Shown here: piece by piece, positions 1 through 64,000 of the stretch
Position numbering within the stretch: the first letter of the stretch is position 1
Layout: the number at the start of each line of letters is the position of its first letter
Assembly (NCBI GenBank): GCA_041320535.1
Contig: JBGLNH010000001.1
Location: 2,106,490 to 2,170,489 of the forward strand
Source: Candidatus Aminicenantes bacterium
GTDB taxonomy: Bacteria; Acidobacteriota; Aminicenantia; Aminicenantales; Saccharicenantaceae
Length of the DNA stretch: 64,000 nucleotides
Reading direction: 5' to 3'
Program-made: the position numbers and the translations under genes
Notes under the pieces: generated by a model
The model's input: only the letters and a program-made list of their open reading frames with translations
The model's database searches: none
What the model was told of the DNA's origin: nothing

Positions 1-1
1 G

Positions 2-385
2 CAGGACACGATCGTCAAGGGCAACTTCACCCTGAGCCTGGGTCTGCGCTTCGACAAGCAGGCGTCCGGCCAGGGCGCCTACACCCGCGACGCCATCCTG
101 CCCGGCACGCCCGCCTGGGACCGCGTCTTCACATCCGCCACGTCCAGCATCCTCGACCCGATCCTGCCCGACGTCCCGGTCGAGCCCGTCAAGGGCATCG
201 CCCAGGTCGTCGACGGCGAGGACCGGCCCTACCAGTGGAACGTCCTCTCGCCGCGCATCGGCCTGACCTGGGACGTCACCGGCGACGGCAAGACCGTGGC
301 CAAGCTGGCCCTGTCGCAGTACGGCGACATCATGGGCGTCGGCTGGTACACGGCCACCCCCTACGGCACCGGCGGCTCCATGGCC
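2..385 (+). CDS. TonB-dependent-receptor-like outer-membrane beta-barrel protein, internal fragment with no start and no stop
   Basis: Frame-2 translation reads QDTIVKGNFTLSLGLRFDKQ...NVLSPRIGLTWDVTGDGKTVAKLALSQYGD with strong C-ending codon bias. Protein-like sequence ends near 385, where the frame turns Arg/Gly/Pro-rich. Confidence 0.5.
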
Positions 386-392
386 CGCTTCA

Positions 393-521
393 GGCCCGGC
401 CGGGCCGGCCGAGGAGGCCGGCCATGCCGCCGGCGGCCGCGAGGCCCATGGAGACGAAGTGCTGGTGGGCGAGCTCCATCCCGGGCCGGATGCCGTGGGC
501 GCCGTGGCGCTCCCACTACTA
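393..521 (-). other. In-frame continuation of the GH15-like gene after a tandem TAG-TAG (516-521)
   Basis: It is in the same frame as ORF 519..1601. The 41 sense codons WERHGAHGIRPGMELAHQHFVSMGLAAAGGMAGLLGRPGRA carry the host C3 codon bias. The stretch ends at TGA 390-392, next to the inferred junction. Confidence 0.45.
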
Positions 522-1601
522 GCGCCGGTTGGTCAGGAGCCCGGACGGCCCGTGGCGGAACCCGGGCCGGAGCGGGAACGCGGCCGCCCGCTCGATCCTC
601 CTCCAGTTGTCCGCGATGAGGTCGCGGTCGCCCGTCCAGTCGAGATAGGAGCCCAGGGCGAAGAGCAGGACGCCGTTCTGGTCGAACTCGCTCTCCTGCC
701 AGGGGCGGAACCGGCCCGAGTCCATGGTCGCGCCCCGGCCGTCGAGGAGCTCGGTCAGGAGCCGGGAGAACATCGTCCGCGCCAGCGCGGCCTGGCCGGA
801 CATGGCCAGGGCCAGGGCGATGAGGGACTGGTCGCGGACCCACTCGAGGTTGTACTGCCAGATGCCGCCGTCGAGCCGGCCCGAGGCCGAGACCGCGGCC
901 CGGAGCTGGGTCTTGGCGGCCGCGAAGAAGCGGTCGAGGACGCGATCGGAGGAGCTGAAGGAGGCCGTCGCGTCCCAATAGGCCGCCGTCCCGGCCGGCT
1001 CGCCCGGGCCGTCGACGGGACGGAGCCCGACGGAGGGGCTGGCGCCCCGCCTGGAGAGACGGTATTCCAGGAAGACGGATTGAGGGCGCCCGGCCCGGAG
1101 GACGAGGTCGGTCGCGACCGTCCGGCCCCCGGCGCCCGTCTCGATCCGGACGCGCGACGGGGCGGCCGCGGTCCGGGACACCGTGACCCGGCGCATGACC
1201 CTCGCCGACCTGAGGTCCGGGACGAAGAAGAGCTCGGTCACGCGATAGCCGCCGCTCCGCCACTCGACCTCGACGCGCGGGTCGGCGCCCCCGGCCGCCC
1301 ATCGGGCCCGGACACGCGGCCCGCCGGCGCGATGGACCCTGCCGCCGGCCGACAGGGAGACGGCCGTGCGGGCCAGCCCGCCCGCTTCGTCGAACGTCAG
1401 CGCCGCCCGCTTGGGGCCGAACCGCTCGGGGTCCATGATCAGGAGACCGACGGCCGTCGCGCCCTCGGCCGGAGCGACCTGCACGGCGGCCTGGACGAGC
1501 CCGTTCCCGAGGAAGAAATAATCGACGCCGGCGAGGGTCGTCTTTCCGTCGACGGGCCCGCGCGAGGGATCGTCGGAGTAGAAGTGCTCCCGGACCTCCA
1601 T
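519..1601 (-). CDS. Glycoside hydrolase family 15-like (glucoamylase/trehalase-type six-hairpin) protein, N-terminal 360 aa, ended by tandem amber codons
   Basis: ORF track 360 aa. An N-terminal beta-sandwich-like region is followed by GGIWQYNLEWVRDQSLIALALAMSG, the W-x-RD motif context of GH15 catalytic domains. It is far shorter than typical GH15 proteins. Confidence 0.6.
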   Translation of the reverse strand: MEVREHFYSDDPSRGPVDGKTTLAGVDYFFLGNGLVQAAVQVAPAEGATAVGLLIMDPERFGPKRAALTFDEAGGLARTAVSLSAGGRVHRAGGPRVRARWAAGGADPRVEVEWRSGGYRVTELFFVPDLRSARVMRRVTVSRTAAAPSRVRIETGAGGRTVATDLVLRAGRPQSVFLEYRLSRRGASPSVGLRPVDGPGEPAGTAAYWDATASFSSSDRVLDRFFAAAKTQLRAAVSASGRLDGGIWQYNLEWVRDQSLIALALAMSGQAALARTMFSRLLTELLDGRGATMDSGRFRPWQESEFDQNGVLLFALGSYLDWTGDRDLIADNWRRIERAAAFPLRPGFRHGPSGLLTNRR

Positions 1602-1659
1602 GGCGGTGATTATATGTAGAGGGAGGCGTCGAAAGCAACCCGGCCGGGGCCGGCGGGCC

Positions 1660-1860
1660 TCAGGACCGGGTCGGGCCGCGGAGGATGCGGGCGGGCAGGG
1701 TGATCAGGGCCTTGAACAGATCGAAGGCGGCGCTGACCGTGATGCCGAGCAGCCGCAGCGGCAGGAGCAGCAGCCAGACGACGGGGTAGAGCAGGAGGGC
1801 CAGGAGGGCGATCGGCCAGCTGATCACGAGAAGGATGAGCCACAGAAGGAATTTCGTCAT
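1660..1860 (-). CDS. Small integral membrane protein (66 aa, two hydrophobic helices)
   Basis: ORF MTKFLLWLILLVISWPIALLALLLYPVVWLLLLPL... A GGAGAG Shine-Dalgarno-like motif lies just upstream on the minus strand (1866-1872 region). Confidence 0.55.
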   Translation of the reverse strand: MTKFLLWLILLVISWPIALLALLLYPVVWLLLLPLRLLGITVSAAFDLFKALITLPARILRGPTRS

Positions 1861-1922
1861 CGGTCTCTCCTCGCCTGACTATACGGCCGGCCGTCCGGAA
1901 AGGTTCACCCCCCGAGGTTGGC

Positions 1923-3014
1923 TTGCCGCCCCGGACCGGATACAATACGCCCGTGGTCCTCATCAGCGGCATCGCCGTCGTCGACCTGATCGCCAGCGGC
2001 CTCGAGCGGCCGGCCCGCCCCGGCGAGCTGGTTTTCTGCTCGGTCCGGACCTCCCTCGGCGGCCACGCCTGCAACGTCTCGGCCGATCTCGTCCGGCTGG
2101 GCTTCCCCGCGTCCGAGCTGCGGGTCGTCTTCCCGGCCGGGCGCGACCTGTTCGGGGAGTTCCTCGTCCGCCGGCTCGGCGAGCAGGGCCTCCGTGTCGA
2201 GCCGGTCCTCACCGACCGGGCCCCGACCTCGCTCGACCTCATCCTCGTCGCCGGGAACGAGGACCGGCGCTATCACGCCGACCCCGGGGCCAACGTCGAG
2301 ATGGAGGCCGCTCCCGTCCTCGACCTCCTCGAGCGTCACCGGCCGCTCGTCTTTTACGCCGGAGGCGTCGGCCTCCTCGGCCGTTTCGACGCCGCTCTCG
2401 GACGGGTCCTGGGGCGGGCCAAGCGCCTGGGCGCGCTGACGTTCGTCGACGTCGTCAGCCCGTACCGCAAGGGCTGGGCGTTCCTCCGCCGGGCCCTGCC
2501 CTCGACGGACGTCTTCCACTGCAACGGCGACGAGGCCCGGGCCCTCACGGGGGAGCGCGCGCCGGCCGCGGCCGCGCGGGCCATCCGCCGGCTGGGGGCG
2601 GGGAACGTCTTCGTCACGCTGGGGGGAGAGGGGGCCGTGGCCGCCGTTCCCGGGGCCGTCCTCCGCGCCCCCGCCTTCTCCGTCCGGGCGGCCGATCCCA
2701 CGGGCGCCGGCGACGCCTTCTCGGCCGGCCTCGTCATGCGGCTCCACGGTCTTCTCGACGGAGGCCGCCGCGCGGAGGACCTCAGCGCGGAGGATTGGAA
2801 GGGGGCCCTGGTCTACGCCTCCGCGTGCGGCGCCGTCTGCGCGACCGGGATCGGCACGACCACCGCGGTGGAGGGGAAGAAGGTCGAGGCCCTCGTCCGC
2901 GGGCAGGGGAGAGCCCTGGCGCGGAGCGTCGCCTTCGAGCCCGAGGCTCAGGCGCGGGCGAATTCGTCGCGCGCCTCGCGGAGGGCGAGGACGTTGCGGG
3001 GCTCGCAGTCGTAG
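1923..3014 (+). CDS. PfkB-family carbohydrate kinase (ribokinase-like)
   Basis: 363-aa ORF with N-terminal VVLISGIAVVDLI and the C-terminal PfkB signature DPTGAGDAFSAG. The 3' end overlaps the convergent URO-D-like gene. Confidence 0.8.
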   Translation: MPPRTGYNTPVVLISGIAVVDLIASGLERPARPGELVFCSVRTSLGGHACNVSADLVRLGFPASELRVVFPAGRDLFGEFLVRRLGEQGLRVEPVLTDRAPTSLDLILVAGNEDRRYHADPGANVEMEAAPVLDLLERHRPLVFYAGGVGLLGRFDAALGRVLGRAKRLGALTFVDVVSPYRKGWAFLRRALPSTDVFHCNGDEARALTGERAPAAAARAIRRLGAGNVFVTLGGEGAVAAVPGAVLRAPAFSVRAADPTGAGDAFSAGLVMRLHGLLDGGRRAEDLSAEDWKGALVYASACGAVCATGIGTTTAVEGKKVEALVRGQGRALARSVAFEPEAQARANSSRASRRARTLRGSQS

Positions 3015-3979
3015 GCGACGACGCCGCACCCGAACAGGAACCCCGGCTGGCCCTTCGCGGCCTCGAGGACGCGGCGCGCCGCGGCCCGGACCTCCTCCGG
3101 CGTTCCGGTGTGGACGAGACGGGCGTCGACGGAGGCCCGCAGGGCCCGCCCCTCCTCCCGGCACCTCCCGAGGAACAGCGCCAGGTCGGACCCGGCGTCG
3201 CAGAGGAGCTGGCTTGCCCCGGTCCGGATGAGGTCCTCCAGGATCGAGGTCGTGTCGCCGCCGACGATCAGGGGCGTCCAGCGCGCCCCGGCCTGCCGCA
3301 GCGCGGGGACGACGAAGTCGCGGTAGGCCGGCAGGACGAACTCGCGGAAGACCCGCGGCGAGGCCGCCGCCGGGGAGGCTTTGGAGTCGAACACGATCGG
3401 CTCGACGCCGCGCTCGAGGAAGGCCCGGCCGAAGTCGACCGCCGTCCGGGCCGCCCAGTCGACGACCTTGCGGACGAACGCCGGGTCCTCGACCGTGGCG
3501 ACGAGGAGCGCTTCCGAGCCGGCGACGGCCGAGGCCAGCGAGAAGGGCCCGGTCAGGGCGCCGCGGACGACGATCTCTCCCCCCCGGGCCTTCCGGAGCC
3601 GGGCCGCCGCCTCGACGAAGAGGGGCATCCGCCCGTCCCGCGCGGGATCGGGCCGGCCGAGCTTGGCCAGGTCGCCGGGGCCGCCGACGAGCGGCGCGGA
3701 CACGGCCGGCACGTCCGGGCCGGGGCCGAAGTAGCGGACCTCGCAGCCGGCCGCCTCGGCCTCGACGTTGTAGACGTCGACGCCCACGGTGAGGGCGTCG
3801 GGATCGTAGGTTTCGAGCTCCTTCTCCAGGGCCTCGACGAGGAGATCGAGGCTGCGGCAGACCTCGGAGGGCGAGCGGCCGACGAGACGGGCCTTGTGCT
3901 CGTAGACGGCGGGCACGAAGGGGGGCTTGTCGACGGGCTCGAGGGCGCAGGCCCGCTCGAACCGCTCGCGCTTGGTCAT
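2948..3979 (-). CDS. Uroporphyrinogen decarboxylase (URO-D) family protein, MtaA/CmuA-like fold
   Basis: Protein-like sequence starts at ATG 3979 (MTKRERFERACALEPVDKPPFVPAVYE...). The part of the ORF-track entry upstream of that is Arg/Pro-rich junk. The length of 343 aa is typical of the family. Confidence 0.7.
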   Translation of the reverse strand: MTKRERFERACALEPVDKPPFVPAVYEHKARLVGRSPSEVCRSLDLLVEALEKELETYDPDALTVGVDVYNVEAEAAGCEVRYFGPGPDVPAVSAPLVGGPGDLAKLGRPDPARDGRMPLFVEAAARLRKARGGEIVVRGALTGPFSLASAVAGSEALLVATVEDPAFVRKVVDWAARTAVDFGRAFLERGVEPIVFDSKASPAAASPRVFREFVLPAYRDFVVPALRQAGARWTPLIVGGDTTSILEDLIRTGASQLLCDAGSDLALFLGRCREEGRALRASVDARLVHTGTPEEVRAAARRVLEAAKGQPGFLFGCGVVAYDCEPRNVLALREARDEFARA

Positions 3980-4223
3980 AGGAAATCGGGCACGGCCGTG
4001 CCGATGACGACGATGGCGAAGGCGGCCAGGAGAAGGCCGAGGTAATAGAGGAGCTTGCGGAAGACGGCGGCCTTGATCCGCTGCTGCCGGCTGGACACGA
4101 ACCGGACGAGCGAGAGGTACCACCCGAGCGAGCCCGCCCCGACCGCCCCGGTGAAGGCCACGGCCGTCCAGCCCTCCAGCCGGCTGTGGAGCAGGCCCGT
4201 CACGGTGCCGGCGACGGCATCCG
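3976..4223 (-). CDS. Integral membrane protein, C-terminal fragment (N-terminus lost at the junction near 4225)
   Basis: ...ADAVAGTVTGLLHSRLEGWTAVAFTGAVGAGSLGWYLSL...LLYYLGLLLAAFAIVVIGTAVPDFL. Its stop overlaps the start of the URO-D-like gene. No credible start lies before the junction. Confidence 0.45.
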
Positions 4224-6116
4224 CACTACCCGTCCAACCAGCCGCCGCTCGCCCCGAGCCCGCTCGTCAAGCTGCCCATCGGGTCGATCGAGCCGCGCGG
4301 CTGGCTCATGGCCCAGCTCCAGCTCATGCGGGACGGGCTCACCGGCCGGCTGGCGGAGCTCAGCCGCTTCCTCGGCGACGACAGCGGCTGGATCACGCAC
4401 AAGGGCCGGGGCTGGGAAGAGATGCCCTACTGGCTCAAGGGCTACGGCGATCTGGGCTATCTTCTCAAGGACGCCGCCATGCGCAAGGAGACCGAGCGCT
4501 GGCTCCAGCACGCCATCCGCTCCCAGGCCCAGGACGGCTATTTCGGCCCGTCCGACAACCGCGAGGCCCGGGACCTTTGGCCGAACATGGTCATGCTGGC
4601 CGCCCTCCAGAGCTTCTACGAGGCCACCGGCGACCGGCGCGTCCTTTCCCTCATGAGCCGCTATTTCCAGTACGAGTTCCACCTCCCGGCCGGGGACCTC
4701 CTGCCCGGAAGCTGGCAGAAGCTCAGGGGCGGGGAGAACCTCGAGAGCGTCTACTGGCTTTACAACCGCACCGGGGAGAGCTTCCTCCTCGACCTGGCGC
4801 GCAAGCTCTACGCGCGGACCTCGGATTGGGCCTTGCCCATCCTCAGCCCGGCCCGGGACCGCGACTGGGCCGAAAGCTCCTTCTATCACGGCGTCAACAT
4901 CGCCATGGGCTTCCGCTATCCCGCGGTCTTCTATCAGCAGGCCCGCGACGCCGCCCTTCTCGAGGCCGCGGAGCGCAACTACCGCCTGGTCATGGCCCGA
5001 TACGGCCGCCAGCCGGGGGGGATGTTCGGGGCCGACGAGAACATCCGCCCGGGCAAGGAGGACCCCCGGCAGGGGGCCGAGACCTGCACCATGGTCGAGT
5101 TCATGGCCAGCTTCGAATCGCTTCTCAGGATAACGGGGGAGACCGTCTGGGCCGACCGGGCCGAGGAAGTCGCCTTCAATTCGCTGCCCGCGGCGATGAC
5201 GCCCGACCTCAAGGGCCTGCACTACCTCACGGCGGCCAACCTGATCTCCTGCGACGCCGGCGGGGACCACGACTTCCAGAACTCCGGGACCCTCCTCTCT
5301 TTCGATCCCGGGAGCTACCGGTGCTGCCAGCACAACGTCGCCTTCGGCTGGCCGTATTTCGCCGAGCACCTCTGGATGGCCACGGCGGACGGCGGCTTGG
5401 CCGCCGTGATCTACGCCCCCTCGGCCGTCCGGGCCAAGGTCGCCGAAGGGGCGGAGGTCGAGTTCCTCGAGGAGACCTCCTATCCGTTCGAGGACGAGGT
5501 CCGGCTGACCGTGTCGTGCGAGCGGCCCGCCGCGTTCCCTCTCTATCTCAGGCTGCCCGGCTGGTCGAAAGAGGTCCGGATCACGGTCAACGGCGTTCCC
5601 GTCGAGGGCCATTTCCCCGGCGGCCGCTACGCCGTCCTCCGGCGGACCTGGCGGCACGGGGACCAGGTCCGGCTGGAGTTCGGACCGTCGATCGAGATCG
5701 TCTCCTGGCCGTCCGTGCGCGGCGCCGTCTCGGTCCGCCGCGGCCCGCTGTGGTACGCCCTGAGGATCGGCGAGGACTGGCGCAGGTACGGCGGCACGGA
5801 GGCCTGGCCCGCCTTCGAGGTGCTGCCGACGACGGCCTGGAACTACGGCCTGGTCATGGGACCGGGAGACGCGGCCCCGCCCGTCCGGCTGGCCTCGCGG
5901 CGGGCGCCCGCCTATCAGCCGTTCACGGCCGAAGACGCCCCCATCGTCCTCAAGGCCCGGGCCCGCCGCGTCCCCGCCTGGAAAGAGGAGGGGCGCATGG
6001 CCGGGACCGTTCCGGCCAGCCCGGCGGCCGCCGAAGGCCCGGTCGAGGAGATCGAGCTCATCCCCATGGGCTGCGCCCGGCTGAGGATCTCGTCGTTCCC
6101 CGTCGTCAGGGATTGA
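4224..6116 (+). CDS. Glycoside hydrolase family 127-like (DUF1680, beta-L-arabinofuranosidase family), lacking start codon and signal peptide
   Basis: The frame is open upstream of the listed ATG 4308 (..HYPSNQPPLAPSPLVKLPIGSIEPRGWLMAQLQL..). The body (YWLKGYGDLGYLL, QGAETCTMVEFMASF, CCQHNVAFGWPYF) is typical of DUF1680/GH127. Confidence 0.75.
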   Translation, partial: HYPSNQPPLAPSPLVKLPIGSIEPRGWLMAQLQLMRDGLTGRLAELSRFLGDDSGWITHKGRGWEEMPYWLKGYGDLGYLLKDAAMRKETERWLQHAIRSQAQDGYFGPSDNREARDLWPNMVMLAALQSFYEATGDRRVLSLMSRYFQYEFHLPAGDLLPGSWQKLRGGENLESVYWLYNRTGESFLLDLARKLYARTSDWALPILSPARDRDWAESSFYHGVNIAMGFRYPAVFYQQARDAALLEAAERNYRLVMARYGRQPGGMFGADENIRPGKEDPRQGAETCTMVEFMASFESLLRITGETVWADRAEEVAFNSLPAAMTPDLKGLHYLTAANLISCDAGGDHDFQNSGTLLSFDPGSYRCCQHNVAFGWPYFAEHLWMATADGGLAAVIYAPSAVRAKVAEGAEVEFLEETSYPFEDEVRLTVSCERPAAFPLYLRLPGWSKEVRITVNGVPVEGHFPGGRYAVLRRTWRHGDQVRLEFGPSIEIVSWPSVRGAVSVRRGPLWYALRIGEDWRRYGGTEAWPAFEVLPTTAWNYGLVMGPGDAAPPVRLASRRAPAYQPFTAEDAPIVLKARARRVPAWKEEGRMAGTVPASPAAAEGPVEEIELIPMGCARLRISSFPVVRD

Positions 6117-6140
6117 CACTCTTTTGGGGCATCCTATATA
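6113..6140 (+). promoter_or_regulatory. Sigma-70-type promoter for mscL (TTGACA-N16-TATATA)
   Basis: TTGACA at 6113-6118 and TATATA at 6135-6140. AAGGAGG at 6162-6168 precedes ATG 6174. Confidence 0.55.
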
Positions 6141-6173
6141 TAAGGGGCAGGAACGAATTCCAAGGAGGTCCGG

Positions 6174-6578
6174 ATGTTCAAAGAGTTCAAAGAGTTCGCC
6201 ATGCGCGGCTCCGTCCTGGACATGGCCGTCGGCATCATCATCGGCGCGGCCTTCGGGTCCATCGTCTCGTCGCTCGTCGCCGACATCCTCATGCCGCCCA
6301 TCGGCCTGGCCCTCGGCAAGGTCGACTTCGCCAACCTCGTCATCCGCCTGTCCGAGACGGTCACGATCAACTACGGCAAGTTCATCAACGCGGTCATCAG
6401 CTTCCTGATCGTCGCTTTTTCGCTGTTCCTGGTCATCCGGGCGATGAACCGGCTGAAGAGGAAAGCCGAGGCCCCCGCCGCGCCCGCCGCCCCGGCGACG
6501 AAGGACTGTCCCTTCTGCGCCACGGCCGTCCCGATCAAGGCGGTCCGCTGCCCCCACTGCACCTCCGACCTGAGATAG
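6174..6578 (+). CDS. mscL: Large-conductance mechanosensitive channel MscL with a C-terminal CxxC...CxxC tail
   Basis: [44 protein letters not shown] is the canonical MscL N-terminus and TM1. The tail reads [24 protein letters not shown]. Confidence 0.9.
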
Positions 6579-6606
6579 CGCTCCGTCCCGCGCGTCGCTG
6601 CGGACC

Positions 6607-7740
6607 TTGACCTCCAAAGAGCGGATGGCCGCCGCCATGACGGGCGGGCGACCCGACCGGGTGCCCGTCATGTGCCAGATGAGCGTCGGCCACATGCTGC
6701 TGCAGAGCGGCGTCCGTCCGGCCGCTTTCTGGCACGACGCCGGCGCCTTCGCCGACGTTCTCCTGGCGATGCGGGAGCGATACGCCTTCGACGGCATCCT
6801 CGTCAGCCTCCACGGCCATCGGCCCGGCTGGGAGAGGCTCGTGGCCGGCGCCAGGCGCGGCCCGGACGGGGAGACCGTCCGCTGGAGATCGGGCGGATCG
6901 ACCTTCTTCCCCCCGGACGACCTGCCCGTCGACCGTCCGGACGGCGCGCCCGGGCCTCCGGAATTCGCCCGCTTCGATCCGGCCTCGCTGCCCGGGCGCA
7001 TCGCCTACATCCCGGTCTCCCAGGGCCTGCGCTTCGCCCTCGATCCGGACCGCCTCTTCGACGCGGTCTCCATGGTCCTCGGGCGGGCCGGGCAGGAGCG
7101 CTCCGTCCACGGAGAGGTGACCTCGCCCCTCGACTACTATCTTGACCTCTTCGGCTTCGAGCCGGCCATGATCGGCTGTCTCGAGGACCCCGGCCGGGCC
7201 CGGGCGGTCCTCGGGCGGTTCACGGACGGCCTCGTCGAGCTCGCCGAAGGCCTCGCCGCGACCGGGGTCGACGCGGTCAAGATCTCGTCGCCGTTCGCCG
7301 GCGCGGGCTTTCTGTCGAGGCCGTTCTACCGGCGGTTCGTCCTGCCCTTCGAGTCCCGGATCGCGCGGGCCATCGAAGCCCGCGGCGCTCGGGCCTACCT
7401 CCACACCTGCGGCGACGTCCACGACCGCCTGGAGCTCATGGCCGATTCGGGCGCCTCGGGGATCGAGTGCCTCGACCCGCCGCCGCTCGGGCGGGTCGAA
7501 CTCGCGGACGCCAAGGCCCGCGTCGGCGGCCGGGTCTTCATCAAGGGCAACATCGATCCCGTGCACGTTCTCCTCGCGGGCGACGAGGAGGCGGTCCGGG
7601 CCGACGCCCGCCGCAGGATCGCCGTCGGAAAACCCGGCGGCCGCTACATCCTGAGCAGCGCCTGCTCGATCGCGCCGCGCACGCCTGCCGCCAACGTCGC
7701 CGTCCTGAGCGAGATCGCCGAGGCCTGCGGCGCGTATTGA
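6607..7740 (+). CDS. Uroporphyrinogen decarboxylase (URO-D) family protein, second paralog
   Basis: 377-aa ORF with MAAAMTGGRPDRVPVMCQMSVGHM..., ...AYLHTCGDVHDRLELMADSGASGIECLDP and ...GRYILSSACSIAP. The start could be TTG 6607 or ATG 6625. Confidence 0.7.
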   Translation: MTSKERMAAAMTGGRPDRVPVMCQMSVGHMLLQSGVRPAAFWHDAGAFADVLLAMRERYAFDGILVSLHGHRPGWERLVAGARRGPDGETVRWRSGGSTFFPPDDLPVDRPDGAPGPPEFARFDPASLPGRIAYIPVSQGLRFALDPDRLFDAVSMVLGRAGQERSVHGEVTSPLDYYLDLFGFEPAMIGCLEDPGRARAVLGRFTDGLVELAEGLAATGVDAVKISSPFAGAGFLSRPFYRRFVLPFESRIARAIEARGARAYLHTCGDVHDRLELMADSGASGIECLDPPPLGRVELADAKARVGGRVFIKGNIDPVHVLLAGDEEAVRADARRRIAVGKPGGRYILSSACSIAPRTPAANVAVLSEIAEACGAY

Positions 7741-7811
7741 GTTGCATCACGTCCCCGCCTTGGGTTATAAGACACTTTCGGGCCGCCGGGCCGGTCCGGT
7801 GAGAGGCCGTC

Positions 7812-7983
7812 ATGAAAAAGATCGCCGTGTTGGGCTCGGGCATGGTCGGGCGGATCATGGCCCTCGATCTCTCCAGGGACTTCGATGTCGCCGCCTACGA
7901 CGTCAGCCCGGAGAACCTGGCCGCGCTCTCCGGGTCGGCCGTCCGGCCGGTCCTGGCCGACCTCTCGTCGCCCGGCGCCCTGA
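7812..7983 (+). CDS. Saccharopine dehydrogenase-like NAD(P)-binding protein, N-terminal ~57 aa only
   Basis: MKKIAVLGSGMVGRIMALDLSRDFDVAAYDVS carries a GxGxxG Rossmann start. The sequence becomes Arg/Pro junk after ..ADLSSPGAL at ~7983. Confidence 0.55.
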
Positions 7984-9246
7984 GAGGGCCAGGTCGACGA
8001 CCTCCCCGGCGTTCTCCGGGGCCAGGATCTGGACGGACGGCCGGTCGACGTCGAGATCGCTCGTCGTGCGAACGACGCCGACCCGCCCGTCGCTCATCGA
8101 GACGAGCGTCCCGACCGGCCAGACCCCCATGAACGAGAAGAACTTGTCCAGCAGCTGGGGATCGAAGATCTTGCCCCGTTCGAGCATCATCAGCTCGTGG
8201 ATCTTCTCGGGCGGGTAGTCCTTCTTGTAGGACCGCTTGAGGGCCAGGGCGTCGTAGACGTCGCAGATGCTGACCATCATGGAGGCCGGGTGGGGCTTGC
8301 GGTGGTAGGGCGACCGGGGGTAGCCCGTCAGGTCGTAGCGGAGGTGGTGCTCGTAGGAGACGACGATGGGCAGGACGCCCAGGGCGTCCTTGTAGCCGTC
8401 GAGGATCCGGGCCCCGAGGAGGGGGTGGTTGCGGACCTGGCCGAACTCTCCCTCGGACAGCTTGTCCTTCTTCTGGATGACCTGGAGCGAGATGTAGAGC
8501 TTGCCGATGTCGTGGTAGAGCGCGGCGATGCCCAGGTCGAGGACGTCCTCCTTGGCGAACTGGAGCTTGGAGGCGAAGAACATCGAGAGCAGCGTGACGT
8601 TGAGGAGGTGGACGAAGGTCACGAGGTCGCGCCGCTTGACCGAGACCAGGTTGAGGAGCTCCTGGTGCCGGCCGACGAAGTCCTCCATGATGCCCAGGAT
8701 GTTGAAGCGCAGGTCGAGGTAGTCGACCTCCTCCTTCTCCAGGACGACGTTGAGGGCGTTGGAGACCGTCTGGACGGACGACTCGTAGCGGGCCCGCGTC
8801 TCCTCGGCCTCGGCGGCGGCGCTCTCGCCCTTGACCATGGTCCGCAGCTTCCCGGCCCGGATGTTCTGGATGCCGTGGAGCGTGAAGTACTCCTGCTCGC
8901 TGATCTTCTCCTGCCTCTTCACCCGGGTCAGGAAGATGATGAACTCGCGGAGCTCCTCGAAGCGCAGGCCCTGCTGGAAGATGATGCGCTCGACGCCGTT
9001 CTTCTCCAAAAAATCGATGAGCAGGCCGAGCTTGCCCCTGAGGTGGAAGAAGATCTCGTCCTCCCAGGCCGCCTCGCCGCCGATGATGCCCAGGACGAGC
9101 TCCTTGCGGTCCTCGAGGATCTCCTGGACGAGGCCGTGGAGGCGCCCCAGGTACTCCTTGAACTTGGGATGGTCGCCGGTGTAGATCTTGCCGGCCTGGA
9201 TGGCGTTCATCAGGTAGATGAAGCAGATCTTGATCTTATCGCGCAC
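7984..9246 (-). CDS. HD-GYP domain cyclic-di-GMP phosphodiesterase-like protein (natural stop missing at junction)
   Basis: AALYHDIGKLY and EHHLRYDLTGYP (HD...GYP) motifs. GTG 9246 overlaps the upstream gene's stop, and ATG 9210 is an alternative start. The C-terminus ..RPSVQILAPENAGEVVDLAL runs straight into the junction. Confidence 0.8.
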
Positions 9247-11239
9247 GCCACTTCTCCAGGACGCGGCCGGCCTCCTGCCGGATCCGCCGGTTCCAGAAAT
9301 CCTTGCGCCCGGCCAGCGGCGCGACGTAGGGTGCGGCCTCGACGAGGCCGAAGCGCTCGACGATCCCCAGGTTGCGGATGAGGGCCCGGTTGCGCAGGCC
9401 GTAGGGCGAGGCCAGGCCGAAGAGCTTGGTGAAGGCGACGTGTTTCGTCCGCTCGTGCCGCATGAGCAGGACCAGGGCCTCGGCCTGGACAAGCTCGTTC
9501 TTCCTCTCCAGGGCGGGGAAGAGGAAGGCCTCGTCGAACTCCTTGAGGTTCTGCATGGCCTGAAGGGCTTTGACCTTGACCCCGTCGTCGCCGGCCTCGT
9601 AGACCCGCTCGAGCGTGTCGAGCGACAGGGGCGTGTCGATGAGCCCCAGGGCCTCGGCGACCCGGGCCAGCAGGTCGCTGTCCCCGGACCTCTTCTTGAG
9701 GCCGGCCCGGAGGTCATCGAGCCGGTCGGGGAAGAAGAGGAAGATCGCGCGCAGGAGCGAGGAGGTGACGATGCGGTCCTTGAGGAGCGTCGCGGCGTAG
9801 GGCTCCCAGCCGTAGAGGCTCCGGCCGATGCGGTCGACGAGGCGGTCGATCTCGGGCCGCGTCTCGCCGCGCAGGAGGCAGCTCTCGACGTGCTCGGCGA
9901 CGGAGATCCTGGCCTGTTCGTAGGCCGACTCCGCGCCCAGGGCCCCGATCCGGCCGTCCAGGACCTCCTGGAAGGCGACCAGGAACTCGAAGTCGCCCTC
10001 CTGGACGATCCGCTCCCATTCCTCGGCGATCCGCCCGAGCTCGGCCACCGCCGTCCCGGTCTGCTCCTCCTGGGAAAGCAGGACGAGCAGGAGGAAGCGG
10101 TAGTTCCTCTGGAGGAGCGGGTGATCGAGCGTCAGCTTCTTATCAAAAGCGATCTCGTTGAGGAGGTTGGCCAGCGTCTGCCGGTAGATCTCGGAGTGGA
10201 GCTGCGACGAGGCCCCCGAGAGGAGGATGCGGATCTTGGACTCCGTCTCGGCCCTGCGGTTGGCGGGATCGTCGGCCTGGAAGAGGCCGTGGAGCGAGGT
10301 GGCGATCTTCTTGTGCCGCTCCTTGTCGATGATCCGGGAGAAGATGCTGAAGCTCAGGGAGTCGAACTTCTCGTTGCCGATGATCTCCTCCCAGAGGGTC
10401 GAGGCCAGGTCCTGCTCGCTGAGGTCGGAGATGAGGAGCTTGAGGTTCTCGAACTTCGACTCGGTCGGGGTCTTCCGGGCGGCCGCGATCGTCTTGACGA
10501 GCTGCTTGGCGCAGGCCCGGTGCTTCTCCTCGGAGGTCTCCTTGAGGTATTGGAAGAAGTGGGCGAAGTTCTTGTGGAGCTCCTCGTTCTGGATGAGGTC
10601 CTCGGTGTTGAACTTGCCGACGACCTTCTCGAAGCTCCCGGCCAGCTGGCCGAGCTTGACCGTGTCGTCCTCCTCGACGGCCTCCATGAGGAGGTAGGGC
10701 CAGATGTCCTTGATCTCCTCGCCCTCGCCCTGGAGTAGGATCGAGTAGTCGAGGGTGTCGACGGCGATGTGGACGCAGCTCTCGTTCTTGACGATGGCCT
10801 GGGCCCCGCCCTCCCGGACGAACGACTTGACCGGCAGCATGATCTTGGAGGCGAAGCGCATGAACTCGGCGTGGGGGATGCCCGGCCGGATCTCCAGGCG
10901 CTTGATCTTGCGGAAGTGGAAGAGCTGGGCCAGGTCCATGTAGGTCCGCTCGCCCTCCCAGAAGCGGCCGTCGATGAGCAGGGCGTGGGGCGAGAAGCCG
11001 ATCGCCAGGGGATTGAGGTAGACGAAGAGGGCCTCGAGCTTGGCGATGAGGTCGTTGACGCTGCTCTTGAAGGCCGGGTGCTCGGAGTTGTACATCGAGG
11101 CCATCTTGAAGGCCACGCGCAGGGCCCGGCACATGGACCGGATGAGCTCCTCCTTGCCGGCCGGCACGGCCGGGGCGGGGGCCGGCGGGACGCAGGCCCG
11201 CGGCTTCTCGGCCGGGGCGTCAGGGCGGTCGGCGGGCAT
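9236..11239 (-). CDS. Uncharacterised 667-aa protein with an HD-GYP-partner-like N-terminal domain and HEAT-like C-terminal repeats
   Basis: Clean ORF with host codon bias. The C-terminus (VKVKALQAMQNLKEFDEAFLFPALERKNELVQAEALVLLM...) looks HEAT-like. The N-terminus resembles that of the downstream HD-GYP protein. Confidence 0.7.
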   Translation of the reverse strand: MPADRPDAPAEKPRACVPPAPAPAVPAGKEELIRSMCRALRVAFKMASMYNSEHPAFKSSVNDLIAKLEALFVYLNPLAIGFSPHALLIDGRFWEGERTYMDLAQLFHFRKIKRLEIRPGIPHAEFMRFASKIMLPVKSFVREGGAQAIVKNESCVHIAVDTLDYSILLQGEGEEIKDIWPYLLMEAVEEDDTVKLGQLAGSFEKVVGKFNTEDLIQNEELHKNFAHFFQYLKETSEEKHRACAKQLVKTIAAARKTPTESKFENLKLLISDLSEQDLASTLWEEIIGNEKFDSLSFSIFSRIIDKERHKKIATSLHGLFQADDPANRRAETESKIRILLSGASSQLHSEIYRQTLANLLNEIAFDKKLTLDHPLLQRNYRFLLLVLLSQEEQTGTAVAELGRIAEEWERIVQEGDFEFLVAFQEVLDGRIGALGAESAYEQARISVAEHVESCLLRGETRPEIDRLVDRIGRSLYGWEPYAATLLKDRIVTSSLLRAIFLFFPDRLDDLRAGLKKRSGDSDLLARVAEALGLIDTPLSLDTLERVYEAGDDGVKVKALQAMQNLKEFDEAFLFPALERKNELVQAEALVLLMRHERTKHVAFTKLFGLASPYGLRNRALIRNLGIVERFGLVEAAPYVAPLAGRKDFWNRRIRQEAGRVLEKWRAR

Positions 11240-11362
11240 GGTTCACCTGGTCCTTGCGAAGGCGGGGCCTATTCTCCTCTTCCCCGGGGAAAATAGCATG
11301 CTCGGGACGGATGATTCAAGGGGTGATATGGCCTCCCCCCGTTTGTTGAGGCGCCCCCCGCC

Positions 11363-11672
11363 TTGTGCTATACTGCCCCGGACAATGAACGGGAGGAAGG
11401 GCTCATTCGAAGAGCGATCTTGGCCCTCGCGGACGGGACCGTCCTCGAGGGCGTAGGTTTCGGCGCCGTCGCCAAAGTCGGGGGGGAAGTCGTTTTCAAC
11501 ACCGGGATCGTGGGCTACCCCGAGAGCGTCACCGACCCGTCCTACCACGGCCAGATCCTCTGCCAGACCTACCCCCTCATCGGCAATTACGGCGTCGATC
11601 CCGCCTCCTTCGAGTCCGAGCGGCCCCGCATCGCCGGGTACATCGTCTCGGAGCTCTGCGCCCGGCCCTCCA
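11363..11672 (+). CDS. carA: Carbamoyl-phosphate synthase small subunit, N-terminal ~95 aa only; start codon unclear
   Basis: [63 protein letters not shown] is the conserved CarA N-domain. It breaks after ..SELCARPS at ~11672. Confidence 0.75.
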
Positions 11673-11848
11673 CGGACGCATAGACCGGGGCCGTGACCTC
11701 GCAGACGGAGACATCGTCCATCCAGAGGGTTCCGGTGGAGCGGGTGATGGCCGCCCGCACCGACAGCCGCGTGGTCTTCGGCTCGGTGGTGAGGTCCCGG
11801 CTCATTCCGTCTGCGCGCCGGCGGCGTCCTGGATAAGAAGGGGGAACC

Positions 11849-14326
11849 ATGAATCGGAATCACAAATTCGCGGCCGCCGGACTGCTCAGTGTCGTCCTGG
11901 CGGCCGTGATCTGGATGGGATGCGATCGAATGACGCCGCGAGGGGTCCACTTCTCGGGCACGGTCGTCTCGAACGCCGGCAAACCCGTCGACGCTGCCGA
12001 AGTGCGGGTGGGCGGCGCGACGGCGAAAACCGACGGCCGCGGTTTTTTCAAACTGGCCGCCGCGCCGGATAAGGCGAGCCGTTATGTCCTCAACATCCGG
12101 AAATCCGGCTTCGGACTCGTCTCCCGGATCTACGACCGGGGCATCCGGAACGGAAAATGGGCCATGACTCAGGGAACGACACAGCTCGTGGACCCCCGTC
12201 AGCCCATCCGGGTCCGGGATGCCGCCGCCGCCGTCCGATCCAATTGCCGGGGGCGTTTAAGCGGCCGTATCGATTGGAGCCGGTATCCCGAGCAGAGGAT
12301 CCCGCGGATATTCGACGGGGGCGGCCGTCCGGTTCCCGGCGAGCTTCCGTCCGAACTCAGAGAAGCCTTACGGCTTCTCGAGGGCGGGACGGAATGCGGG
12401 CCTGGGATAAGTGTCAGCATCCCGCCGAACTCCCTGGTAACGGGCTCCGGCCGGACGCCTTCAGGGATGGTCGAAGTGACCGTTTCGACGGTCGACCTCT
12501 ACGCCCCGGACAGCATGCCCGGCGACCTTTCGGTCGAGACCGGCGGCCGGGCCTCCTACATGCAGAGCTATGGCGCGGGAACGGTGAGCATCACCGCCGG
12601 CGGAAAACCCGTCGAACTGGCCAAGGGCGCCAGGGCCGAATTGACCATCCCCATCGATCCCGCCCAACTCAAGAGCAAGTCCCCGATCCAGCCGACGATC
12701 CCTTTTTTGAGGTATGATGAAACCAGGGGCTTTTGGGATCTCGTCGGCACGGCGAGAGTCAATGCGAAGGGAGATGCCTACATCGCGGAGGTCGACCACC
12801 TATCGACCTTCAACGCCGACTTGGTCAAGACCGATCAAGCTTGCGTCAGGATCGACAGCTCGGCCATCCAGGAGAGCTATACACTCGAAGTCACCATTCC
12901 CATGGGCGGAGGCGCCGCGCCGTCGGTTCGCAGCCACTTATTCAGCCCCGATCCCGATCACCCGGAAAACCCCAACATCCATGCCGTCTACAATCTTCCG
13001 TCCAACACCTGGATCATGCTCGTGCCTATTCGAGACGCACAGTCCGACAATCCCGTTCCCTTGGGGACTTTCGTCGTCAATACCGGAGGTCCGCAGGATC
13101 CGGGCACTCCCAACAAGCCGGAATGGGATTACGGCGCATGTCGAAGCAGGGCCATCCTCGAGGAGATTCAGCCCGGAGCCCAATATGTCGTCGATGCCGC
13201 GGGGCGGAACTTCGGGCCGCTGCCTGCTATCACCTACGCTCTGGCCGATGAGGCCACAGGCCTGGATGTTTATCCCACGGGATCAGGCGAACGTTTCTTG
13301 TTCGGCTTGTTCGATACGGGTTCAACGAAGGTCCGGATCTACAATGAAACGCCTTATGATTTTCGAACTCCGGGAGATCCCAATAGCGGGCTAGACTGCG
13401 CGACCCCCAACCCGCTGACGGACGCGAATTTCTTTGATTCGGACGCGGATCTCCTCGGACTCACGGCGGCGACAACTGTCCGGCTGCGGCTCAACGGATT
13501 GAGCGCTATCAATTCCATCACCCTGGATCCGCCGATCGGACAAGCCGGAACGGACGACGCCCCCCAAATTGAACTCACGGGAATCATAGCCCGTCCCGAG
13601 CCGCACCCGACTGATCTCGCCCAAAAAAAGGTGGACGTAACCTTGATCGGGGCCCCGGCCATTCGCCAGGCGGCCGTGAAAATCGACTACACTCAGAAAA
13701 TCGTAAAAAGCGGATACAGAGACCGATTCTATCCCGGCATGGCTCCTGGGAACAGCCGCATCGACAACTTCCAGGAGTTCGATACGGTTTGGGGCCCTGA
13801 CATCATCTTCTATGCCCCCAATGACCCTCTCATCCCGTTTCCTGACCTATTCCTCGAGCTCGGCCGTTGGGGCCTGCCGGAACCGCTCTACTGTTTAAAA
13901 AAGGTGACCTTTAAAACGGATTCCACGGAGTTCAGCGATCAAGATCTGCCCGCCAACAAATTTTTTCTTTACGATACCGGAGCGCGAATCACTGTTGTCA
14001 ATACGGATATCGCCGCCGCGCTTGGTCTGACCCCCGGGACCGGCACTTTTGATGTTTGGGCGGCGGAAGACAAGAAAGGCTATGTCCTTGCTGAAGTGAT
14101 CATGACCGGACCCAATGGATCCTATACGGTAACGAACGCCAGCGTGGCTTGTGATTGGGATCGCAACCGGATCATATCCCCTGGGGTCGTGTACGCCGTC
14201 ATCGGGGCGAACTTCTTCGACCAGGTTCCACTCCTATTTGACCCGGCCAGAAACAGGCTGGGGATCGGCCCGCCCGCGGCAGCACCCGTGACGTGGCCGG
14301 CGATCCCCCGTAATTGCGGGCGCTAG
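11849..14326 (+). CDS. Secreted, possibly lipoprotein, 825-aa protein with an N-terminal CarboxypepD_reg-like domain and a C-terminal region carrying two D-T-G motifs
   Basis: Signal-like AAGLLSVVLAAVIWMGC and GTVVSNAGKPVDAAEVRVGGATAKTDGRGFFKL. LFDTGSTKV sits at 13313-13321 and LYDTGARITVV at 13973-13981. GC is visibly lower than in neighbouring blocks. Confidence 0.7.
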   Translation: MNRNHKFAAAGLLSVVLAAVIWMGCDRMTPRGVHFSGTVVSNAGKPVDAAEVRVGGATAKTDGRGFFKLAAAPDKASRYVLNIRKSGFGLVSRIYDRGIRNGKWAMTQGTTQLVDPRQPIRVRDAAAAVRSNCRGRLSGRIDWSRYPEQRIPRIFDGGGRPVPGELPSELREALRLLEGGTECGPGISVSIPPNSLVTGSGRTPSGMVEVTVSTVDLYAPDSMPGDLSVETGGRASYMQSYGAGTVSITAGGKPVELAKGARAELTIPIDPAQLKSKSPIQPTIPFLRYDETRGFWDLVGTARVNAKGDAYIAEVDHLSTFNADLVKTDQACVRIDSSAIQESYTLEVTIPMGGGAAPSVRSHLFSPDPDHPENPNIHAVYNLPSNTWIMLVPIRDAQSDNPVPLGTFVVNTGGPQDPGTPNKPEWDYGACRSRAILEEIQPGAQYVVDAAGRNFGPLPAITYALADEATGLDVYPTGSGERFLFGLFDTGSTKVRIYNETPYDFRTPGDPNSGLDCATPNPLTDANFFDSDADLLGLTAATTVRLRLNGLSAINSITLDPPIGQAGTDDAPQIELTGIIARPEPHPTDLAQKKVDVTLIGAPAIRQAAVKIDYTQKIVKSGYRDRFYPGMAPGNSRIDNFQEFDTVWGPDIIFYAPNDPLIPFPDLFLELGRWGLPEPLYCLKKVTFKTDSTEFSDQDLPANKFFLYDTGARITVVNTDIAAALGLTPGTGTFDVWAAEDKKGYVLAEVIMTGPNGSYTVTNASVACDWDRNRIISPGVVYAVIGANFFDQVPLLFDPARNRLGIGPPAAAPVTWPAIPRNCGR

Positions 14327-14341
14327 AAGGGGGGAAGGACG

Positions 14342-15590
14342 ATGAACTGCACGAAATGCGGGTCCCAAAACACGTCCGACAGCCGGTTCTGCAAGACGTG
14401 CGGCGGCCAGCTTCCGCCACAGGAAAAAAACCTGGATTCAGCGACTCTGACCTTCCAGGCCCCGGCCAAGGACCTGGCCGTCGGGACGACCCTGTCCGGC
14501 CGGTACAAGCTCATCGAGGAATTGGGCAAAGGAGGCATGGGTTCGGTGTTCCTGGCGGACCAGGTCGAACCCGTCAAGCGCCGCGTCGCCCTCAAGATCA
14601 TCAAGCTGGGCATGGACACCCGGGAGGTGGTGGCCCGGTTCGAGGCCGAGCGCCAGGCCCTGGCGGTCATGGACCATCCCCATATCGCCAAGGTCTATGA
14701 CGCCGGGGCGACGGAAACGGGCCGCCCTTATTTCGTGATGGAGTTCGTGCGCGGCATCCCGCTGACCCAGTATTGCGACAAGAACAAGCTCAGCACCGAC
14801 GAGCGCCTGGAGCTGTTCATCTTCATCTGCCAGGCCGTCCAGCACGCCCACCAAAAAGGGGTCATCCATCGGGACCTGAAGCCCTCCAACGTGCTGGTGA
14901 CCGTTCAGGACGGCCGGCCCGTCCCGAAGATCATCGATTTCGGGATCGCCAAGGCGATCGACCACCGCCTGACCGAACGGACGCTGTTCACGGAACTGGG
15001 GCAGTTCATCGGGACCCCCGAATACATGAGCCCCGAACAGGCGGAGATGTCCGGGCTGGACATCGACACGCGCTCGGACATCTATTCTCTGGGGATCATG
15101 CTCTACGAACTCCTCGTGGGCGTCCTGCCCTTCGACCCCAAAGCCTTGAGGGCCGCCGCCTTCGGCGAGATCCAGCGGATCATACGCGAGACCGACCCGC
15201 CCAAGGCCAGCACCCGCCTCGTCGGCCTCGGCGAGACCCGAAAAACGATCGCCGATCTCCGCCGGACCGACCCGGGGGCCCTCCAGAGGCAACTCAAGGG
15301 CGACCTGGATTGGATCATCATGCGGGCCATGGAGAAGGACCGGACCCGCCGCTACGAGACCGCCAACGGCCTGGCCATGGACATCCGGCGGCACATGAAT
15401 GACGAACCCATCCTGGCGCATCCGCCTCGGACCGCTTACAAGATGGCAAAGTTCGTCAGGCGGCACAAGGTCGGCTTCGCCGCCGGGGCCGCCGTCGCCT
15501 GCGCCCTAATCGTCGGACTCGTCCTGGCGACGTCCGGACTGGTCCGGGCGAGACGCGCCGAGGCCGTCGCGGCCGAAGAACGGGACCATC
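14342..15590 (+). CDS. Ser/Thr protein kinase with N-terminal zinc ribbon and one TM helix; C-terminal extracytoplasmic part missing
   Basis: CTKCGSQNTSDSRFCKTCG, GKGGMGSVF...VALK, HRDLKPSNVL, DFGIAK and GTPEYMSPE, with TM segment VGFAAGAAVACALIVGLVLA. The ORF runs on to 15724, but the sequence is non-protein-like after ..RAEAVAAEE. Confidence 0.85.
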
Positions 15591-15597
15591 GCCGCCG

Positions 15598-15684
15598 CTG
15601 TTCCTCCTCAGATGAGCCAGTCGGGGCGGGCAGCACGCTCCGAAGAGAAAATATTCCTGCCAAGAGGATTGCGGTCACGTTCAT
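15598..15684 (-). CDS. N-terminal signal-peptide fragment of a secreted protein (rest missing)
   Basis: MNVTAILLAGIFSLRSVLPAPTGSSEEEQ starts at ATG 15684 and runs into the junction at ~15590. Confidence 0.35.
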
Positions 15685-15826
15685 CCCAGGTCTCCCCACA
15701 ACCCGTCAGAAGAAGCTATCGTAGTGCGCATTATAATTGGCCCCTTTTAACGGTGCAATCCCCCCTCCATTGCCTTTTCCCCCTCCCCCCTTTATACTTC
15801 CTCCATCCCGCCCGCCAGGAGGCCCC

Positions 15827-17053
15827 ATGAGAAAAGACGACATTATCACCCTCACAGGAGAGAAAGACGCCGCTCCCTCGGATAAAGTCTCACGGAGGAA
15901 GTTCTTCGGCGCGGCCGCCGTTGCCGCGGCCGGGGCCGCCCTGGCCCCCCGCCTGATGGGGCAGGAGCAGGCCCAGAGCGTCAAGCCGCCCGCCGCCGCC
16001 CCGCCCCAGGTCAAGACCAACATCGACGAGGTGCGCTCGATCCCCCGGGTCGCGACCTCGATGCCCGGCAGGTACCCCGGAAAGGTCGTCAGGGTCAAGA
16101 CCGGGCCCAACCCCGTGGGTCAGAAGATCGACGGGGCCCGGGTCGGGAAGGAGCTCGAGCGGGGCATGGCCGAGCTCACCGGGGAGAAGGACCTGGGCAG
16201 GGCCTGGGCCCAGTTCGTCTCGCCCAAGGACGTCGTCGGCATCAAGGTCAACCCCATCGGGGAGGCCATCCTGTCGACCAAGCCCGAGGTCGTCGACGCC
16301 GTCATCGCGGGGCTTCTCGCCGCGGGCGTCCCCAAGGCCAACATCGTCATCTGGGACCGGCGCCTGTTCCAGCTCGAGGAGGCCGGCTTCACGGCCGCGC
16401 GCTTCCCCGGCATCCGCGTCCTGGGCACGGAGCAGAAGGGCCCGAACGGCGAGTTCTACGACGACAAGGGCGAGCTCTGGGCCAAGGACAACATCGACCG
16501 CGAGGCGCTGCCCTACGTCGCCGACCTCGAGATGAAGTACGACAAGGAGACCCTCGGCTACATGATCAACGAGGGCAAGGAGTCCTACTTCACGAGGATC
16601 GTCACCGAGAAGCTGACCAAGATCGTCAACGTCCCCATCCTCAAGAACGCCGGGGCGACGACGACCTGCTGCCTGAAGAACCTGTCGTACGGCGCGCTCA
16701 GCAACACCTCGCGCCTGCACAAGATCTGGATGAACTCGGTCGCCGAGCCGTGCGCCTTCCCGGTCCTGCGCGACAAGGTCGTCCTCAACGTCGTCGACGG
16801 CCTCCAGGCCTGCTACGACGGCGGCCCCGGGGCCAACCCCAAGTTCATCTACGACGCCGCCGTCCTGCTCCTCGGGTCCGATCCCGTGGCGGTCGACGCC
16901 GTGGCCCACGACATCGTGGTCAAGGAGCGCATGGCCCGGGGCGTCCAGCAGGTCGACGCGGGCGGGAGGAGCGCCTTCCTGTCGATCGCCGAGGGGCTGG
17001 GGCTCGGCGTCGCGGCCAGGGACAAGATCGAGATCCGCGACGTGAGCGCCTAG
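15827..17053 (+). CDS. DUF362 domain protein with twin-arginine (Tat) signal
   Basis: AGGAGG at 15817-15822 precedes ATG 15827. The protein starts MRKDDIITL...SRRKFFGAAAVAAAGAALAP and includes ...VGIKVNPIGE. Confidence 0.75.
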   Translation: MRKDDIITLTGEKDAAPSDKVSRRKFFGAAAVAAAGAALAPRLMGQEQAQSVKPPAAAPPQVKTNIDEVRSIPRVATSMPGRYPGKVVRVKTGPNPVGQKIDGARVGKELERGMAELTGEKDLGRAWAQFVSPKDVVGIKVNPIGEAILSTKPEVVDAVIAGLLAAGVPKANIVIWDRRLFQLEEAGFTAARFPGIRVLGTEQKGPNGEFYDDKGELWAKDNIDREALPYVADLEMKYDKETLGYMINEGKESYFTRIVTEKLTKIVNVPILKNAGATTTCCLKNLSYGALSNTSRLHKIWMNSVAEPCAFPVLRDKVVLNVVDGLQACYDGGPGANPKFIYDAAVLLLGSDPVAVDAVAHDIVVKERMARGVQQVDAGGRSAFLSIAEGLGLGVAARDKIEIRDVSA

Positions 17054-17060
17054 CGCCGTC

Positions 17061-18416
17061 ATGGGCCTCAGCATCGTCATCGTCGGCCTCGGCCAGGTCG
17101 GCTACCACCTGGCCCAGGTCCTCTCCCGCGAGAGCCACGACATCGTCGCCGTCGACAGCGATCCGGACAAGTGCCAGGAGGCCGACGAGGCCCTGGACGT
17201 CAAGGTGCTGCGGGGCCAGGGCAGCGACCGCCGCGTCCTCGAGCAGGCCGGCATCGAGCGGGCCGACATGCTGATCGCCGTCGCCGGCAGCGACGAGCTG
17301 AACGTCCTGGCCTGCGGGCTGGCCGCCCGCTACGGCGTCAAGCAGAAGATCGCCCGCATCCGCAACCCCGCCTTCTTCGAGAACCCGCCCAAGTTCGGGC
17401 TGGCGGACTGGGGCGTGGACCTGGCCATCCAGCCGGAGCTCGAGACGGCCAAGGAGATCGTCCTCCTGGTCAAGCGCAGCGCGGCCACGGACGTCCTGGA
17501 GTTCGCCGACGGCCGGGTCCAGCTCATCGGGGTCCGCATCGACGGCTCCTGCCCCCTCGTCCACAAGTCGCTCGAGGCGGCCAGCCGCGAGTTCCCCGAC
17601 AAGGTCTTCCGGGTGGCGGCCATCCTGCGCGGGCCCGACACCATCATCCCCAAGGGCACCGACGTCTTCCAGGCCCGGGACCAGCTGTTCGTCGTCGCCG
17701 CGTCCGAGGACATCCCCGGCGTCGTCGCGCTGCTCGGCAAGTCCGACGAGAGGCTCGACCGGATCATGATCCTGGGCGGGGGCCGGGTGGGCCGGGCCAC
17801 GGCCCGCATGCTCGACGGGGAGAAGGACCTGGCCATCAAGCTCATCGACTCCGACGAGGAGCGGGCCCTGGCCCTGGCCGACGAGCTGAAGCGGACGCTG
17901 GTCATCCACGGCGACGGCCGGGACTTCAACCTCCTGGCCACGGAGGGCATCCTCGAGACCGACGCCCTCGTCAGCGCCACGGAGGACGAGGAGACCAACA
18001 TCCTGACCAGCCTGCTGGCCAAGCACCTCGGCGTGACCAAGACGATCGCGCTGGTCAACCGCCGCGAGTACCTGCCGCTCATGGCCCCCATCGGCGTCAA
18101 CGCGGCCGTCAACACCAACCTCATCACCTCGAACGCCATCCTCAGGCTCATCCGCCGGGGCGACGTCGTCGCGCTGGCCACGCTGTCGGGCCTGGACGCC
18201 CAGGCCGTCGAGTACCGGGCCCAAGCCGGCTCGCGTGTGACGCGCAAGCCGCTGAGCAGGATCGACTTCCCCAAGGGGGCCATCCTGGGCGCCCTGATCC
18301 GCCGCGACGAGGTCATCATCCCCGTCGGGGACACGCGCGTCCAGCCGGACGACCACGCCGTCGTGTTCTCGCTGCCCGGGGCGCTGCCCGAGGTCGACCG
18401 GCTTTTCACGGGCTAG
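17061..18416 (+). CDS. trkA: Trk potassium uptake system NAD-binding subunit TrkA
   Basis: MGLSIVIVGLGQVGYHLAQVL.. followed by a second RCK repeat, IMILGGGRVGRATARML. Length 451 aa. Confidence 0.9.
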   Translation: MGLSIVIVGLGQVGYHLAQVLSRESHDIVAVDSDPDKCQEADEALDVKVLRGQGSDRRVLEQAGIERADMLIAVAGSDELNVLACGLAARYGVKQKIARIRNPAFFENPPKFGLADWGVDLAIQPELETAKEIVLLVKRSAATDVLEFADGRVQLIGVRIDGSCPLVHKSLEAASREFPDKVFRVAAILRGPDTIIPKGTDVFQARDQLFVVAASEDIPGVVALLGKSDERLDRIMILGGGRVGRATARMLDGEKDLAIKLIDSDEERALALADELKRTLVIHGDGRDFNLLATEGILETDALVSATEDEETNILTSLLAKHLGVTKTIALVNRREYLPLMAPIGVNAAVNTNLITSNAILRLIRRGDVVALATLSGLDAQAVEYRAQAGSRVTRKPLSRIDFPKGAILGALIRRDEVIIPVGDTRVQPDDHAVVFSLPGALPEVDRLFTG

Positions 18417-18419
18417 GCC

Positions 18420-19378
18420 ATGAACGTCCGCATCGTCGGCCGCGTCCTCGGCTTCCTCCTCCTCTTCGTGGGCCTGTTCATGGCCCTGCCGGCGCTCTTC
18501 GCCTGGCACTACGGCGGCGACGACCTCCGGGCCATCCTGATCTCGGCGGGATTGACCGCGGCCGCGGGGGCCGCGCTCGTCGTCGTCTTCCGGGCCAAGG
18601 GCGAGATCCTGGTCCGGGACAGCTTCGCCATCGTCAGCCTGGGGTGGCTCCTGGTCTCCGCGTTCGGCGCCCTGCCGTTCCTCCTCTCGGGCGCCATGCC
18701 CTCGTTCGCCGACGCGTTCTTCGAGAGCATGTCCGGCTTCTCGACGACCGGGGCCAGCGTCCTCGCCCGGGTCGAGGACCTGCCGCACGGGCTGCTCTTC
18801 TGGCGGAGCCTGACCCACTGGCTCGGCGGCATGGGCATCATCATCCTGTCGCTGGCCATCCTGCCCCTGACCGGGGTGGGCGGCACCCAGCTCTACAAGG
18901 TCGAGATGCCCGGGCCCATGCCGGACAAGATCGCGCCGCGCGTCCGCCGGACCGCCACCACCTTGTGGGGGGTCTACGTCCTGCTGACCGCCCTGGAGAC
19001 GCTGCTCCTCCTTCTCGGCGGCCTCGACCTCCACGAGGCGCTCTGCCAGTCGTTCGGGACCATGGCCACCGGCGGATTCTCGACGAGGACCGACTCGATC
19101 GGCGGGTTCGGCAGCCTCTTCGTCGAGGCCGTCGTCGTCGCCTTCATGCTCGCCGCCGGGACGAACTTCACCCTGCATTTCCACGCCTTGCGGGGGAAGG
19201 TCTCGTCCTACTGGAAGAGCGAGGAGTTCAGGTTCTATCTGGGGATCGTGGCCGTCTTCGCCGTCCTGCTGACGGTCGACAACGTCGTCGCCGGGACCTA
19301 CAAGGCGGCCGAGGCGGCCCGCCACGCCGTCTTCCAGACCGTCTCCATCACCACGACGACGGGATTCGCGACGGCGAT
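18420..19378 (+). CDS. trkH: Trk potassium uptake membrane subunit TrkH, N-terminal ~320 aa (truncated)
   Basis: [36 protein letters not shown] and [13 protein letters not shown]. The reading frame then continues without a stop into rpoC sequence. Confidence 0.8.
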
Positions 19379-19384
19379 CGTCAC

Positions 19385-23108
<3,724 letters not shown>

Positions 23109-25183
23109 CGGCGGTCGCGCTGGCCGCCGCCGGCGCGGCCGCGTGGCTCTGGATCGTCCCCTGCCTCCAGCCGCCGCGCCGCGAAGGGCCGCCCCTCGTC
23201 GCGGTCCTGTACGCCGTCAACAACACCGGCGACAAGGGCCTGGACGGCGAGCTGCGGTGGGGCATCGCGCACCACCTGAGCACGTTCCTCAACCAGTCCC
23301 GGTATCTCCGGGTCCTGCGGCAGGACCGCCTGATGCAGATCCTCACGGACATGGGCAAGCTCGACGAGGAGTTCCACCTCTCCAAGACGCTGGACAGGAT
23401 CTCGGAGGCCACGAACATCGGCTATTTCATCCTGCCGAGCTTCGCCAGGACGGGCGACGACCTCTGGGTCAGCTCGTCGGTGGTCCGGGCGAGGACGGAC
23501 GTGGCCATCGGCGAGCCCGACACCGACAAGGGGAACAAGGACCGCGATCTCTTGGCCATGCTGGAGAGGCTCAGCCAGAAGGCTAAAGCCAAGCTCGACC
23601 TGTCGCCCGAGGAGATCGCCGGCGACTTCAACCAGAGCCTCGACCGGATCACGACGACCTCGCCCGAGGCCCTGCGCCACTACACCGACGGCGAGAAGCT
23701 CTACGCCCGGAGCGACTTCGCCTCCAGCGTCAAGGCCCTGGAGCTGGCGGTCCGCGAGGACCCCGGCTTCGCCATGGCCTACCTGAGAATGGCCGACAGC
23801 TACGAGTATCTGGGCGACTACGCCAAGCGGATGGCCGTCCTCCAGAAGGCCCAGTCGCTCACGGACCGGGTGTCCATCAGGGACCGCTATCTCATCCAGG
23901 GCTACTCGTCCTCCGTCCTCGACGAATCGCCCGCCGCGGCGATCGAAAGCTACCGCAAGCTGATCGAGCTCTATCCCGACGACAAAGAGGCCCGCGGCTT
24001 CCTCGGGGCCATCTACCGCAATCTCGAGGAGTGGGACGAGGCCCTCGCGGAGTTCGACCGGATCCTCGAGCTCGATCCCGAGGACTCGATCGCCCTGGAG
24101 AACAAGGCCTTCATCCATACGGCCCTGGGCCGCTACGACAAGGCCGTCGAGATCTGCCAGGACCGGCCCGGCGCTTCCCGGGAGAACCCCTTCTTCGTCA
24201 GGCAGGCCCCTCTCGTCCACCTCATCCGGGGCCGCTTCGACCTCGCCGCGCCCGCGCTCGAGAAGGCCGCGGCCCAATTGCCGGAAAGCCCGGACATCCT
24301 CGCGCTTCAGGGCCACTTCCATCACCTCCACGGCGATCTCGCCGCCGCGGAGAGCCTCTACGCCCGGCTGCGGGAGACCGGCGAGTCGCCCGAAGCCGAG
24401 AGGCCGGACTTGAGGGGAAGGATCTGGTCCGCCTATCTCTCGGTCCAAAGAGGCCGGTTCGGTCAGGCGCTGGACGACATCCGAAAAGGGACCGAGCTGG
24501 CCCGCCGCTCGCGCCTGATCTACGACGAATACGACCTGCTCCTGCTCCAAGCCCGGATCGAGCTCCGCCTCGGCCGCTGCGAGGAGGCGGCTCGAACCCT
24601 GGGGACGGTCTCGGCGCTGGAGCGGGACACCCCCGTCTGGATGGTCAAGCGGTCGGTCCTGTTCCTCCGGGGCCTGGCCGAGGTCGGGGAGGGCCTGCTT
24701 CTCGAAGCGAAGCGCACGGGCGAGGAGCTGCGCCTGGCCCTGGAGCGGTCGGGCCCCCGCCATCAGATGAGGAGCCACGACTACCTCCTGGGTCGGATCG
24801 CGCTGGCGGAGGGCCGGTCCGACCAGGCCATTCGTCATTTCGAGCGGGCCCTGGCCTCGCTGCCCCGCCAGAGAGAGGTCAGCGACGAGCAGGCCTTCTT
24901 CATGGACGGGTTGGCCGACGCGCTCTATCGGGCGGGCCGGTGGCGCCGGGCGGCGGAAACCTGCCGCCGGATCGCCGCTCTGACGACTGGCCGGCTGAGA
25001 TGGGGCGATCTCTACGCCAAGAGCTTCTACAGGCTGGGCAAGATCCACCGGAAGACCGGCGACGCCACGGCGGCCGCGAAGGACTTCGAGGGATTCCTGC
25101 GGCTCTGGGAGAACGCCGATCCCGGGCTCCCGGAGGTCGTGGAAGCCCGCGAGCAGCTCGCAGAGCTGAACAAGGGCCGCTAG
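23109..25183 (+). CDS. TM-anchored TPR-repeat protein, N-terminus missing (resembles the C-terminal part of TPR-containing sensor kinases)
   Basis: [18 protein letters not shown] segment, then [33 protein letters not shown]. Multiple TPR-like repeats follow ([17 protein letters not shown].., [30 protein letters not shown]..). Natural stop at 25181-25183. Confidence 0.7.
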
Positions 25184-25186
25184 GTT

Positions 25187-26350
25187 CTAGCCGGCGCTTT
25201 GGCTTCCCAGCCTGCCGAGAAGCCGCCGCCTGGCCGCGGTAAGGATCCTCGCTCTCCGGCACCCGTCGCCGGAGATCCGCCCGATCTCGCCCGAGGCCAG
25301 CCCGGCGGACAACGGGCATACCCAGCACCCTTCGACGTCGGCGCACGTCTCGCAGGGCCCCGCCGGCGTCGAGAAGCGGTCCATCCGGAGCCGGCCGTAA
25401 GCCGGGATCGTCGCCGCGTAGGCCGCCGGCGGGTCCTTGGCGAAGGTCTCGACGTCTCCGAAACAGAATTCCCGCGGACCCGAGGTCCCCGATCCGTCGC
25501 GCCGGTAGTGCGCGAAGACGGCGCAGCCCCAGATCGTCCCCTGGGCCGAGACGGCCATCCGGTCGACGCCGGCCGGGCAATAGCGGATCCCGGGGCGCGC
25601 CTCCCCGGCCAGGGAGGCCCAAGGGACTTCGCGCGGGTCATCGAAACGGGAGACGAGAAGGTCCGCCACGCGGTCCATCTCCTCCTCCAGCCGGAGCAGG
25701 GCGGCCGGCGGCCACGGGGACTGGGGGGCGAAGGTGATCTCGAAGCGCGGCACTCCCAGCCCCAGGAGGAGCTCCACGGACCCGGAGAGGAGGCCGATCG
25801 TCTCGGCGGTGAAGACGCTGTTGGTCTCGAGCGACAGCCGCGGATCGTCGAGGACGCGCCGGACGACCCCGGCCAGACGGTCGCCGGTCCCCGCCTTTCT
25901 GGAGACGTCCTGGGCCAGCCCGTCGAAGCTCAGCTCGATCTTGAAGCCCTCGCGGGCCAGGAACTCGAGGGTCTCTCCGTCGAGCAGGCTGCCGTTGGTG
26001 ACGACCGAGAACGTGATGCCGCGGCCGTCCGGCGGCGGCACGGAGCGGAACCGTTCGACGGCCGATCGGACCGCGTCCAGCTCGAGGAGCGGTTCGCCGC
26101 CGTAGAACGTGACGAGGCAATCCCGGTCGAGGTAGGGCCGGAAGATATCGACGGCCCGGGCCAGCGCGGCCGGGGCCAGGCGGTCCGTGCCTCGGCCTTC
26201 GTAGCAGTAAGAGCAGTCGAAGTTGCAGCGGTCGGTCAGGATGAAGGCCAGGTTCTCGAACCGGGCCGCCTCGATGGAACGCGCCCTGAAAAGGCGGGGG
26301 CGTTCGAGTCGCCCGGACCGGCGCGGGGGTTCCCCACGCGGACCCCTCGA
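25187..26350 (-). CDS. Radical SAM enzyme with SPASM-type C-terminal Cys cluster (peptide-maturase-like); start undefined
   Basis: FILTDRCNFDCSYCYEG (CX3CX2C) lies at ~26200-26230. The C-terminus carries CPAGVDRMAVSAQGTIWGC...GPCETCADVEGCWVCP. No ATG, GTG or TTG is in frame between the upstream ORF stop and the Cys motif. Confidence 0.8.
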   Translation of the reverse strand, partial: SRGPRGEPPRRSGRLERPRLFRARSIEAARFENLAFILTDRCNFDCSYCYEGRGTDRLAPAALARAVDIFRPYLDRDCLVTFYGGEPLLELDAVRSAVERFRSVPPPDGRGITFSVVTNGSLLDGETLEFLAREGFKIELSFDGLAQDVSRKAGTGDRLAGVVRRVLDDPRLSLETNSVFTAETIGLLSGSVELLLGLGVPRFEITFAPQSPWPPAALLRLEEEMDRVADLLVSRFDDPREVPWASLAGEARPGIRYCPAGVDRMAVSAQGTIWGCAVFAHYRRDGSGTSGPREFCFGDVETFAKDPPAAYAATIPAYGRLRMDRFSTPAGPCETCADVEGCWVCPLSAGLASGEIGRISGDGCRRARILTAARRRLLGRLGSQSAG

Positions 26351-26364
26351 GCTGTGATCCAGCT

Positions 26365-26610
26365 TTACCTCATCTGCGTCTTCATCGTGCAGCTGCGGCT
26401 CGACGCGTCGTACATGGTGTCGAGGATCGTCTGGTAGTCGTTCGCGGCGGCGTCGAGCCTGGACGGGCTGGAGTGCCGGAAGAAGGCCTCGATCGCCGCG
26501 GCGCGCGCTTCCAGCGAGAGCTTGGGCCATCTCTCCTGCAATTCCCTGAGGTCGATGAGGAATTGCCCGACGCTGTCGAAAAGGGCGGGAAGATTGGTGG
26601 TATGGTGCAT
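26365..26610 (-). CDS. 81-aa protein directly upstream of the radical SAM gene (candidate precursor or partner, or a frameshifted N-terminal domain)
   Basis: MHHTTNLPALFDSVGQFLIDLRELQERWPKLSLEARAAAIEAFF...DTMYDASSRSCTMKTQMR has a balanced, protein-like composition. AGGAGG precedes the ATG and a near-consensus promoter lies upstream. Confidence 0.6.
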   Translation of the reverse strand: MHHTTNLPALFDSVGQFLIDLRELQERWPKLSLEARAAAIEAFFRHSSPSRLDAAANDYQTILDTMYDASSRSCTMKTQMR

Positions 26611-26644
26611 TGGTCACCCCTCCTAAGACTGCGGATCTAAATGA

Positions 26645-26673
26645 CTTATAAGCCAACATTTGAGGTTTGTCAA
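26645..26673 (-). promoter_or_regulatory. Sigma-70-type promoter TTGACA-N17-TATAAG driving the 81-aa ORF and radical SAM gene
   Basis: On the minus strand, TTGACA is the complement of 26668-26673 and TATAAG the complement of 26645-26650. It sits in an AT-rich intergenic island. Confidence 0.6.
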
Positions 26674-26755
26674 GTGCGTATGATAAAATCAGGTCAAGCG
26701 GCAAAGGAACAACGCCCGGGCGATCCGGGCTTGTATCTCAGACAGGAGGGGGATC

Positions 26756-26858
26756 ATGGCCGTCATCATCGGTTCAGTGCTCGTCGCGCTCGGAATCGCC
26801 TATTGCATTATCGGCGCTATCTTCTACTGCAAAACACAAAAAAGCGTGAAGGTGCTTT
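26756..26858 (+). CDS. Small hydrophobic Cys-containing peptide, cut by the junction
   Basis: GGAGGGGG precedes ATG 26756 and the peptide reads MAVIIGSVLVALGIAYCIIGAIFYCKTQKS... Beyond ~26858 the frame is antisense to buk. Confidence 0.35.
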
Positions 26859-26860
26859 TC

Positions 26861-27280
26861 CAAGCGGGCCCAGTCCTCGAGCTCGTCGACGACGACGGGG
26901 TCGACGATGAAGGCGGGCAGGCCGAGCGGGCGGGCGATCTCGTCGGCGATGAGACCGCCCAGGTTGGACGCGTGCTCGCCCTGGACCCCCCGGTAGAGGT
27001 CCTCGAGCATCCGCCCGTTGACCCTGTAGCAGCCGCTCGGGATGGGGTCGAGCAGGCCGCCCCGGCCGACGACGGCCGCGAGGCCCGCCGGGTCGACGGC
27101 CTTCGCGCGGAGCGTCTCGAGCACGATGTCCTTGCGGAAGCCCTTCTGGTCGACGATCCTGGCGAACGGGGCCAGCTCCTCGGCCGAGTGCGCGATGTTC
27201 TCGGACAGGACCTCACGCTCGTCGTCGTAGACGGCGATCTTGGTCGACGTCGAGCCCGGATTGATGATCAGGAGAAGCAT
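26861..27280 (-). CDS. buk: Butyrate kinase, N-terminal ~140 aa only
   Basis: MLLLIINPGSTSTKIAVYDDE...VVGRGGLLDPIPSGCYRVNGRMLEDL...GEHASNLGGLIADEIA...PAFIVDPVVVDELEDWAR, followed by non-homologous sequence. Confidence 0.8.
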
Positions 27281-27295
27281 GGCTCGACCGCGGGC

Positions 27296-28273
27296 TCAGG
27301 CCATCAGGCTGCAGATGGCCGCGACGTTGACCATGTCGTCGGCCGAGCAGCCGCGGCTGAGGTCGCAGTAGGGCTTGTTGAGCCCCTGGACGATCGGCCC
27401 GACGGCCTCGGCCCCGGCCAGCCGCTCGGTCAGCTTGTAGCCGATGTTGCCGGCGTCGAGGTCGGGGAAGACGAGGACGTTGGCCTTGCCGGCGACGGGG
27501 CTGCCCTTGCACTTGCGCTCGCCGATCGAGGCCACGAGGGCGGCGTCGGCCTGCATCTCGCCGTCGAGGAGCAGGTTCGGCGCCTTCTCCCGGGCGATCT
27601 TCGTGGCGCTGACGACCTTGTCGACGTCGGCGTGGGAGGCCGAGCCTTTGGTCGAGAAGGACAGCATGGCCACGCGGGGCTCCTGGCCGGTCACGGCCTG
27701 GAAGTTCTTGGCCGAGGAGATGGCGATGTCGGCCAGCTGGACGTCGGTCGGGTTGGGCACGACGGCGCAGTCGGCGTAGCAGAGGAGCTTCTCCGGGAAG
27801 ACCATGACGAAGTAGCTCGAGACGGTCGAGATGCCGGGGGTGGTCCCGACGGTGTGGATGGCCGCCCGGATGACGTCGCCGGTCGAGGACAGGTTGCCGC
27901 CGACGACGGCGCCGACCTTGTCCGTGGCCAGGAGGAGCCCGGCGTAGTAGAGGGGGCTCTTGGCCAGCTCGCCGGCCTGCTCGAGCGTCAGGCCCTTGGC
28001 CTTGCGCTTCTCGAAGAGGACGTTGACGAGCTCGGCCTTGCGGGCGTCGGTCGCCGGGTCGATCACGGGGACGGCCCCGATATCGAGCTTGTTGTCCGCG
28101 GCGATCTTCTCGATGGCGGCCTTGGGGCCGACGAGACAGGGGTCGGCGATGCCCTTGGCCTTGAGCGTCAGGGCCGCCTGGAGGGTCCGGACGTCCTCGG
28201 CGTCGGGGAAGGCCACCTTGAGGAACTTCTTCGAGGCCTTGTCGCGGATGTCCTGAATGAAGGTATTGCCCAT
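27296..28273 (-). CDS. pta: Phosphate acetyl/butyryl-transferase
   Basis: Starts at ATG 28273 ([34 protein letters not shown]...). Also ..[11 protein letters not shown].., ..[10 protein letters not shown].. and ..[15 protein letters not shown]. Confidence 0.85.
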
Positions 28274-28307
28274 GGAGTGCTCCTTAGAGAGATGATCCGG
28301 AAGGCTT

Positions 28308-28336
28308 TTTATACTCCAGGGTCGCCACCCTGTCAA
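28308..28336 (-). promoter_or_regulatory. Promoter for pta (TTGACA-N17-TATAAA on the minus strand)
   Basis: TTGACA is the complement of 28331-28336 and TATAAA the complement of 28308-28313. Confidence 0.5.
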
Positions 28337-28360
28337 CCCCGCCCGCGGCCCCGCCGAGCC

Positions 28361-28389
28361 TTGACTTTTCGGGGCTTCGGAGAGAAAAT
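28361..28389 (+). promoter_or_regulatory. Promoter for ackA (TTGACT-N17-GAAAAT)
   Basis: TTGACT at 28361-28366 and GAAAAT at 28384-28389. AAGGAG precedes ATG 28432. Confidence 0.45.
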
Positions 28390-28431
28390 AGACCTTCGAT
28401 TTTCGCTTCGGATCTTCATAAGGAGTCGTCC

Positions 28432-29775
28432 ATGATCATCCTGTCCCTGAATTGCGGCAGCTCGTCCGCCAAGTACCGTCTTTACGACTACGACAAGAAA
28501 GAGACCCTGGCCACGGGCATCGTCGAGCGCGTGACCGTCGGCAAAAGCTACATCCAGCAGTCCGGGCTGGGCCGGGAGCCGATCAAGCTCGACCACGAGT
28601 GCCCGACCCACAAGGAGGCCATCAAGCTCATCATCGACACCCTCCTCGACCCCAAGATCGGCGTCATCGACGACCTCAAGAAGATCTCGGCCGTCGGCCA
28701 CCGCGTCGTCCACGGCGGCGAGAAGTTCACCAAGTCGGTCAAGATCGCCCCCGAGACGATCGAGACGTTCAAGAGCCTCTACGGCCTGGCCCCCCTGCAC
28801 AATCCGCCCAACGTCCTGGGCATAGAGGCCGCGCTCGAGGTCCTGCCCGGCATCCCTCACGTCGCCATCATGGACACGGCCTGGCACCAGACCATGCCGG
28901 CCAGCGCCTACATGTACGCCCTGCCCTACGAGTGGTACGAGAAGTACGGCGTCCGGCGCTACGGCTTCCACGGCACGTCGTTCCTCTACGTCGCCAAGCG
29001 GGCCGCGCTGCTCCTCGGCAAGGACCCCTTCGACTGCAACCTCGTCTGCCTCCACATCGGCAACGGCGTCTCGGCCAACGCCATCAGGAAGGGCGTGTCC
29101 TTCGACACGAGCATGGGCCTGACCCCCCTCGAGGGGCTGGTCATGGGCACCCGGGCCGGCGACCACGACGCGGCCATCGACCTGATGATGATGGAGAAGG
29201 AGGGCATCGCCCCGGGCAAGATGAACGACCTCCTCAACAAGAAGTCGGGCCTGCTCGGCATCACCGGCAAGTTCACCGACCGCCGCGACGTCCAGAACGC
29301 CGCCGAGGCCGGCGACGAACGGGCCAGGCTGGCCATCGAGGTCGAGGCCTACCGGATCAAGAAATACATCGGGGCCTACTCCGCGGCCATCGGCGGCGCC
29401 GATGCCGTCGTCTTCACCGCGGGCGTCGGGGAGATGTCCGACCTCATCCGCGAGAAGTCGCTCGAGGGCCTCGAGTTCCTGGGCATCAAGCTGGACAAGG
29501 CCAAGAACAAGCTGGCCAAGACCCGCAACGCCGAGACCGAGATCTCGGCCGACGACTCCAAGGTCAAGGTCTTCGTCATCCCGACCGACGAGGAGCGGGT
29601 CAACATCGAGGACGTCATCGGCATCCTCCAGGGCACCTACGACGAGCACACCCGCTTCGCCTACCGCTTCCAGTCGCCCGAGTACGTCAACTCCCAGCGG
29701 GAGCAGGACTTCGCCAAGGAGTGCGAGGCCAAGCCCGGGCTCAAGGCGATCCAGGTCAAGCCCAAGAAGCGGTAA
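28432..29775 (+). CDS. ackA: Acetate kinase
   Basis: [20 protein letters not shown]..., HRVVHGG, GFHGTS and TDEE motifs. Length 447 aa. Confidence 0.9.
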
Positions 29776-29904
29776 GGATCGTTCGCTTCTCTCCCGGACC
29801 GAAACCCGGAGCCCTCGTTCTTCCGTAGTCTGGATCACGAGGGAGCGGCTTCAGCGACAGGACGGGGGCGCCCTCAGCGAGGCCCCTCCGCGGCCGGGGC
29901 CGCT

Positions 29905-30590
29905 CTACTTCCATTCAGAAACGAGGGCGAGGATGAGGTCCGTCAGGGCCTCGAGATCGCGGCGGTCGATCTTCTCGATCAGGGAGTGCGCGTAGCTGCC
30001 GGGCCAGGACAGGGGGATGTCGACCGCGCCCCCGGCCAGGAAGACCGAGCCGTCGTTCCCGCCGCGCGAATTGCCGACCTGGACGGGGATGCCGCGCTTC
30101 CTGGCCAGGGCCAGGACCTTGCGGATCTCCGTTTTGGGGACGACGCTGCTCGAATCGATGGCCCGGACGACGGCCCCGCTGCCGACGGGCAGGAAGGCCA
30201 GGCGCTTGGACTCGACGGGGGAGTCCGTCGAGACGAACGTGTCGACGGCGAAGACGTAGTCCGGCTTGAGGGTCTTGGCCAGCTCGGAGGCGCCGAACAG
30301 GCCGATCTCCTCCTGGACGTCCCAGGCGAAGGTCACCGTACGGCCCTTGATCGTCTCCGGCTTCAGGCGCAGGGCGGCGTCGAGGAGGGCGGCGCAGCCG
30401 GCCCGGTCGTCGACGGCCCGGGCGGCCATGAGCCCCGGGGCGAAGTCGGTGATCGTCTTCTTCGCCGAGACCGGGTCGCCCGGGGCGACGCCGAGCGCGC
30501 GGGCCTCGGCCTCGGAGTGAACGCCGAGGTAGATGTCGAAGCTCTCCGCCGTGAAGGGCGCGTCCGGAGCGTCCGCGCCCGGGCGCGGTG
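29905..30590 (-). CDS. M42-family peptidase (FrvX / glutamyl aminopeptidase-like), C-terminal ~225 aa (N-terminus missing)
   Basis: ..FDIYLGVHSEAEARALGVAPGDPV..RAVDDRAGCAALL..FAWDVQEEIGLFGA..VDTFVS..GGNDGS.. with a natural stop at 29905. Confidence 0.75.
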
Positions 30591-30622
30591 ACGGTCGCCT
30601 TGAGAAAGAGGAAGGAGGCGGC

Positions 30623-31423
30623 GTGAGCGCGCCCCTCGTCGTCGGCGTCGATCTCGGGGGGACGAACGTCCGGGCCGGGCTCGTGGCCGACGGCCGCCTG
30701 GCCGGGGTCCGGTCCGCCCCGGTCCGGAGCCGGGGCTCGATGGAGGACGTCCTCGAGGATCTGTTCGGAGTCCTCGACGCGGTCATGAGGCCCGAGGTGG
30801 CCGGGATCGGCGCCGGCGTCCCCTCGGTCATCGACCTCGCCACGGGCACGGTCTTCGACGTCCAGAACATCCCGTCCTGGAAAGAGGTGCCGCTCCGGGC
30901 GCGGCTCGAGGAGCGCTACGGCCTCCCCGCCTTCGTCAACAACGACGCCAACGCGTTCGCCGCCGGGGAGAAGCGTTTCGGCAAGGCCCGGCCGTACGAC
31001 CACGCCGTGGGCCTCATCGTCGGAACGGGCCTCGGGGCCGGGATCATCGCCAACGGGCGGCTCTACTCGGGGGCGAGCTGCGGCGCCGGCGAGTTCGGCA
31101 TGCTGCCCTACCTCGACCGCGACTTCGAGGCCTACGCCAGCGGGCGGTTCTTCGAGCGGGTTCACGGCGCGAGCGGCCGCGAGCTGGCGGCGCGGGCGGA
31201 GGCCGGCGACGCGGGGGCCCTCGCCGCCTTCGCCGAGTTCGGCCGCCACCTGGGCGAGGCCGTCAAGTCCGTCTGCTACGCCGTCGACCCCGAGATCGTC
31301 GTCCTCGGCGGCTCGGTCAGCAGGTCTTACCGCTTCTTCCGGGCCTCGTTGAAAGAGACCTTCCGGACCTACGCCTACTCGATCGCCCGTGAGCGGCTCC
31401 GGATCGAGGTTTCGGAGACCTAG
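30623..31423 (+). CDS. ROK-family sugar kinase (glucokinase-like)
   Basis: GAAGGAGG at 30611-30618 precedes GTG 30623. Motifs VVGVDLGGTNVRAGL, NDANAFAAGE, GTGLGAGII and GAGEFGM. Confidence 0.8.
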   Translation: MSAPLVVGVDLGGTNVRAGLVADGRLAGVRSAPVRSRGSMEDVLEDLFGVLDAVMRPEVAGIGAGVPSVIDLATGTVFDVQNIPSWKEVPLRARLEERYGLPAFVNNDANAFAAGEKRFGKARPYDHAVGLIVGTGLGAGIIANGRLYSGASCGAGEFGMLPYLDRDFEAYASGRFFERVHGASGRELAARAEAGDAGALAAFAEFGRHLGEAVKSVCYAVDPEIVVLGGSVSRSYRFFRASLKETFRTYAYSIARERLRIEVSET

Positions 31424-31579
31424 GGGATCGCCATCCTCGGCGCCGCCGCCCTTTACTTTGACGCCGCCCGCGGCTAGCCCCCGCCGGGCGAAAATCACCC
31501 CGGGGAGCGCGGGAAATCGCTTGACAGCCTTCGGGGGCAGCGGGTCTAATAGTTGCCGGACCTCACCCCAAGGAGAGCC

Positions 31580-32467
31580 ATGATGACCATGACCGCGCGA
31601 TCAGCCGCAGCGGCCGGGGCCGTCCTCCTCGGATCGCTGGCCGTCCTCGTTTTCGGCCCCGCCGCCGGGTTCGGCCAGGAGGCCCCCAGGCAGGGTCTTT
31701 TCGGCCCCTGGCAGGCCACGGCCGAGGTCAGCTACGTCGTCACGGGAGGCAACACCTCCACGTCGGCCTTCAGCCTGGGGACGTCGTTCACCCGCAAGTG
31801 GACCAAGGACACGCTCCTGTTCAAGGGCTACGTCCTCAACAGCAGCGCCACGACGGTGACCCGGACCGCCCGGGGCACCGAGGACGACTTCGACATCATC
31901 GAGAACAAGGTCACCCAGAAGGTCGCCGAGAGCTATCTCCTGGCCGGACAGTACGACCGCAGGGTCTCGAAGAAGCTGACCATGCAGGCCGCCCTGGGCT
32001 GGGACCGCAACCGCTTCGCCGGCATCGACGACCGGGCCAGCGCCGCGGCCGGCATGGGCTTCGCCTGGGTCGAGAAGGCCGACACCCAGATCAAGACCTC
32101 GGCCGGCCTCACCTACACCTTCCGCAAGTACGTCGGCCTCGACTGGGAGTCGTTCGGCGGCTTCCGCCTGACGGTCAACGCCGACCAGAAGCTGTTCGAG
32201 AGCTCGAAGCTCCAATCCGTGTTCGTGTTCGACAACAACCTCAAGAATTCCTCGGATTGGCGCTTCGACTGGACCAACTCCGTATCGGCCGCGCTCAACA
32301 AGAAGATGGCCCTCAAGGTCGGCCTGAGGACGCTCTACACGAACGAGCCTGCCCTCCAGGGGCTGCCTCTTTTCGACCTCGGCGGACTGCCGACGGGGCT
32401 GACCGTCCACGTCCCCCTGAAGAGGCTGGACACCTTCTTCACGACGTCCATCGTCATCAATTTCTAA
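31580..32467 (+). CDS. DUF481-family outer-membrane beta-barrel protein
   Basis: AAGGAGAG precedes ATG 31580. Signal peptide MMTMTARSAAAAGAVLLGSLAVLVF, alternating beta-strand pattern, terminal ..TSIVINF. Confidence 0.7.
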   Translation: MMTMTARSAAAAGAVLLGSLAVLVFGPAAGFGQEAPRQGLFGPWQATAEVSYVVTGGNTSTSAFSLGTSFTRKWTKDTLLFKGYVLNSSATTVTRTARGTEDDFDIIENKVTQKVAESYLLAGQYDRRVSKKLTMQAALGWDRNRFAGIDDRASAAAGMGFAWVEKADTQIKTSAGLTYTFRKYVGLDWESFGGFRLTVNADQKLFESSKLQSVFVFDNNLKNSSDWRFDWTNSVSAALNKKMALKVGLRTLYTNEPALQGLPLFDLGGLPTGLTVHVPLKRLDTFFTTSIVINF

Positions 32468-32591
32468 GAAGGCCTCGGGGTTGCTTCTCGCGGGGCGGAC
32501 CCCACCGACGCCGTTGGCCGAATCCCCCCTTCCTCCCCCCTCGGCCGGGGGGCCCATCATTGATTTGATTCGGAGGCGATTTCCTAGTAAC

Positions 32592-33032
32592 ATGGTCGGG
32601 ATGAAGAAGCGGTATTGGCGGTGTTTCGTCTGCAACGACATCCACAGCGGCATCGCGCCCCCGGAGCTCTGCCCCACCTGTAAGGTCCTCAACGCCTACG
32701 TCGAGATCTCGGCCGCCGAGGCCCGGCAGATCCTCGGCCTCTGCGACGACACGACCCTGACCCCCGGCGAGTTCCGCTCGGCGATCGAGCGGTTCGCCGC
32801 CGCGAACGAGTTCCAGGTCAATCCGGACCGGGAGCGGGTCGACCTGCTCCTCAAGGGCATTTTCGAGAACGAGGGAAGATACGGCCTCAAGTTCTGCCCC
32901 TGCCGGGTCCGGACCAAGAACTGGGACGAGGACCTCAGGATCGTCTGCCCCTGCCATTTCACCATCCACGAGACGTACAAAGGGATCAAGGACGGGGAGT
33001 GCTGGTGCGGCCTCTTCGTCAGGAGGACATGA
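32592..33032 (+). CDS. Ferredoxin-thioredoxin-reductase catalytic-subunit-like protein with an N-terminal rubredoxin-type zinc ribbon
   Basis: WRCFVCNDIH...CPTC at the N-terminus, then KFCPCRVRTKNWDEDLRIVCPCHF...GECWCGLF (a CPC...CPC...CWC array). Confidence 0.7.
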   Translation: MVGMKKRYWRCFVCNDIHSGIAPPELCPTCKVLNAYVEISAAEARQILGLCDDTTLTPGEFRSAIERFAAANEFQVNPDRERVDLLLKGIFENEGRYGLKFCPCRVRTKNWDEDLRIVCPCHFTIHETYKGIKDGECWCGLFVRRT

Positions 33033-33316
33033 TGGCCGATCTGCTGATGTTCCACGGACGCGAATGCCCCCATTGCCACCGGATGATGCCCCTGGTCGAG
33101 AAGCTCGAAAACGAGACCGGCGTCCGCTTCGAGAAACGCGAAGTCTGGCACGACGAGGCCAACCAGGACCTCATGCGCAGCCACCAGGACGTCTTCAAGG
33201 CCAAGTGCGGCGGCCAGCTCCGCGTCCCGGCCTTCCTCAATCCCGGGACCAAGGACGCCCTCTGCGGCGAAGTCGAGTACGAGAAGCTCAAGGACTGGGC
33301 TCTCAAGCAGTCCTAG
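33029..33316 (+). CDS. Small thioredoxin-fold protein (CPHC active site)
   Basis: ATG 33029 overlaps the upstream TGA (ATGA). MMADLLMFHGRECPHCHRMMPLVEKLE..., 95 aa. Confidence 0.7.
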   Translation: MMADLLMFHGRECPHCHRMMPLVEKLENETGVRFEKREVWHDEANQDLMRSHQDVFKAKCGGQLRVPAFLNPGTKDALCGEVEYEKLKDWALKQS

Positions 33317-33387
33317 CGTCCGTTCCGGGATGCCCTCCGCGGCCGCCCCGCCGGGGCCGGATGGCATCTCATTGGGGAGGTTCGCCG

Positions 33388-34314
33388 ATGATCGAACGCT
33401 TCGATCCGCTCAAGGGCGAACGGCTGCGCGTGCTCGACGACGCCGGCCAGGCGCTGCCCGGACTGGATCCCGGCCTGCCCGACGCCGAGCTCCGGGGCCT
33501 CTACGAACGGATGGTCCGGACGAGGGCGGCCGACGTCAAGGCCGTCAAACTCCAGCGGCAGGGCCGGCTGGGCACCTACCCCCCGAGCCAGGGACACGAG
33601 GCCTGTCAGGTCGGACTGGCCTCGGCCATGGGCCGGGAGGATTGGTTCTTTCCCTACTTCCGCGACCTCGGCGCCTACATCTCCCTCGGCTATCCCCTGG
33701 CCGACTACTTCCACTTCTGGATGGGGAACGAGGCCGGTCTGAGGACGCCCGACGGGCTGAACGTCTTCCCGGTCGCGATCCCGGTGGCTTCCCAGATCCC
33801 CCAGGCCGCCGGAGCGGGCCTGGCCGCGAAGCTCCGCAAGCTGCCCGTCGCCGTCGTCGCCACCTTCGGCGACGGCGCGACCTCCGAGGGGGATTTCCAC
33901 GAGGGCCTGAACTTCGCCGGCGTCTTTCGGACGCCCAACGTCTTCGTCTGCGTCAACAACCAGTTCGCCATCTCCGTGCCCCGGTCCCGGCAGACCGCAT
34001 CGGCGACCATCGCCCAAAAGGCCGTCGCCTACGGCTTTCCCGGGGTCCAGGTCGACGGGAACGACGTGCTGGCCGTCTACGCCGCCGCCCGGGAGGCCCT
34101 GAAAAGGGCCCGGGAGGGCGAAGGCCCGACCTTGATCGAGGCCTACACCTACCGGATGGGCGACCACACCACCTCCGACGACGCCGGCCGCTACCGGACC
34201 AAGGAGGAGGTCGAGGAATGGGCGCGCCGGGACCCGCTGCGGAGATTCCGCCTGCACCTCGGTCTCAAGGGGCTCTGGGACGAGGCTTACGAGGAGCGCG
34301 TCCAGAAGGAGGCC
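33388..34314 (+). CDS. Thiamine-diphosphate-dependent 2-oxoacid dehydrogenase E1 alpha subunit (C-terminal few tens of aa missing)
   Basis: MIERFDPLKGERLRVLDD.., YPPSQGHEA, GDGATSEGDFHEGLNFA, TYRMGDHTTSDD. It breaks after ..ERVQKEA at ~34314. Confidence 0.85.
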
Positions 34315-34595
34315 ATGTCGTTGCCCACGGTGACGTTGAACTTCACCGTGTTGTCCTCGAACGTCAGGTCGGTCATGTCCGAGGTCCCCGAGGCCCCGGT
34401 GTATTTGCCGGCGAGCTTGCCTTCCTTGAGCGCGAACTCGAAGACGAACTCGCGGCTGCCGTCCTCGATCTTGACGTCCCAGGCGCCCAGCAGGGCGTCG
34501 TACTTGGGGGCTTGGGCGGCTCCGGCCGCCGCGAGAGCGACGGCAGCGGCCGCGGTCAGGGCTAAGGTCGCGAAGCGTCGGCGTTCGACGGACAT
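34315..34595 (-). CDS. Secreted small-domain protein, N-terminal ~93 aa (C-terminus missing)
   Basis: [67 protein letters not shown].. is a signal peptide plus a beta-rich domain. It runs into the junction. Confidence 0.5.
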
Positions 34596-34716
34596 AGTTC
34601 TCCTCCAGGACGGGTCTTCTGCGCGTGGGCGATCTTACAACACCCGGAGGCCGCGGGCAAGGGTCAGGCGGAGACCTTCGCCATCAGGCCCGGGACGGCC
34701 TTGCCCCCGCGCTGCG

Positions 34717-34745
34717 TTGACCCCGTGCCGTACCGGTGCTATCCT
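34717..34745 (+). promoter_or_regulatory. Candidate promoter TTGACC-N17-TATCCT upstream of the OmpA-like gene, leaving a ~110-nt leader
   Basis: TTGACC at 34717-34722 and TATCCT at 34740-34745. AAGGAGG lies just before ATG 34857. Confidence 0.35.
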
Positions 34746-34856
34746 TGGCCTGAGGCGGTCCGGCAGGGTAGGAGGGCGAGCGGCCGCCCCGAGGGCCGTA
34801 CCGGCGTCCCGGAACGGCGACTAAACTCTCGATCGCCCTGAGATAAGGAGGCCCCC

Positions 34857-36317
34857 ATGTCCAAGCGCTTAGTCATCGTCGCGGTCCTGACCGCCCTGCT
34901 GGCCGGGCCCGCGCTAGCCACCGCCCAGGAGGTCAAGCTGAACGCCCTGATGCTCCGTCCCGGGAGCTCCGTCGACCTCGCCTTCGCCAAGACGAGCCGC
35001 GCGCCCAACAAGGCGGCCATGCAGGCGACCGTTTCCTTCGACGCCGGACAGTACTCCGTCAAGCTGGTGTTCCAGAGGATGGAGCCGGCCGTGCTCTTCG
35101 CCGGCGACATCTCCGCCTACGTCCTCTGGGCCGTGACCCTGGACGGGTCGGTCGAGAACCTCGGCGAGGTCCCCGTCGACAAGAAGAGCGCCTCGGGCAG
35201 CCAGCTCTATTCCACGACGAAGAGGAACTTCGGCCTCATGGTCACGGCGGAACCCTACTCCACGGTGGCCCGCCCGACGAACATCGTCCTCTTCACCTCG
35301 GGCCTGACGAAGGCCTTGAACACCCAGTACACGCCTTTCTCTTTCAAGGACTTCTCCGGCGAGGCCAAGCCCGCCCTCGACTCGATCGCCATGTTCCAGT
35401 ACAACGACGACACGCCCGCGGCCGTCCGGCAGGCCGCCAAGGCCCTCGAGATGGCCGAAAAGCTCGGCGCCGCCGAGGTCAATCCCAAGGCCGTCCAAGG
35501 CGCCCAGGCCGCCTACGCCAGGGCCTTGGCCGCCAAGTCCAGCAAGACCGCCATGGCCGACCAGGCCCGGGCCGCAGCGCAGCTGGCCTCCCAGGCCATC
35601 AAGGACACGCTCAAGGTCCGCGAGGAGCAGGCCGCCGCCGAGGCCGAGGCCAAGCGCCAGGCCGAGCGGGCCGCCCTCGAGGCCCGGGCCACGACGGCCG
35701 AGGACGAATCGGTGCGGATCGCCCGTCAGCTCAAGGACGTCGAAACGCAGCGCCAGGCCCTGGCCGCCGAAACGGCCGACCTGGCCAAGCTGACCGAGAA
35801 GCTGACCGCCGAGAAGAACGAGATCGTCGCCGAGCGCGACGCCGTCAAGGCCGAGCGGGACCAGGTCGCCGCCGAGCGCGAGGCCATCCGCCGGGAGCGG
35901 GACGAGCTGGCCGGCATGCTCAAGGGCGCGCTGTCGTCGGTCGCCGATACGACCGAATCGGCCCGCGGCGTCGTCGTCAGCCTCTCCGGCATCCTCTTCG
36001 ACGTCGGCAAGGCCACGCTGATGCCCGCGGCCCAGATCTCGGTGGCCAAGCTGGCCGGCATCCTCATGGTCTTCCCCCAGATGAACCTGAGCATCGAGGG
36101 CCACACCGATTCGACCGGCTCGGCCGAGACCAACATGAAGCTGTCCATGGAGCGGGCCCGGACGGTCTACGAGTTCCTGATGGTCCAGGGGATCGCCAGC
36201 GACCGGATGAAGTACCAGGGCTTCGGCCCGGAGAACCCGGTCGCGCCCAACGACACCGAGGCCAACCGGGCCAGGAACCGCCGGGTCGAGGTCGTCCTGA
36301 CGCAGGCCAAGCGTTAG
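34857..36317 (+). CDS. OmpA-family protein: signal peptide, N-terminal domain, long coiled coil, C-terminal OmpA peptidoglycan-binding domain
   Basis: MSKRLVIVAVLTALLAGPALATAQ; an Ala/Glu/Arg-rich heptad region; ..NLSIEGHTDSTGSAETNMKLSMERARTVYEFL..NRRVEVVL. Confidence 0.85.
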   Translation: MSKRLVIVAVLTALLAGPALATAQEVKLNALMLRPGSSVDLAFAKTSRAPNKAAMQATVSFDAGQYSVKLVFQRMEPAVLFAGDISAYVLWAVTLDGSVENLGEVPVDKKSASGSQLYSTTKRNFGLMVTAEPYSTVARPTNIVLFTSGLTKALNTQYTPFSFKDFSGEAKPALDSIAMFQYNDDTPAAVRQAAKALEMAEKLGAAEVNPKAVQGAQAAYARALAAKSSKTAMADQARAAAQLASQAIKDTLKVREEQAAAEAEAKRQAERAALEARATTAEDESVRIARQLKDVETQRQALAAETADLAKLTEKLTAEKNEIVAERDAVKAERDQVAAEREAIRRERDELAGMLKGALSSVADTTESARGVVVSLSGILFDVGKATLMPAAQISVAKLAGILMVFPQMNLSIEGHTDSTGSAETNMKLSMERARTVYEFLMVQGIASDRMKYQGFGPENPVAPNDTEANRARNRRVEVVLTQAKR

Positions 36318-36354
36318 GGGGCGGTCCGGCGCTCGCGCGCCGCGGCGTCCCTGT

Positions 36355-36383
36355 TTGACACGGGCCGGACCGGGGACTATCAT
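36355..36383 (+). promoter_or_regulatory. Promoter TTGACA-N17-TATCAT for the methyltransferase gene
   Basis: TTGACA at 36355-36360 and TATCAT at 36378-36383. Confidence 0.5.
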
Positions 36384-36391
36384 GGCCCTCT

Positions 36392-36418
36392 GCCCCGCGG
36401 GCCACGCCCCGCGGGCCA
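36392..36418 (+). repeat. Tandem 13-nt direct repeat GCCCCGCGGGCCA x2, each containing the palindrome CCCGCGGG, in the 5' leader
   Basis: Copies at 36392-36404 and 36406-36418, lying between the -10 box and the RBS of the methyltransferase gene. Confidence 0.6.
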
Positions 36419-36440
36419 TTCGCCCGCTTGGAGGGTCGCG

Positions 36441-37340
36441 ATGAAAAAAACCCTTGCCGTCCTCTACCTGGCCCTGTTCGCCCTGCCGGCGCTCGTCCTT
36501 CCGATCCCGGCCCAGGACCTCGTCTGGGACCAGTACCGCGGCTACGACGTGCCCTTCGTCCCGACGCCGCCGGAGGTCGTCGACGAGATGCTCAAGCTCG
36601 TCCGGCCGAAGCCGGGGGACGTCCTCTACGACCTCGGCTGCGGCGACGGCCGGATCGTCATCGCGGCCGCCCAGAAGTACGGGGTCAAGGCCCTGGGCAT
36701 CGACATCGATCCCGTGCGCATCGCCGAGAGCAACGAGAACGCCGCCCAGGCCGGCCTCGGCGGCAAGGTCCGCTTCATCCAGCAGGACCTCTTCGAGGCC
36801 GACTTCCACGACGCGACGGTCGTCACCATGTACCTCCTGACCTCGGTCAACCTGCGGCTCCGGCCGAAGCTCCTGACCGAGCTCAAGCCGGGGACGCGCC
36901 TCGTCTCGCACAGCTTCGACATGGGGGACTGGCGGCCGGACAGGTCCTCGCTCGTCGAGACGAGCTACGGCGACGAGCGCAACGTCTACTTCTGGGTCGT
37001 TCCCGCCAACGTCAGCGGGCGCTGGGAATGGGAGGTGGCGGCCGGGAAGGAAAAGCGCCGCTTCGCCCTCCAGGCGGTCCAGGAGTTCCAGTCCGTGTCG
37101 GCTTCGGGCACCGAAGGGACCTGGCTCGTCGCCGTGAACGACGTCGTCCTCGTCGGGGACCGCATCTCCTTCCGGCTCGACACCGAGGCCGACGGCAAGA
37201 TGGCCTCTTTCCTCTACGAGGGGACGGCGCAGGGCGACACGATCGCGGGGACGTTCAAGCCGGCCGGCGACCCCAAGGCCGCGCCGGTCAAGTGGAAGGC
37301 CGTCCGCGATCCCAAGACGGCCGTCCCGATCGCCAAGTGA
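36441..37340 (+). CDS. Class I SAM-dependent methyltransferase with an N-terminal signal peptide
   Basis: MKKTLAVLYLALFALPALVLPIPAQ, then VLYDLGCGDGRIVIAAAQ (motif I) and a C-terminal beta-rich domain. Length 299 aa. Confidence 0.75.
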   Translation: MKKTLAVLYLALFALPALVLPIPAQDLVWDQYRGYDVPFVPTPPEVVDEMLKLVRPKPGDVLYDLGCGDGRIVIAAAQKYGVKALGIDIDPVRIAESNENAAQAGLGGKVRFIQQDLFEADFHDATVVTMYLLTSVNLRLRPKLLTELKPGTRLVSHSFDMGDWRPDRSSLVETSYGDERNVYFWVVPANVSGRWEWEVAAGKEKRRFALQAVQEFQSVSASGTEGTWLVAVNDVVLVGDRISFRLDTEADGKMASFLYEGTAQGDTIAGTFKPAGDPKAAPVKWKAVRDPKTAVPIAK

Positions 37341-37357
37341 GCGGGGGCCGCCCGCCG

Positions 37358-38035
37358 TCAGTCGAGGGAGAAAGCGCGCGATGACACGGCCATGAGGGCG
37401 ACCAGGCCGGCATCGAGGTCGGCCAGGCTGTCGCAGCCGGGCGGCGTCTGTCCCCCGATCCGGCGACGGAGCTTCTCGAGGTAGGAGAAACGGACCGGGA
37501 AGCCCCGTCCGGCCCGCCGGACGAAGGCCCCCCCGAAATAGCGCCGGTGCTTGCCCGCCGCTTCCCGGAACATCAGCGTCATCCCGCCGGCGATGGCGTC
37601 GCAAAGGGCGGCCCGCCGCGGCGTCGCCTCCCGCCGGGCCCGTTCGAGGACGGCCGAGAGGTAATTCTCGAGGCGGGCGGCGGTCGCGTCGAGAGGGGTC
37701 CGGCCGGCCTGCGCCGAAAAGACGGTCCGGTGCCCGCGGCGCGCGTCCTCGGCGACGTCCTGGAGGTCGTCGGCGAGCTGGAGGAACGTCCCGAACCCGA
37801 AGCAGAACTCCTCGTCGGAAGGCGCGAGGGCGCCGGCGACGAGGTAGCCGTCGGCGAGCACCGAGGTCCCGCCCTTTTCCAAGCTTATGGCCAGGATGTC
37901 GTCCGGAGACGAGGCCGCGTAGGCTCGCTTGAGGTCGCCCGCGGCTCCGGTGCCCGCCGTCGAGTCTGCGGCGGCGGCGGCGTAGTGCTCTTCGACGAGG
38001 TGCACGATGATCTCGCCGTCGTTGTCGGAGGCCAC
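37358..38035 (-). CDS. Isoprenoid-synthase-superfamily protein (squalene/phytoene-synthase-like), C-terminal half
   Basis: ..FGFGTFLQLADDLQDVAEDARRGHRTVFS.. is a second Asp-rich motif context. It begins only at GTG 38035, with an in-frame TGA at 38060-38062. The first Asp-rich region is absent. Confidence 0.55.
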   Translation of the reverse strand: MASDNDGEIIVHLVEEHYAAAAADSTAGTGAAGDLKRAYAASSPDDILAISLEKGGTSVLADGYLVAGALAPSDEEFCFGFGTFLQLADDLQDVAEDARRGHRTVFSAQAGRTPLDATAARLENYLSAVLERARREATPRRAALCDAIAGGMTLMFREAAGKHRRYFGGAFVRRAGRGFPVRFSYLEKLRRRIGGQTPPGCDSLADLDAGLVALMAVSSRAFSLD

Positions 38036-38263
38036 CGCTCCGTTCGCTGCGGTGACTTTTCACGCCGTCCCGGTCCGGAGCCCGTTCTAAGGTCTCCGTC
38101 CCGAGGCCGGCTAAGTCACCGCTTCATGCTCACTCCGGGATACCCCTCGACCCCGTCTACCCGCGGCCTCGACGTCCGTTATTCCGCCCTTTCCCTAAAG
38201 CGAAAACCTGTTTGGGAGGAACGTCCGGAACGTCGATGCCCGGGAGTTGGGCGGGGACAGCCC

Positions 38264-39982
38264 CTAACGGGCTTCGAGCCAGAAGGGCATGACGGCCCAG
38301 ATCCGGGTGCCCTCCATGAGCCGGGCGGTCTCGAGGGCCCGCTCCAGGCCGGAGCGGCTCTTGAGGTCGAGGCCGAGCGCGGGCCGCGAGAAGAGCGACT
38401 GCCAGAAGGAGCGCTTGCGCGGCCAGACGTCGAGACGAACGTCCTCGTCGGCGTCGATCCCGGCCTCTCTCTTGGCGATCCCCAGGGCCATGGTCAGCCC
38501 GCCGAGCTCGTCGACCAGCCGGACGTCCTTGGCCTGCCGCCCCGTCCACACGCGGCCGCGGCCGACGGCGTCGACCTCGTCGCGGGCGAGGCCGCGGCCC
38601 TCGGCGGCCTTCTCCAGGAACCGCTCGTAGGTCCAGAGGATCTCCTCCTTGAGGACGCGGCGCTCCTCGGCCGTGAACGGCCGGAAGAGCGAGAAGACGT
38701 CCGCCCTGGCGCCGTAGGCGAGCCGCTCCGAGGTGACGCCGAGCTTCCCGAGCAGCCCGTCGATGCTGAACTTGCCGGCCAGCACGCCGATCGAGCCGGT
38801 CAGCGTCTGAGGCTGGGCGACGATCTTCGTCGCCGGCATGGCGATCCAGTACCCGCCCGAACCGGCGACGTCGGACATGGAGACGACCACGGGCTTGGCC
38901 TTCCGGGCCAGCGCGACCTCGCGCCCGATGACGTCCGAGCCGACCGACGATCCGCCCGGGCTGTCGACGCGCAGGACGATGGCCTTGACCGAGGGGTCCC
39001 TGCGGGCGGAGCGGATCCAGCGGGCCACGGTCGACCCGCCCATGACCGAGGGCAGGCTCTCGCCGGTCATGATCGTCCCGACGGCGTAGATCAAGGCCAC
39101 CTTGTTCCGGCCCGTCTCGAGGCCGACCGCGGCCGGCTTGACCCGCGAATAGTCGTCGAAGCGGACCCGGGCGAGCGGGCGCCCGTCGCGGCCGAGGAGC
39201 TCTTCGATCTCGTCCTCGTAGAGGCAGTCGTCGACGAGGCCGGCCTCCTTGGCCTTGGCGCCCTGGAAGAAGCCCCGGTCGACGAGGGCCCGGAACTCGG
39301 CCTCGGTCTTGCCGCGGGCCTTGGCCGCCGCGGCGACGTACTGGGCGAAGAGGTCGTCGTAGATCGACACCATCTCCTCCCGGTGGGCGGGCGTGAACCC
39401 CTTCTCGGTGAACATGTTGGCCGCGGTCTTGTACTCCTCGACGTGCTCGAACTCGGCCCGGACGCCGAGCTTGTCGAGGGCGCCCTTGAGGAACGGGACG
39501 TCGCCCCCGAGGCCGTTGACGCCGAGCCAGCCGAGCGGGTGGAGGACGATCCGGTCGCAGGCCGTGGCCACGAAGTACTCCTTGTCGAAGTCGGGGGCCT
39601 CCTCGACGACGGCGTAGACACGCTTTCCGGAGCGGCGGAAGTCGAGGATGGCCTCGCGCATCTCGGCGGCCTTGGCCCAGTCGCATTGCAGGAGGCCGAA
39701 GCGGAGGAGGACGGCCTGTATCCGGGCGTCGACCTTGGCCTTGCGCAGGTTCGACCAGAAGTCGTGGACGGCCAGCGGCTTCGTGCCGAGGAGGAAAGCG
39801 GTGACGGGGTCGGGCGGGGCGATCTCGGCCACGGGGCCCGCGAGCCGGACCTCGAGATAGCCGCGGCCGGGGATCTCGACGGCCGAGCCGCCGATGTCCT
39901 CGAGAAGGACGAGGAAAAGGCCGACCGCGGCCAGGAGGAAGAAGAACAGGACGATCAGGCCGACGTAAGCGGATCTTCGCAT
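38264..39982 (-). CDS. sppA: Signal peptide peptidase SppA, 67K type (tandem S49 domains)
   Basis: ATG 39982; MRRSAYVGLIVLFFFLLAAVGLFLVLL TM segment; ..LRVDSPGGSSVGS.. and ..MSDVAGSGGYWIA.. Confidence 0.85.
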   Translation of the reverse strand: MRRSAYVGLIVLFFFLLAAVGLFLVLLEDIGGSAVEIPGRGYLEVRLAGPVAEIAPPDPVTAFLLGTKPLAVHDFWSNLRKAKVDARIQAVLLRFGLLQCDWAKAAEMREAILDFRRSGKRVYAVVEEAPDFDKEYFVATACDRIVLHPLGWLGVNGLGGDVPFLKGALDKLGVRAEFEHVEEYKTAANMFTEKGFTPAHREEMVSIYDDLFAQYVAAAAKARGKTEAEFRALVDRGFFQGAKAKEAGLVDDCLYEDEIEELLGRDGRPLARVRFDDYSRVKPAAVGLETGRNKVALIYAVGTIMTGESLPSVMGGSTVARWIRSARRDPSVKAIVLRVDSPGGSSVGSDVIGREVALARKAKPVVVSMSDVAGSGGYWIAMPATKIVAQPQTLTGSIGVLAGKFSIDGLLGKLGVTSERLAYGARADVFSLFRPFTAEERRVLKEEILWTYERFLEKAAEGRGLARDEVDAVGRGRVWTGRQAKDVRLVDELGGLTMALGIAKREAGIDADEDVRLDVWPRKRSFWQSLFSRPALGLDLKSRSGLERALETARLMEGTRIWAVMPFWLEAR

Positions 39983-40153
39983 GGTCGCTCCTCGTTCCGG
40001 GTCCTTCAATCTACACCAGACCGGGCTTGATTTCAAACTTCGCCCGGTGGCACAATGGCCTCGCCTCCCGCCGCGGCCGGGCGGGATCTCGTCGAGGGGC
40101 TCGCCCGGAGTAAACTTTGGGGGGAGGGCGGTCGTTGTACCCTGTGAGGTCCC

Positions 40154-40744
40154 ATGAGTGACGTGTCGACGTGCCGGGAGATCGGGACGGCGGAGATCGC
40201 CGTCCTCCTCGAGCGCGTCCAGGCCGGGGACCGCGAGGCGTTCATGGCCGTCATCCGGCTCTACCAGCGGAAGGTCTTCGTGCTGGCCTACTCCATCCTC
40301 CGCGACCGCGAGGATGCCCTCGACGCCGTCCAGGAGACCTTCCTCAAGCTCTACCAGAAGGCCGGGTTGTACAGGCCGGGCAACTCCTTCCAGGGCTGGC
40401 TCCTCCAGATCGCCAAGAACGTCAGCATCGACAGCTACCGGAGACGGCGCCGGAAGAAGCAGGACTGGGAAACGTCCACGCCGATCGAGGAGATCCCCAT
40501 CGCGGTCGAGGACCGGGCCGGTGATTCGGCCGCCTCCGACCTCCGGCGCGCCTTCGCCCGGTCGGTCGAGACGCTGGCCGAGCGGCAGAGGATGGTCTTC
40601 GTCATGCGCCACTACAACGAGCTCCCGTTCAGCGAGATCTCGGAAGCCATGAGGATCTCGGTCGGGACGGCCAAGTCGCTCCATTTCAAGGCCGTCCAGA
40701 ACCTCCGCAAGCGCCTCGCGCCGGTCCTGGGGATAGGCCCATGA
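40154..40744 (+). CDS. ECF-type RNA polymerase sigma-70 family factor
   Basis: ..FMAVIRLYQRKVFVLAYSILRDREDALDAVQETFLKLY.. (region 2) and ..LPFSEISEAMRISVGTAKSLHFKAVQNLR.. (region 4). Confidence 0.85.
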   Translation: MSDVSTCREIGTAEIAVLLERVQAGDREAFMAVIRLYQRKVFVLAYSILRDREDALDAVQETFLKLYQKAGLYRPGNSFQGWLLQIAKNVSIDSYRRRRRKKQDWETSTPIEEIPIAVEDRAGDSAASDLRRAFARSVETLAERQRMVFVMRHYNELPFSEISEAMRISVGTAKSLHFKAVQNLRKRLAPVLGIGP

Positions 40745-41538
40745 GCAAGTGCGCGCTGACCAAGGCGGAGCGAGAGGCCCTCTTAGGGGGCGTCCCGGAG
40801 GAGGGGAGGAGGCGGGTCATGGACGAACATCTCGACAAGTGCCCGGAGTGCCGCTCCGAGGCCGCCGCCGTCGAGCGGCTCCTCAAGGAGACGGAGGCCG
40901 TCCGGTCGGAGATCCGCGAGGCGGTCTCGTCGGTCGACTGGGAGGCCCTGCCGGCGCTGATCGCCGAGCGGGCCTTGGCCGCGTCGACGGCGCCCGCCCG
41001 CGCGGCCTCGAGCCCGGCGCCGCGGGACCGGTTCGCCTTCCTCCTCATGAGACCGGTCCTGGCCGGGCTCCTGGCCGGGCTCGTCGTCGGCGCGGCGGCC
41101 ATGTACTTCGTCCTGAGGGCCCCCGGGTCCCGGCCGGAGCCGGACCTCGGGTTCCACGCCTCCGGCGAGTTCCTCGACCGGGCCGAGCTCGAGATGGCCC
41201 GCCGGAACACCCTGGATTACCTGGAGAAGAGCCAGTACCTCCTGCTCGACGTCTTCGAGTCGGCGGCCGCCGGGCGGACCGCGCCGGCCGTGCTCGGGTC
41301 GGAACAGACCCGGGACCTCCTGGCCCGCAAGAAGTACCTCAACGGTCCGCTGGAGCGGTTCCAGATGGCCAAGGCCAAGGCCATCTGCGACCAGATCGAG
41401 ATGCTGTTCCGGGAGCTCTCCGGGATCAGCGAGGAGATGTCCGCGGCCGAGCTCGAGAGGATCAGGGACTTCGTCGAGGAGCGCCAGATCCTCCTCAAGA
41501 TCAACCTGGTCCGCAAGGAGCTCGAAAGAGAGATCTGA
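40741..41538 (+). CDS. Anti-sigma factor (zf-HC2 type, single TM)
   Basis: ATGA overlap with the sigma gene; HLDKCPECRSE motif; TM segment PVLAGLLAGLVVGAAAMYFVL. Confidence 0.7.
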   Translation: MSKCALTKAEREALLGGVPEEGRRRVMDEHLDKCPECRSEAAAVERLLKETEAVRSEIREAVSSVDWEALPALIAERALAASTAPARAASSPAPRDRFAFLLMRPVLAGLLAGLVVGAAAMYFVLRAPGSRPEPDLGFHASGEFLDRAELEMARRNTLDYLEKSQYLLLDVFESAAAGRTAPAVLGSEQTRDLLARKKYLNGPLERFQMAKAKAICDQIEMLFRELSGISEEMSAAELERIRDFVEERQILLKINLVRKELEREI

Positions 41539-41539
41539 C

Positions 41540-41755
41540 ATGAGAAAGACGATCGCCTTCATCGGGCTCGCCGTCATCCTGTCGCTCGGCCCGGGCCTCC
41601 GGGCCCAGGCGGCCGGGGACGAGGCGCTTTTCCGCGAGGTCAAGCTCCTCGTCTTCGACAAGGACTGGCGGGCCGCCCTGGACAAGATCGGGGAGCTCGG
41701 CGCGAAGCACCCGTCGAGCCCCTTCGTCGGCCAGGCCCTCTTCTATAAAGGAGAG
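41540..41755 (+). CDS. Secreted TPR/YbgF-like protein, N-terminal ~70 aa only
   Basis: MRKTIAFIGLAVILSLGPGLRAQAAGDEALFREVKLLVFDKDWRAALDKI..GQALFYKGE, then the junction. Confidence 0.45.
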
Positions 41756-41757
41756 TA

Positions 41758-42156
41758 GGTCTTCTTCAGCTCCTCGGGCTGCCGGAAGTTGGCGTGCTCG
41801 GGGTTGGTCGAGTTGACGGCCAGCCAGACGACCTGTTTGTCCCGGGCCGCCTTCTTGGGGACGGGATGGCGCAGGGGGCCGGCCGTGAAGCCCTCGGGGA
41901 GCGTCCAACGGGCGTTAGGGGCCAGCCCGGCGTCGCCGGGATTGACCCAGTAGAGATGCCAGCCCGGCTCGAGCTCGACCTGGAAGCCCAGCGTGACAGG
42001 GCCGGCGTTCCCGGCCTCGACGACGACGAACCGGGCGCTCTTCAGGGGGAATTCCGGCCCGGCGGGCGCGGAGCCGGCGCGGGCGGAGGCCGGAAGGGCT
42101 TGGGTCAGAAGGAGAGGCACGAGAAGGAGGATCGATGCCGGCCCGCGTCTTTTCAT
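41758..42156 (-). CDS. Secreted protein with a DsbD-N-terminal-like (DsbC/DsbD domain) region, C-terminus missing
   Basis: MKRRGPASILLLVPLLLTQALPASA signal; ..LEPGWHLYWVNPGDAGLAPNARWTLPEGF... Codon bias holds until ~41758. Confidence 0.55.
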
Positions 42157-42170
42157 GAGTCGACACGGCC

Positions 42171-42199
42171 ATTTTACAGGGCCGGGGGCCCCGAGTCAA
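42171..42199 (-). promoter_or_regulatory. Promoter TTGACT-N17-TAAAAT for the DsbD-like gene (short leader)
   Basis: TTGACT is the complement of 42194-42199 and TAAAAT the complement of 42171-42176. Confidence 0.45.
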
Positions 42200-42247
42200 T
42201 AAAGACTATGGGAATTATAGGAAATACCCGCTCCGGATCCCGTCGCG

Positions 42248-43918
42248 TCAGGCGATCCGCGCCGTCCTCGGTCGCCCGTTCCAGTCGGCCGTGACCGCGG
42301 CGAAGCACGCCAGGCCGCTGGGGACGCAGGCGCCGTAGCCGTGGCCCGGGAAAGTCCAGGCGCCGGAGAGATAGAGGTTCCCGATCGGCGTCTTCTGCGG
42401 GAAGCGCCGCTGGCCCGAGTTGTCGGCCGTCTGGTCCCAGCCGTAGACCGCGCCGCGGGGATGGCCGGTGAACCGGAGGCAGGTCAGCGGCGTCGCGACC
42501 TCCAGGACCTCGATGGCCTGGCGCAGCCCCGGCAGGAGCGTCTCCTCGACCCGGTCGATGAGGATGCCGGCCAGGCGCATCTTCTCCTCGGTGTAGGCGT
42601 CCTTGTTGCCGTAGAAGTAGCCGGTCTCGTACTTCTTCCAGTAGTCGTAGCCCTGGGCGACGAGGATGTTGAGGGTGTTCTTGCCCTTGGGCGAGAAGCC
42701 GGGGCCGAGGTTGTCGTAGACGGTCAGGCCGAAGCCCGGCTTCCCGGGCAGCCCGCCGGCCAGGATGTCCCGGTAATCGGCTTCGACGTCGTAGCCGGTG
42801 TTGTAGAAGATCTCGCTGTCCTCGAGCCCGACCTTGCGGACGAGGTCCGTCTTGAGCCCCAGCCAGACGAGGAACATCGAGAAGCTGACCGGGAGCCTGT
42901 CCATGCGGGCCAAGTGGTCCTTGAGGAACTCCTTCTCGTCGGGCATCATCCGGCCGAAGGTGTCCGGGGCGTTGGCGTTGGAGACGACGGCCCGGGCCCT
43001 GAACTCGGCCCCGTCCGCGGTCCGGACGCCGACGGCGGCGTGGTCGCGGGTGAGGATCCGCTCGACCTTGGCGTTGAGCCTGACCTCGCCGCCGTTCTTC
43101 TTGATCAGGCCGACGAAGGCGTCGCTGATCCTCTGCGACGTCCCGACGGGGTAGTAGCCGCCCCCCTCGAGGTACCCCATGAGCGGCATGGCGTAATAGA
43201 AGGTCGAGAGCTTCGACGGCGGCAGCCCGAAATACCCCCACAGCCCGGAGAGGACGCCCTTGAGCTTGGGGTCCTTGATCCGGTCGTCGAGCATCGCCCC
43301 CCAGGTCCGGCTGAAGTTCTTGAAGATGAGAGGGAAGCTCGTCGGGAAGGTCGCCATGTCGACCTGGCCTCGCGCCGCCTGGAGCCGGCCGAGCTCTTCG
43401 GCGAACCCCCTCATGTCGGCGAAAAGGCCGTCGATGCTTTCGGCCTCGCCGGGGAAATGGGACTTGAGGAGCTTGACGTAGCCCGGGACGTCGCGATGGG
43501 GAACCCGGATGTCGTGGCCCGGGTAGATGGCCCGGTAGAGCGGCTTGTGGGGGACGAAGACGACGTCCTCGATCTCGGGGAAGCCCTGGATGAGGTTGGC
43601 GACGCCGCCGCGGATGCCGACCGTCGTCGAGTGGAGCGAGACGTCGAAGGTGAAGCCGCCCGGGCGGGTGAACGCGCTGGCGTATCCGCCGGCGACGCTG
43701 TGCTGCTCGAGGACGAGGACCTTGAAGCCCTGGCGGGCGAAGGCCGCGGCCGCGCTGAGGCCGCCGAGGCCGGCGCCGATGACCACGGCGTCGTATGTCC
43801 CGGGCGGCAGCTTCTCCTGTCCGCCCCTCGGGAAGGCGCTCCAGTCCCAGGCGAGCAGGGGCATCCCGGCCAGGAGCGTCTTGAGAACATCCCGTCTTTC
43901 CCAGGCTCTAGGGGACAT
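42248..43918 (-). CDS. Phytoene-desaturase-family NAD(P)/FAD-dependent oxidoreductase (CrtI-like)
   Basis: ATG 43918 ([23 protein letters not shown]..). [31 protein letters not shown] is a dinucleotide-binding motif. Length 556 aa. Confidence 0.8.
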
Positions 43919-44086
43919 GGGGCCTCCTCGTGCGCGGCCCGGCGCCGCCAAAGATCGTACGAAGGCGAGTGTACGCCCGGTCGACGGGGGAGTCAATGCG
44001 GCCGGCCCGGCGATTGACAAGAGAGGGGCGGGGCCCTACGATTGATAGCGACCCCGTGGTCCGCGGTCGACGCGAAGAACCGCCCC

Positions 44087-45465
44087 ATGACGACGCTGCG
44101 CCGGCGCCTCCTCCTTATCGTGCCTATCGCCTTGCTCGTCGCCGGCGCCCTTTTGGCCTCGGCCTCTCCGGCCGGGGGGCGGGCGGCGCTCCGGTTCGCC
44201 TGGCTGACCGACACCCATGTCGGTTCCGACCGCGGCGCCGACGACCTCCGGGCTTCCGTCGCCGACATCAATGGCCAACCCCATCTCGCCTTCGTCCTGG
44301 TGTCGGGCGACGTCACCGAGATGGGGGCCTTCTCGGAATTCCGACTGGCCAAGGACATCCTCGACGGCCTGCGCGTCCCCTATCACGTCATCCCCGGCAA
44401 TCACGACACGAAGTGGTCGGATTCGGGCGGCTCCGACTTCCAGAGGCTCTGGCGGGCCGACCGGTTCGTCTTCGAGAGCGGCGGCTTCCGTTTCATCGGC
44501 ATGCACCAGGGCCCGGTCGCGAGAATGGGCGACGGGCACTTCGCGCCCCAGGACGTCCGCTGGCTGGACGGGCTGCTCGCGGAGCCGGGCGCGGCGGCCA
44601 AGCCGACGGTCTTCGTCACGCACTTCCCCCTAGACGAGAGCGTCGCCAACAAGTCCGCCGTGCTCGACCGCCTCAAGAAGGTGCCCACGGTCGCCGTCCT
44701 CGTCGGTCACGGGCACGGCAACCGGGCCCTGAGCTTCGAGGGGTTGGCCGGGGTCATGGGCCGCTCGAACCTGGGGACCAAGGACGCCGCTCCGGGCTAC
44801 ACGATCGTCGAGATCGGGACCAAGGGGATGTCGTTCGCCGAGAGGTCCGGGGGCAAGACGCGGGCCCCGTGGCACAGGATCGGCCTGGGGAAAAAAGGCC
44901 TCCCCGTCGTCGACAGGGGCCGGCCGGCTTCGGTGAGCGCCAAGGCCGCGGCCGGAGCGCCCCGGCCCGACCTCTGGGTCAACGACCTGTTCCCGGGTGT
45001 CCGCGTCCGCTGGCGGTTCGAGACGGGCTGGACGATCGCGTCCGCGGCCGCCGTCTCCGAAGACACGGTCGTCTTCGGGGACGCTTCGGGCGTCGTCCGC
45101 GCCCTGCGGATCAAGGACGGCAGCATCGCCTGGGAGCACAAGACCGACGACCCGGTCTACTCGACCCCGGCCGTCGGCGGCGGCCGGGTCGTCTTCGGCG
45201 GCACGGACGGCGCCGTCCGGGCCCTGGACGCCCGGACGGGGACGCTCCTCTGGAAGGTCCAGACGGGAGGGCCGATCGTCGCCAGCCCGAGGATCGCCGA
45301 AGGGACCGTCTTCATCGGCTCGAGCGACCACGTCTTCCGGGCCCTCCGGCTGACCACGGGAGAGGCGGTCTGGAGCCACAACGGCATCGAGGGCTTCGTC
45401 GAGACGAGGCCGCTCGTCGCCGGCGGCACGGTCGTCTTCGGCGCCTGGGACGGGCGCCTCTACGC
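44087..45465 (+). CDS. Calcineurin-like metallophosphoesterase fused to a PQQ-like beta-propeller (C-terminus missing)
   Basis: [12 protein letters not shown]..; [23 protein letters not shown]; then repeats ..[45 protein letters not shown].. Confidence 0.75.
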
Positions 45466-45705
45466 TTCGCCGAGGACGGCATGGCCCTCATCGAGGAGAT
45501 CGTCCAGATCTTCGAGAGCTACCGTTTCGAGACCGAGGTCATCGTGGCCAGCGTCCGCCATCCCCGCCACGTCATCGACGCGGCCCGCCTCGGGGCCGAT
45601 ATCGCCACCGTCCCCTACGCCGTCATGGCCAAGCTCGTCCACCACCCGCTGACCGACATCGGCATCGAGCGCTTCCTCTCCGATTGGAGGAAAGTCAAGA
45701 AGTGA
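45466..45705 (+). CDS. tal: Transaldolase (fructose-6-phosphate aldolase-type), C-terminal ~78 aa only
   Basis: ..[77 protein letters not shown]. Confidence 0.75.
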
Positions 45706-48700
45706 GGTCCGACCCGATCTTCCGGATCCGCGAGCTGGTCCGGGCCCTGGCCCGGAAGGCCCGCCGGGCCCTGGTGTTCGCCCTCGTCCTGGCCGCGCTC
45801 GGCGCCAGCCTCTCGGTCGGCCGTAGCGCCCTGCTCAACGAGGTCCGCAAGGGGATCCGCAAGACCTACGCCTACGACCGCCTGACCCTGTCCTATCTGC
45901 CGCCCGCCCTCGTCATCGAGGGCCTCCGCTCGCTCACCGAGCCGCCGGCGATCCGGGTCCGTCGCGTCCGGGTCGAGATCTCCTACCTCTCGCTGCTCCG
46001 CAACCGCAAGTCCCTGTCGGTCGTCCTCGACTCCCCGGAGATCCGCCTGGCGCCGCCCGCCGCCGCGCCCCGGACGAAGCCGCGCCGGCCGCCGTCGGTC
46101 CTCTCGTTGCCCTTCATCGTCGAGAGGGGGCTCGTCGAGAACGGATCGTTCGTCTACGAGGCTGGCGGCACGGCGCTCCGGGCCCGGGGCGTCCGGGCCG
46201 TGGTCACCCAGGACGGCGACGCTTTCACGGTCCGGGCCACGGCCCGGTCGAGCGAGTACGCCGCGAAGGGCAGGCCCCCCCGGTCCCTCGGCGGCCTGAC
46301 CGTCCTCGCCGCGGGCAGAGGCGAGGACATCGCGGTCGAACGCCTGGCCGTCGAGGGGCCCGACCTGACGGCCTCCGTCGAAGGCCGTCTCAGGAGCCTG
46401 TTCGATCCGGAGCTCGAGATGACGGCCCGGTTCGACGCGGACACGGATTTCCTGGACGCCGTCCTGCACATGCCCTTCGACTGGCGGGGGCGCGTGGACG
46501 GCGAAGGCCGGGTGGAGCGCAAGGCCGGCAAGATCGCCGTCGCGGCCAGCTTCGGTTCGCGAGACCTGGTCCTCTCGGGGACGCCGATGGGCGTCCTTCG
46601 GGGCCGCTTCGAGCTCCTCCCGGAGACGGGCGGCCGTCTCGAGGCCGGCCTCCAGAAGCCCGGCCGTCCCGCCGAGAGCCTGACCCTGACCTTCCGGAAC
46701 GGACGGGTCGAAGGCCGGGCCGAGCCGCTCGTCGTCGACCCGGTCTTCAGCGAGCTCTCCATACCGTGGCCGGTCCGGTCGACCGTCGTCGGGGACTTCA
46801 GCGTCGCGGACCGCAAGCTCGCCGTCGAGGCCGAGTTCCGCGACGACTCCCTCGAGCTCCGGGAGGGCTCGTACGCCTTCCGCGGCGGGGTCACGGTCGG
46901 GGTCGATTTCCCGGCCGACTTCGTCACCATCGCCGCCCCCGGCCTCGACACGAGCTTCGGGCGTTTCGAGGCCAACGCCGCCTTCGACCTCGGGGGCGAT
47001 ATGGACGCCCGGGTCCGGGGCCAGGTCTCCGACGTCAAGGCGACGCGGGAGTTCGTCGCGGCGGTCCTCGGGGAGCCGTTCGCCTTCGGCGAGATCCGCG
47101 GCCGGGGCTACGCCGACGTCCGGCTCGGGGGCCGGTCCGCGTCCCCGACCGTGGTCATCAAGGCCACCCTGTCGCCCGGCGGCTACGAGCTCTTCGACGC
47201 CGCGGACGTCGAAGCGGACGTCGTCTTCGGGCCGGACGGGTTCGACGGCCGGTTCGAAGTCGACGACCCCGGGATCCGGGGCCGGGCCCGCATCCGGACG
47301 AGCGGCGAGGCGCTCGAGCTCGAGGTCGAGAACGGCGAGTTCGAGCTGGCCGAGGTCCTGCCCGCCCTCGGCATCCCCGCCGTCCTCACGGGCCGGGCCG
47401 CGGGGAACTTCCGGATGACCGACCGGGCCGGGGCCATGGAGTTGTCGGGGGCCTTCACCAGTTCCGAGATCCGCGGCTACGGCGAGACCGCGAAGAACGT
47501 CTCCGGCCGGCTCGAATGGAAAGAGGACAGCGTCGCCTTTCCCGAGCTGGAGATGGACTTCCACGGCGGCCGCCTCAACGGGCGCGTCGCCGCCGGGACC
47601 GGGAGCGGCGAATTCGACGTCGACCTGCGCGGCGAGGAGCTCGACTTCCGGACCGTCGTCCCGTCGGCGGCCGGCCGCCTGTCGCTCTCGCTCGCGGGCC
47701 GCGGCGTCTTCGGCCGCGACCGTCTCGGCGGGCTCTTCAGCGTCAAGGACCTGGTCCTTTCCCCCCTCGACCGGACCGAGGCCCGCGGCGGGCTCCGGCT
47801 GGACGTCTCCGGGGGCCGGGTCCTGCTCGCGCTCGACGGCGAGCTGGCCGGCGGCGGGAACCCGTTCGAGGCCTCGTTCACTTTCCCGCTCTCGGGCCGG
47901 CCCTTCACCGGCCGCGTCGGCGGCTCCCTTTCGACCCTCGACCTCGTCGTGCCCTGGGACGGGGCCAAGGGCCGGGGGAATTTCGTCGCCGACGTCGCGG
48001 GGGGCGAGACGGGCGCGTCCGTCTCGCTCTCGTTCGACCTCGCGGGCCCCGTCCTGCCGCTGCCGGGCTTCGCCTACGCCCTGACCGATTACAGGGTGGC
48101 GGGGAAGTACCTCGACGGGAAGCTGTCCCTGACGGCCATCGGCGGGACGCTCGGCGGCGGGGCCGTCACCGGCTCCGGGGAGGCCGGCTTCGGCGACGCC
48201 GGTCTCGAGACGATGGACCTGAGGCTCGAGGGCCGGGACATGGTCCTCTCGCCCATGGAGCGGATGCGGGCCCAGGCCGACGCCTCGCTCCGTCTCCTCA
48301 AGGACCGGCGGCGCTTCGTCACCGAGGGCGAGATCCTGTTCAAGCGCCTGGACTGGCGCCGCGAGATCTACGAGGAGTTCGGCTTCTCGTCGGCGACGGA
48401 CGAGGGGCCGGGGGGGCCGTCCTTCTTCGACGGCATGTCCCTCAACGTCCGGATGCGGGGCAACGAGAACGTGGTCATCGACAACGGGCTCGGCCGTTTC
48501 GACGGCCGGTTCAACCTGACCGTGATCGGGGCCCTGTCCGCGCCCATCCTTCTCGGGGACATCGACATCGTCAGCGGCGACTTCTACTTCCAGGACCGCA
48601 GCTTCCGCGTCATCCACGGGCGGCTGAGCTTCACCGACCCGGTGAGGTCGGAGCCCTATCTCGACTTCCGCGGCGAGACCTACGTCAAGGACTTCCGGGT

Positions 48701-49176
48701 GACGCTCGACCTGAGCGGGCCGACCAGCCGCCTCAAGCCGGAGTTCAGCTCCTCGCCGCCGCTCGCCCCCGACGAGATCCTGACCCTGCTCGCGCTGGGC
48801 GACGCTTTCCGGCGCATGTACTATTCGTATTCGGGGGACCGGAGCACGGCCTTGAGCACGGCCTCCCTCCTGACCTACCAGATCGCCGACCTGGCCAAGA
48901 GGAGAACGGGGGGCGGCGTCTTCTCCCTGGACCGCCTGCGGATCGACCCCTATATCCCGGAGCGCGCCACGGGCGGGATCGCCGCGCGCATCACCGTGGG
49001 CAAGAAGGTCTCGAAGAACCTCCTGTTCCTCTACTCGACGATCGTGGCCAACTCCACCGTCATGTCCGAGATCGAGGAGGTGCCGATCTTCCGCATGGAG
49101 TGGGACATCAGCAGGAGGTTCTCGCTCGTGGGCGGGCGGGACGACCGTGGAAGGCTCGGATTCGATGTCAAATTCG
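45702..49176 (+). CDS. tamB: TamB-like translocation and assembly module protein (DUF490), last residues missing
   Basis: GTG 45702 overlaps the tal stop (GTGA). N-terminal TM segment [15 protein letters not shown], a long beta-rich body, and a C-terminus ..[31 protein letters not shown] typical of DUF490. Confidence 0.8.
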
Positions 49177-49692
49177 GTAGGGATAGACCATGCTGTAGGC
49201 GAACACAGCCTCGGTCGGCTCGACCGGCAGGCCGAGGTCGAACTGGAGCGAGTTCATGATCCAGACGTTGCGCATGGCCTGGTAGGCCGAATCCAGGCCG
49301 AGCCGCGGGTCGAAATCGCGGGCTTGACCGATGAAGCGGCGCGTCGCGTCGACGAAACGGGCGTCGTAGACCTTGTCGAGGGGGAGGCCGATCCGTTCGA
49401 GGAGGCTCTTGAACGTCGGCCGGAGCGCCGCGGCCATGTCCTCGAGGCGTTCGGGGCCCAGTGAGCCGTCGAGGAAGGCCGTCCTCGTCCGCTCGTCGGC
49501 GAGCTTCCCGACGAGGTCCGAGAGCTCGCGCTCGAAGGCCCTCTTCTGCCTCCGTCCGAACCTCTTTCCGAGCGGCGGCGGCTCCTCGGAAGCGCTGCGC
49601 CAGAGACCGGCGTGGAGGCGGACGAGCTCCTCGACGCGGCCGCCGAGGGGCCCGACGGCCGCCGACAGGAATGACCCGATCCCCGTGTTCAC
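49177..49692 (-). CDS. Isoprenoid-synthase-superfamily protein, N-terminal half (ends ..FAYSMVYPY at the junction)
   Basis: GTG 49692. MNTGIGSFLSAAVGPLGGRVEELVRLHAGL...DSAYQAMRNVWIMNSLQFDLGLPVEPTEAVFAYSMVYPY. The apparent stop codon is supplied by the neighbouring block. Confidence 0.5.
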
Positions 49693-49736
49693 GGTCCCGA
49701 TTATAGGCCAAAGCCGTTCGCCGGGGAATTAATCCG

Positions 49737-49765
49737 TTGACAGCCCGGACCGGCCCCTCTATCAT
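49737..49765 (+). promoter_or_regulatory. Promoter TTGACA-N17-TATCAT for the APH-like kinase gene
   Basis: TTGACA at 49737-49742 and TATCAT at 49760-49765. GGAGGAGG precedes ATG 49795. Confidence 0.55.
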
Positions 49766-49794
49766 CCCGGCCATCGGCCGATCGGAGGAGGCCC

Positions 49795-50733
49795 ATGACC
49801 CGCGCGGACATCGAAGCCGTCTTAGGGCTCCTGGACATCCCTTTGGCCCGGACGAGGCCCGATCTGGCGGTCGCCGGAAGTCCCGAGCGGTCGCTCGAGC
49901 GGACCGCGGTCGAGGACCCCGGCGGCGGCCTGTGGATCGTCGAGCGGCACGACGCCCGGCAGGCGGCGCGCAAGCAGGAGATCGCCGCCGCCGCGGCCTA
50001 CATCGGCGCCAGGCTGCCCGAGGTCCGGCCCTGCCTGGCCTTCGCTCCCGGCCGGTTCGTCGCGGAGCGGGCCGGGGCGGCCTGGCAGGTCTCCCCGTAC
50101 GTCGCCGGCGTCGAGCTCGAGCGGCCGGCCTTCGCCTTCGAGGGCTGGCGGGGCGAGGCGCTGGCCGACCTGCTCGTCCGGTTCCGGCGCGCCGCGGCCG
50201 GCCTGTCCGGCGACGCTTCGTGCTTCTCGCTCGCGGCCTTCGTCCGCGACCTCGCCGGCAAGCTGGGCGAGCGCGAGCGACGCGTGTTCGAGCAGGTCCA
50301 TCCGGCCGTCCTGCGGCTCGAGCGGGAGCTCTTCCCGAAGCTCGCCGGGGTCCCGGCCGCCTTCAGCCACGGCGATCTCCATCCGCTCAATGTCGTCTGG
50401 TCGCCCGCGGGGATCGGCGCCCTCATCGACTTCGAGTTCTGCGGCCCCCGGCCGGAGACCTACGACGCCGCCCTCCTCGTCGGGTGCGTCGGGATGGAGG
50501 ACCCGCGGAGCCTGACCGGCGACCTCGTCGGGAGTTTCGTCGGAGGGCTGCGGGCCGGCGCCGGGTACTCGGCGCCGGGCTGGGAGGCGTTCCCCGATCT
50601 CGTCCTGGCGCTCCGCTTCGCCTGGCTGTCCGATTGGCTGCGGCGGGGCGACCGCGAGATGGTCGATCTCGAGGCGGTCTACATCGGCCTGCTGCTCGGG
50701 GACCGGGAGCGGTTGGAGAAGGCCTGGGCCTGA
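49795..50733 (+). CDS. Aminoglycoside-phosphotransferase-fold (APH/ChoK-like) kinase
   Basis: ..FSHGDLHPLNVVW.. (Brenner motif) and ..ALIDFEF..; 312 aa. Confidence 0.75.
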   Translation: MTRADIEAVLGLLDIPLARTRPDLAVAGSPERSLERTAVEDPGGGLWIVERHDARQAARKQEIAAAAAYIGARLPEVRPCLAFAPGRFVAERAGAAWQVSPYVAGVELERPAFAFEGWRGEALADLLVRFRRAAAGLSGDASCFSLAAFVRDLAGKLGERERRVFEQVHPAVLRLERELFPKLAGVPAAFSHGDLHPLNVVWSPAGIGALIDFEFCGPRPETYDAALLVGCVGMEDPRSLTGDLVGSFVGGLRAGAGYSAPGWEAFPDLVLALRFAWLSDWLRRGDREMVDLEAVYIGLLLGDRERLEKAWA

Positions 50734-51114
50734 TCAGTGGGAGACGGCGGTGGGGATGCCGCCCCCGTTCTTCTCGGCGTAGAGGTGCTTGATCAGCGAC
50801 AGCAGCGTCTGGGAGATGCTGTGCAGGAACTCGACGCCGCTCTCGAAGAGGTCGTCGTCCTCCTCGCTCTTCTTGGTCCACTTGACCTCGCCGTCGACCT
50901 TGATGGACTGGTTGGTCCGCTCGAGGTCGATGACGATCCGGACGACGCTCCCGACGGGGAAGTAGTGGGGCGTGCAGATCCTCGCTCCGGACAGGGAGAG
51001 GTCGTGGGTGTGGGCGTTGATGCCGTGTCCGTAGTGGCCATCGCTGTTCTCGGATGTCGACTTGATGAAGACCGTGTTCCGTTCCGCGAACCGCTTGTCT
51101 TTGCGATTGTCCAT
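50734..51114 (-). CDS. PilZ domain protein
   Basis: ATG 51114. MDNRKDKRFAERNTVFIK...HTHDLSLSGARI.. carries the RxxxR ... D/NxSxxG PilZ signature. Confidence 0.7.
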   Translation of the reverse strand: MDNRKDKRFAERNTVFIKSTSENSDGHYGHGINAHTHDLSLSGARICTPHYFPVGSVVRIVIDLERTNQSIKVDGEVKWTKKSEEDDDLFESGVEFLHSISQTLLSLIKHLYAEKNGGGIPTAVSH

Positions 51115-51217
51115 CGTCCGTGTCCTCCCGCGAGGTCTGAGATCAGGTTCGCGACGATTTTCGTCCCGGAGGTGACCGCGGTCAATCACCCCTAAGGGTG
51201 ATTCGGGAGGTGATATC

Positions 51218-51913
51218 TCACCCCCGCCGGACCGGGGGAGAGAGGTCGTCCTTCTTCCTGACCGCGAGATAGGCCATCAGGTAGAAGGAGAGCATGGAGA
51301 AGGAATAGAGGAAGTCCTCCAAGGGGATGGAAATGACGCGGATCCCCCAGATGGCGTCCGGGTTGTAAAACACGATCGGCGGGGCCGTCAGCAGGTGATT
51401 GAAGATCAGGAAGGGGGCGTAGGAGATCAGGATGTAGAGCCAGTACCGGGACGAGCGGAGCTGTTCCCTGGCGAAGAGGCCCGCCGCCAGGAAGAACAGC
51501 CCGCAGGAGGCCAGGACGAGCCGGGTGTAGCCCTGGGGATAGAAGGCCGCCGACCCGGCGAAGAACAGGGCGGCCAGGGCCAGGGCGGGGCCCCGGCCGA
51601 AGCGGACGGGCCGCTCCCGGGTCTTGGCCCTGAGGACCTCGTAGATGAAGATGCAGCTGAACGGGACCACGACGAAGAACAGGTACTCCTCGAGGGGCAG
51701 GGCGAAGATCTTGATCCCGAGGTGGTATTCCGGGTTGAAGCCCCAGTCGCCCCGCGCCGTCACCCAGTTGTCCCAGGCCAGATAGACCGTCCCGGCCGTG
51801 GCGACGGCGAACAGCAGGGCCGGCCAGCGCCGGTAGTAGCGGACGGGGCGCCAGAAGCTGAACAGAAGGGGACCGGCGACGATGACGAGATCGATCAGAA
51901 GGTAGCGGCTCAT
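51218..51913 (-). CDS. Lycopene cyclase domain protein (fused CrtYc/Yd-type)
   Basis: 231 aa, multi-TM, with two PLEE/PLED motifs (FALPLEEYLFF and ISIPLEDFLYS). Confidence 0.8.
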   Translation of the reverse strand: MSRYLLIDLVIVAGPLLFSFWRPVRYYRRWPALLFAVATAGTVYLAWDNWVTARGDWGFNPEYHLGIKIFALPLEEYLFFVVVPFSCIFIYEVLRAKTRERPVRFGRGPALALAALFFAGSAAFYPQGYTRLVLASCGLFFLAAGLFAREQLRSSRYWLYILISYAPFLIFNHLLTAPPIVFYNPDAIWGIRVISIPLEDFLYSFSMLSFYLMAYLAVRKKDDLSPPVRRG

Positions 51914-51918
51914 GCCCG

Positions 51919-52914
51919 TCAGCTTCTCCTGCTCAGGCTGAAATCGAGGAGCGTTTCCAGGACCTCTCTGTGGCCGGGGGCCACGGGCAGGGCGCGGATG
52001 ACGCCCCGGGCCCGTCTCCCGTAACGGGCCATGGACCTCCGGACCGACTCGACCGCCCCCCGTCGCGCCGCGATGTCGCGAACGAACTGGATGTCGGACG
52101 CGGCCAGATCGGGGCGGCCGAAGAGGGCCCTCAGCGCCCGCCGCTCCTTCCCTCCGGCCCGCTCGAAGATCCGCAGGTAGAGCAGGGTCTTCTTGCCCTG
52201 CCGGAGATCGGAGCCGATCGGCTTGCCCAGAACGGACTCGTCGCCGAACAGGCCCAGGTCGTCGTCCTTGAGCTGGAAGATGATGCCGAGGTCTTCGCCC
52301 AGGCTCTCGAGCTCGGCCCGGACGCGGGGGGAGCCGTCGCCGAGGACCCAGCCCATGGCCAGGGGAAGGGAGAACGAGTAGCGGGCGGTCTTGTAGCGGT
52401 AGAGGTCGATGATCTCGCGGGCGGCGATCGGGCCCTTCGAGAAGCCGGCCCGGATGTCCCGTATCTGGCCCAGGCCGACCAGACCGAACTCGGCGGCGAA
52501 GAGCTGTTGGACCGTGGCCATGTGGCGGCAGCGGACGGACAGGCCGGCCAGGGCCTCGAAGGCCAGGAAGATGGCGATCTCCCCGGCGCAGATGCCCATG
52601 CTGATCCCGTAATGGTCGGGGTCCGTGAGCCCCTCCCTCTCGGCCGCCGCGGCGTATTGCCGATGCAGCGAGGGGGCGCCGCGGCGCAGAGCGTCACGGT
52701 CCATGATGTCGTCGTGGATGAGCAGGGCGGACTGCATGAGCTCCAGGGCCGTCCCGGCCCGTACCGCGGCGCCGGATAAGCGGCGCCCGGCCATCTCGAA
52801 GCCGAGGCAGGCCAGGCCGCCCCGGATGAGCTTCCCCTTGCGGGTGAACTCGGCGAGCCGCCGCAGGACCTCCGACGACGACTTCTCCTGGCTCGACGCC
52901 ACCGACAAGGTCAC
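51919..52914 (-). CDS. Polyprenyl (geranylgeranyl) diphosphate synthase
   Basis: LLIHDDIMD (FARM), FQLKDDDLG (SARM), GKPIGSDLRQGKKT. The N-terminal boundary (GTG 52914) is ambiguous because the junction lies within 52870-52916. Confidence 0.8.
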   Translation of the reverse strand: MTLSVASSQEKSSSEVLRRLAEFTRKGKLIRGGLACLGFEMAGRRLSGAAVRAGTALELMQSALLIHDDIMDRDALRRGAPSLHRQYAAAAEREGLTDPDHYGISMGICAGEIAIFLAFEALAGLSVRCRHMATVQQLFAAEFGLVGLGQIRDIRAGFSKGPIAAREIIDLYRYKTARYSFSLPLAMGWVLGDGSPRVRAELESLGEDLGIIFQLKDDDLGLFGDESVLGKPIGSDLRQGKKTLLYLRIFERAGGKERRALRALFGRPDLAASDIQFVRDIAARRGAVESVRRSMARYGRRARGVIRALPVAPGHREVLETLLDFSLSRRS

Positions 52915-54184
52915 CAGCGACTTCGCCGATTATCAGGGGGAGCTCACGCAAAGGCTGCCCACCGGGGCCACGCTCTCGGCCGCGCTCTATTCCTACCGGA
53001 GCGAGACCAACCGCAGCTTCCAGACCATCAACCCGCGCTTCGGCAGCACCCTGACCTTCGAATTCGCCCAGCCGCTCCTCCGGGATTTCGGCTTCAAGAT
53101 GGCCCGCCGGGAGATCCTCGTCGCCGGATACGACGAGGAGATCTCCGGGAACCGGCTGCGCCAGGCGCTGGCCGACATGGTGTTCGAGGTCGAGGAGGCC
53201 TACTGGAACCTGGTCTACAGCCTCGAGGCCCTCGAGGTCCAGCGGGATTCGCTCCGGCTGGCCAAGGAGCTGCTGGCCAAGAACGAGAAGGAGCTCGAGG
53301 TCGGCGTCATCCCGCCGATCGACATCCTCAGCGCCCGGGCCGAAGTGGCCAGCCGGGAGGCCGACATCATCCAGGCCAGGGCCCTCGTCAAGAACGATCA
53401 GGACACCCTGAGGACGCTGCTCTACCTGAAGGGCGAGAACGGCGGGCCCCCGCCGGTCCTGGTCCCGGCCGACAGGCCGCGGACCGAAGCCTCGACGATC
53501 GGGCTCGAGGACGCCCGGGCCGCGGCCCTGGCCCGCCGGCCCGACCTGTCCACGTCGCAGGTGGACATCCGGGCGAAGGCGCTCGACCTGACGTACGCCC
53601 GGAACCGGACCCTGCCCGACCTCCGCTTCAGGGCCAGCTATTGGAGCCCCGGCGTCTCGGGGACGCAGCTCATCTACCAGGACAACGACCCCCTCACGGG
53701 CGTCATCATCGACACCGTCCCCGGCGGGCCGTCGCTGGCCTTCAAGGACGCCTTCAGGTTCAGGTACAAGAACTGGTTCGTCGGCCTGACCCTGGACCTC
53801 GGCCTGGAGTCGGTCGTGTCGAGGGCCCGCGTCGCGGAAGCCCGGATCGCGTCCGGCCAGGCGGCCCTGAGGCACAAGGACATCGAGGCCCGGGCGATGC
53901 TCGAGGTCGAGATCGCCCACCGGGCCGTCGAGACGGACTACCAGCGCGCCCAGGCCTACCGCCTGGCCCGGGAGCTGGCCGAGGAGAAGCTGGCCGCCGA
54001 GCAGAAAAAGCTCGAGGCCGGGCTGTCGACCAACTACACCGTCCTCCAGCAGCAGCGGGACCTGGCCCAGGCCCGGACCAACGAGACGCGGGCCCGCGTC
54101 GACTACAGCCTCAGCCTGGCCCGGCTCGAGCGGGCCATGGGGACGACGCTCGATTCCAAGAACGTCCGCCTGTCCGCGATCTAA
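52890..54184 (+). CDS. TolC-family outer-membrane efflux protein, N-terminus missing
   Basis: ..YQGELTQRLPTGATLSAALY.., coiled-coil repeats, ..LSTNYTVLQQQRDLAQARTNETRARVDYSLSLARLERAMG... The 5' limit is uncertain by about 25 nt. Confidence 0.75.
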
Positions 54185-55857
54185 GCGATCTCGAGGATGC
54201 GGTCGAGGCGGAAGGTGCGGCACTCGCCGCGCTTGTGGCAATAAGCGCGCAGCCCCTCGAAGCTCTTGCCGCAGTACTCCATCGTCTCCACGGCCTCGGG
54301 CCGGATGCGGCGGCGCGACTTGGTGTCGTCGGGCTTGAGGTAGACGATCTCGAGCTCACGGCCGTCGCGGATAGCCCCGAGGAGAAGGGCCCGCTTGTCG
54401 GCGACGGGGAGCGACTCCTCGGCCTTCCGGTACTGGAAGCGGGTCAGGAACTTGACGATGCGCCAGTCCATCCAGATGTGGTGGCGGCGTATGGGAGTCC
54501 TGAGGACCAGGCCCTCGAACGAGGTGCAGCGCGACAGGGCGACGTAGACCTGGCCGTGGGCGAAAGTGCCGCGTCCGATGTCGACGACGACGCGCTCGAA
54601 GGTCTTGCCCTGGCTCTTGTGGATGGTCACGGCCCAGGCCAGGCGCAGGGGGTACTGGGTGAAGGAGCCGACGGAATCCGACTCGATGCGGTCGGCCTTG
54701 GCGTCGTACTGGAAGCGGAACAGCTCCCAAGTGTTGGGAGAGAGGTCGACCTCCTCGCCGTCAGGGAGCTCGACGGTGACGACGTCGTCCGCGTCGGGGA
54801 CCCGGGTGATGGCGGAGACCCGGCCGATCGTGCCGTTGACGAAGCGGCCCCGGCGGTCGTTCGTGAGCAGCATGACCTGGGCGCCGGTCTTGAGCTCGAG
54901 GGCCTCGTCGGTCGGGAGCGAGCGGCGGTCGAACTCGCCCTCGAAGAAGCCCTCGTAGCGGCGGGAGCGGCCGCGCAGGGCCGCCAGCTTCTCGCGGTTG
55001 CGGGCGGCGGCCAGGTCGTTGGTGCTGGTCAGCGTGATGTAGAACTCCCCGTCGGGCGGCGCGAAGGCGGGGTCGCAGCGGCCGTTGAGGCGGGCGATCT
55101 GGCCGTCGTCGATCGAGCGGTTGCGGATGGCGTTGAGGAGGGCGATGAATTCGGCGTCGCTCTGGCGGTAGACCTTCTCGAGCTCGACGAAGTCCATGTC
55201 GAAGCCGGGCTCGGCGAAGACGCGGGCCGAGAAGAAGAAGGGCGACTCGTAGCGGGCGGCGGCGAGGGCTGCGGGAGCGGTGCCGCCGCCGCCGGCGAAG
55301 CCGCGCCGGAGCGAAGGCGGATCGGGCGCGAAGAGGCCCTTCTCCAGGCCGGTGACTACGGGCGGCAGCTGGTAGAGATCGCCGATGAAGATCATCTGCA
55401 GGCCGCCGAACAGCTCCTTGGGCCGGGGGCCGTTGAGGCGCAGGAACTTCTCGACCGAGTCCATGAGGTCGGCCCGGACCATGGACACCTCGTCGATGAC
55501 GATGGCGTCGAGGTTGCGGTAGAGGGCGGCCCGGTCGGCGGCGGCGCCGCGGCCCTTGGCGAGCTTGCGGACGCCCTCGGGGGTGACGTCGGGCTTGAAG
55601 CCGAAGAACGAGTGGATGGTCTGGCCGCGGACGTTGAGCGCGGCGACCCCGGTCGGGGCCAGGACGGCGGCGCGCTTGAGGGTTTGGCCGCGCCAGAGCT
55701 CGAGCAGCGTCGACTTCCCGGTCCCGGCCTTGCCGGTGATGAAGACGTGGCGCGACGTCCCCTCCATGACGTCGAGGGCCCGGCGGAAGCCCGGGTTGAT
55801 CTCGATCGCCGGCGGGGGAGAGGCCGGGGAGGAGCGGCCGGGGCGCTTCTTCGTCAT
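54181..55857 (-). CDS. Pif1/RecD-like SF1B DNA helicase with a C-terminal WYL-like domain
   Basis: GKAGTGKST (Walker A), IVIDEVSMV, IGDLYQLPPV, TIHKSQGKTF, YVALSR. The C-terminus ..RRRIRPEAVETMEYCGKSFEGLRAYCHKRGECRTFRLDRILEIA is WYL-like. Confidence 0.85.
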   Translation of the reverse strand: MTKKRPGRSSPASPPPAIEINPGFRRALDVMEGTSRHVFITGKAGTGKSTLLELWRGQTLKRAAVLAPTGVAALNVRGQTIHSFFGFKPDVTPEGVRKLAKGRGAAADRAALYRNLDAIVIDEVSMVRADLMDSVEKFLRLNGPRPKELFGGLQMIFIGDLYQLPPVVTGLEKGLFAPDPPSLRRGFAGGGGTAPAALAAARYESPFFFSARVFAEPGFDMDFVELEKVYRQSDAEFIALLNAIRNRSIDDGQIARLNGRCDPAFAPPDGEFYITLTSTNDLAAARNREKLAALRGRSRRYEGFFEGEFDRRSLPTDEALELKTGAQVMLLTNDRRGRFVNGTIGRVSAITRVPDADDVVTVELPDGEEVDLSPNTWELFRFQYDAKADRIESDSVGSFTQYPLRLAWAVTIHKSQGKTFERVVVDIGRGTFAHGQVYVALSRCTSFEGLVLRTPIRRHHIWMDWRIVKFLTRFQYRKAEESLPVADKRALLLGAIRDGRELEIVYLKPDDTKSRRRIRPEAVETMEYCGKSFEGLRAYCHKRGECRTFRLDRILEIA

Positions 55858-56258
55858 GGCCGCTTCGACTCCTCGATGAGCTCCCGTGGGCTCATGATTC
55901 GGACGCCCATATAGCGGCCGACGGCCCTCAGGGCCCGGTCACCCGTGACGATGAAACCGGCCTTGAGTGCGACGGCGCACTCGATGAGCTTGTCGTCGTT
56001 GGGATCCGCGACGACCGAGAGCTTCGGCGTCTGACTCGTGAAGAGCAGATTGGCGCCTCCCGCGAACAAATCGAGCAGTTCGCCGAGCTCTTCCTCGCCC
56101 CCGAGGCCGAGCCGCCGGAGCACGGCGACGTATTCCTCGACGATGGGTGCGGACAGGCAGAGGACGAGTTCGCCCTTCTTCCAGAGATCGATGACCTTGC
56201 GAGGGTTGCCGCCGAAGAAGGACGAAACGAAGACGTTCGTGTCGACGACGGCCTTCAT
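55854..56258 (-). CDS. PIN-domain nuclease (VapC-like toxin family)
   Basis: MKAVVDTNVFVSSFF..., ..DPNDDKLIECA.., ..FIVTGDRAL... There are ATGA overlaps with both neighbours. Confidence 0.8.
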   Translation of the reverse strand: MKAVVDTNVFVSSFFGGNPRKVIDLWKKGELVLCLSAPIVEEYVAVLRRLGLGGEEELGELLDLFAGGANLLFTSQTPKLSVVADPNDDKLIECAVALKAGFIVTGDRALRAVGRYMGVRIMSPRELIEESKRP

Positions 56259-56503
56259 CGGCGCGGTTTTCTGGCTTCGGCGACAGCGCGCTTGACGTCC
56301 GACGGCTTGACGCCGCGGGCCTTGAGCTTCCGGCCGATCCTCTCCCAGACGCCGTCGATATAGCCGGAGGCGTCACGCCTCTTGACGTAATCGCGGATGA
56401 GCTCGCGGACCATGTGGCTCGTCGTCTTCCCTTCGATCCGGGACAGCCGGTCGAGCCGCTCTTTGAGCTCGGGGTCGATGCGGATCAAGAGTTGATCGGA
56501 CAC
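56255..56503 (-). CDS. Ribbon-helix-helix (CopG-like) antitoxin
   Basis: VSDQLLIRIDPELKERLDRLSRIEGKTTSHMVRELIRDYV.. from GTG 56503 with an upstream GAAAGG. The alternative ATG 56530 would lie on the junction. Confidence 0.7.
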   Translation of the reverse strand: MSDQLLIRIDPELKERLDRLSRIEGKTTSHMVRELIRDYVKRRDASGYIDGVWERIGRKLKARGVKPSDVKRAVAEARKPRR

Positions 56504-56522
56504 GGGCCGCGCCTTTCTATAG

Positions 56523-56681
56523 AATGTCATGCAGCTCGCCGGCATCCGGGACATCCTGACCAAGTCCATCCGGAGCAACAATCCCATCAGCGACGCCAAC
56601 GCGACCCTGGACGCCCTGCGGCGGATCCGGAACCCCGAGGACGTGGCCAAGATCCGCGGAAAGGCGAGAGGTGCGCTATGA
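56523..56681 (+). CDS. rpsE: Ribosomal protein S5, C-terminal ~50 aa only
   Basis: VMQLAGIRDILTKSIRSNNPISDANATLDALRRIRNPEDVAKIRGK... Its stop overlaps the rpmD start. Confidence 0.75.
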   Translation, partial: NVMQLAGIRDILTKSIRSNNPISDANATLDALRRIRNPEDVAKIRGKARGAL

Positions 56682-56926
56682 CGGACATCGCGACGAAACC
56701 CAGGAAGGCGCCCAAGCGCGCCGAGAAGACCGCGGCCGACACGTACGTCAAGGTCACTCTCGTGCGCAGCCCGATCGGCTACCCGCGCGTCCAGCGTCAG
56801 ACGGCCACGGGCCTCGGCCTGCGCAAGATCCGGTCCCACGCGGTGCTCAAGGAGAGCCCCGCCGTCCTCGGAATGGTGCGCAAGATCTCCCACCTCCTCA
56901 AGGTGGAACCCGTGGAGAAGCCATGA
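56678..56926 (+). CDS. rpmD: Ribosomal protein L30 (with N-terminal extension)
   Basis: ..VKVTLVRSPIGYPRVQRQTATGLGLRKIRSHAVLKESPAVLGMVRKISHLLKVE.. in the expected position in the spc operon. Confidence 0.85.
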   Translation: MTDIATKPRKAPKRAEKTAADTYVKVTLVRSPIGYPRVQRQTATGLGLRKIRSHAVLKESPAVLGMVRKISHLLKVEPVEKP

Positions 56927-57375
56927 ACCTCAGCAGCCTGAAACCGGCCAAAGGATCCCGCAAGGACCGCAAACGGGTGGGGCGCGGCCCCGGCTCCGGG
57001 CACGGCAAGACCGCCGGCGCCGGCAGCAAGGGCCAGCTCCAGGGCAGCGGCTATTCCCGCAAGCGCGGCTTCGAGGGCGGCCAGATGCCGCTCACCCGCC
57101 GCATCCCCAAGCGCGGCTTCACCAACATCTTCCGGACCGAGATCGCGGTCGTCAACCTCGACCGCCTGGCCAAGCTCCGCAGGGAGGAGATCGGGCCCGC
57201 GGAGATGGCCGAGCACGGCCTGATCAAGAAGGCCACCGAGCGGGTCAAGGTCCTCGGGCGGGGCGACCTCGCCGCGGCCAAGACCGTCCGGGCCCACGAG
57301 TTCTCCGCCTCGGCCGTCAAGAAGATCGAGGCCAAGGGCGGCAGCGCCGTCGTCATCGGAAAAGACCAATGTTAG
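56923..57375 (+). CDS. rplO: Ribosomal protein L15
   Basis: MNLSSLKPAKGSRKDRKRVGRGPGSGHGKTAGAGSKGQ..GFEGGQMPLTRRIPKRGF. Confidence 0.9.
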   Translation: MNLSSLKPAKGSRKDRKRVGRGPGSGHGKTAGAGSKGQLQGSGYSRKRGFEGGQMPLTRRIPKRGFTNIFRTEIAVVNLDRLAKLRREEIGPAEMAEHGLIKKATERVKVLGRGDLAAAKTVRAHEFSASAVKKIEAKGGSAVVIGKDQC

Positions 57376-58751
57376 ACAGCATCCGCAACATCTTCAGCAT
57401 CCCCGAGCTCCGCAAGAGGGTCATCTTCACCCTCCTCCTCCTGGCGGTCTACCGGATCGGCGGGCAGCTCCCCAATCCGGGGATCAGCTCCGCGGCGCTG
57501 GCCGAGTTCTGGCAGACCCAGAAGGGCTCCCTCCTCGGCTTCATCGACCTCTTCTCGGGGCGGAACATGTCGCAGATGACCATCTTCGCCCTGGGCATCA
57601 TGCCCTATATCAGCGCCTCGATCATCCTCCAGCTCCTGACCGTCGTCTGGCCGTACCTCGAGCGCCTGTCCAAGGAGGGCGAGCTCGGCCGGAAGAAGAT
57701 CACCCAGTACACCCGCTACGGCACGATCTTCATCTGCCTCATCCAGGCCTTCGGCATCGCCATCTTCCTCGAGTCGCTCAAGACGCCGGCCGGGGCCTCG
57801 GTCGTCCCCAGCCCGGGCTGGGGCTTCAAGCTCCTGACCATCCTGACCCTGACCACGGGGACCGTCTTCGTCATGTGGCTGGGCGAGCAGATCTCGGAGC
57901 GGGGCATCGGCAACGGCATCTCGCTCATCATCTTCGCCGGCATCGTCGTCAGCTTCCCGACCGGCCTCAACAGCATGATCGCCGGCCTCCGGACGGGCAG
58001 CATGGACCCGCTCAAGATGCTCTTCCTCGGCGCCCTCATGGTCGCCGTCATCGCCTTCATCGTCTTCGTCGAGCGCGGCCAGCGGCGCATCCCTGTGTCC
58101 TACGCCAAGCGCGTCGTCGGCCGCAAGGTCTACGGAGGCCAGAGCACGCACCTGCCGCTGCGCGTCAACACGGGCGGCGTCATCCCGATCATCTTCGCCG
58201 CCTCGGTCATCACCATCCCGCAGACGATGGCCACCCTGATCAAGGTCCCCGTCATCCAGTCGATCGCCGTCCAGTTCGGCATGGGCATGCCCCTCTACAA
58301 CCTCGTCTACATCGCGGCCATCATCTTCTTCACCTACTTCTACATCTCGATCATCTTCAATCCGGTCGACGTCGCCGACAACCTCCGCAAGTACGGCGGC
58401 TTCATCCCCGGCATCCGCCCGGGCAAGAACACCTCCGACTACATCGACGACGTCCTCAGCCGGATCACCCTGGCGGGCGCGGTCTATCTCGCCGCCGTGG
58501 CCATCCTGCCGGAGTTCATGATCACCGGCTTGCGCGTCCAGGCCCTGCCCTGGATCGGGCCCTGGCTGGACGCCAACCTGCCCGGGTTCATGACCCAGGG
58601 GCTGGGCGTCGACTTCATGTTCGGCGGGACGTCGATCCTCATCGTCGTCGGCGTGGCCATGGACACGATGCAGCAGATCGAGGCCCAGCTCGTCATGCGC
58701 CATTACGACGGCTTCATGCGCCGCAGCCGCATCCGCGGGAGGCGCGGATGA
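57369..58751 (+). CDS. secY: Preprotein translocase subunit SecY
   Basis: MLDSIRNIFSIPELRKRVIFTLLLLAVYRIG.., GIMPYISASIILQLL, 10-TM pattern, 460 aa. Confidence 0.95.
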   Translation: MLDSIRNIFSIPELRKRVIFTLLLLAVYRIGGQLPNPGISSAALAEFWQTQKGSLLGFIDLFSGRNMSQMTIFALGIMPYISASIILQLLTVVWPYLERLSKEGELGRKKITQYTRYGTIFICLIQAFGIAIFLESLKTPAGASVVPSPGWGFKLLTILTLTTGTVFVMWLGEQISERGIGNGISLIIFAGIVVSFPTGLNSMIAGLRTGSMDPLKMLFLGALMVAVIAFIVFVERGQRRIPVSYAKRVVGRKVYGGQSTHLPLRVNTGGVIPIIFAASVITIPQTMATLIKVPVIQSIAVQFGMGMPLYNLVYIAAIIFFTYFYISIIFNPVDVADNLRKYGGFIPGIRPGKNTSDYIDDVLSRITLAGAVYLAAVAILPEFMITGLRVQALPWIGPWLDANLPGFMTQGLGVDFMFGGTSILIVVGVAMDTMQQIEAQLVMRHYDGFMRRSRIRGRRG

Positions 58752-59419
58752 GGATCATCCTCCTGGGCGCTCCCGGAAGCGGGAAGGGGACCGTCGCCGA
58801 GGCCCTGCGCTCGGCCTACGGGGTCCCCAAGATCTCCACGGGAGATCTGCTCCGGGAAGCCGTCCGGGACAAGACCCCCCTCGGCCTCGTCGCCGCGTCC
58901 CAGATGGGCAAAGGCGGCCTGGTCGACGACGCGACCGTCCTGGCCCTGCTCCGCCAGCGCCTGGACCGCGAGGACTGCCGGCGGGGCTACGTCCTCGACG
59001 GCTTCCCGCGCAACCTGGCCCAGGCCGAGAGCCTCGAGGCCCTGGGGCCGGACGGGCCGGAGATCGTCTTCGACCTCCGCGTCACGGAGGAGACCGTCCT
59101 GTCCCGCCTGGCCGACCGGCGGTCCTGTCCGGAGTGCGAGGCCATCTATCACCTCGTCAACAAGCCCCCCCGGCAGCCGGGCCTCTGCGACGTCTGCGGC
59201 TCGGCCCTGGTCCAGAGGGCGGACGACACCCCCGAGGTCATCCGCGAGAGGCTCAAGACCCACCGCGCCAAGACCGAGCCCCTGGTCGCCCGCTACGCGG
59301 CCAAGGGCGTCCTTCACGCCATCGACGCCAACGGCGAGGCGGCGGACGAGATCGCGGCGGTCCTCCGGGTCCTGGAACCCCTCCTGGGCCGGAAGACGGG
59401 AGCGGGGGGGGCGCGATGA
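58748..59419 (+). CDS. adk: Adenylate kinase (Zn-lid type)
   Basis: MRIILLGAPGSGKGT.., GYVLDGFPRN, CPECEAIYH...CDVCG lid. Confidence 0.95.
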   Translation: MRIILLGAPGSGKGTVAEALRSAYGVPKISTGDLLREAVRDKTPLGLVAASQMGKGGLVDDATVLALLRQRLDREDCRRGYVLDGFPRNLAQAESLEALGPDGPEIVFDLRVTEETVLSRLADRRSCPECEAIYHLVNKPPRQPGLCDVCGSALVQRADDTPEVIRERLKTHRAKTEPLVARYAAKGVLHAIDANGEAADEIAAVLRVLEPLLGRKTGAGGAR

Positions 59420-60165
59420 TCACCTTCAAGTCCGCGGCCGAGCTCGCGGGCCTGCGCCAGAGCAGCCGCATCGTGGCCGCCGTCCTCGGCGAGCTCGAGC
59501 CGCTCGTCCGGCCGGGCCTGCGCACGCGTGACCTCGACCTCTACGCCGAGAAGCGGACCCGCGAGCTGGGGGCCGTGCCCGCCTTCAAGGGCTACCGGGG
59601 CTACCCGGCCTCGGTCTGCGTCTCGGTCAACGAGGAGATCATCCACGGCATCCCCTCGGGCCGCATCCTCCAGGAGGGCGACATCGTCAGCCTCGACTTC
59701 GGCGTCCTCTTCGAGGGTTTCTACAGCGATTCGGCCCTCACCGTCCCGGTCGGCCGGGTCTCGCCGGAGGCGGAGAGGCTCATCGCCGCGGCCGAGCGGT
59801 CCTTCCACAAGGGCCTCGAGCGGATGCGGGACGGCGCGCGCCTGTCCGACGTCTCGGCGGCCATCCAGGAGTCGGTCGAGAGCGAGGGCTTCTCGGTCAT
59901 CCGCCAGTTCGTCGGCCACGGCATCGGACGCTCCCTTCACGAGGAGCCCCAGGTCCCCAACTTCGGGGTCCCGGGCCGCGGCCCGAAGATCCGCCCCGGC
60001 CTGACCGTGGCCATCGAGCCCATGATCGCCGCCGGCGGCCACGAGGTAGAGATCCTGGAGGACGGCTGGACGGCCGTGACCCGGGACCGGAGCCTGGCCG
60101 CCCATTTCGAGCACACGGTGGCCATGACCGAGAACGGCCCGGAGATCCTCAGCGCGCGGACCCCG
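59416..60165 (+). CDS. map: Type I methionine aminopeptidase (natural stop probably lost at junction)
   Basis: MITFKSAAELAGLRQSSRI.., GYPASVCVSVNEEIIHGIP, DIVSLDFG, FVGHGIG, AIEPM, HFEHTV. Confidence 0.9.
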
Positions 60166-60853
60166 GAAGCTGGATATACAAATTCAAATCGAAGATGTCC
60201 TCGACCCGGTTGAGCGCGCGGGCGATGTCCTGCCCTTCGTAGCTGGCTTCACCGAAGTCGTGTTCGGTCCTCCCATAGAGCGCGGCGATAGAGACCCGCC
60301 GAGACGCCTGCCAAAGGACGAGCCCGTCGAACCGGTTGGATCTCTCTCGGATGTTGAGGTCCAATTCAGGGCTGAGCCTGTTGCGGACGTCGGAAATCCC
60401 GCCCCCTGCCTGGAAGTAGAGCCGCTCCAAGGCGATATGGACCTGTCCCCGGAACCGGTTGTTCAAGGTCCGCTCTCTCTCTGTCGACAGGTAGAACATA
60501 TACTGAGGGAATTCGAATAGATCGACGATGATCGTCTTGCTCAAGGGGATCAAGAGCTGTATGCGGGCGCCCGCCGAAGCCGAGTAATCGGGTACCGGCG
60601 TGGCGGTGAAGCCGTAATAGATATCGGTATCATAACCCGCGTTGGTGAGCTCGAAAGAACCGTTCGCGCGCATAAATCCGAGCTTCCATCGAGCCGAATC
60701 GACGATTCTTGCCAAGCTTTCGCCGGCCCATGTGCCCCCTTGTCCAAACAATGTCCCCGGCGACAAGGTTATCCAGGTACTCAGAATCGCGGCTATGGCG
60801 ATGGCCGCTCGGCGCTTCGCATGGTGTATCATGGCTTTTTCCTTAGGGAACAA
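60166..60853 (-). CDS. Outer-membrane beta-barrel-like protein (C-terminus missing), lower GC
   Basis: MIHHAKRRAAIAIAAILSTWITLSPGTLFGQ signal, with ATG 60832 a plausible start. Tyr/Phe-rich alternating strands. It lies downstream of the sugar-transferase gene. Confidence 0.5.
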
Positions 60854-60862
60854 TCCCGCGTC

Positions 60863-62269
60863 CTAGTAAGCCCCTATCCCGAACAGGACCACGGGTACCG
60901 TCTTCATCAGGATCTTGGCGTCGAGCCAGAGCGACCAGTTGTCCAGGTACTCGAGGTCGAGCTTCATCCAGTCCTCGAAGGCGATGTTGTTCCGGCCGTT
61001 GACCTGCCAGAGGCAGGTGATGCCGGGCTTCATCGAGAACCGGCGCCGCTGCCAGTCCTTGTACTTGTCGACCTCGTCGGGGACCGTCGGCCGCGGGCCG
61101 ACGATGCTCATGTGGCCGACGAAGACGTTGATGAGCTGGGGCAGCTCGTCGATGCTGAACTTCCTCATGAAGCGCCCGACCGGCGTGATCCAGCTAGTCT
61201 TCTTCTCCCGGAATTCGGGCGTCGTCATGGAGTCGAGATCGTCGACTTCGGACAGGACGTCGTGGGCGCCCTGGCGCATCGTCCGGAACTTGTAGAGCGT
61301 GAACCTCCGGCCGGCGAGCCCCAGGCGGCCCTGTTTGAAGAACACCGGGCCCTTGGACGTCGCCTTGATGAGGATGGCCATGATGAGGAACAGAGGCGAC
61401 AGGACGAGAAGGCCGAGGCCGGAGGAAGCGAAATCGAACAGGCGCTTGACGAGAAGCTCCCACTCCTTGGCGTGGGTCGTCTTGAAGTGGAGCAGGGGCA
61501 TGCCGTCGAGCTCGGCCACCGACGACCTGGCCAGCTTCGTGTCGAAGAGGTCCACGGCGACCGTCACCGTGACCCCCTCGGTCTCGCAATCCTCGATGGC
61601 CCCTTGGAGCGAGTTGAGCAGGGAGCGAGGCACGACGAAGACGACCTCGTCCACGGCGTCCCGGTGGAATATCTTTGGGATCTCCTCGAGCGTTCCGATG
61701 ACCGGGAGCCGCCCGACCTGGGTCACTCCCCGGCCGGGCTCGTCGTCGATGGCCCCGAGGATCTCGAACCCCCATTCCGGGTGCTTGTCGGCCTTCCTCG
61801 CGAACTCCATGGCTCTCTTGCCTGTCCCGACGATCAGGAGCCGGCGGGTGTTGAGGCCCTGGCGGCGGACGTAATGCGAGCTCATGAAGATGGCCGTCTT
61901 CTCGAGCCAGATGAACAGGAAGCTGAAGCCCATGAACAGGAGGAAGAACAGCCGGCTCATGAAGTCGAGCTTGATGAGGAAGATGAACGTGCCCAGGAGC
62001 AGGAACGTCGCCACGGCGGACTTGACGACGGCCCAGAGGATCTCGAGATAGGAGCGGGTCCGCATGGACTGGTAGAGGCCGTTCGCGTAGAGGGCCAGGC
62101 ACCAGTAGGGTATGGCGAAGACCAGGGCCAGCCAGAACTTGAGGAGCGCAACGGGAGCGTCCGTCAGCAGATTGTGGAACAGGAACGCGAAGAGGTAGGC
62201 CAGGGCCAGCACGCAGACGTCGACGAAGATCACGAACCTGCGAAGAGTGACCTCCTTCTCCTTCAGCAT
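60863..62269 (-). CDS. Polyprenyl-phosphate glycosyl-1-phosphate transferase (WbaP/EpsB-type EPS priming enzyme)
   Basis: N-terminal TM bundle; ..KRLFDFASSGLGLLVLSPLFLIMAILIK..GPVFFKQGRLG..FTLYKFRTM..IDELPQLINVFVGHMSIVGPRP.. Confidence 0.9.
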   Translation of the reverse strand: MLKEKEVTLRRFVIFVDVCVLALAYLFAFLFHNLLTDAPVALLKFWLALVFAIPYWCLALYANGLYQSMRTRSYLEILWAVVKSAVATFLLLGTFIFLIKLDFMSRLFFLLFMGFSFLFIWLEKTAIFMSSHYVRRQGLNTRRLLIVGTGKRAMEFARKADKHPEWGFEILGAIDDEPGRGVTQVGRLPVIGTLEEIPKIFHRDAVDEVVFVVPRSLLNSLQGAIEDCETEGVTVTVAVDLFDTKLARSSVAELDGMPLLHFKTTHAKEWELLVKRLFDFASSGLGLLVLSPLFLIMAILIKATSKGPVFFKQGRLGLAGRRFTLYKFRTMRQGAHDVLSEVDDLDSMTTPEFREKKTSWITPVGRFMRKFSIDELPQLINVFVGHMSIVGPRPTVPDEVDKYKDWQRRRFSMKPGITCLWQVNGRNNIAFEDWMKLDLEYLDNWSLWLDAKILMKTVPVVLFGIGAY

Positions 62270-62309
62270 CGTTTCGAGCCCCTCGGGTAGGAAAACCTCC
62301 CCTGATTAT

Positions 62310-62789
62310 CTACTTTTTCTCGATCTGCCGCAAGACCTTTGCGGGATTGCCCGCCACGATCGTCCAGGGGGGGACGTCCTTGGTGACGACCGATCCTGCC
62401 CCGACGATGGCCCCCTCGCCGACCGTCACCCCGGCCAGGATCGTGGCGCTCGAGCCGACCGATGCGCCCTTCCTGATGAAGGTCGGGACGACCTTCCAGT
62501 CGGCCTCCGTCTGGAGGCCGCCGCCTTCGGCGGTCGACCGGGGGTACATGTCGTTGATAAATGTGACGTTGTGGCCGATGAAGACGTCGTCCTCGACGGT
62601 CACGCCCTCGCAGATGAAGGTGTGCGAGGAGATCTTGCAGTTCCGGCCGATGAAGGCGTTCTTCTGGATCTCGACGAACGTGCCGACCTTGGTGTTGTCG
62701 CCGATCGCGCAGCCGTAGAGGTTTACGAAGGCGAAGATCTTGACGTCTTTCCCCAGCTTGACGTCGGGCGATACTCTGCAGAATTCCAT
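62310..62789 (-). CDS. Hexapeptide-repeat (left-handed beta-helix) sugar N/O-acetyltransferase
   Basis: ..IGDNTKVGTFVEIQKNAFIGRNCKISSHTFICEGVTVEDDVFIGHNV..GASVGSSATILAGVTVGEGAIVGAGSVV.. Confidence 0.85.
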   Translation of the reverse strand: MEFCRVSPDVKLGKDVKIFAFVNLYGCAIGDNTKVGTFVEIQKNAFIGRNCKISSHTFICEGVTVEDDVFIGHNVTFINDMYPRSTAEGGGLQTEADWKVVPTFIRKGASVGSSATILAGVTVGEGAIVGAGSVVTKDVPPWTIVAGNPAKVLRQIEKK

Positions 62790-62799
62790 GGGCCCTCCT

Positions 62800-63816
62800 T
62801 TACAGCGCGATGCGCTTGCCGCCGCTCTTGATGGACTCGTCCGCGGCTTCGAGGAGGCGGACCACCTGGAGCCCGGACCGGCCGTCGTTGAAGGGCTCCC
62901 GGCCCTTCTCGACGCACTCGACGAAGTACTGGGCCTCGGCCTTGAGGGCCTCGGTCCCCTCGAGCTTGGGGATGTGGACGTCGCCCGACCGGTAGCTCAC
63001 GAGGAGCTCGTGGATGCCGTTCTTGCCCCCGTTGGCGCTCTTGACGTCGACGCCCCGGTCGTAGATCTTGATCTTCTCGTCGGCGCTGATGTCGTCCCAG
63101 ACCAGCATCTTCTTGTCGCCGCTGATCAGGGTTTGGCGGACCTTGACCGGGCTCAGCCAGTTGACGTGGAAGTGGGCGATGAAGCCGTTGCCCTCGAACT
63201 CCACGCAGAGGTAGGCGATGTCCTCGAATCCGCCCTCGAAATGGACGGAGCCGTGGGCGGATATGGCCACCGGCTTCTTGTCGATGGCGTAGGCCATGAT
63301 GGACAGGTCGTGGGGGGCCAGGTCCCAGATGACGTTGACGTCGTGCTGGAAGAGCCCCAGGTTGACCCGGACCGAGTCGTAGAACAGGAGCTTGCCCAGC
63401 TCGCCCTTGTCGATGACCTCCTTGATCTTCCTGACCGCCCCGGTGAAGAGGAAGGTGTGGTCGACCATGATCCGGAGGTTCTTCTTGGCCGCGAGTTCGA
63501 CGAGCTCCTTGGCCTGAGCGCTCGTCGAGGTGAAGGGCTTCTCGACGAAGATGTGCTTGCCAGCGAGGAGGGCCGCCTTGGCCAGATCGTAGTGGGCGAA
63601 GACGGGCGTGACGATGGCCACGGCGTCGACGTCCGCGGACCGGATGAGCTCCAGGGGGTCTTTCATCCCCCTGATGAAGGGGTAGTGGTTCTGGGCCAGG
63701 CCGAGGCGCTTTTCCGAGACGTCGCTGACCGCGACGAGCTTCGCTCCGGCCGTGCCGTGGAAGTTGCGGGCCACGTTGGGGCCCCAATAGCCGTAGCCGA
63801 CGACACCGATGCGTGC
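62800..63816 (-). CDS. Gfo/Idh/MocA-family NAD-dependent sugar-nucleotide oxidoreductase (first residues missing)
   Basis: RIGVVGYGYWGPNVARNF.., ..HIFVEKPF... No start codon lies before the junction at ~63816. Confidence 0.8.
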   Translation of the reverse strand, partial: ARIGVVGYGYWGPNVARNFHGTAGAKLVAVSDVSEKRLGLAQNHYPFIRGMKDPLELIRSADVDAVAIVTPVFAHYDLAKAALLAGKHIFVEKPFTSTSAQAKELVELAAKKNLRIMVDHTFLFTGAVRKIKEVIDKGELGKLLFYDSVRVNLGLFQHDVNVIWDLAPHDLSIMAYAIDKKPVAISAHGSVHFEGGFEDIAYLCVEFEGNGFIAHFHVNWLSPVKVRQTLISGDKKMLVWDDISADEKIKIYDRGVDVKSANGGKNGIHELLVSYRSGDVHIPKLEGTEALKAEAQYFVECVEKGREPFNDGRSGLQVVRLLEAADESIKSGGKRIAL

Positions 63817-64000
63817 GAGAACCGCAGCAGCGCCAGCCCGGCGTAGAACAGGACGACCGCCGCGCCGTAGATCCGGGCCAGGCGCGTCCCGGACGCGTCC
63901 GGCCGCCGGCCCGGCCGGACCAGGCTCCCGACGCCTCCCCACAGGAGCCAGGAACCGAGCACCAGTCCGAAGACGAGTTCGTTGCCGGTGAACTCGGCCG
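63817..64000 (-). CDS. Integral membrane protein fragment running off the window edge
   Basis: AEFTGNELVFGLVLGSWLLWGGVGSLVRPGRRPDASGTRLARIYGAAVVLFYAGLALLRF (minus-strand frame). Confidence 0.35.

What the first reader, a model, noticed from the sequence alone, without database searches (positions are those of the whole stretch)
1..64000. The window is a mosaic of about 18 unrelated ~3.7-kb blocks, probably size-sorted short contigs joined head to tail
At roughly 390, 4225, 7983, 11675, 15590, 19385, 23109, 26858, 30590, 34314, 38040-38060, 41756, 45466, 49176, 52870-52916, 56522, 60165 and 63816, recognisable protein sequence ends abruptly. Usually two unrelated genes are truncated at the same point:
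- saccharopine-DH N-terminus against the HD-GYP C-terminus at 7983
- TrkH running in frame into RpoC residue ~20 at 19385
- RpoC into a TPR protein at 23109
- a PQQ propeller into the transaldolase C-terminus at 45466
- TamB against an isoprenoid-synthase half at 49176
- an RHH antitoxin leader against the S5 C-terminus at 56522

The spacing is very narrow (3.6-3.9 kb) and drifts downward. By my hand estimates the mean block length is about 3.80 kb for the first five blocks, 3.73 kb for the next five, 3.69 kb for the next five and 3.65 kb for the last two. No biological rearrangement process I know gives such regular spacing. Concatenating contigs from a length-sorted, fragmented draft or MAG does.

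The consequence is that synteny arguments across these points are invalid, and any 'system' must fit inside one block.
Basis: partly seen in the sequence, partly recalled or inferred. Interest (0 to 1): 0.75.

Follow-up and report, generated by a model that had tools for sequence, protein, structure and literature searches.

The report
Short contigs joined head to tail
The window is not one stretch of chromosome but about 18 separate ~3.7-kb assembly fragments of one uncultured bacterium pasted end to end inside a 2.43-Mb database record, so gene order across the joins means nothing.

Summary
The window contains 18 abrupt discontinuities, which delimit 17 complete blocks of 3639-3913 nt (mean 3731, CV 1.8%).

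- **Exact joins.** Thirteen joins are fixed to the base. Contigs from three sibling metagenome-assembled genomes (99.1-100% identical) match one block, stop matching at its end, and continue into different genes.
- **Neighbours torn apart.** Blocks B10 and B14 lie 11.2 kb apart in the window. In two siblings they sit on one contig, 231 nt apart, and split a single 439-aa gene.
- **Essential genes cut.** rpoC is cut at both ends (E. coli beta' residues 13-1264) and rpsE is cut mid-domain.
- **No biological signature.** There are no repeats and no N spacers at the joins.
- **Public record.** The chimeric 1619-aa ORF (TrkH, then RpoC, then read-through) is on record on exactly one NCBI sequence of 2,434,628 nt. 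The public record as held therefore already contains the joins.

Block length falls along the window (Spearman rho -0.81). The ordering is only approximate, because 4 of 16 adjacent steps go up.

Verdict: this is a data artefact, a draft genome concatenated into a pseudo-molecule, not biology. Any system called here must fit inside one block.

The parts
1..390 (.). B0: tail of the preceding contig. It carries an internal fragment of an outer-membrane beta-barrel protein (+ frame, 2 to ~380).
   Evidence: Translation. Weak OMP_b-brl_4 hit, profile positions 378-457 of 838. The right end is approximate (380-395) and has no sibling alignment.
391..4217 (.). B1 (3827 nt): 360-aa hypothetical (-), PfkB kinase (+), URO-D family protein (-).
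   Evidence: Pfam. The right end is set by the start of B2's sibling alignment at 4218. The exact-protein look-up failed, so there is no sibling for B1 itself.
4218..7989 (.). B2 (3772 nt): GH127 lacking its first 43 codons, MscL, URO-D, and the first 60 codons of saccharopine dehydrogenase.
   Evidence: 99.7-99.8% identical to L130 2124-5897 and to L131. Both contigs continue on both sides.
7990..11674 (.). B3 (3685 nt): HD-domain protein (-) lacking its last 46 codons, 667-aa hypothetical (-), first 85 codons of carA (+).
   Evidence: 99.1% identical to L125 8343-4658, which lies inside a 28,445-nt sibling contig.
11675..15587 (.). B4 (3913 nt): 825-aa protein with a CarboxypepD_reg domain, then the first 415 codons of a Ser/Thr kinase whose full-length relative is 797 aa.
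   Evidence: Pfam. The 460-aa read-through ORF 14342-15724 is on record only on the 2,434,628-nt sequence, and a 797-aa cluster mate (P0014) exists. Both limits come from the neighbours' alignments.
15588..19375 (.). B5 (3788 nt): first 32 codons of a TPR-CHAT gene (-), DUF362, TrkA, and TrkH codons 1-318 of 479.
   Evidence: 99.8% identical to L121 3586-7373 within an 11,659-nt sibling contig. That contig continues into PadR and an ADOP-like permease, not rpoC.
19376..23112 (+). B6 (~3737 nt): internal fragment of rpoC only, equivalent to E. coli beta' residues 13-1264 of 1407.
   Evidence: Translation; search against solved structures. The left end comes from B5's alignment. The right end (23110-23114) comes from the end of the RpoC similarity.
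23113..26863 (.). B7 (~3751 nt): TPR protein (+) with its N-terminus apparently cut, and a radical-SAM protein (-).
   Evidence: Pfam. The right end is set by the start of B8's alignment at 26864.
26864..30589 (.). B8 (3726 nt): N-terminal 139 codons of an unknown gene (-), Pta (-), AckA (+), and the C-terminal 228 of 366 codons of an M42 peptidase (-).
   Evidence: 99.9% identical to L133 555-4280 and L134 375-4100. Both contigs continue. The Peptidase_M42 match covers profile positions 93-292 only.
30590..34312 (.). B9 (3723 nt): ROK protein, DUF481, a rubredoxin-like/FeThRed_B protein, and an E1 dehydrogenase cut at profile position 281 of 300.
   Evidence: Pfam. Both limits come from the alignments of B8 and B10.
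34313..38034 (.). B10 (3722 nt): part of a 126-aa gene (-), OmpA-like protein, methyltransferase, the C-terminal 190 codons of a 439-aa gene (-), and a 105-nt tail (37930-38034) that matches no sibling.
   Evidence: 99.9-100% identical to L135 2978-6594, L136 and L137. The tail was examined.
38035..41756 (.). B11 (3722 nt): starts 30 nt inside a ~162-nt structured repeat; then S49 peptidase (-), ECF sigma factor, a 265-aa protein, and the first 72 codons of a 283-aa gene.
   Evidence: 99.97% identical to L127 6026-9747 within a 20,423-nt contig. L129, a 3746-nt sibling contig, is 100% identical.
41757..45477 (.). B12 (3721 nt): DsbD_N-like secreted protein (-) whose stop codon lies left of the join at 41743-41745 (so its C-terminus appears cut), FAD oxidoreductase (-), and a Metallophos-PQQ propeller protein cut at its C-terminus.
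   Evidence: 99.6% identical to L138 3501-234. L138 runs on for 233 nt past the join. Pfam.
45478..49175 (.). B13 (3698 nt): last 75 codons of a transaldolase, then a TamB-like protein whose C-terminal domain ends at the join.
   Evidence: TAL_FSA profile positions 182-280 of 285, matched from residue 1. TamB profile positions 9-379 of 381, ending at ~49182.
49176..52883 (.). B14 (3708 nt): N-terminal 172 codons of the same 439-aa gene that ends B10 (-), APH kinase, PilZ, lycopene cyclase, and polyprenyl synthetase (321 of 354 codons).
   Evidence: 99.8-99.97% identical to L135 6826-10533 and L136 5494-9201. These are the same sibling contigs that carry B10, 231 nt downstream of it.
52884..56522 (.). 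B15 (~3639 nt): TolC-like OEP protein (the upstream extension of its frame overlaps the polyprenyl synthetase gene, so its N-terminus appears cut), PIF1/RecD-like helicase with a WYL domain (-), PIN (-), RHH (-).
   Evidence: Pfam. The left end comes from the end of B14's alignment. The right end comes from the S5 fragment.
56523..60170 (+). B16 (~3648 nt): last 52 codons of ribosomal protein S5, then SecY, Adk and Map.
   Evidence: Ribosomal_S5_C profile positions 28-71 of 71. SecY and ADK. Peptidase_M24.
60171..63810 (.). B17 (3640 nt): unknown gene (-), Bac_transf sugar transferase (-), hexapeptide transferase (-), and a Gfo/Idh/MocA oxidoreductase lacking its first codons.
   Evidence: 99.6% identical to L126 3653-14. 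L126 is a stand-alone 3654-nt sibling contig with almost the same ends.
63811..64000 (.). B18: head of the next contig, carrying a membrane-protein fragment (- frame, 63813-63998).
   Evidence: Translation. The window diverges from L126 after 63810.
18420..23279 (+). Chimeric 1619-aa ORF created by two joins: TrkH 1-318, then RpoC 13-1264, then read-through into B7.
   Evidence: The ORF is present in the public protein collection on exactly one contig (NCBI, 2,434,628 nt).

Best explanation
The window is a slice of a 2,434,628-nt public sequence that was made by pasting the contigs of a fragmented metagenome-assembled genome end to end. No spacers were inserted, and the contigs were placed in roughly descending order of length. 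At this depth in the list the contigs are about 3.7 kb long, so a join occurs every ~3.7 kb.

The joins have no biological meaning. They truncate whatever gene lay at each contig end and create read-through chimeric ORFs.

Shown by tool results:
- the discontinuities;
- their spacing;
- the blocks' common origin in one population genome;
- the misplacement of true neighbours;
- the existence of a single 2.43-Mb record that holds the joins.

Inferred:
- the joining was a deliberate or accidental concatenation step, by the depositor or in an intermediate copy;
- the order derives from an assembler's size-sorted output.
For: 1. **Collinearity stops at block ends.** Nine blocks (B2, B3, B5, B8, B10, B11, B12, B14, B17) align at 99.1-100% to contigs of three sibling assemblies (GCA_041304165.1, GCA_041304065.1, GCA_041304285.1) and to Logan assemblies of runs SRR28346269 and SRR28346254. 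At 13 joins the sibling contig continues into other genes, while the window switches to unrelated sequence.
2. **True neighbours are separated.** B10 and B14 lie on one sibling contig, in the same orientation and 231 nt apart (L135 6594 to 6826; likewise L136). They split a 439-aa gene. In the window they are 11.2 kb apart.
3. **Essential genes are amputated.** rpoC covers only beta' residues 13-1264. rpsE retains only its last 52 codons.
4. **No junction signature.** There are no N runs and no repeats at the joins.
5. **Block ends recur as assembly break points.** L126 ends within 1 and 13 nt of B17's ends. L129 starts 42 nt before B11 and ends 18 nt short of its end. L132 starts 33 nt before B2. 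B11 begins inside a 162-nt repeat.
6. **The spacing is far too regular.** Lengths have a CV of 1.8% and Spearman rho -0.81. The random-breakpoint probability is ~2e-27.
7. **The joins are in the public record.** The chimeric ORFs 18420-23279 and 14342-15724 are each on record on exactly one contig, from NCBI, 2,434,628 nt long. TrkA, the ECF sigma factor and AckA list the same longest contig.
Against: - The order is not strictly by size. 4 of 16 adjacent steps rise, and B3 to B4 rises by 228 nt. A plain sort on final contig length is therefore excluded.
- I never saw the source record itself, its accession or its assembly level.
- Eight blocks (B1, B4, B6, B7, B9, B13, B15, B16) have no sibling alignment of their own.
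- Three joins (~390, ~23112, ~56522) rest on protein truncation alone.
- Tetranucleotide similarity of B4 to the rest of the window (r = 0.88) is no better than that of unrelated high-GC taxa. Its membership in the same genome is unproven.
Confidence: 0.97

Rival explanations
1. The concatenation is not in the depositor's submission. It arose in an intermediate copy, for example from lost FASTA headers when the assembly was loaded into the collection the window was drawn from. The window would still be an artefact, but the NCBI record itself would be an ordinary multi-contig draft.
For: I could not view the NCBI record. The sibling assemblies, which have nearby accession numbers, are ordinary multi-contig drafts.
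Against: - The collection labels the 2,434,628-nt contig as NCBI-sourced.
- Genes were called on it as one sequence.
- Sibling assemblies from the same source were parsed contig by contig, so a general parsing fault is unlikely.
Confidence: 0.12
2. An assembler or scaffolder wrongly joined the fragments, giving a chimeric contig produced by misassembly rather than by simple concatenation.
For: The joins carry no N spacers. One block end has a 105-nt tail that matches no sibling, which could be a local chimera.
Against: - Misassemblies occur at shared repeats, and no repeats are shared between the two sides of any join.
- Misassembly cannot give 17 consecutive pieces with a CV of 1.8% and falling length.
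- Block ends match the ends of stand-alone sibling contigs.
Confidence: 0.02
3. The mosaic is physically real: a genome or element scrambled by recombination or transposition into ~3.7-kb modules.
For: None beyond the uninterrupted sequence itself.
Against: - rpoC and rpsE would be destroyed.
- There are no junction repeats, and no mobile-element genes turned up at the joins in the ORFs I scanned.
- Four independent assemblies of the same species are collinear through the break points, with different neighbours.
- No known process yields size-ordered modules.
Confidence: 0.005

Closest known systems
Pseudo-molecule made by concatenating draft or MAG contigs (for example 'union'-type joining of a multi-FASTA file)
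   Same: - Unrelated contig ends abut directly.
- Genes are truncated on both sides of each join.
- Chimeric read-through ORFs appear.
- The total length (2.43 Mb) is that of a whole bin.
   Different: Careful pseudo-molecules insert N spacers or are ordered against a reference. Here there are no Ns. True neighbours B10 and B14 are not adjacent, so no reference ordering was applied.
Length-sorted assembler output (for example SPAdes NODE order) carried into a bin's FASTA file
   Same: Block length falls along the window. Five consecutive blocks run 3726, 3723, 3722, 3722, 3721 nt.
   Different: The order is not strict. B4 (3913 nt) follows B3 (3685 nt), and there are three smaller inversions. 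The sort key was therefore something other than the final length, perhaps the length before trimming or polishing. This is unexplained.
Contig breaks at repeats or strain-variable sites in short-read metagenome assembly
   Same: - B11 starts inside a 162-nt repeat that has a second, inverted copy 4.7 kb away in L127.
- B10 ends in a 105-nt divergent tail.
- Sibling assemblies break at the same spots.
   Different: For most block ends I have no direct evidence of what caused the break.

Membership tests
Concatenated draft-genome contigs (artefactual pseudo-molecule) | Collinearity with related genomes ends abruptly at each join, while the related contig continues into other genes. | tested here: met
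   13 of 18 joins, with 99.1-100% alignments.
Concatenated draft-genome contigs (artefactual pseudo-molecule) | Pieces that are neighbours in the real genome are placed apart in the record. | tested here: met
   B10 and B14 are 231 nt apart on L135 and L136 but 11.2 kb apart in the window.
Concatenated draft-genome contigs (artefactual pseudo-molecule) | Essential single-copy genes are truncated at joins. | tested here: met
   rpoC is cut at both ends. rpsE is cut within its C-terminal domain.
Concatenated draft-genome contigs (artefactual pseudo-molecule) | The pieces come from one genome or bin. | tested here: inconclusive
   Nine blocks recur in the same three sibling MAGs. The other eight were not testable. 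B4's tetranucleotide signature is no closer to the window than that of unrelated high-GC taxa.
Concatenated draft-genome contigs (artefactual pseudo-molecule) | The source record is a single sequence of whole-genome length that contains the joins. | tested here: met
   The chimeric ORFs are on record on one NCBI contig of 2,434,628 nt. The record itself was not seen.
Concatenated draft-genome contigs (artefactual pseudo-molecule) | No reads span the joins. | not testable with these tools
   There is no read-mapping tool. The nearest evidence is indirect: Logan per-run contig L123 passes through the join at 15587/15588 into different sequence.
Strictly length-sorted contig list | Lengths never increase along the record. 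| tested here: not met
   4 of 16 adjacent steps increase, and 18 of 136 pairs are inverted. The trend is still strong (rho -0.81).
Biological rearrangement mosaic (site-specific or transpositional) | Repeats, target-site duplications or recombinase/transposase genes at the junctions. | tested here: not met
   No shared repeats at any join. No mobile-element domains in the junction-flanking ORFs that were scanned.

The most novel reading that the evidence does not exclude
The joins are physically present in a real DNA molecule, that is, a genome or amplified element scrambled into size-graded ~3.7-kb modules. The sibling assemblies would then represent the unscrambled ancestor.
Probability: 0.004. 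Interest if true: 0.85.

Novelty: not a real feature. Interest (0 to 1): 0.07.

Why it matters
The finding matters only as data hygiene.

- **For this scan.** No operon, island or 'system' may be inferred across the 18 joins. Any ORF that spans a join is an artefact, for example the 1619-aa TrkH-RpoC fusion and the 460-aa kinase.
- **For public resources.** A 2.43-Mb sequence that looks like a single replicon is really a bag of contigs, and its chimeric ORFs have already entered a large protein collection. They could be mistaken there for novel domain fusions.
- **For other windows.** Windows from the same record will show the same pattern, with a different block size.

Tried and rejected
- **Genome-contig scan.** I spent the only scan on a 38-nt rpoC word that turned out to be conserved across many high-GC taxa. 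It returned 120 unrelated loci, all at most 80% identical to the window, so the source genome was not found that way.
- **Failed exact-protein look-ups.** Four returned nothing: 54181-55857, 519-1601, 55854-56258 and SecY. Blocks B1, B15 and B16 therefore have no sibling context. The likely reason is that the siblings differ by at least one residue and the window's own record is not shown.
- **Metagenome contigs.** An exact 75-mer from B7 found nothing. A protein-based scan with the B7 TPR protein found only a 28%-identical relative.
- **Literature.** A search for the sibling accessions and run numbers found no paper.
- **RNA genes.** Rfam and tRNA scans of the window found nothing. Rfam found nothing on the 162-nt repeat either.
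- **k-mer overlaps.** I looked for the overlaps between contig ends that de Bruijn assemblers leave, and found none.
- **Strict size order.** I asked whether strict order could be rescued by assuming unmatched 'tails' at contig ends, like B10's 105 nt. It cannot. B13 (at most 3698 nt) precedes B14 (at least 3708 nt), and both limits are fixed by sibling alignments.
- **Taxonomy.** It was not established. Sibling contigs carry ADOP-like duplicated permeases next to PadR. These match the full length of the profile but score below NCBIfam's cut-off. This is only a weak hint of Acidobacteriota.


Full report
**What the window looks like.** It is 64,000 nt at about 68% G+C. It has no N runs, no tRNA genes or Rfam matches, and no long direct or inverted repeats. 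Because of the high G+C, spurious ORFs abound. I therefore picked genes by third-position G+C.

One open frame stood out. Frame 18417-23276 on the + strand reads as TrkH, then without a stop as RpoC, and then as Arg/Pro/Ser-rich nonsense. Against solved structures, the RpoC part covers query residues 327-1566. This equals E. coli beta' residues 13-1264 of 1407, so the gene is cut at both ends.

**Test against related assemblies.** I looked up complete proteins from individual blocks by exact sequence. Eight of the 12 look-ups returned contigs from three sibling metagenome-assembled genomes (GCA_041304165.1, GCA_041304065.1, GCA_041304285.1) and from per-run Logan assemblies (SRR28346269, SRR28346254).

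blastn of the window against these contigs gave one alignment per block, at 99.1-100% identity:

| Block | Window coordinates |
|---|---|
| B2 | 4218-7990 |
| B3 | 7990-11674 |
| B5 | 15588-19375 |
| B8 | 26864-30589 |
| B10 | 34313-37929 |
| B11 | 38035-41756 |
| B12 | 42213-45477 |
| B14 | 49176-52883 |
| B17 | 60171-63810 |

In nearly every case the sibling contig carries on for kilobases beyond the alignment, into genes that are absent from the window.
- After TrkH (complete, 479 aa) the siblings have PadR and an ADOP-like permease, not rpoC.
- After the HD protein they have GlmS.

This fixes 13 joins to the base.

**The most telling result.** Sibling contigs L135 and L136 carry B10 and B14 together, in the same orientation and 231 nt apart. 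A single 439-aa gene runs across the gap. In the window the two halves of that gene lie at 37358-38034 and 49176-49692, with three other blocks between them. The order of blocks in the window is therefore not the order in the genome.

**The remaining joins.**
- **60170 and 63810.** These coincide with the ends of a stand-alone 3654-nt sibling contig, L126. Beyond 63810 the sibling has 13 more bases that hold the start codon of the Gfo/Idh/MocA gene, whereas the window switches to other sequence.
- **About 23112.** This is where the RpoC similarity stops.
- **About 56522.** The last 52 codons of ribosomal protein S5 begin here (Ribosomal_S5_C profile positions 28-71), directly after a stop codon. 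They abut an RHH-PIN pair on the other strand.
- **About 390.** A beta-barrel fragment degenerates here into wrong-frame text.
- **Other truncations.**
  - transaldolase, profile positions 182-280, starting exactly at 45478;
  - E1 dehydrogenase, cut at profile position 281 of 300 near 34318;
  - M42 peptidase, profile positions 93-292 only.

**Spacing.** The 17 complete blocks measure 3827, 3772, 3685, 3913, 3788, ~3735, ~3753, 3726, 3723, 3722, 3722, 3721, 3698, 3708, ~3639, ~3648 and 3640 nt. The mean is 3731 and the SD is 69, a CV of 1.8%. Randomly placed breakpoints would give this with probability of about 2e-27.

Length falls along the window (Spearman rho -0.81, p = 9e-5).

The order is not strict, however. 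Four of 16 adjacent steps go up, by +228, +18, +10 and +9 nt. I could not remove these inversions by assuming unmatched tails, because B13 and B14 are both bounded by sibling alignments. The sort key was therefore not the final length. I leave this unexplained.

**Are these contig ends or arbitrary cuts?** Block ends recur as break points in independent assemblies.
- L126 ends within 1 and 13 nt of B17's ends.
- L129, a 3746-nt contig that is 100% identical, starts 42 nt before B11 and stops 18 nt short of its end.
- Logan contig L132 starts 33 nt before B2.
- L137 ends 94 nt after B10's collinear part.
- B11 begins 30 nt inside a ~162-nt repeat that has a second, inverted copy in L127.
- B10 ends in a 105-nt tail that no sibling shares.

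These are the signatures of short-read assembly breaks at repeats and strain-variable sites. They are not the signatures of a synthetic shuffle.

**Where the joining happened.** An exact look-up shows that the chimeric 1619-aa ORF (18420-23279) and the read-through kinase ORF (14342-15724) are each on record on exactly one contig. That contig is NCBI-sourced and 2,434,628 nt long. TrkA, the ECF sigma factor and AckA list the same longest contig. The context tool never displayed this contig, which is consistent with it being the window's own, hidden source.

The joins therefore pre-date the cutting of the window. They sit in a single 2.43-Mb sequence the size of a whole bin. Whether the depositor or an intermediate copy did the pasting I cannot tell.

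**One genome or several?** Nine blocks recur in the same three sibling MAGs, so they belong to one population genome. Tetranucleotide correlation of each block to the rest of the window is 0.88-0.98, against 0.75-0.92 for 117 loci from other high-GC taxa. B4 (r = 0.88; G+C falls to 57% near 13-14 kb) is the least certain member.

**Rivals.**
- **A true rearrangement mosaic.** This is excluded for practical purposes. Essential genes are destroyed, there are no junction repeats and no mobile-element genes turned up at the joins, and four independent assemblies are collinear through the break points.
- **Assembler misjoins.** These would need shared repeats and could not give size-graded pieces.
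- **Loss of FASTA headers downstream of NCBI.** This remains possible, at about 0.1, but it does not change the verdict.

**Verdict.** It is an artefact with no biological content. Its only use is as a warning for every other finding drawn from this window and this record.

Noticed in passing
window 38035-38184; L127 5996-6175 and L127 1128-1287 (inverted copy): An intergenic repeat of about 162 nt with a strong predicted fold (-79 kcal/mol over 163 nt). Two inverted copies (92.6% identical) lie 4.7 kb apart in sibling contig L127 and flank the PGM-DivIC-UvrD/PDDEXK genes. The window's contig B11 starts 30 nt inside one copy. There is no Rfam match. It could be a REP/MITE-like element or a small RNA.
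   Followed up: partly
window 37930-38034: The last 105 nt of block B10 match none of three sibling contigs, which continue differently, yet the tail stays in frame with the 439-aa gene on the - strand. It is either a strain-variable segment of that gene or a chimeric contig end. No other copy was found in the window or in the loci fetched.
   Followed up: partly
window 18420-23279 (+) and 14342-15724 (+): Chimeric ORFs created by the joins are already entries in the 15-billion-protein public collection, each as the representative of its own cluster. One is a 1619-aa TrkH-RpoC fusion and the other a 460-aa kinase with a foreign tail. Searches could mistake them for novel domain fusions.
   Followed up: yes
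window 41754-41758: A TAG stop codon is formed across the B11/B12 join (t|AG). It neatly ends the truncated 283-aa gene after 72 codons. This shows how the joins can produce plausible-looking short ORFs.
   Followed up: no
window 54181-56521 (-): An RHH antitoxin and a PIN toxin lie directly upstream of a 558-aa PIF1/RecD-like helicase with a C-terminal WYL domain, with 4-nt overlaps between the genes. PADLOC gave only domain-level hits (PDC-S68, RecD-like, WYL) and no complete system.
   Followed up: partly
window 25187-26617 (-): A radical-SAM protein in B7 shows partial similarity to prokaryotic viperin models (pVip, E = 3e-16, over the radical-SAM core only). It sits next to a large TPR protein. 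This is probably generic radical-SAM similarity.
   Followed up: no
window 32592-33032 (+): A small protein combines a rubredoxin-like zinc ribbon (RUBY_RBDX) with a ferredoxin-thioredoxin reductase catalytic-chain domain (FeThRed_B).
   Followed up: no
window 44042-45477 (+): A calcineurin-like phosphoesterase (Metallophos) is fused to a PQQ/BamB-type beta-propeller. The protein is truncated by the join; the sibling gene has at least 542 codons.
   Followed up: no
window 12500-14500: G+C drops to 57-60% inside the 825-aa CarboxypepD_reg protein gene of B4, against about 68% elsewhere. B4 is also the block that breaks the size order most strongly and has the weakest tetranucleotide match to the rest. 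It may be a mis-binned or horizontally acquired contig.
   Followed up: no
L121 8001-10966; L135 173-2554: Sibling contigs carry PadR next to duplicated MacB/FtsX permeases. These match the full length of the ADOP profile (TIGR03434) but score below its cut-off (289-301 bits against 622). This is a weak hint that the organism is an Acidobacteriota member.
   Followed up: partly

Follow-up and report, generated by a model that had tools for sequence, protein, structure and literature searches.

The analysed window, 64,000 nt of a Candidatus Aminicenantes assembly, was found to consist of concatenated MAG contigs, and the genes of interest lie on a single contig piece of 3.76 kb (23109-26865), which is joined to unrelated contigs at both ends and which, over exactly that span, is 99.4-99.8% identical to contigs of three MAGs at NCBI. 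At the lower end, the forward strand encodes the C-terminal 679 aa (juxtamembrane region and TPR repeats; 23144-25183) of a Ser/Thr kinase-TPR protein whose full length is ~1027 aa, as taken from gene-call lengths on sister contigs. The kinase domain of this gene, which is convergent with the adjacent radical SAM maturase gene, is absent below ~23144; the fragment shares 92% identity with residues 320-998 of the corresponding protein of L120 (Pkinase and TPR domains), and the same neighbour lies beside the maturase gene on the P0005, L122 and L145 contigs. At the upper end, the first 35 codons of a divergent gene for a 91-aa, two-helix membrane protein (26756-26860, forward strand) are followed by a contig junction at ~26861-26865, and a butyrate kinase just past 26865, 351 residues in full, is interrupted at residue ~141. 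A previous interpretation made from the DNA alone (here called the sequence-only reading) had rightly described this hydrophobic ORF as truncated; its attribution of the cut to the end of the displayed block was mistaken, the real cause being the contig junction, and the gene is complete in L121, L122, L145 and L146.

Between these two genes, the reverse strand carries a small ORF (26365-26610; ATG at 26610, TAA at 26367-26365) for an 81-aa precursor-like protein with the C-terminal end ...YDASSRSCTMKTQMR. It is preceded by a promoter and ribosome-binding site (26619-26673, reverse strand) composed of TTGACA (26673-26668), a 17-nt spacer, TATAAG (26650-26645) and AGGAGG (26624-26619), and the positions of the promoter, ribosome-binding site and ORF given in the sequence-only reading were all reproduced. 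Both hexamers and AGGAGG are invariant in the relatives L121 (86% identity) and L122 (74%), while the spacer has diverged. The promoter is missing from the list of a simple promoter scanner, as TATAAG breaks that scanner's requirement for T at position 6. An inverted repeat, GCCCGGATCGCCCGGGC, is located between the divergent genes (26714-26730) and may represent an operator.

Among 25 members of the small-protein family, residues A55, Y67 and C74 are invariant, and the Cys74 codon (26389-26391, reverse strand) is the presumed modification site. An AF2 model of the 81-aa protein is all-helical, with three helices and a low-confidence tail; a fold search with this protein returned no significant PDB match, and no Pfam or NCBIfam model matched the family (25 members). 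The dN/dS of the small ORF is ~0.5. The family comprises 113 cluster representatives, of which nearly all are stand-alone proteins of 57-144 aa, the handful of longer proteins matching the small protein only locally.

Downstream on the same strand is a radical SAM/SPASM maturase gene, of which the part under selection extends from codon -27 (codons are numbered relative to the first Cys of the CxxxCxxC motif) to the TAG stop at 25187-25189 (25187-26308, reverse strand). The protein matches PF04055 (1.3e-13; 51.9 bits, gathering threshold 29.5), which places it in the radical SAM superfamily. The cluster-binding motif CNFDCSYC (CxxxCxxC; 26204-26227, reverse strand) and the CxxCx5CxxC block of the SPASM domain (25316-25354, reverse strand) are present as described before and invariant in homologs. 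Ten Cys residues, three of the cluster motif and seven auxiliary, are invariant in 54 maturase homologs, the seven SPASM residues being C244, C262, C319, C322, C328, C331 and C350 in alignment A4. Judged by these residues and by its model, the maturase belongs to the SPASM subfamily and is predicted to bind auxiliary 4Fe-4S clusters; the Pfam SPASM model was not reported at E ≤ 0.1. Every RiPP-maturase NCBIfam model that matches the protein scores far under its cut-off, so that it falls outside the modelled families of PapB (NF047865, the best match; 93.7 bits, cut-off 340), the SCIFF maturase (TIGR03974; 53.4 bits, cut-off 425) and anSME (TIGR03942; 35.8 bits, cut-off 349). The AF2 model, barrel included, has a pLDDT of 90, and the structures nearest to it are those of CteB, ChlB and anSME. 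N-terminal to the cluster motif there is room for no more than 27-45 residues. RRE/PqqD models (Pfam, NCBIfam) and the Nif11 and NHLP models, all of which the sequence-only reading had proposed for a search, gave no match in either protein.

The small ORF and the maturase gene recur as a pair in at least 73 distinct loci, mostly of Aminicenantes; of 84 loci analysed, most have a small-protein homolog adjoining the maturase. A small ORF neighbours the radical SAM gene in G010 (41% and 53% identity), in eight further relatives and in 80 metagenome loci. This recurrence, together with the invariant C74, supports the RiPP-like pair proposed earlier. No second copy of either gene was found in the genome, and the neighbourhoods examined contain no protease or exporter gene near the pair and no sulfatase gene. 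A predicted complex of the two proteins, run without controls, scored 0.02 and is counted neither for nor against the pair.

The maturase frame is open from 26704, and it contains no ATG, GTG or TTG between the stop of the small ORF and CxxxCxxC; the nearest in-frame ATG is located at 26530 (codon -101), so that both observations of the sequence-only reading on this point were confirmed. In L122, stops interrupt the frame between this position and the motif, which rules the ATG out as a conserved start. Starts at codons -8, -5 and -4 or later were likewise ruled out, since the first beta strand of the AF2 model spans codons -11 to -3 and would be deleted or truncated. The absence of a canonical start is truly the sequence of this population and is shared with the two relatives nearest to it among those known: the L122 maturase gene lacks a canonical start altogether, and the only one in L121, a GTG at -19, lacks a Shine-Dalgarno (SD) sequence. 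The maturase core exhibited dN/dS values of 0.2-0.4 in comparisons with L121, with L122 and between these two, and the SNPs of this gene within the population comprise two synonymous and no non-synonymous changes. Constraint was also apparent at codons -28 to -14, where Arg-18 is encoded by CGT, CGC and AGG. The preceding stretch (codons -45 to -28; 26309-26364, reverse strand), with dN/dS of 0.9-2.2 and a 1-nt length difference in L122, appears to be an unconstrained spacer or a variable N-terminal tail.

Within this stretch, the best start candidate, as judged from the sequence, is a CTG at codon -45 (26360-26362, reverse strand), 2 nt past the stop of the small ORF and 5 nt downstream of a GAGG (26371-26368) that sits inside the end of that ORF. 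Its SD duplex energy with the anti-SD, -6.9 kcal/mol, is the best of the in-frame near-cognate codons here; the codon is not conserved, being CCG in L121 and not start-like in L122. A second SD-like element, GAGGGG (26343-26348, reverse strand), is conserved as AAGGGG in L121 and L122, where an in-frame ACG (codon -36) follows 6-7 nt later. In this genome, the element is followed after 5 nt by an out-of-frame GTG (26337-26335), and the in-frame codon at an SD-appropriate distance is GGG; the GTG opens a 33-codon ORF (26236-26337, reverse strand) that neither L121 nor L122 shares. At the position homologous to the -27 codon of the sister clade described below, this genome has CTC and L122 keeps ATC, and a scan of SD energies detected no SD near -27 or -16 in this genome. 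An RNA element between the two genes was considered and dropped on the basis of a fold z-score of -0.67 and a covariation term of ~0. The option of the sequence-only reading in which the enzyme starts at a non-canonical codon, with its translation coupled to the small ORF, is supported as a reading, and for the exact start codon there is a candidate only.

In most members of the maturase family, the start is an ATG at codon -13. The nearest sister clade instead carries a conserved ATC or ATT at -27 with a strong SD (12 sequences): its SD energy profile peaks at -27 with a mean of -7.5 kcal/mol (≤-5 in 11 of 12), compared with +0.4 at ATG -13, and the coding signature begins at about codon -27. 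In-frame stops at -37 (L044) and at -43/-44 (L047-L051, L092) leave no start candidate other than -27; in L075, where a stop lies at -31, its place is taken by ATC (-29) and, next to it, CTG (-28). A further conserved ATT or ATC, 7-8 nt past GGAGG, constitutes the start of carA in this genome and in 14 relatives. Conserved non-canonical starts were accordingly recognised in the sister clade and in carA, while in this genome only the non-conserved CTG has an SD. A genome-wide count of non-canonical starts after GGAGG proved too noisy in this high-GC genome. The conserved starts resemble the AUU starts of E. coli infC and pcnB in being codons other than AUG, GUG or UUG placed past a good SD, for which low, IF3-sensitive expression would be expected; they differ in that ATC/ATT occurs here in a maturase-gene clade and in carA of the same lineage, this genome having a candidate start only.

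Other explanations of the missing start were weighed against a coupled near-cognate start. It was considered very improbable that an assembly or sequencing indel conceals either a normal start, with GTG 26337 in frame, or a fusion of the 81-aa ORF to the enzyme. The window was put together poorly from concatenated contigs, and a single added G, converting the G run at 26335-26332 to G5, would bring the GTG into the maturase frame; this run is nevertheless G4 in four assemblies. The three independent MAG assemblies L145, L146 and L147 (8-21 SNPs relative to the window, 99.4-99.8% identity) carry the same bases, which argues against an assembly error: from the small ORF stop to the first Cys codon, L146 and L147 agree with the window at all 140 nt and L145 at all but one (SNP at 26350), and L120 and L121, from two other samples, show the same spacing without gaps. 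With regard to a fusion, every homolog of the small ORF is a separate gene with its own promoter, ribosome-binding site and stop, and the offset between its frame and that of the enzyme varies with the locus (0, +1 or +2). The indel explanation is therefore largely refuted. The varying offsets and the almost exclusively stand-alone relatives of the small protein also contradict the earlier suggestion of a frameshift that splits off an N-terminal recognition domain, and programmed frameshifting or readthrough into a fusion was ruled out on the same offsets and on a stop located six codons upstream in L019.

Loss of the gene's function is a more serious contender, which we nonetheless consider unlikely. 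The maturase may be silent or newly dead here, its start having been lost through a change of the -36/-37 ACG or another codon to GGG, or of G5 to G4 after GTG 26337; ribosomes recruited by GAGGGG would now read the 33-codon ORF, and the intact maturase frame would be a remnant. A strong SD with a GTG one base out of frame, beside the G4 run, would divert ribosomes into that ORF and so fits a switched-off gene, as does GGG in place of the ACG of L121 and L122. Open frames are also expected by chance at high GC content. Points against the coupled near-cognate start itself are that CTG -45 is unconserved, that codons -45 to -29 are unconstrained, and that the -27 codon is CTC without an SD. Against silencing stand the retention of all invariant residues, the two synonymous and zero non-synonymous population SNPs, the conserved strong promoter and ribosome-binding site of the precursor, and dN/dS of 0.2-0.3 between L121 and L122, which also lack good canonical starts. 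The gene is thus not obviously decaying: the enzyme is under purifying selection, which makes decay, one of the options of the sequence-only reading, less likely and leaves it a small probability for this population. Rather improbable, too, is initiation by another route, namely 70S re-initiation past the small ORF on a non-cognate codon close to -27/-28 (CTC here), a start at ATC -16 or a programmed frameshift out of the GTG ORF. Constraint starting at about codon -28, the ATC kept at -27 in L122 and the finding that even non-cognate codons initiate at 0.1-1% of AUG in E. coli (bioRxiv 10.1101/063800) are consistent with such a route; the lack of an SD near -27 or -16, the coding constraint on Arg-18 and Pro-24 upstream of ATC -16, the lack of any standard slippery heptamer on visual inspection of the GTG frame and the unremarkable intergenic RNA fold speak against it.

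The interpretation we favour, and regard as reasonably probable, is a two-gene RiPP-like cassette in which a precursor substrate is paired with a thioether-type maturase made at a low level from a coupled near-cognate start. The 81-aa product would be the substrate, in which a folded 'leader' body of three helices is followed by a flexible C-terminal tail with Cys74, the only invariant Cys of the family; its modification by the neighbouring enzyme is predicted from adjacency, co-conservation and the invariant Cys. The radical SAM enzyme, which lacks an RRE and carries all seven Cys of the SPASM domain, would act on this product, the likeliest reaction being formation of a thioether (sactionine- or ranthionine-type) between Cys74 and a nearby tail residue, a chemistry proposed only from distant family likeness. 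Initiation at CTG 26362-26360, 5 nt past GAGG and 2 nt past the small ORF stop, would be coupled to translation of the precursor; the sister clade, with its conserved AUC/AUU start and strong SD, follows the same principle. The precursor is presumably highly expressed, and a weak start would hold the enzyme far below its level; in E. coli, initiation on AUA, AUC, AUU or CUG reaches 1-2% of that on AUG (bioRxiv 10.1101/063800). Since no protease or exporter is encoded nearby, the cassette may yield a small protein in modified form and not a released peptide. More tentatively, and at somewhat less than an even chance, this Aminicenantes maturase clade is deliberately translated from near-cognate starts (AUC/AUU with a strong SD; CUG/ACG in the branch of this genome) that fix a low enzyme:precursor ratio, a practice which, with carA, would be lineage-wide and possibly IF3-tuned, and which would hide a single-Cys RiPP-like family.

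Several known systems resemble parts of this cassette. PapB and CteB share CxxxCxxC, the seven-Cys SPASM domain and a neighbouring small-protein substrate with Cys near its C-terminus, and the PDB entry that the maturase matches best, by sequence (4e-9) and by fold (TM 0.71-0.74), is that of CteB (5WGG). However, CteB has an N-terminal RRE of ~95 aa that the maturase lacks; the links made by PapB join Cys to an Asp or Glu within CX3D motifs (PMC9413430) and the SCIFF precursor has six Cys in about 45 residues, whereas one conserved Cys and no CX3D repeats are found here, and the leader is a folded three-helix domain without a known model. The anSME enzymes (JGI label 'AslB') are similar in size, lack an RRE, contain SPASM, show a TM of ~0.72 and target a Cys in a short motif; here, there is neither a sulfatase gene nor a CxPxR motif, and the partner is a dedicated 81-aa protein. 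The ChlB-type three-residue cyclophane synthases (triceptides; ~375 aa), for which a leader-bound structure is cited (Ruel 2025, in PMC12912966), are a close fold match (9GM3, TM 0.72), but the residues two past the invariant Tyr vary here, aromatic-X-X is absent and the invariant tail residue is Cys. CrpC, a SPASM radical SAM enzyme, installs ranthionines on the protein substrate CrpA (PMC13692751); that pair is similar in having a small protein as substrate and no obvious protease or exporter, and differs in that CrpA is Cys-rich and CrpC has a predicted RRE, as opposed to a single Cys and no RRE.

The pair represents a widespread precursor and maturase family without a curated model, and among the papers of the library searched, none combines Aminicenantes, RiPP and radical SAM. 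If the interpretation is correct, gene callers that miss near-cognate starts conceal a single-Cys RiPP-like family from radical-SAM genome mining, and the conserved ATC/ATT starts of the sister clade and carA would offer a clean test of how often near-cognate codons set expression outside model bacteria. The lack of a canonical start causes gene callers to truncate the maturase, which hides the precursor-maturase system: in this genome and three sister MAGs, the call is a 284-aa protein without CxxxCxxC, and its precomputed Pfam field is empty. Among 120 homologous clusters, some of whose calls may be cut at contig ends, 13 gene calls lack the motif and eight start four residues before it.

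The gene pair formed by the 81-aa small ORF (26365–26610, minus strand) and the downstream radical SAM/SPASM maturase gene (stop at 25187–25189) was shown to be RiPP-like, real and conserved, and has hitherto gone unannotated. The promoter hexamers, AGGAGG, the small ORF and the CNFDCSYC and CxxCx5CxxC motifs were all found where the sequence-only reading had placed them, and its proposal of a RiPP-like pair was supported by the adjacency of the two genes in the majority of the loci analysed (84 in total, of which 80 are metagenomic). HMM searches matched the enzyme to PF04055, with no Pfam or NCBIfam match for the small ORF. Comparison among loci nevertheless indicates that the small ORF represents a real family despite the lack of a model match: it adjoins the maturase in the related genome G010 (41 % identity for the small protein and 53 % for the maturase) and in eight further relatives. 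A profile search retrieved 113 cluster representatives, nearly all of which are stand-alone proteins of 57–144 aa rather than fusions, the few longer proteins showing a local match only.

Residues A55, Y67 and C74 of the small protein are invariant, and AF2 predicted three helices (residues 7–66) followed by a low-confidence tail containing Cys74. The Cys-containing tail motif is present two to four times in some family members, such as the precursors of metagenome loci L053, L055, L071, L087 and L104 (e.g. C-P-x-x-x-P-R-R), suggesting that each substrate of these branches receives several cross-links. In the maturase, three cluster cysteines and seven further cysteines in a SPASM pattern are invariant in an alignment of 54 homologs, and the AF2 model (pLDDT 90) is nearest to CteB, ChlB and anSME (TM about 0.7). 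Dozens of RiPP-maturase NCBIfam models matched the enzyme far below their cut-offs, the top match being PapB (93.7 bits vs 340). The enzyme lacks an RRE, as just 27–45 residues can precede the cluster motif. Taken together, the features of both genes are characteristic of a SPASM maturase acting on a leader-plus-core substrate, and the chemistry would most likely be thioether formation at the Cys, by analogy with the nearest families (PMC9413430, PMC13692751).

The maturase is truly without a canonical start: as previously noted from the sequence, its frame contains no ATG, GTG or TTG between codon -101 (26530; codons counted upstream from the first Cys of CNFDCSYC, 26227–26204) and the first Cys codon (26227), and the gene caller reported a 284-aa protein (P0002) beginning past the cluster motif in the source genome and three sister MAGs. 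The same layout was observed in the nearest relatives, L120/L121 (86 % maturase and 91 % small-protein identity) and L122 (74 %), with 140, 140 and 139 nt (the last in L122) between the small-ORF TAA and the first Cys codon. No canonical start was found for the L122 maturase; the only canonical codon in L121 is a GTG at -19, without a Shine–Dalgarno (SD) sequence, at a site varying between Ala, Val and Thr. The maturase core exhibited dN/dS values of 0.2–0.4 in all three comparisons among the window, L121 and L122; codons -28 to -14 are under constraint, and codons -45 to -29, which hold the 1-nt length difference, are unconstrained. As the relatives also lack a good start and are under purifying selection, the lack of a canonical start predates the split of the three lineages and has coexisted with purifying selection.

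An assembly error, or the indel suspected from the sequence alone, was ruled out by three independent assemblies differing from the window by 8–21 SNPs: all retain the G4 run, the 140 nt between the genes are identical in L146 and L147, with one SNP (26350) in L145, and the only two maturase SNPs within the four genomes are synonymous. The suggestion that a frameshift, programmed or otherwise, separates an N-terminal domain from the enzyme was excluded by frame offsets varying between loci (0, 1 or 2), by an upstream stop in L019, six codons away, and by a small-protein family whose members nearly all stand alone; a structured RNA between the two genes was likewise not supported when tested. 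It is conceivable that the source population has switched the enzyme off, since a conserved second SD-like element, GAGGGG (26348–26343, minus strand), followed by an in-frame ACG in L121 and L122, leads in the source genome to a GTG one base out of frame that opens a 33-codon ORF; against this stands the purifying selection on the maturase alongside the missing canonical start across three lineages. Translation of the maturase most likely begins at a weak near-cognate codon and is coupled to the precursor gene. Among the in-frame near-cognate codons of the source genome, the one with the best SD support is a CTG at codon -45 (26362–26360, minus strand), with the small-ORF stop 2 nt upstream and GAGG 5 nt upstream (-6.9 kcal/mol); it is not conserved.

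Across the family, a canonical start lies precisely at codon -13 relative to the first Cys in 57 of 73 distinct loci (ATG in 51, TTG in four and GTG in two), often with stop codons just upstream. In the sister clade closest to the source genome (L019, L043, L044, L046–L051, L092, L110 and L123), codon -13 is often a non-start (ACA, GTA, CTC), and codons -27 to -14 display a coding signature, with an invariant Ser-17 written with all third-position variants, Arg-25 written CGC or AGG, and indels in threes. ATC or ATT occupies codon -27 in 12 sister-clade sequences, where anti-SD pairing energy peaks sharply (mean -7.5 kcal/mol; ≤ -5 in 11 of 12), the value at -13 being +0.4. In-frame stops at -37 (L044) and -43/-44 (L047–L051, L092) leave no canonical alternative, and on these combined grounds the clade demonstrably, by comparative evidence, initiates at AUC/AUU. 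Locus L075, with a stop at -31, carries ATC at -29 and an adjoining CTG at -28. The homologs P0005 and P0007 possess ordinary ATG starts 25–47 nt past the small ORF, confirming that the N-terminal extension is translated. In three genomes of the '-13 ATG' clade (L014, L015 and L013; G014, G009 and G032), the reading frame of the maturase homolog shifts by -1 precisely at a T9 run (GTTTTTTTTT), breaking the gene in two. With T10 the gene would be intact; the T9 run reflects either a homopolymer error of long-read sequencing or a site of slippage.

Support for near-cognate initiation in the same lineage was provided by carA, which starts at ATT 8 nt after GGGAGG in the window (11389–11410, plus strand). 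Its conserved N-terminus begins at ATT or ATC, 7–8 nt past GGAGG, in the source genome and 14 relatives that include another family of the order (loci L126–L140), with no consistent canonical codon among them. In these loci carA, a housekeeping gene, has a conserved non-canonical start. In Escherichia coli, AUA, AUC, AUU and CUG initiate at 1–2 % of AUG and the remaining codons at 0.1–1 %, the only confirmed AUU genes being infC and pcnB (bioRxiv 10.1101/063800).

The source MAG (2.43 Mb, 81.6 % complete) is a single record of concatenated contigs. Butyrate kinase (26774–27280, minus strand) breaks off at residue ~141 of 351, its remaining half being absent from the whole genome; about 319 N-terminal residues, the Ser/Thr kinase domain among them, are missing from the gene that converges on the maturase; and only 23109–26865 matches three NCBI MAG contigs (99.4–99.8 % identity). 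This confines the gene pair to a contig piece of 3.76 kb: buk/pta and rpoC, which flank it in the record, are not true neighbours, and gene neighbourhoods spanning the joints (~23109 and ~26865, stitched without Ns) are not real. At 18420–23279, a TrkH fragment reads in frame into rpoC, which is cut at its C-terminus.

The convergent neighbour of the maturase is a Ser/Thr kinase-TPR protein in the window and several relatives, and no protease or exporter gene was found in the neighbourhoods examined. The divergent neighbour (26756–26860, plus strand in the window; L121:33–308; L122:193–489) is a conserved membrane protein of 91–98 aa with two hydrophobic helices (91 aa in the closest relatives), for which no family match was obtained (DUF2371 only at E = 0.008); it may form part of the cassette, perhaps assisting in immunity or export. 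Between this gene and the precursor gene lies an inverted repeat, GCCCGGATCGCCCGGGC (26714–26730), which is kept in L121 and largely kept in L122, and which may serve as an operator.
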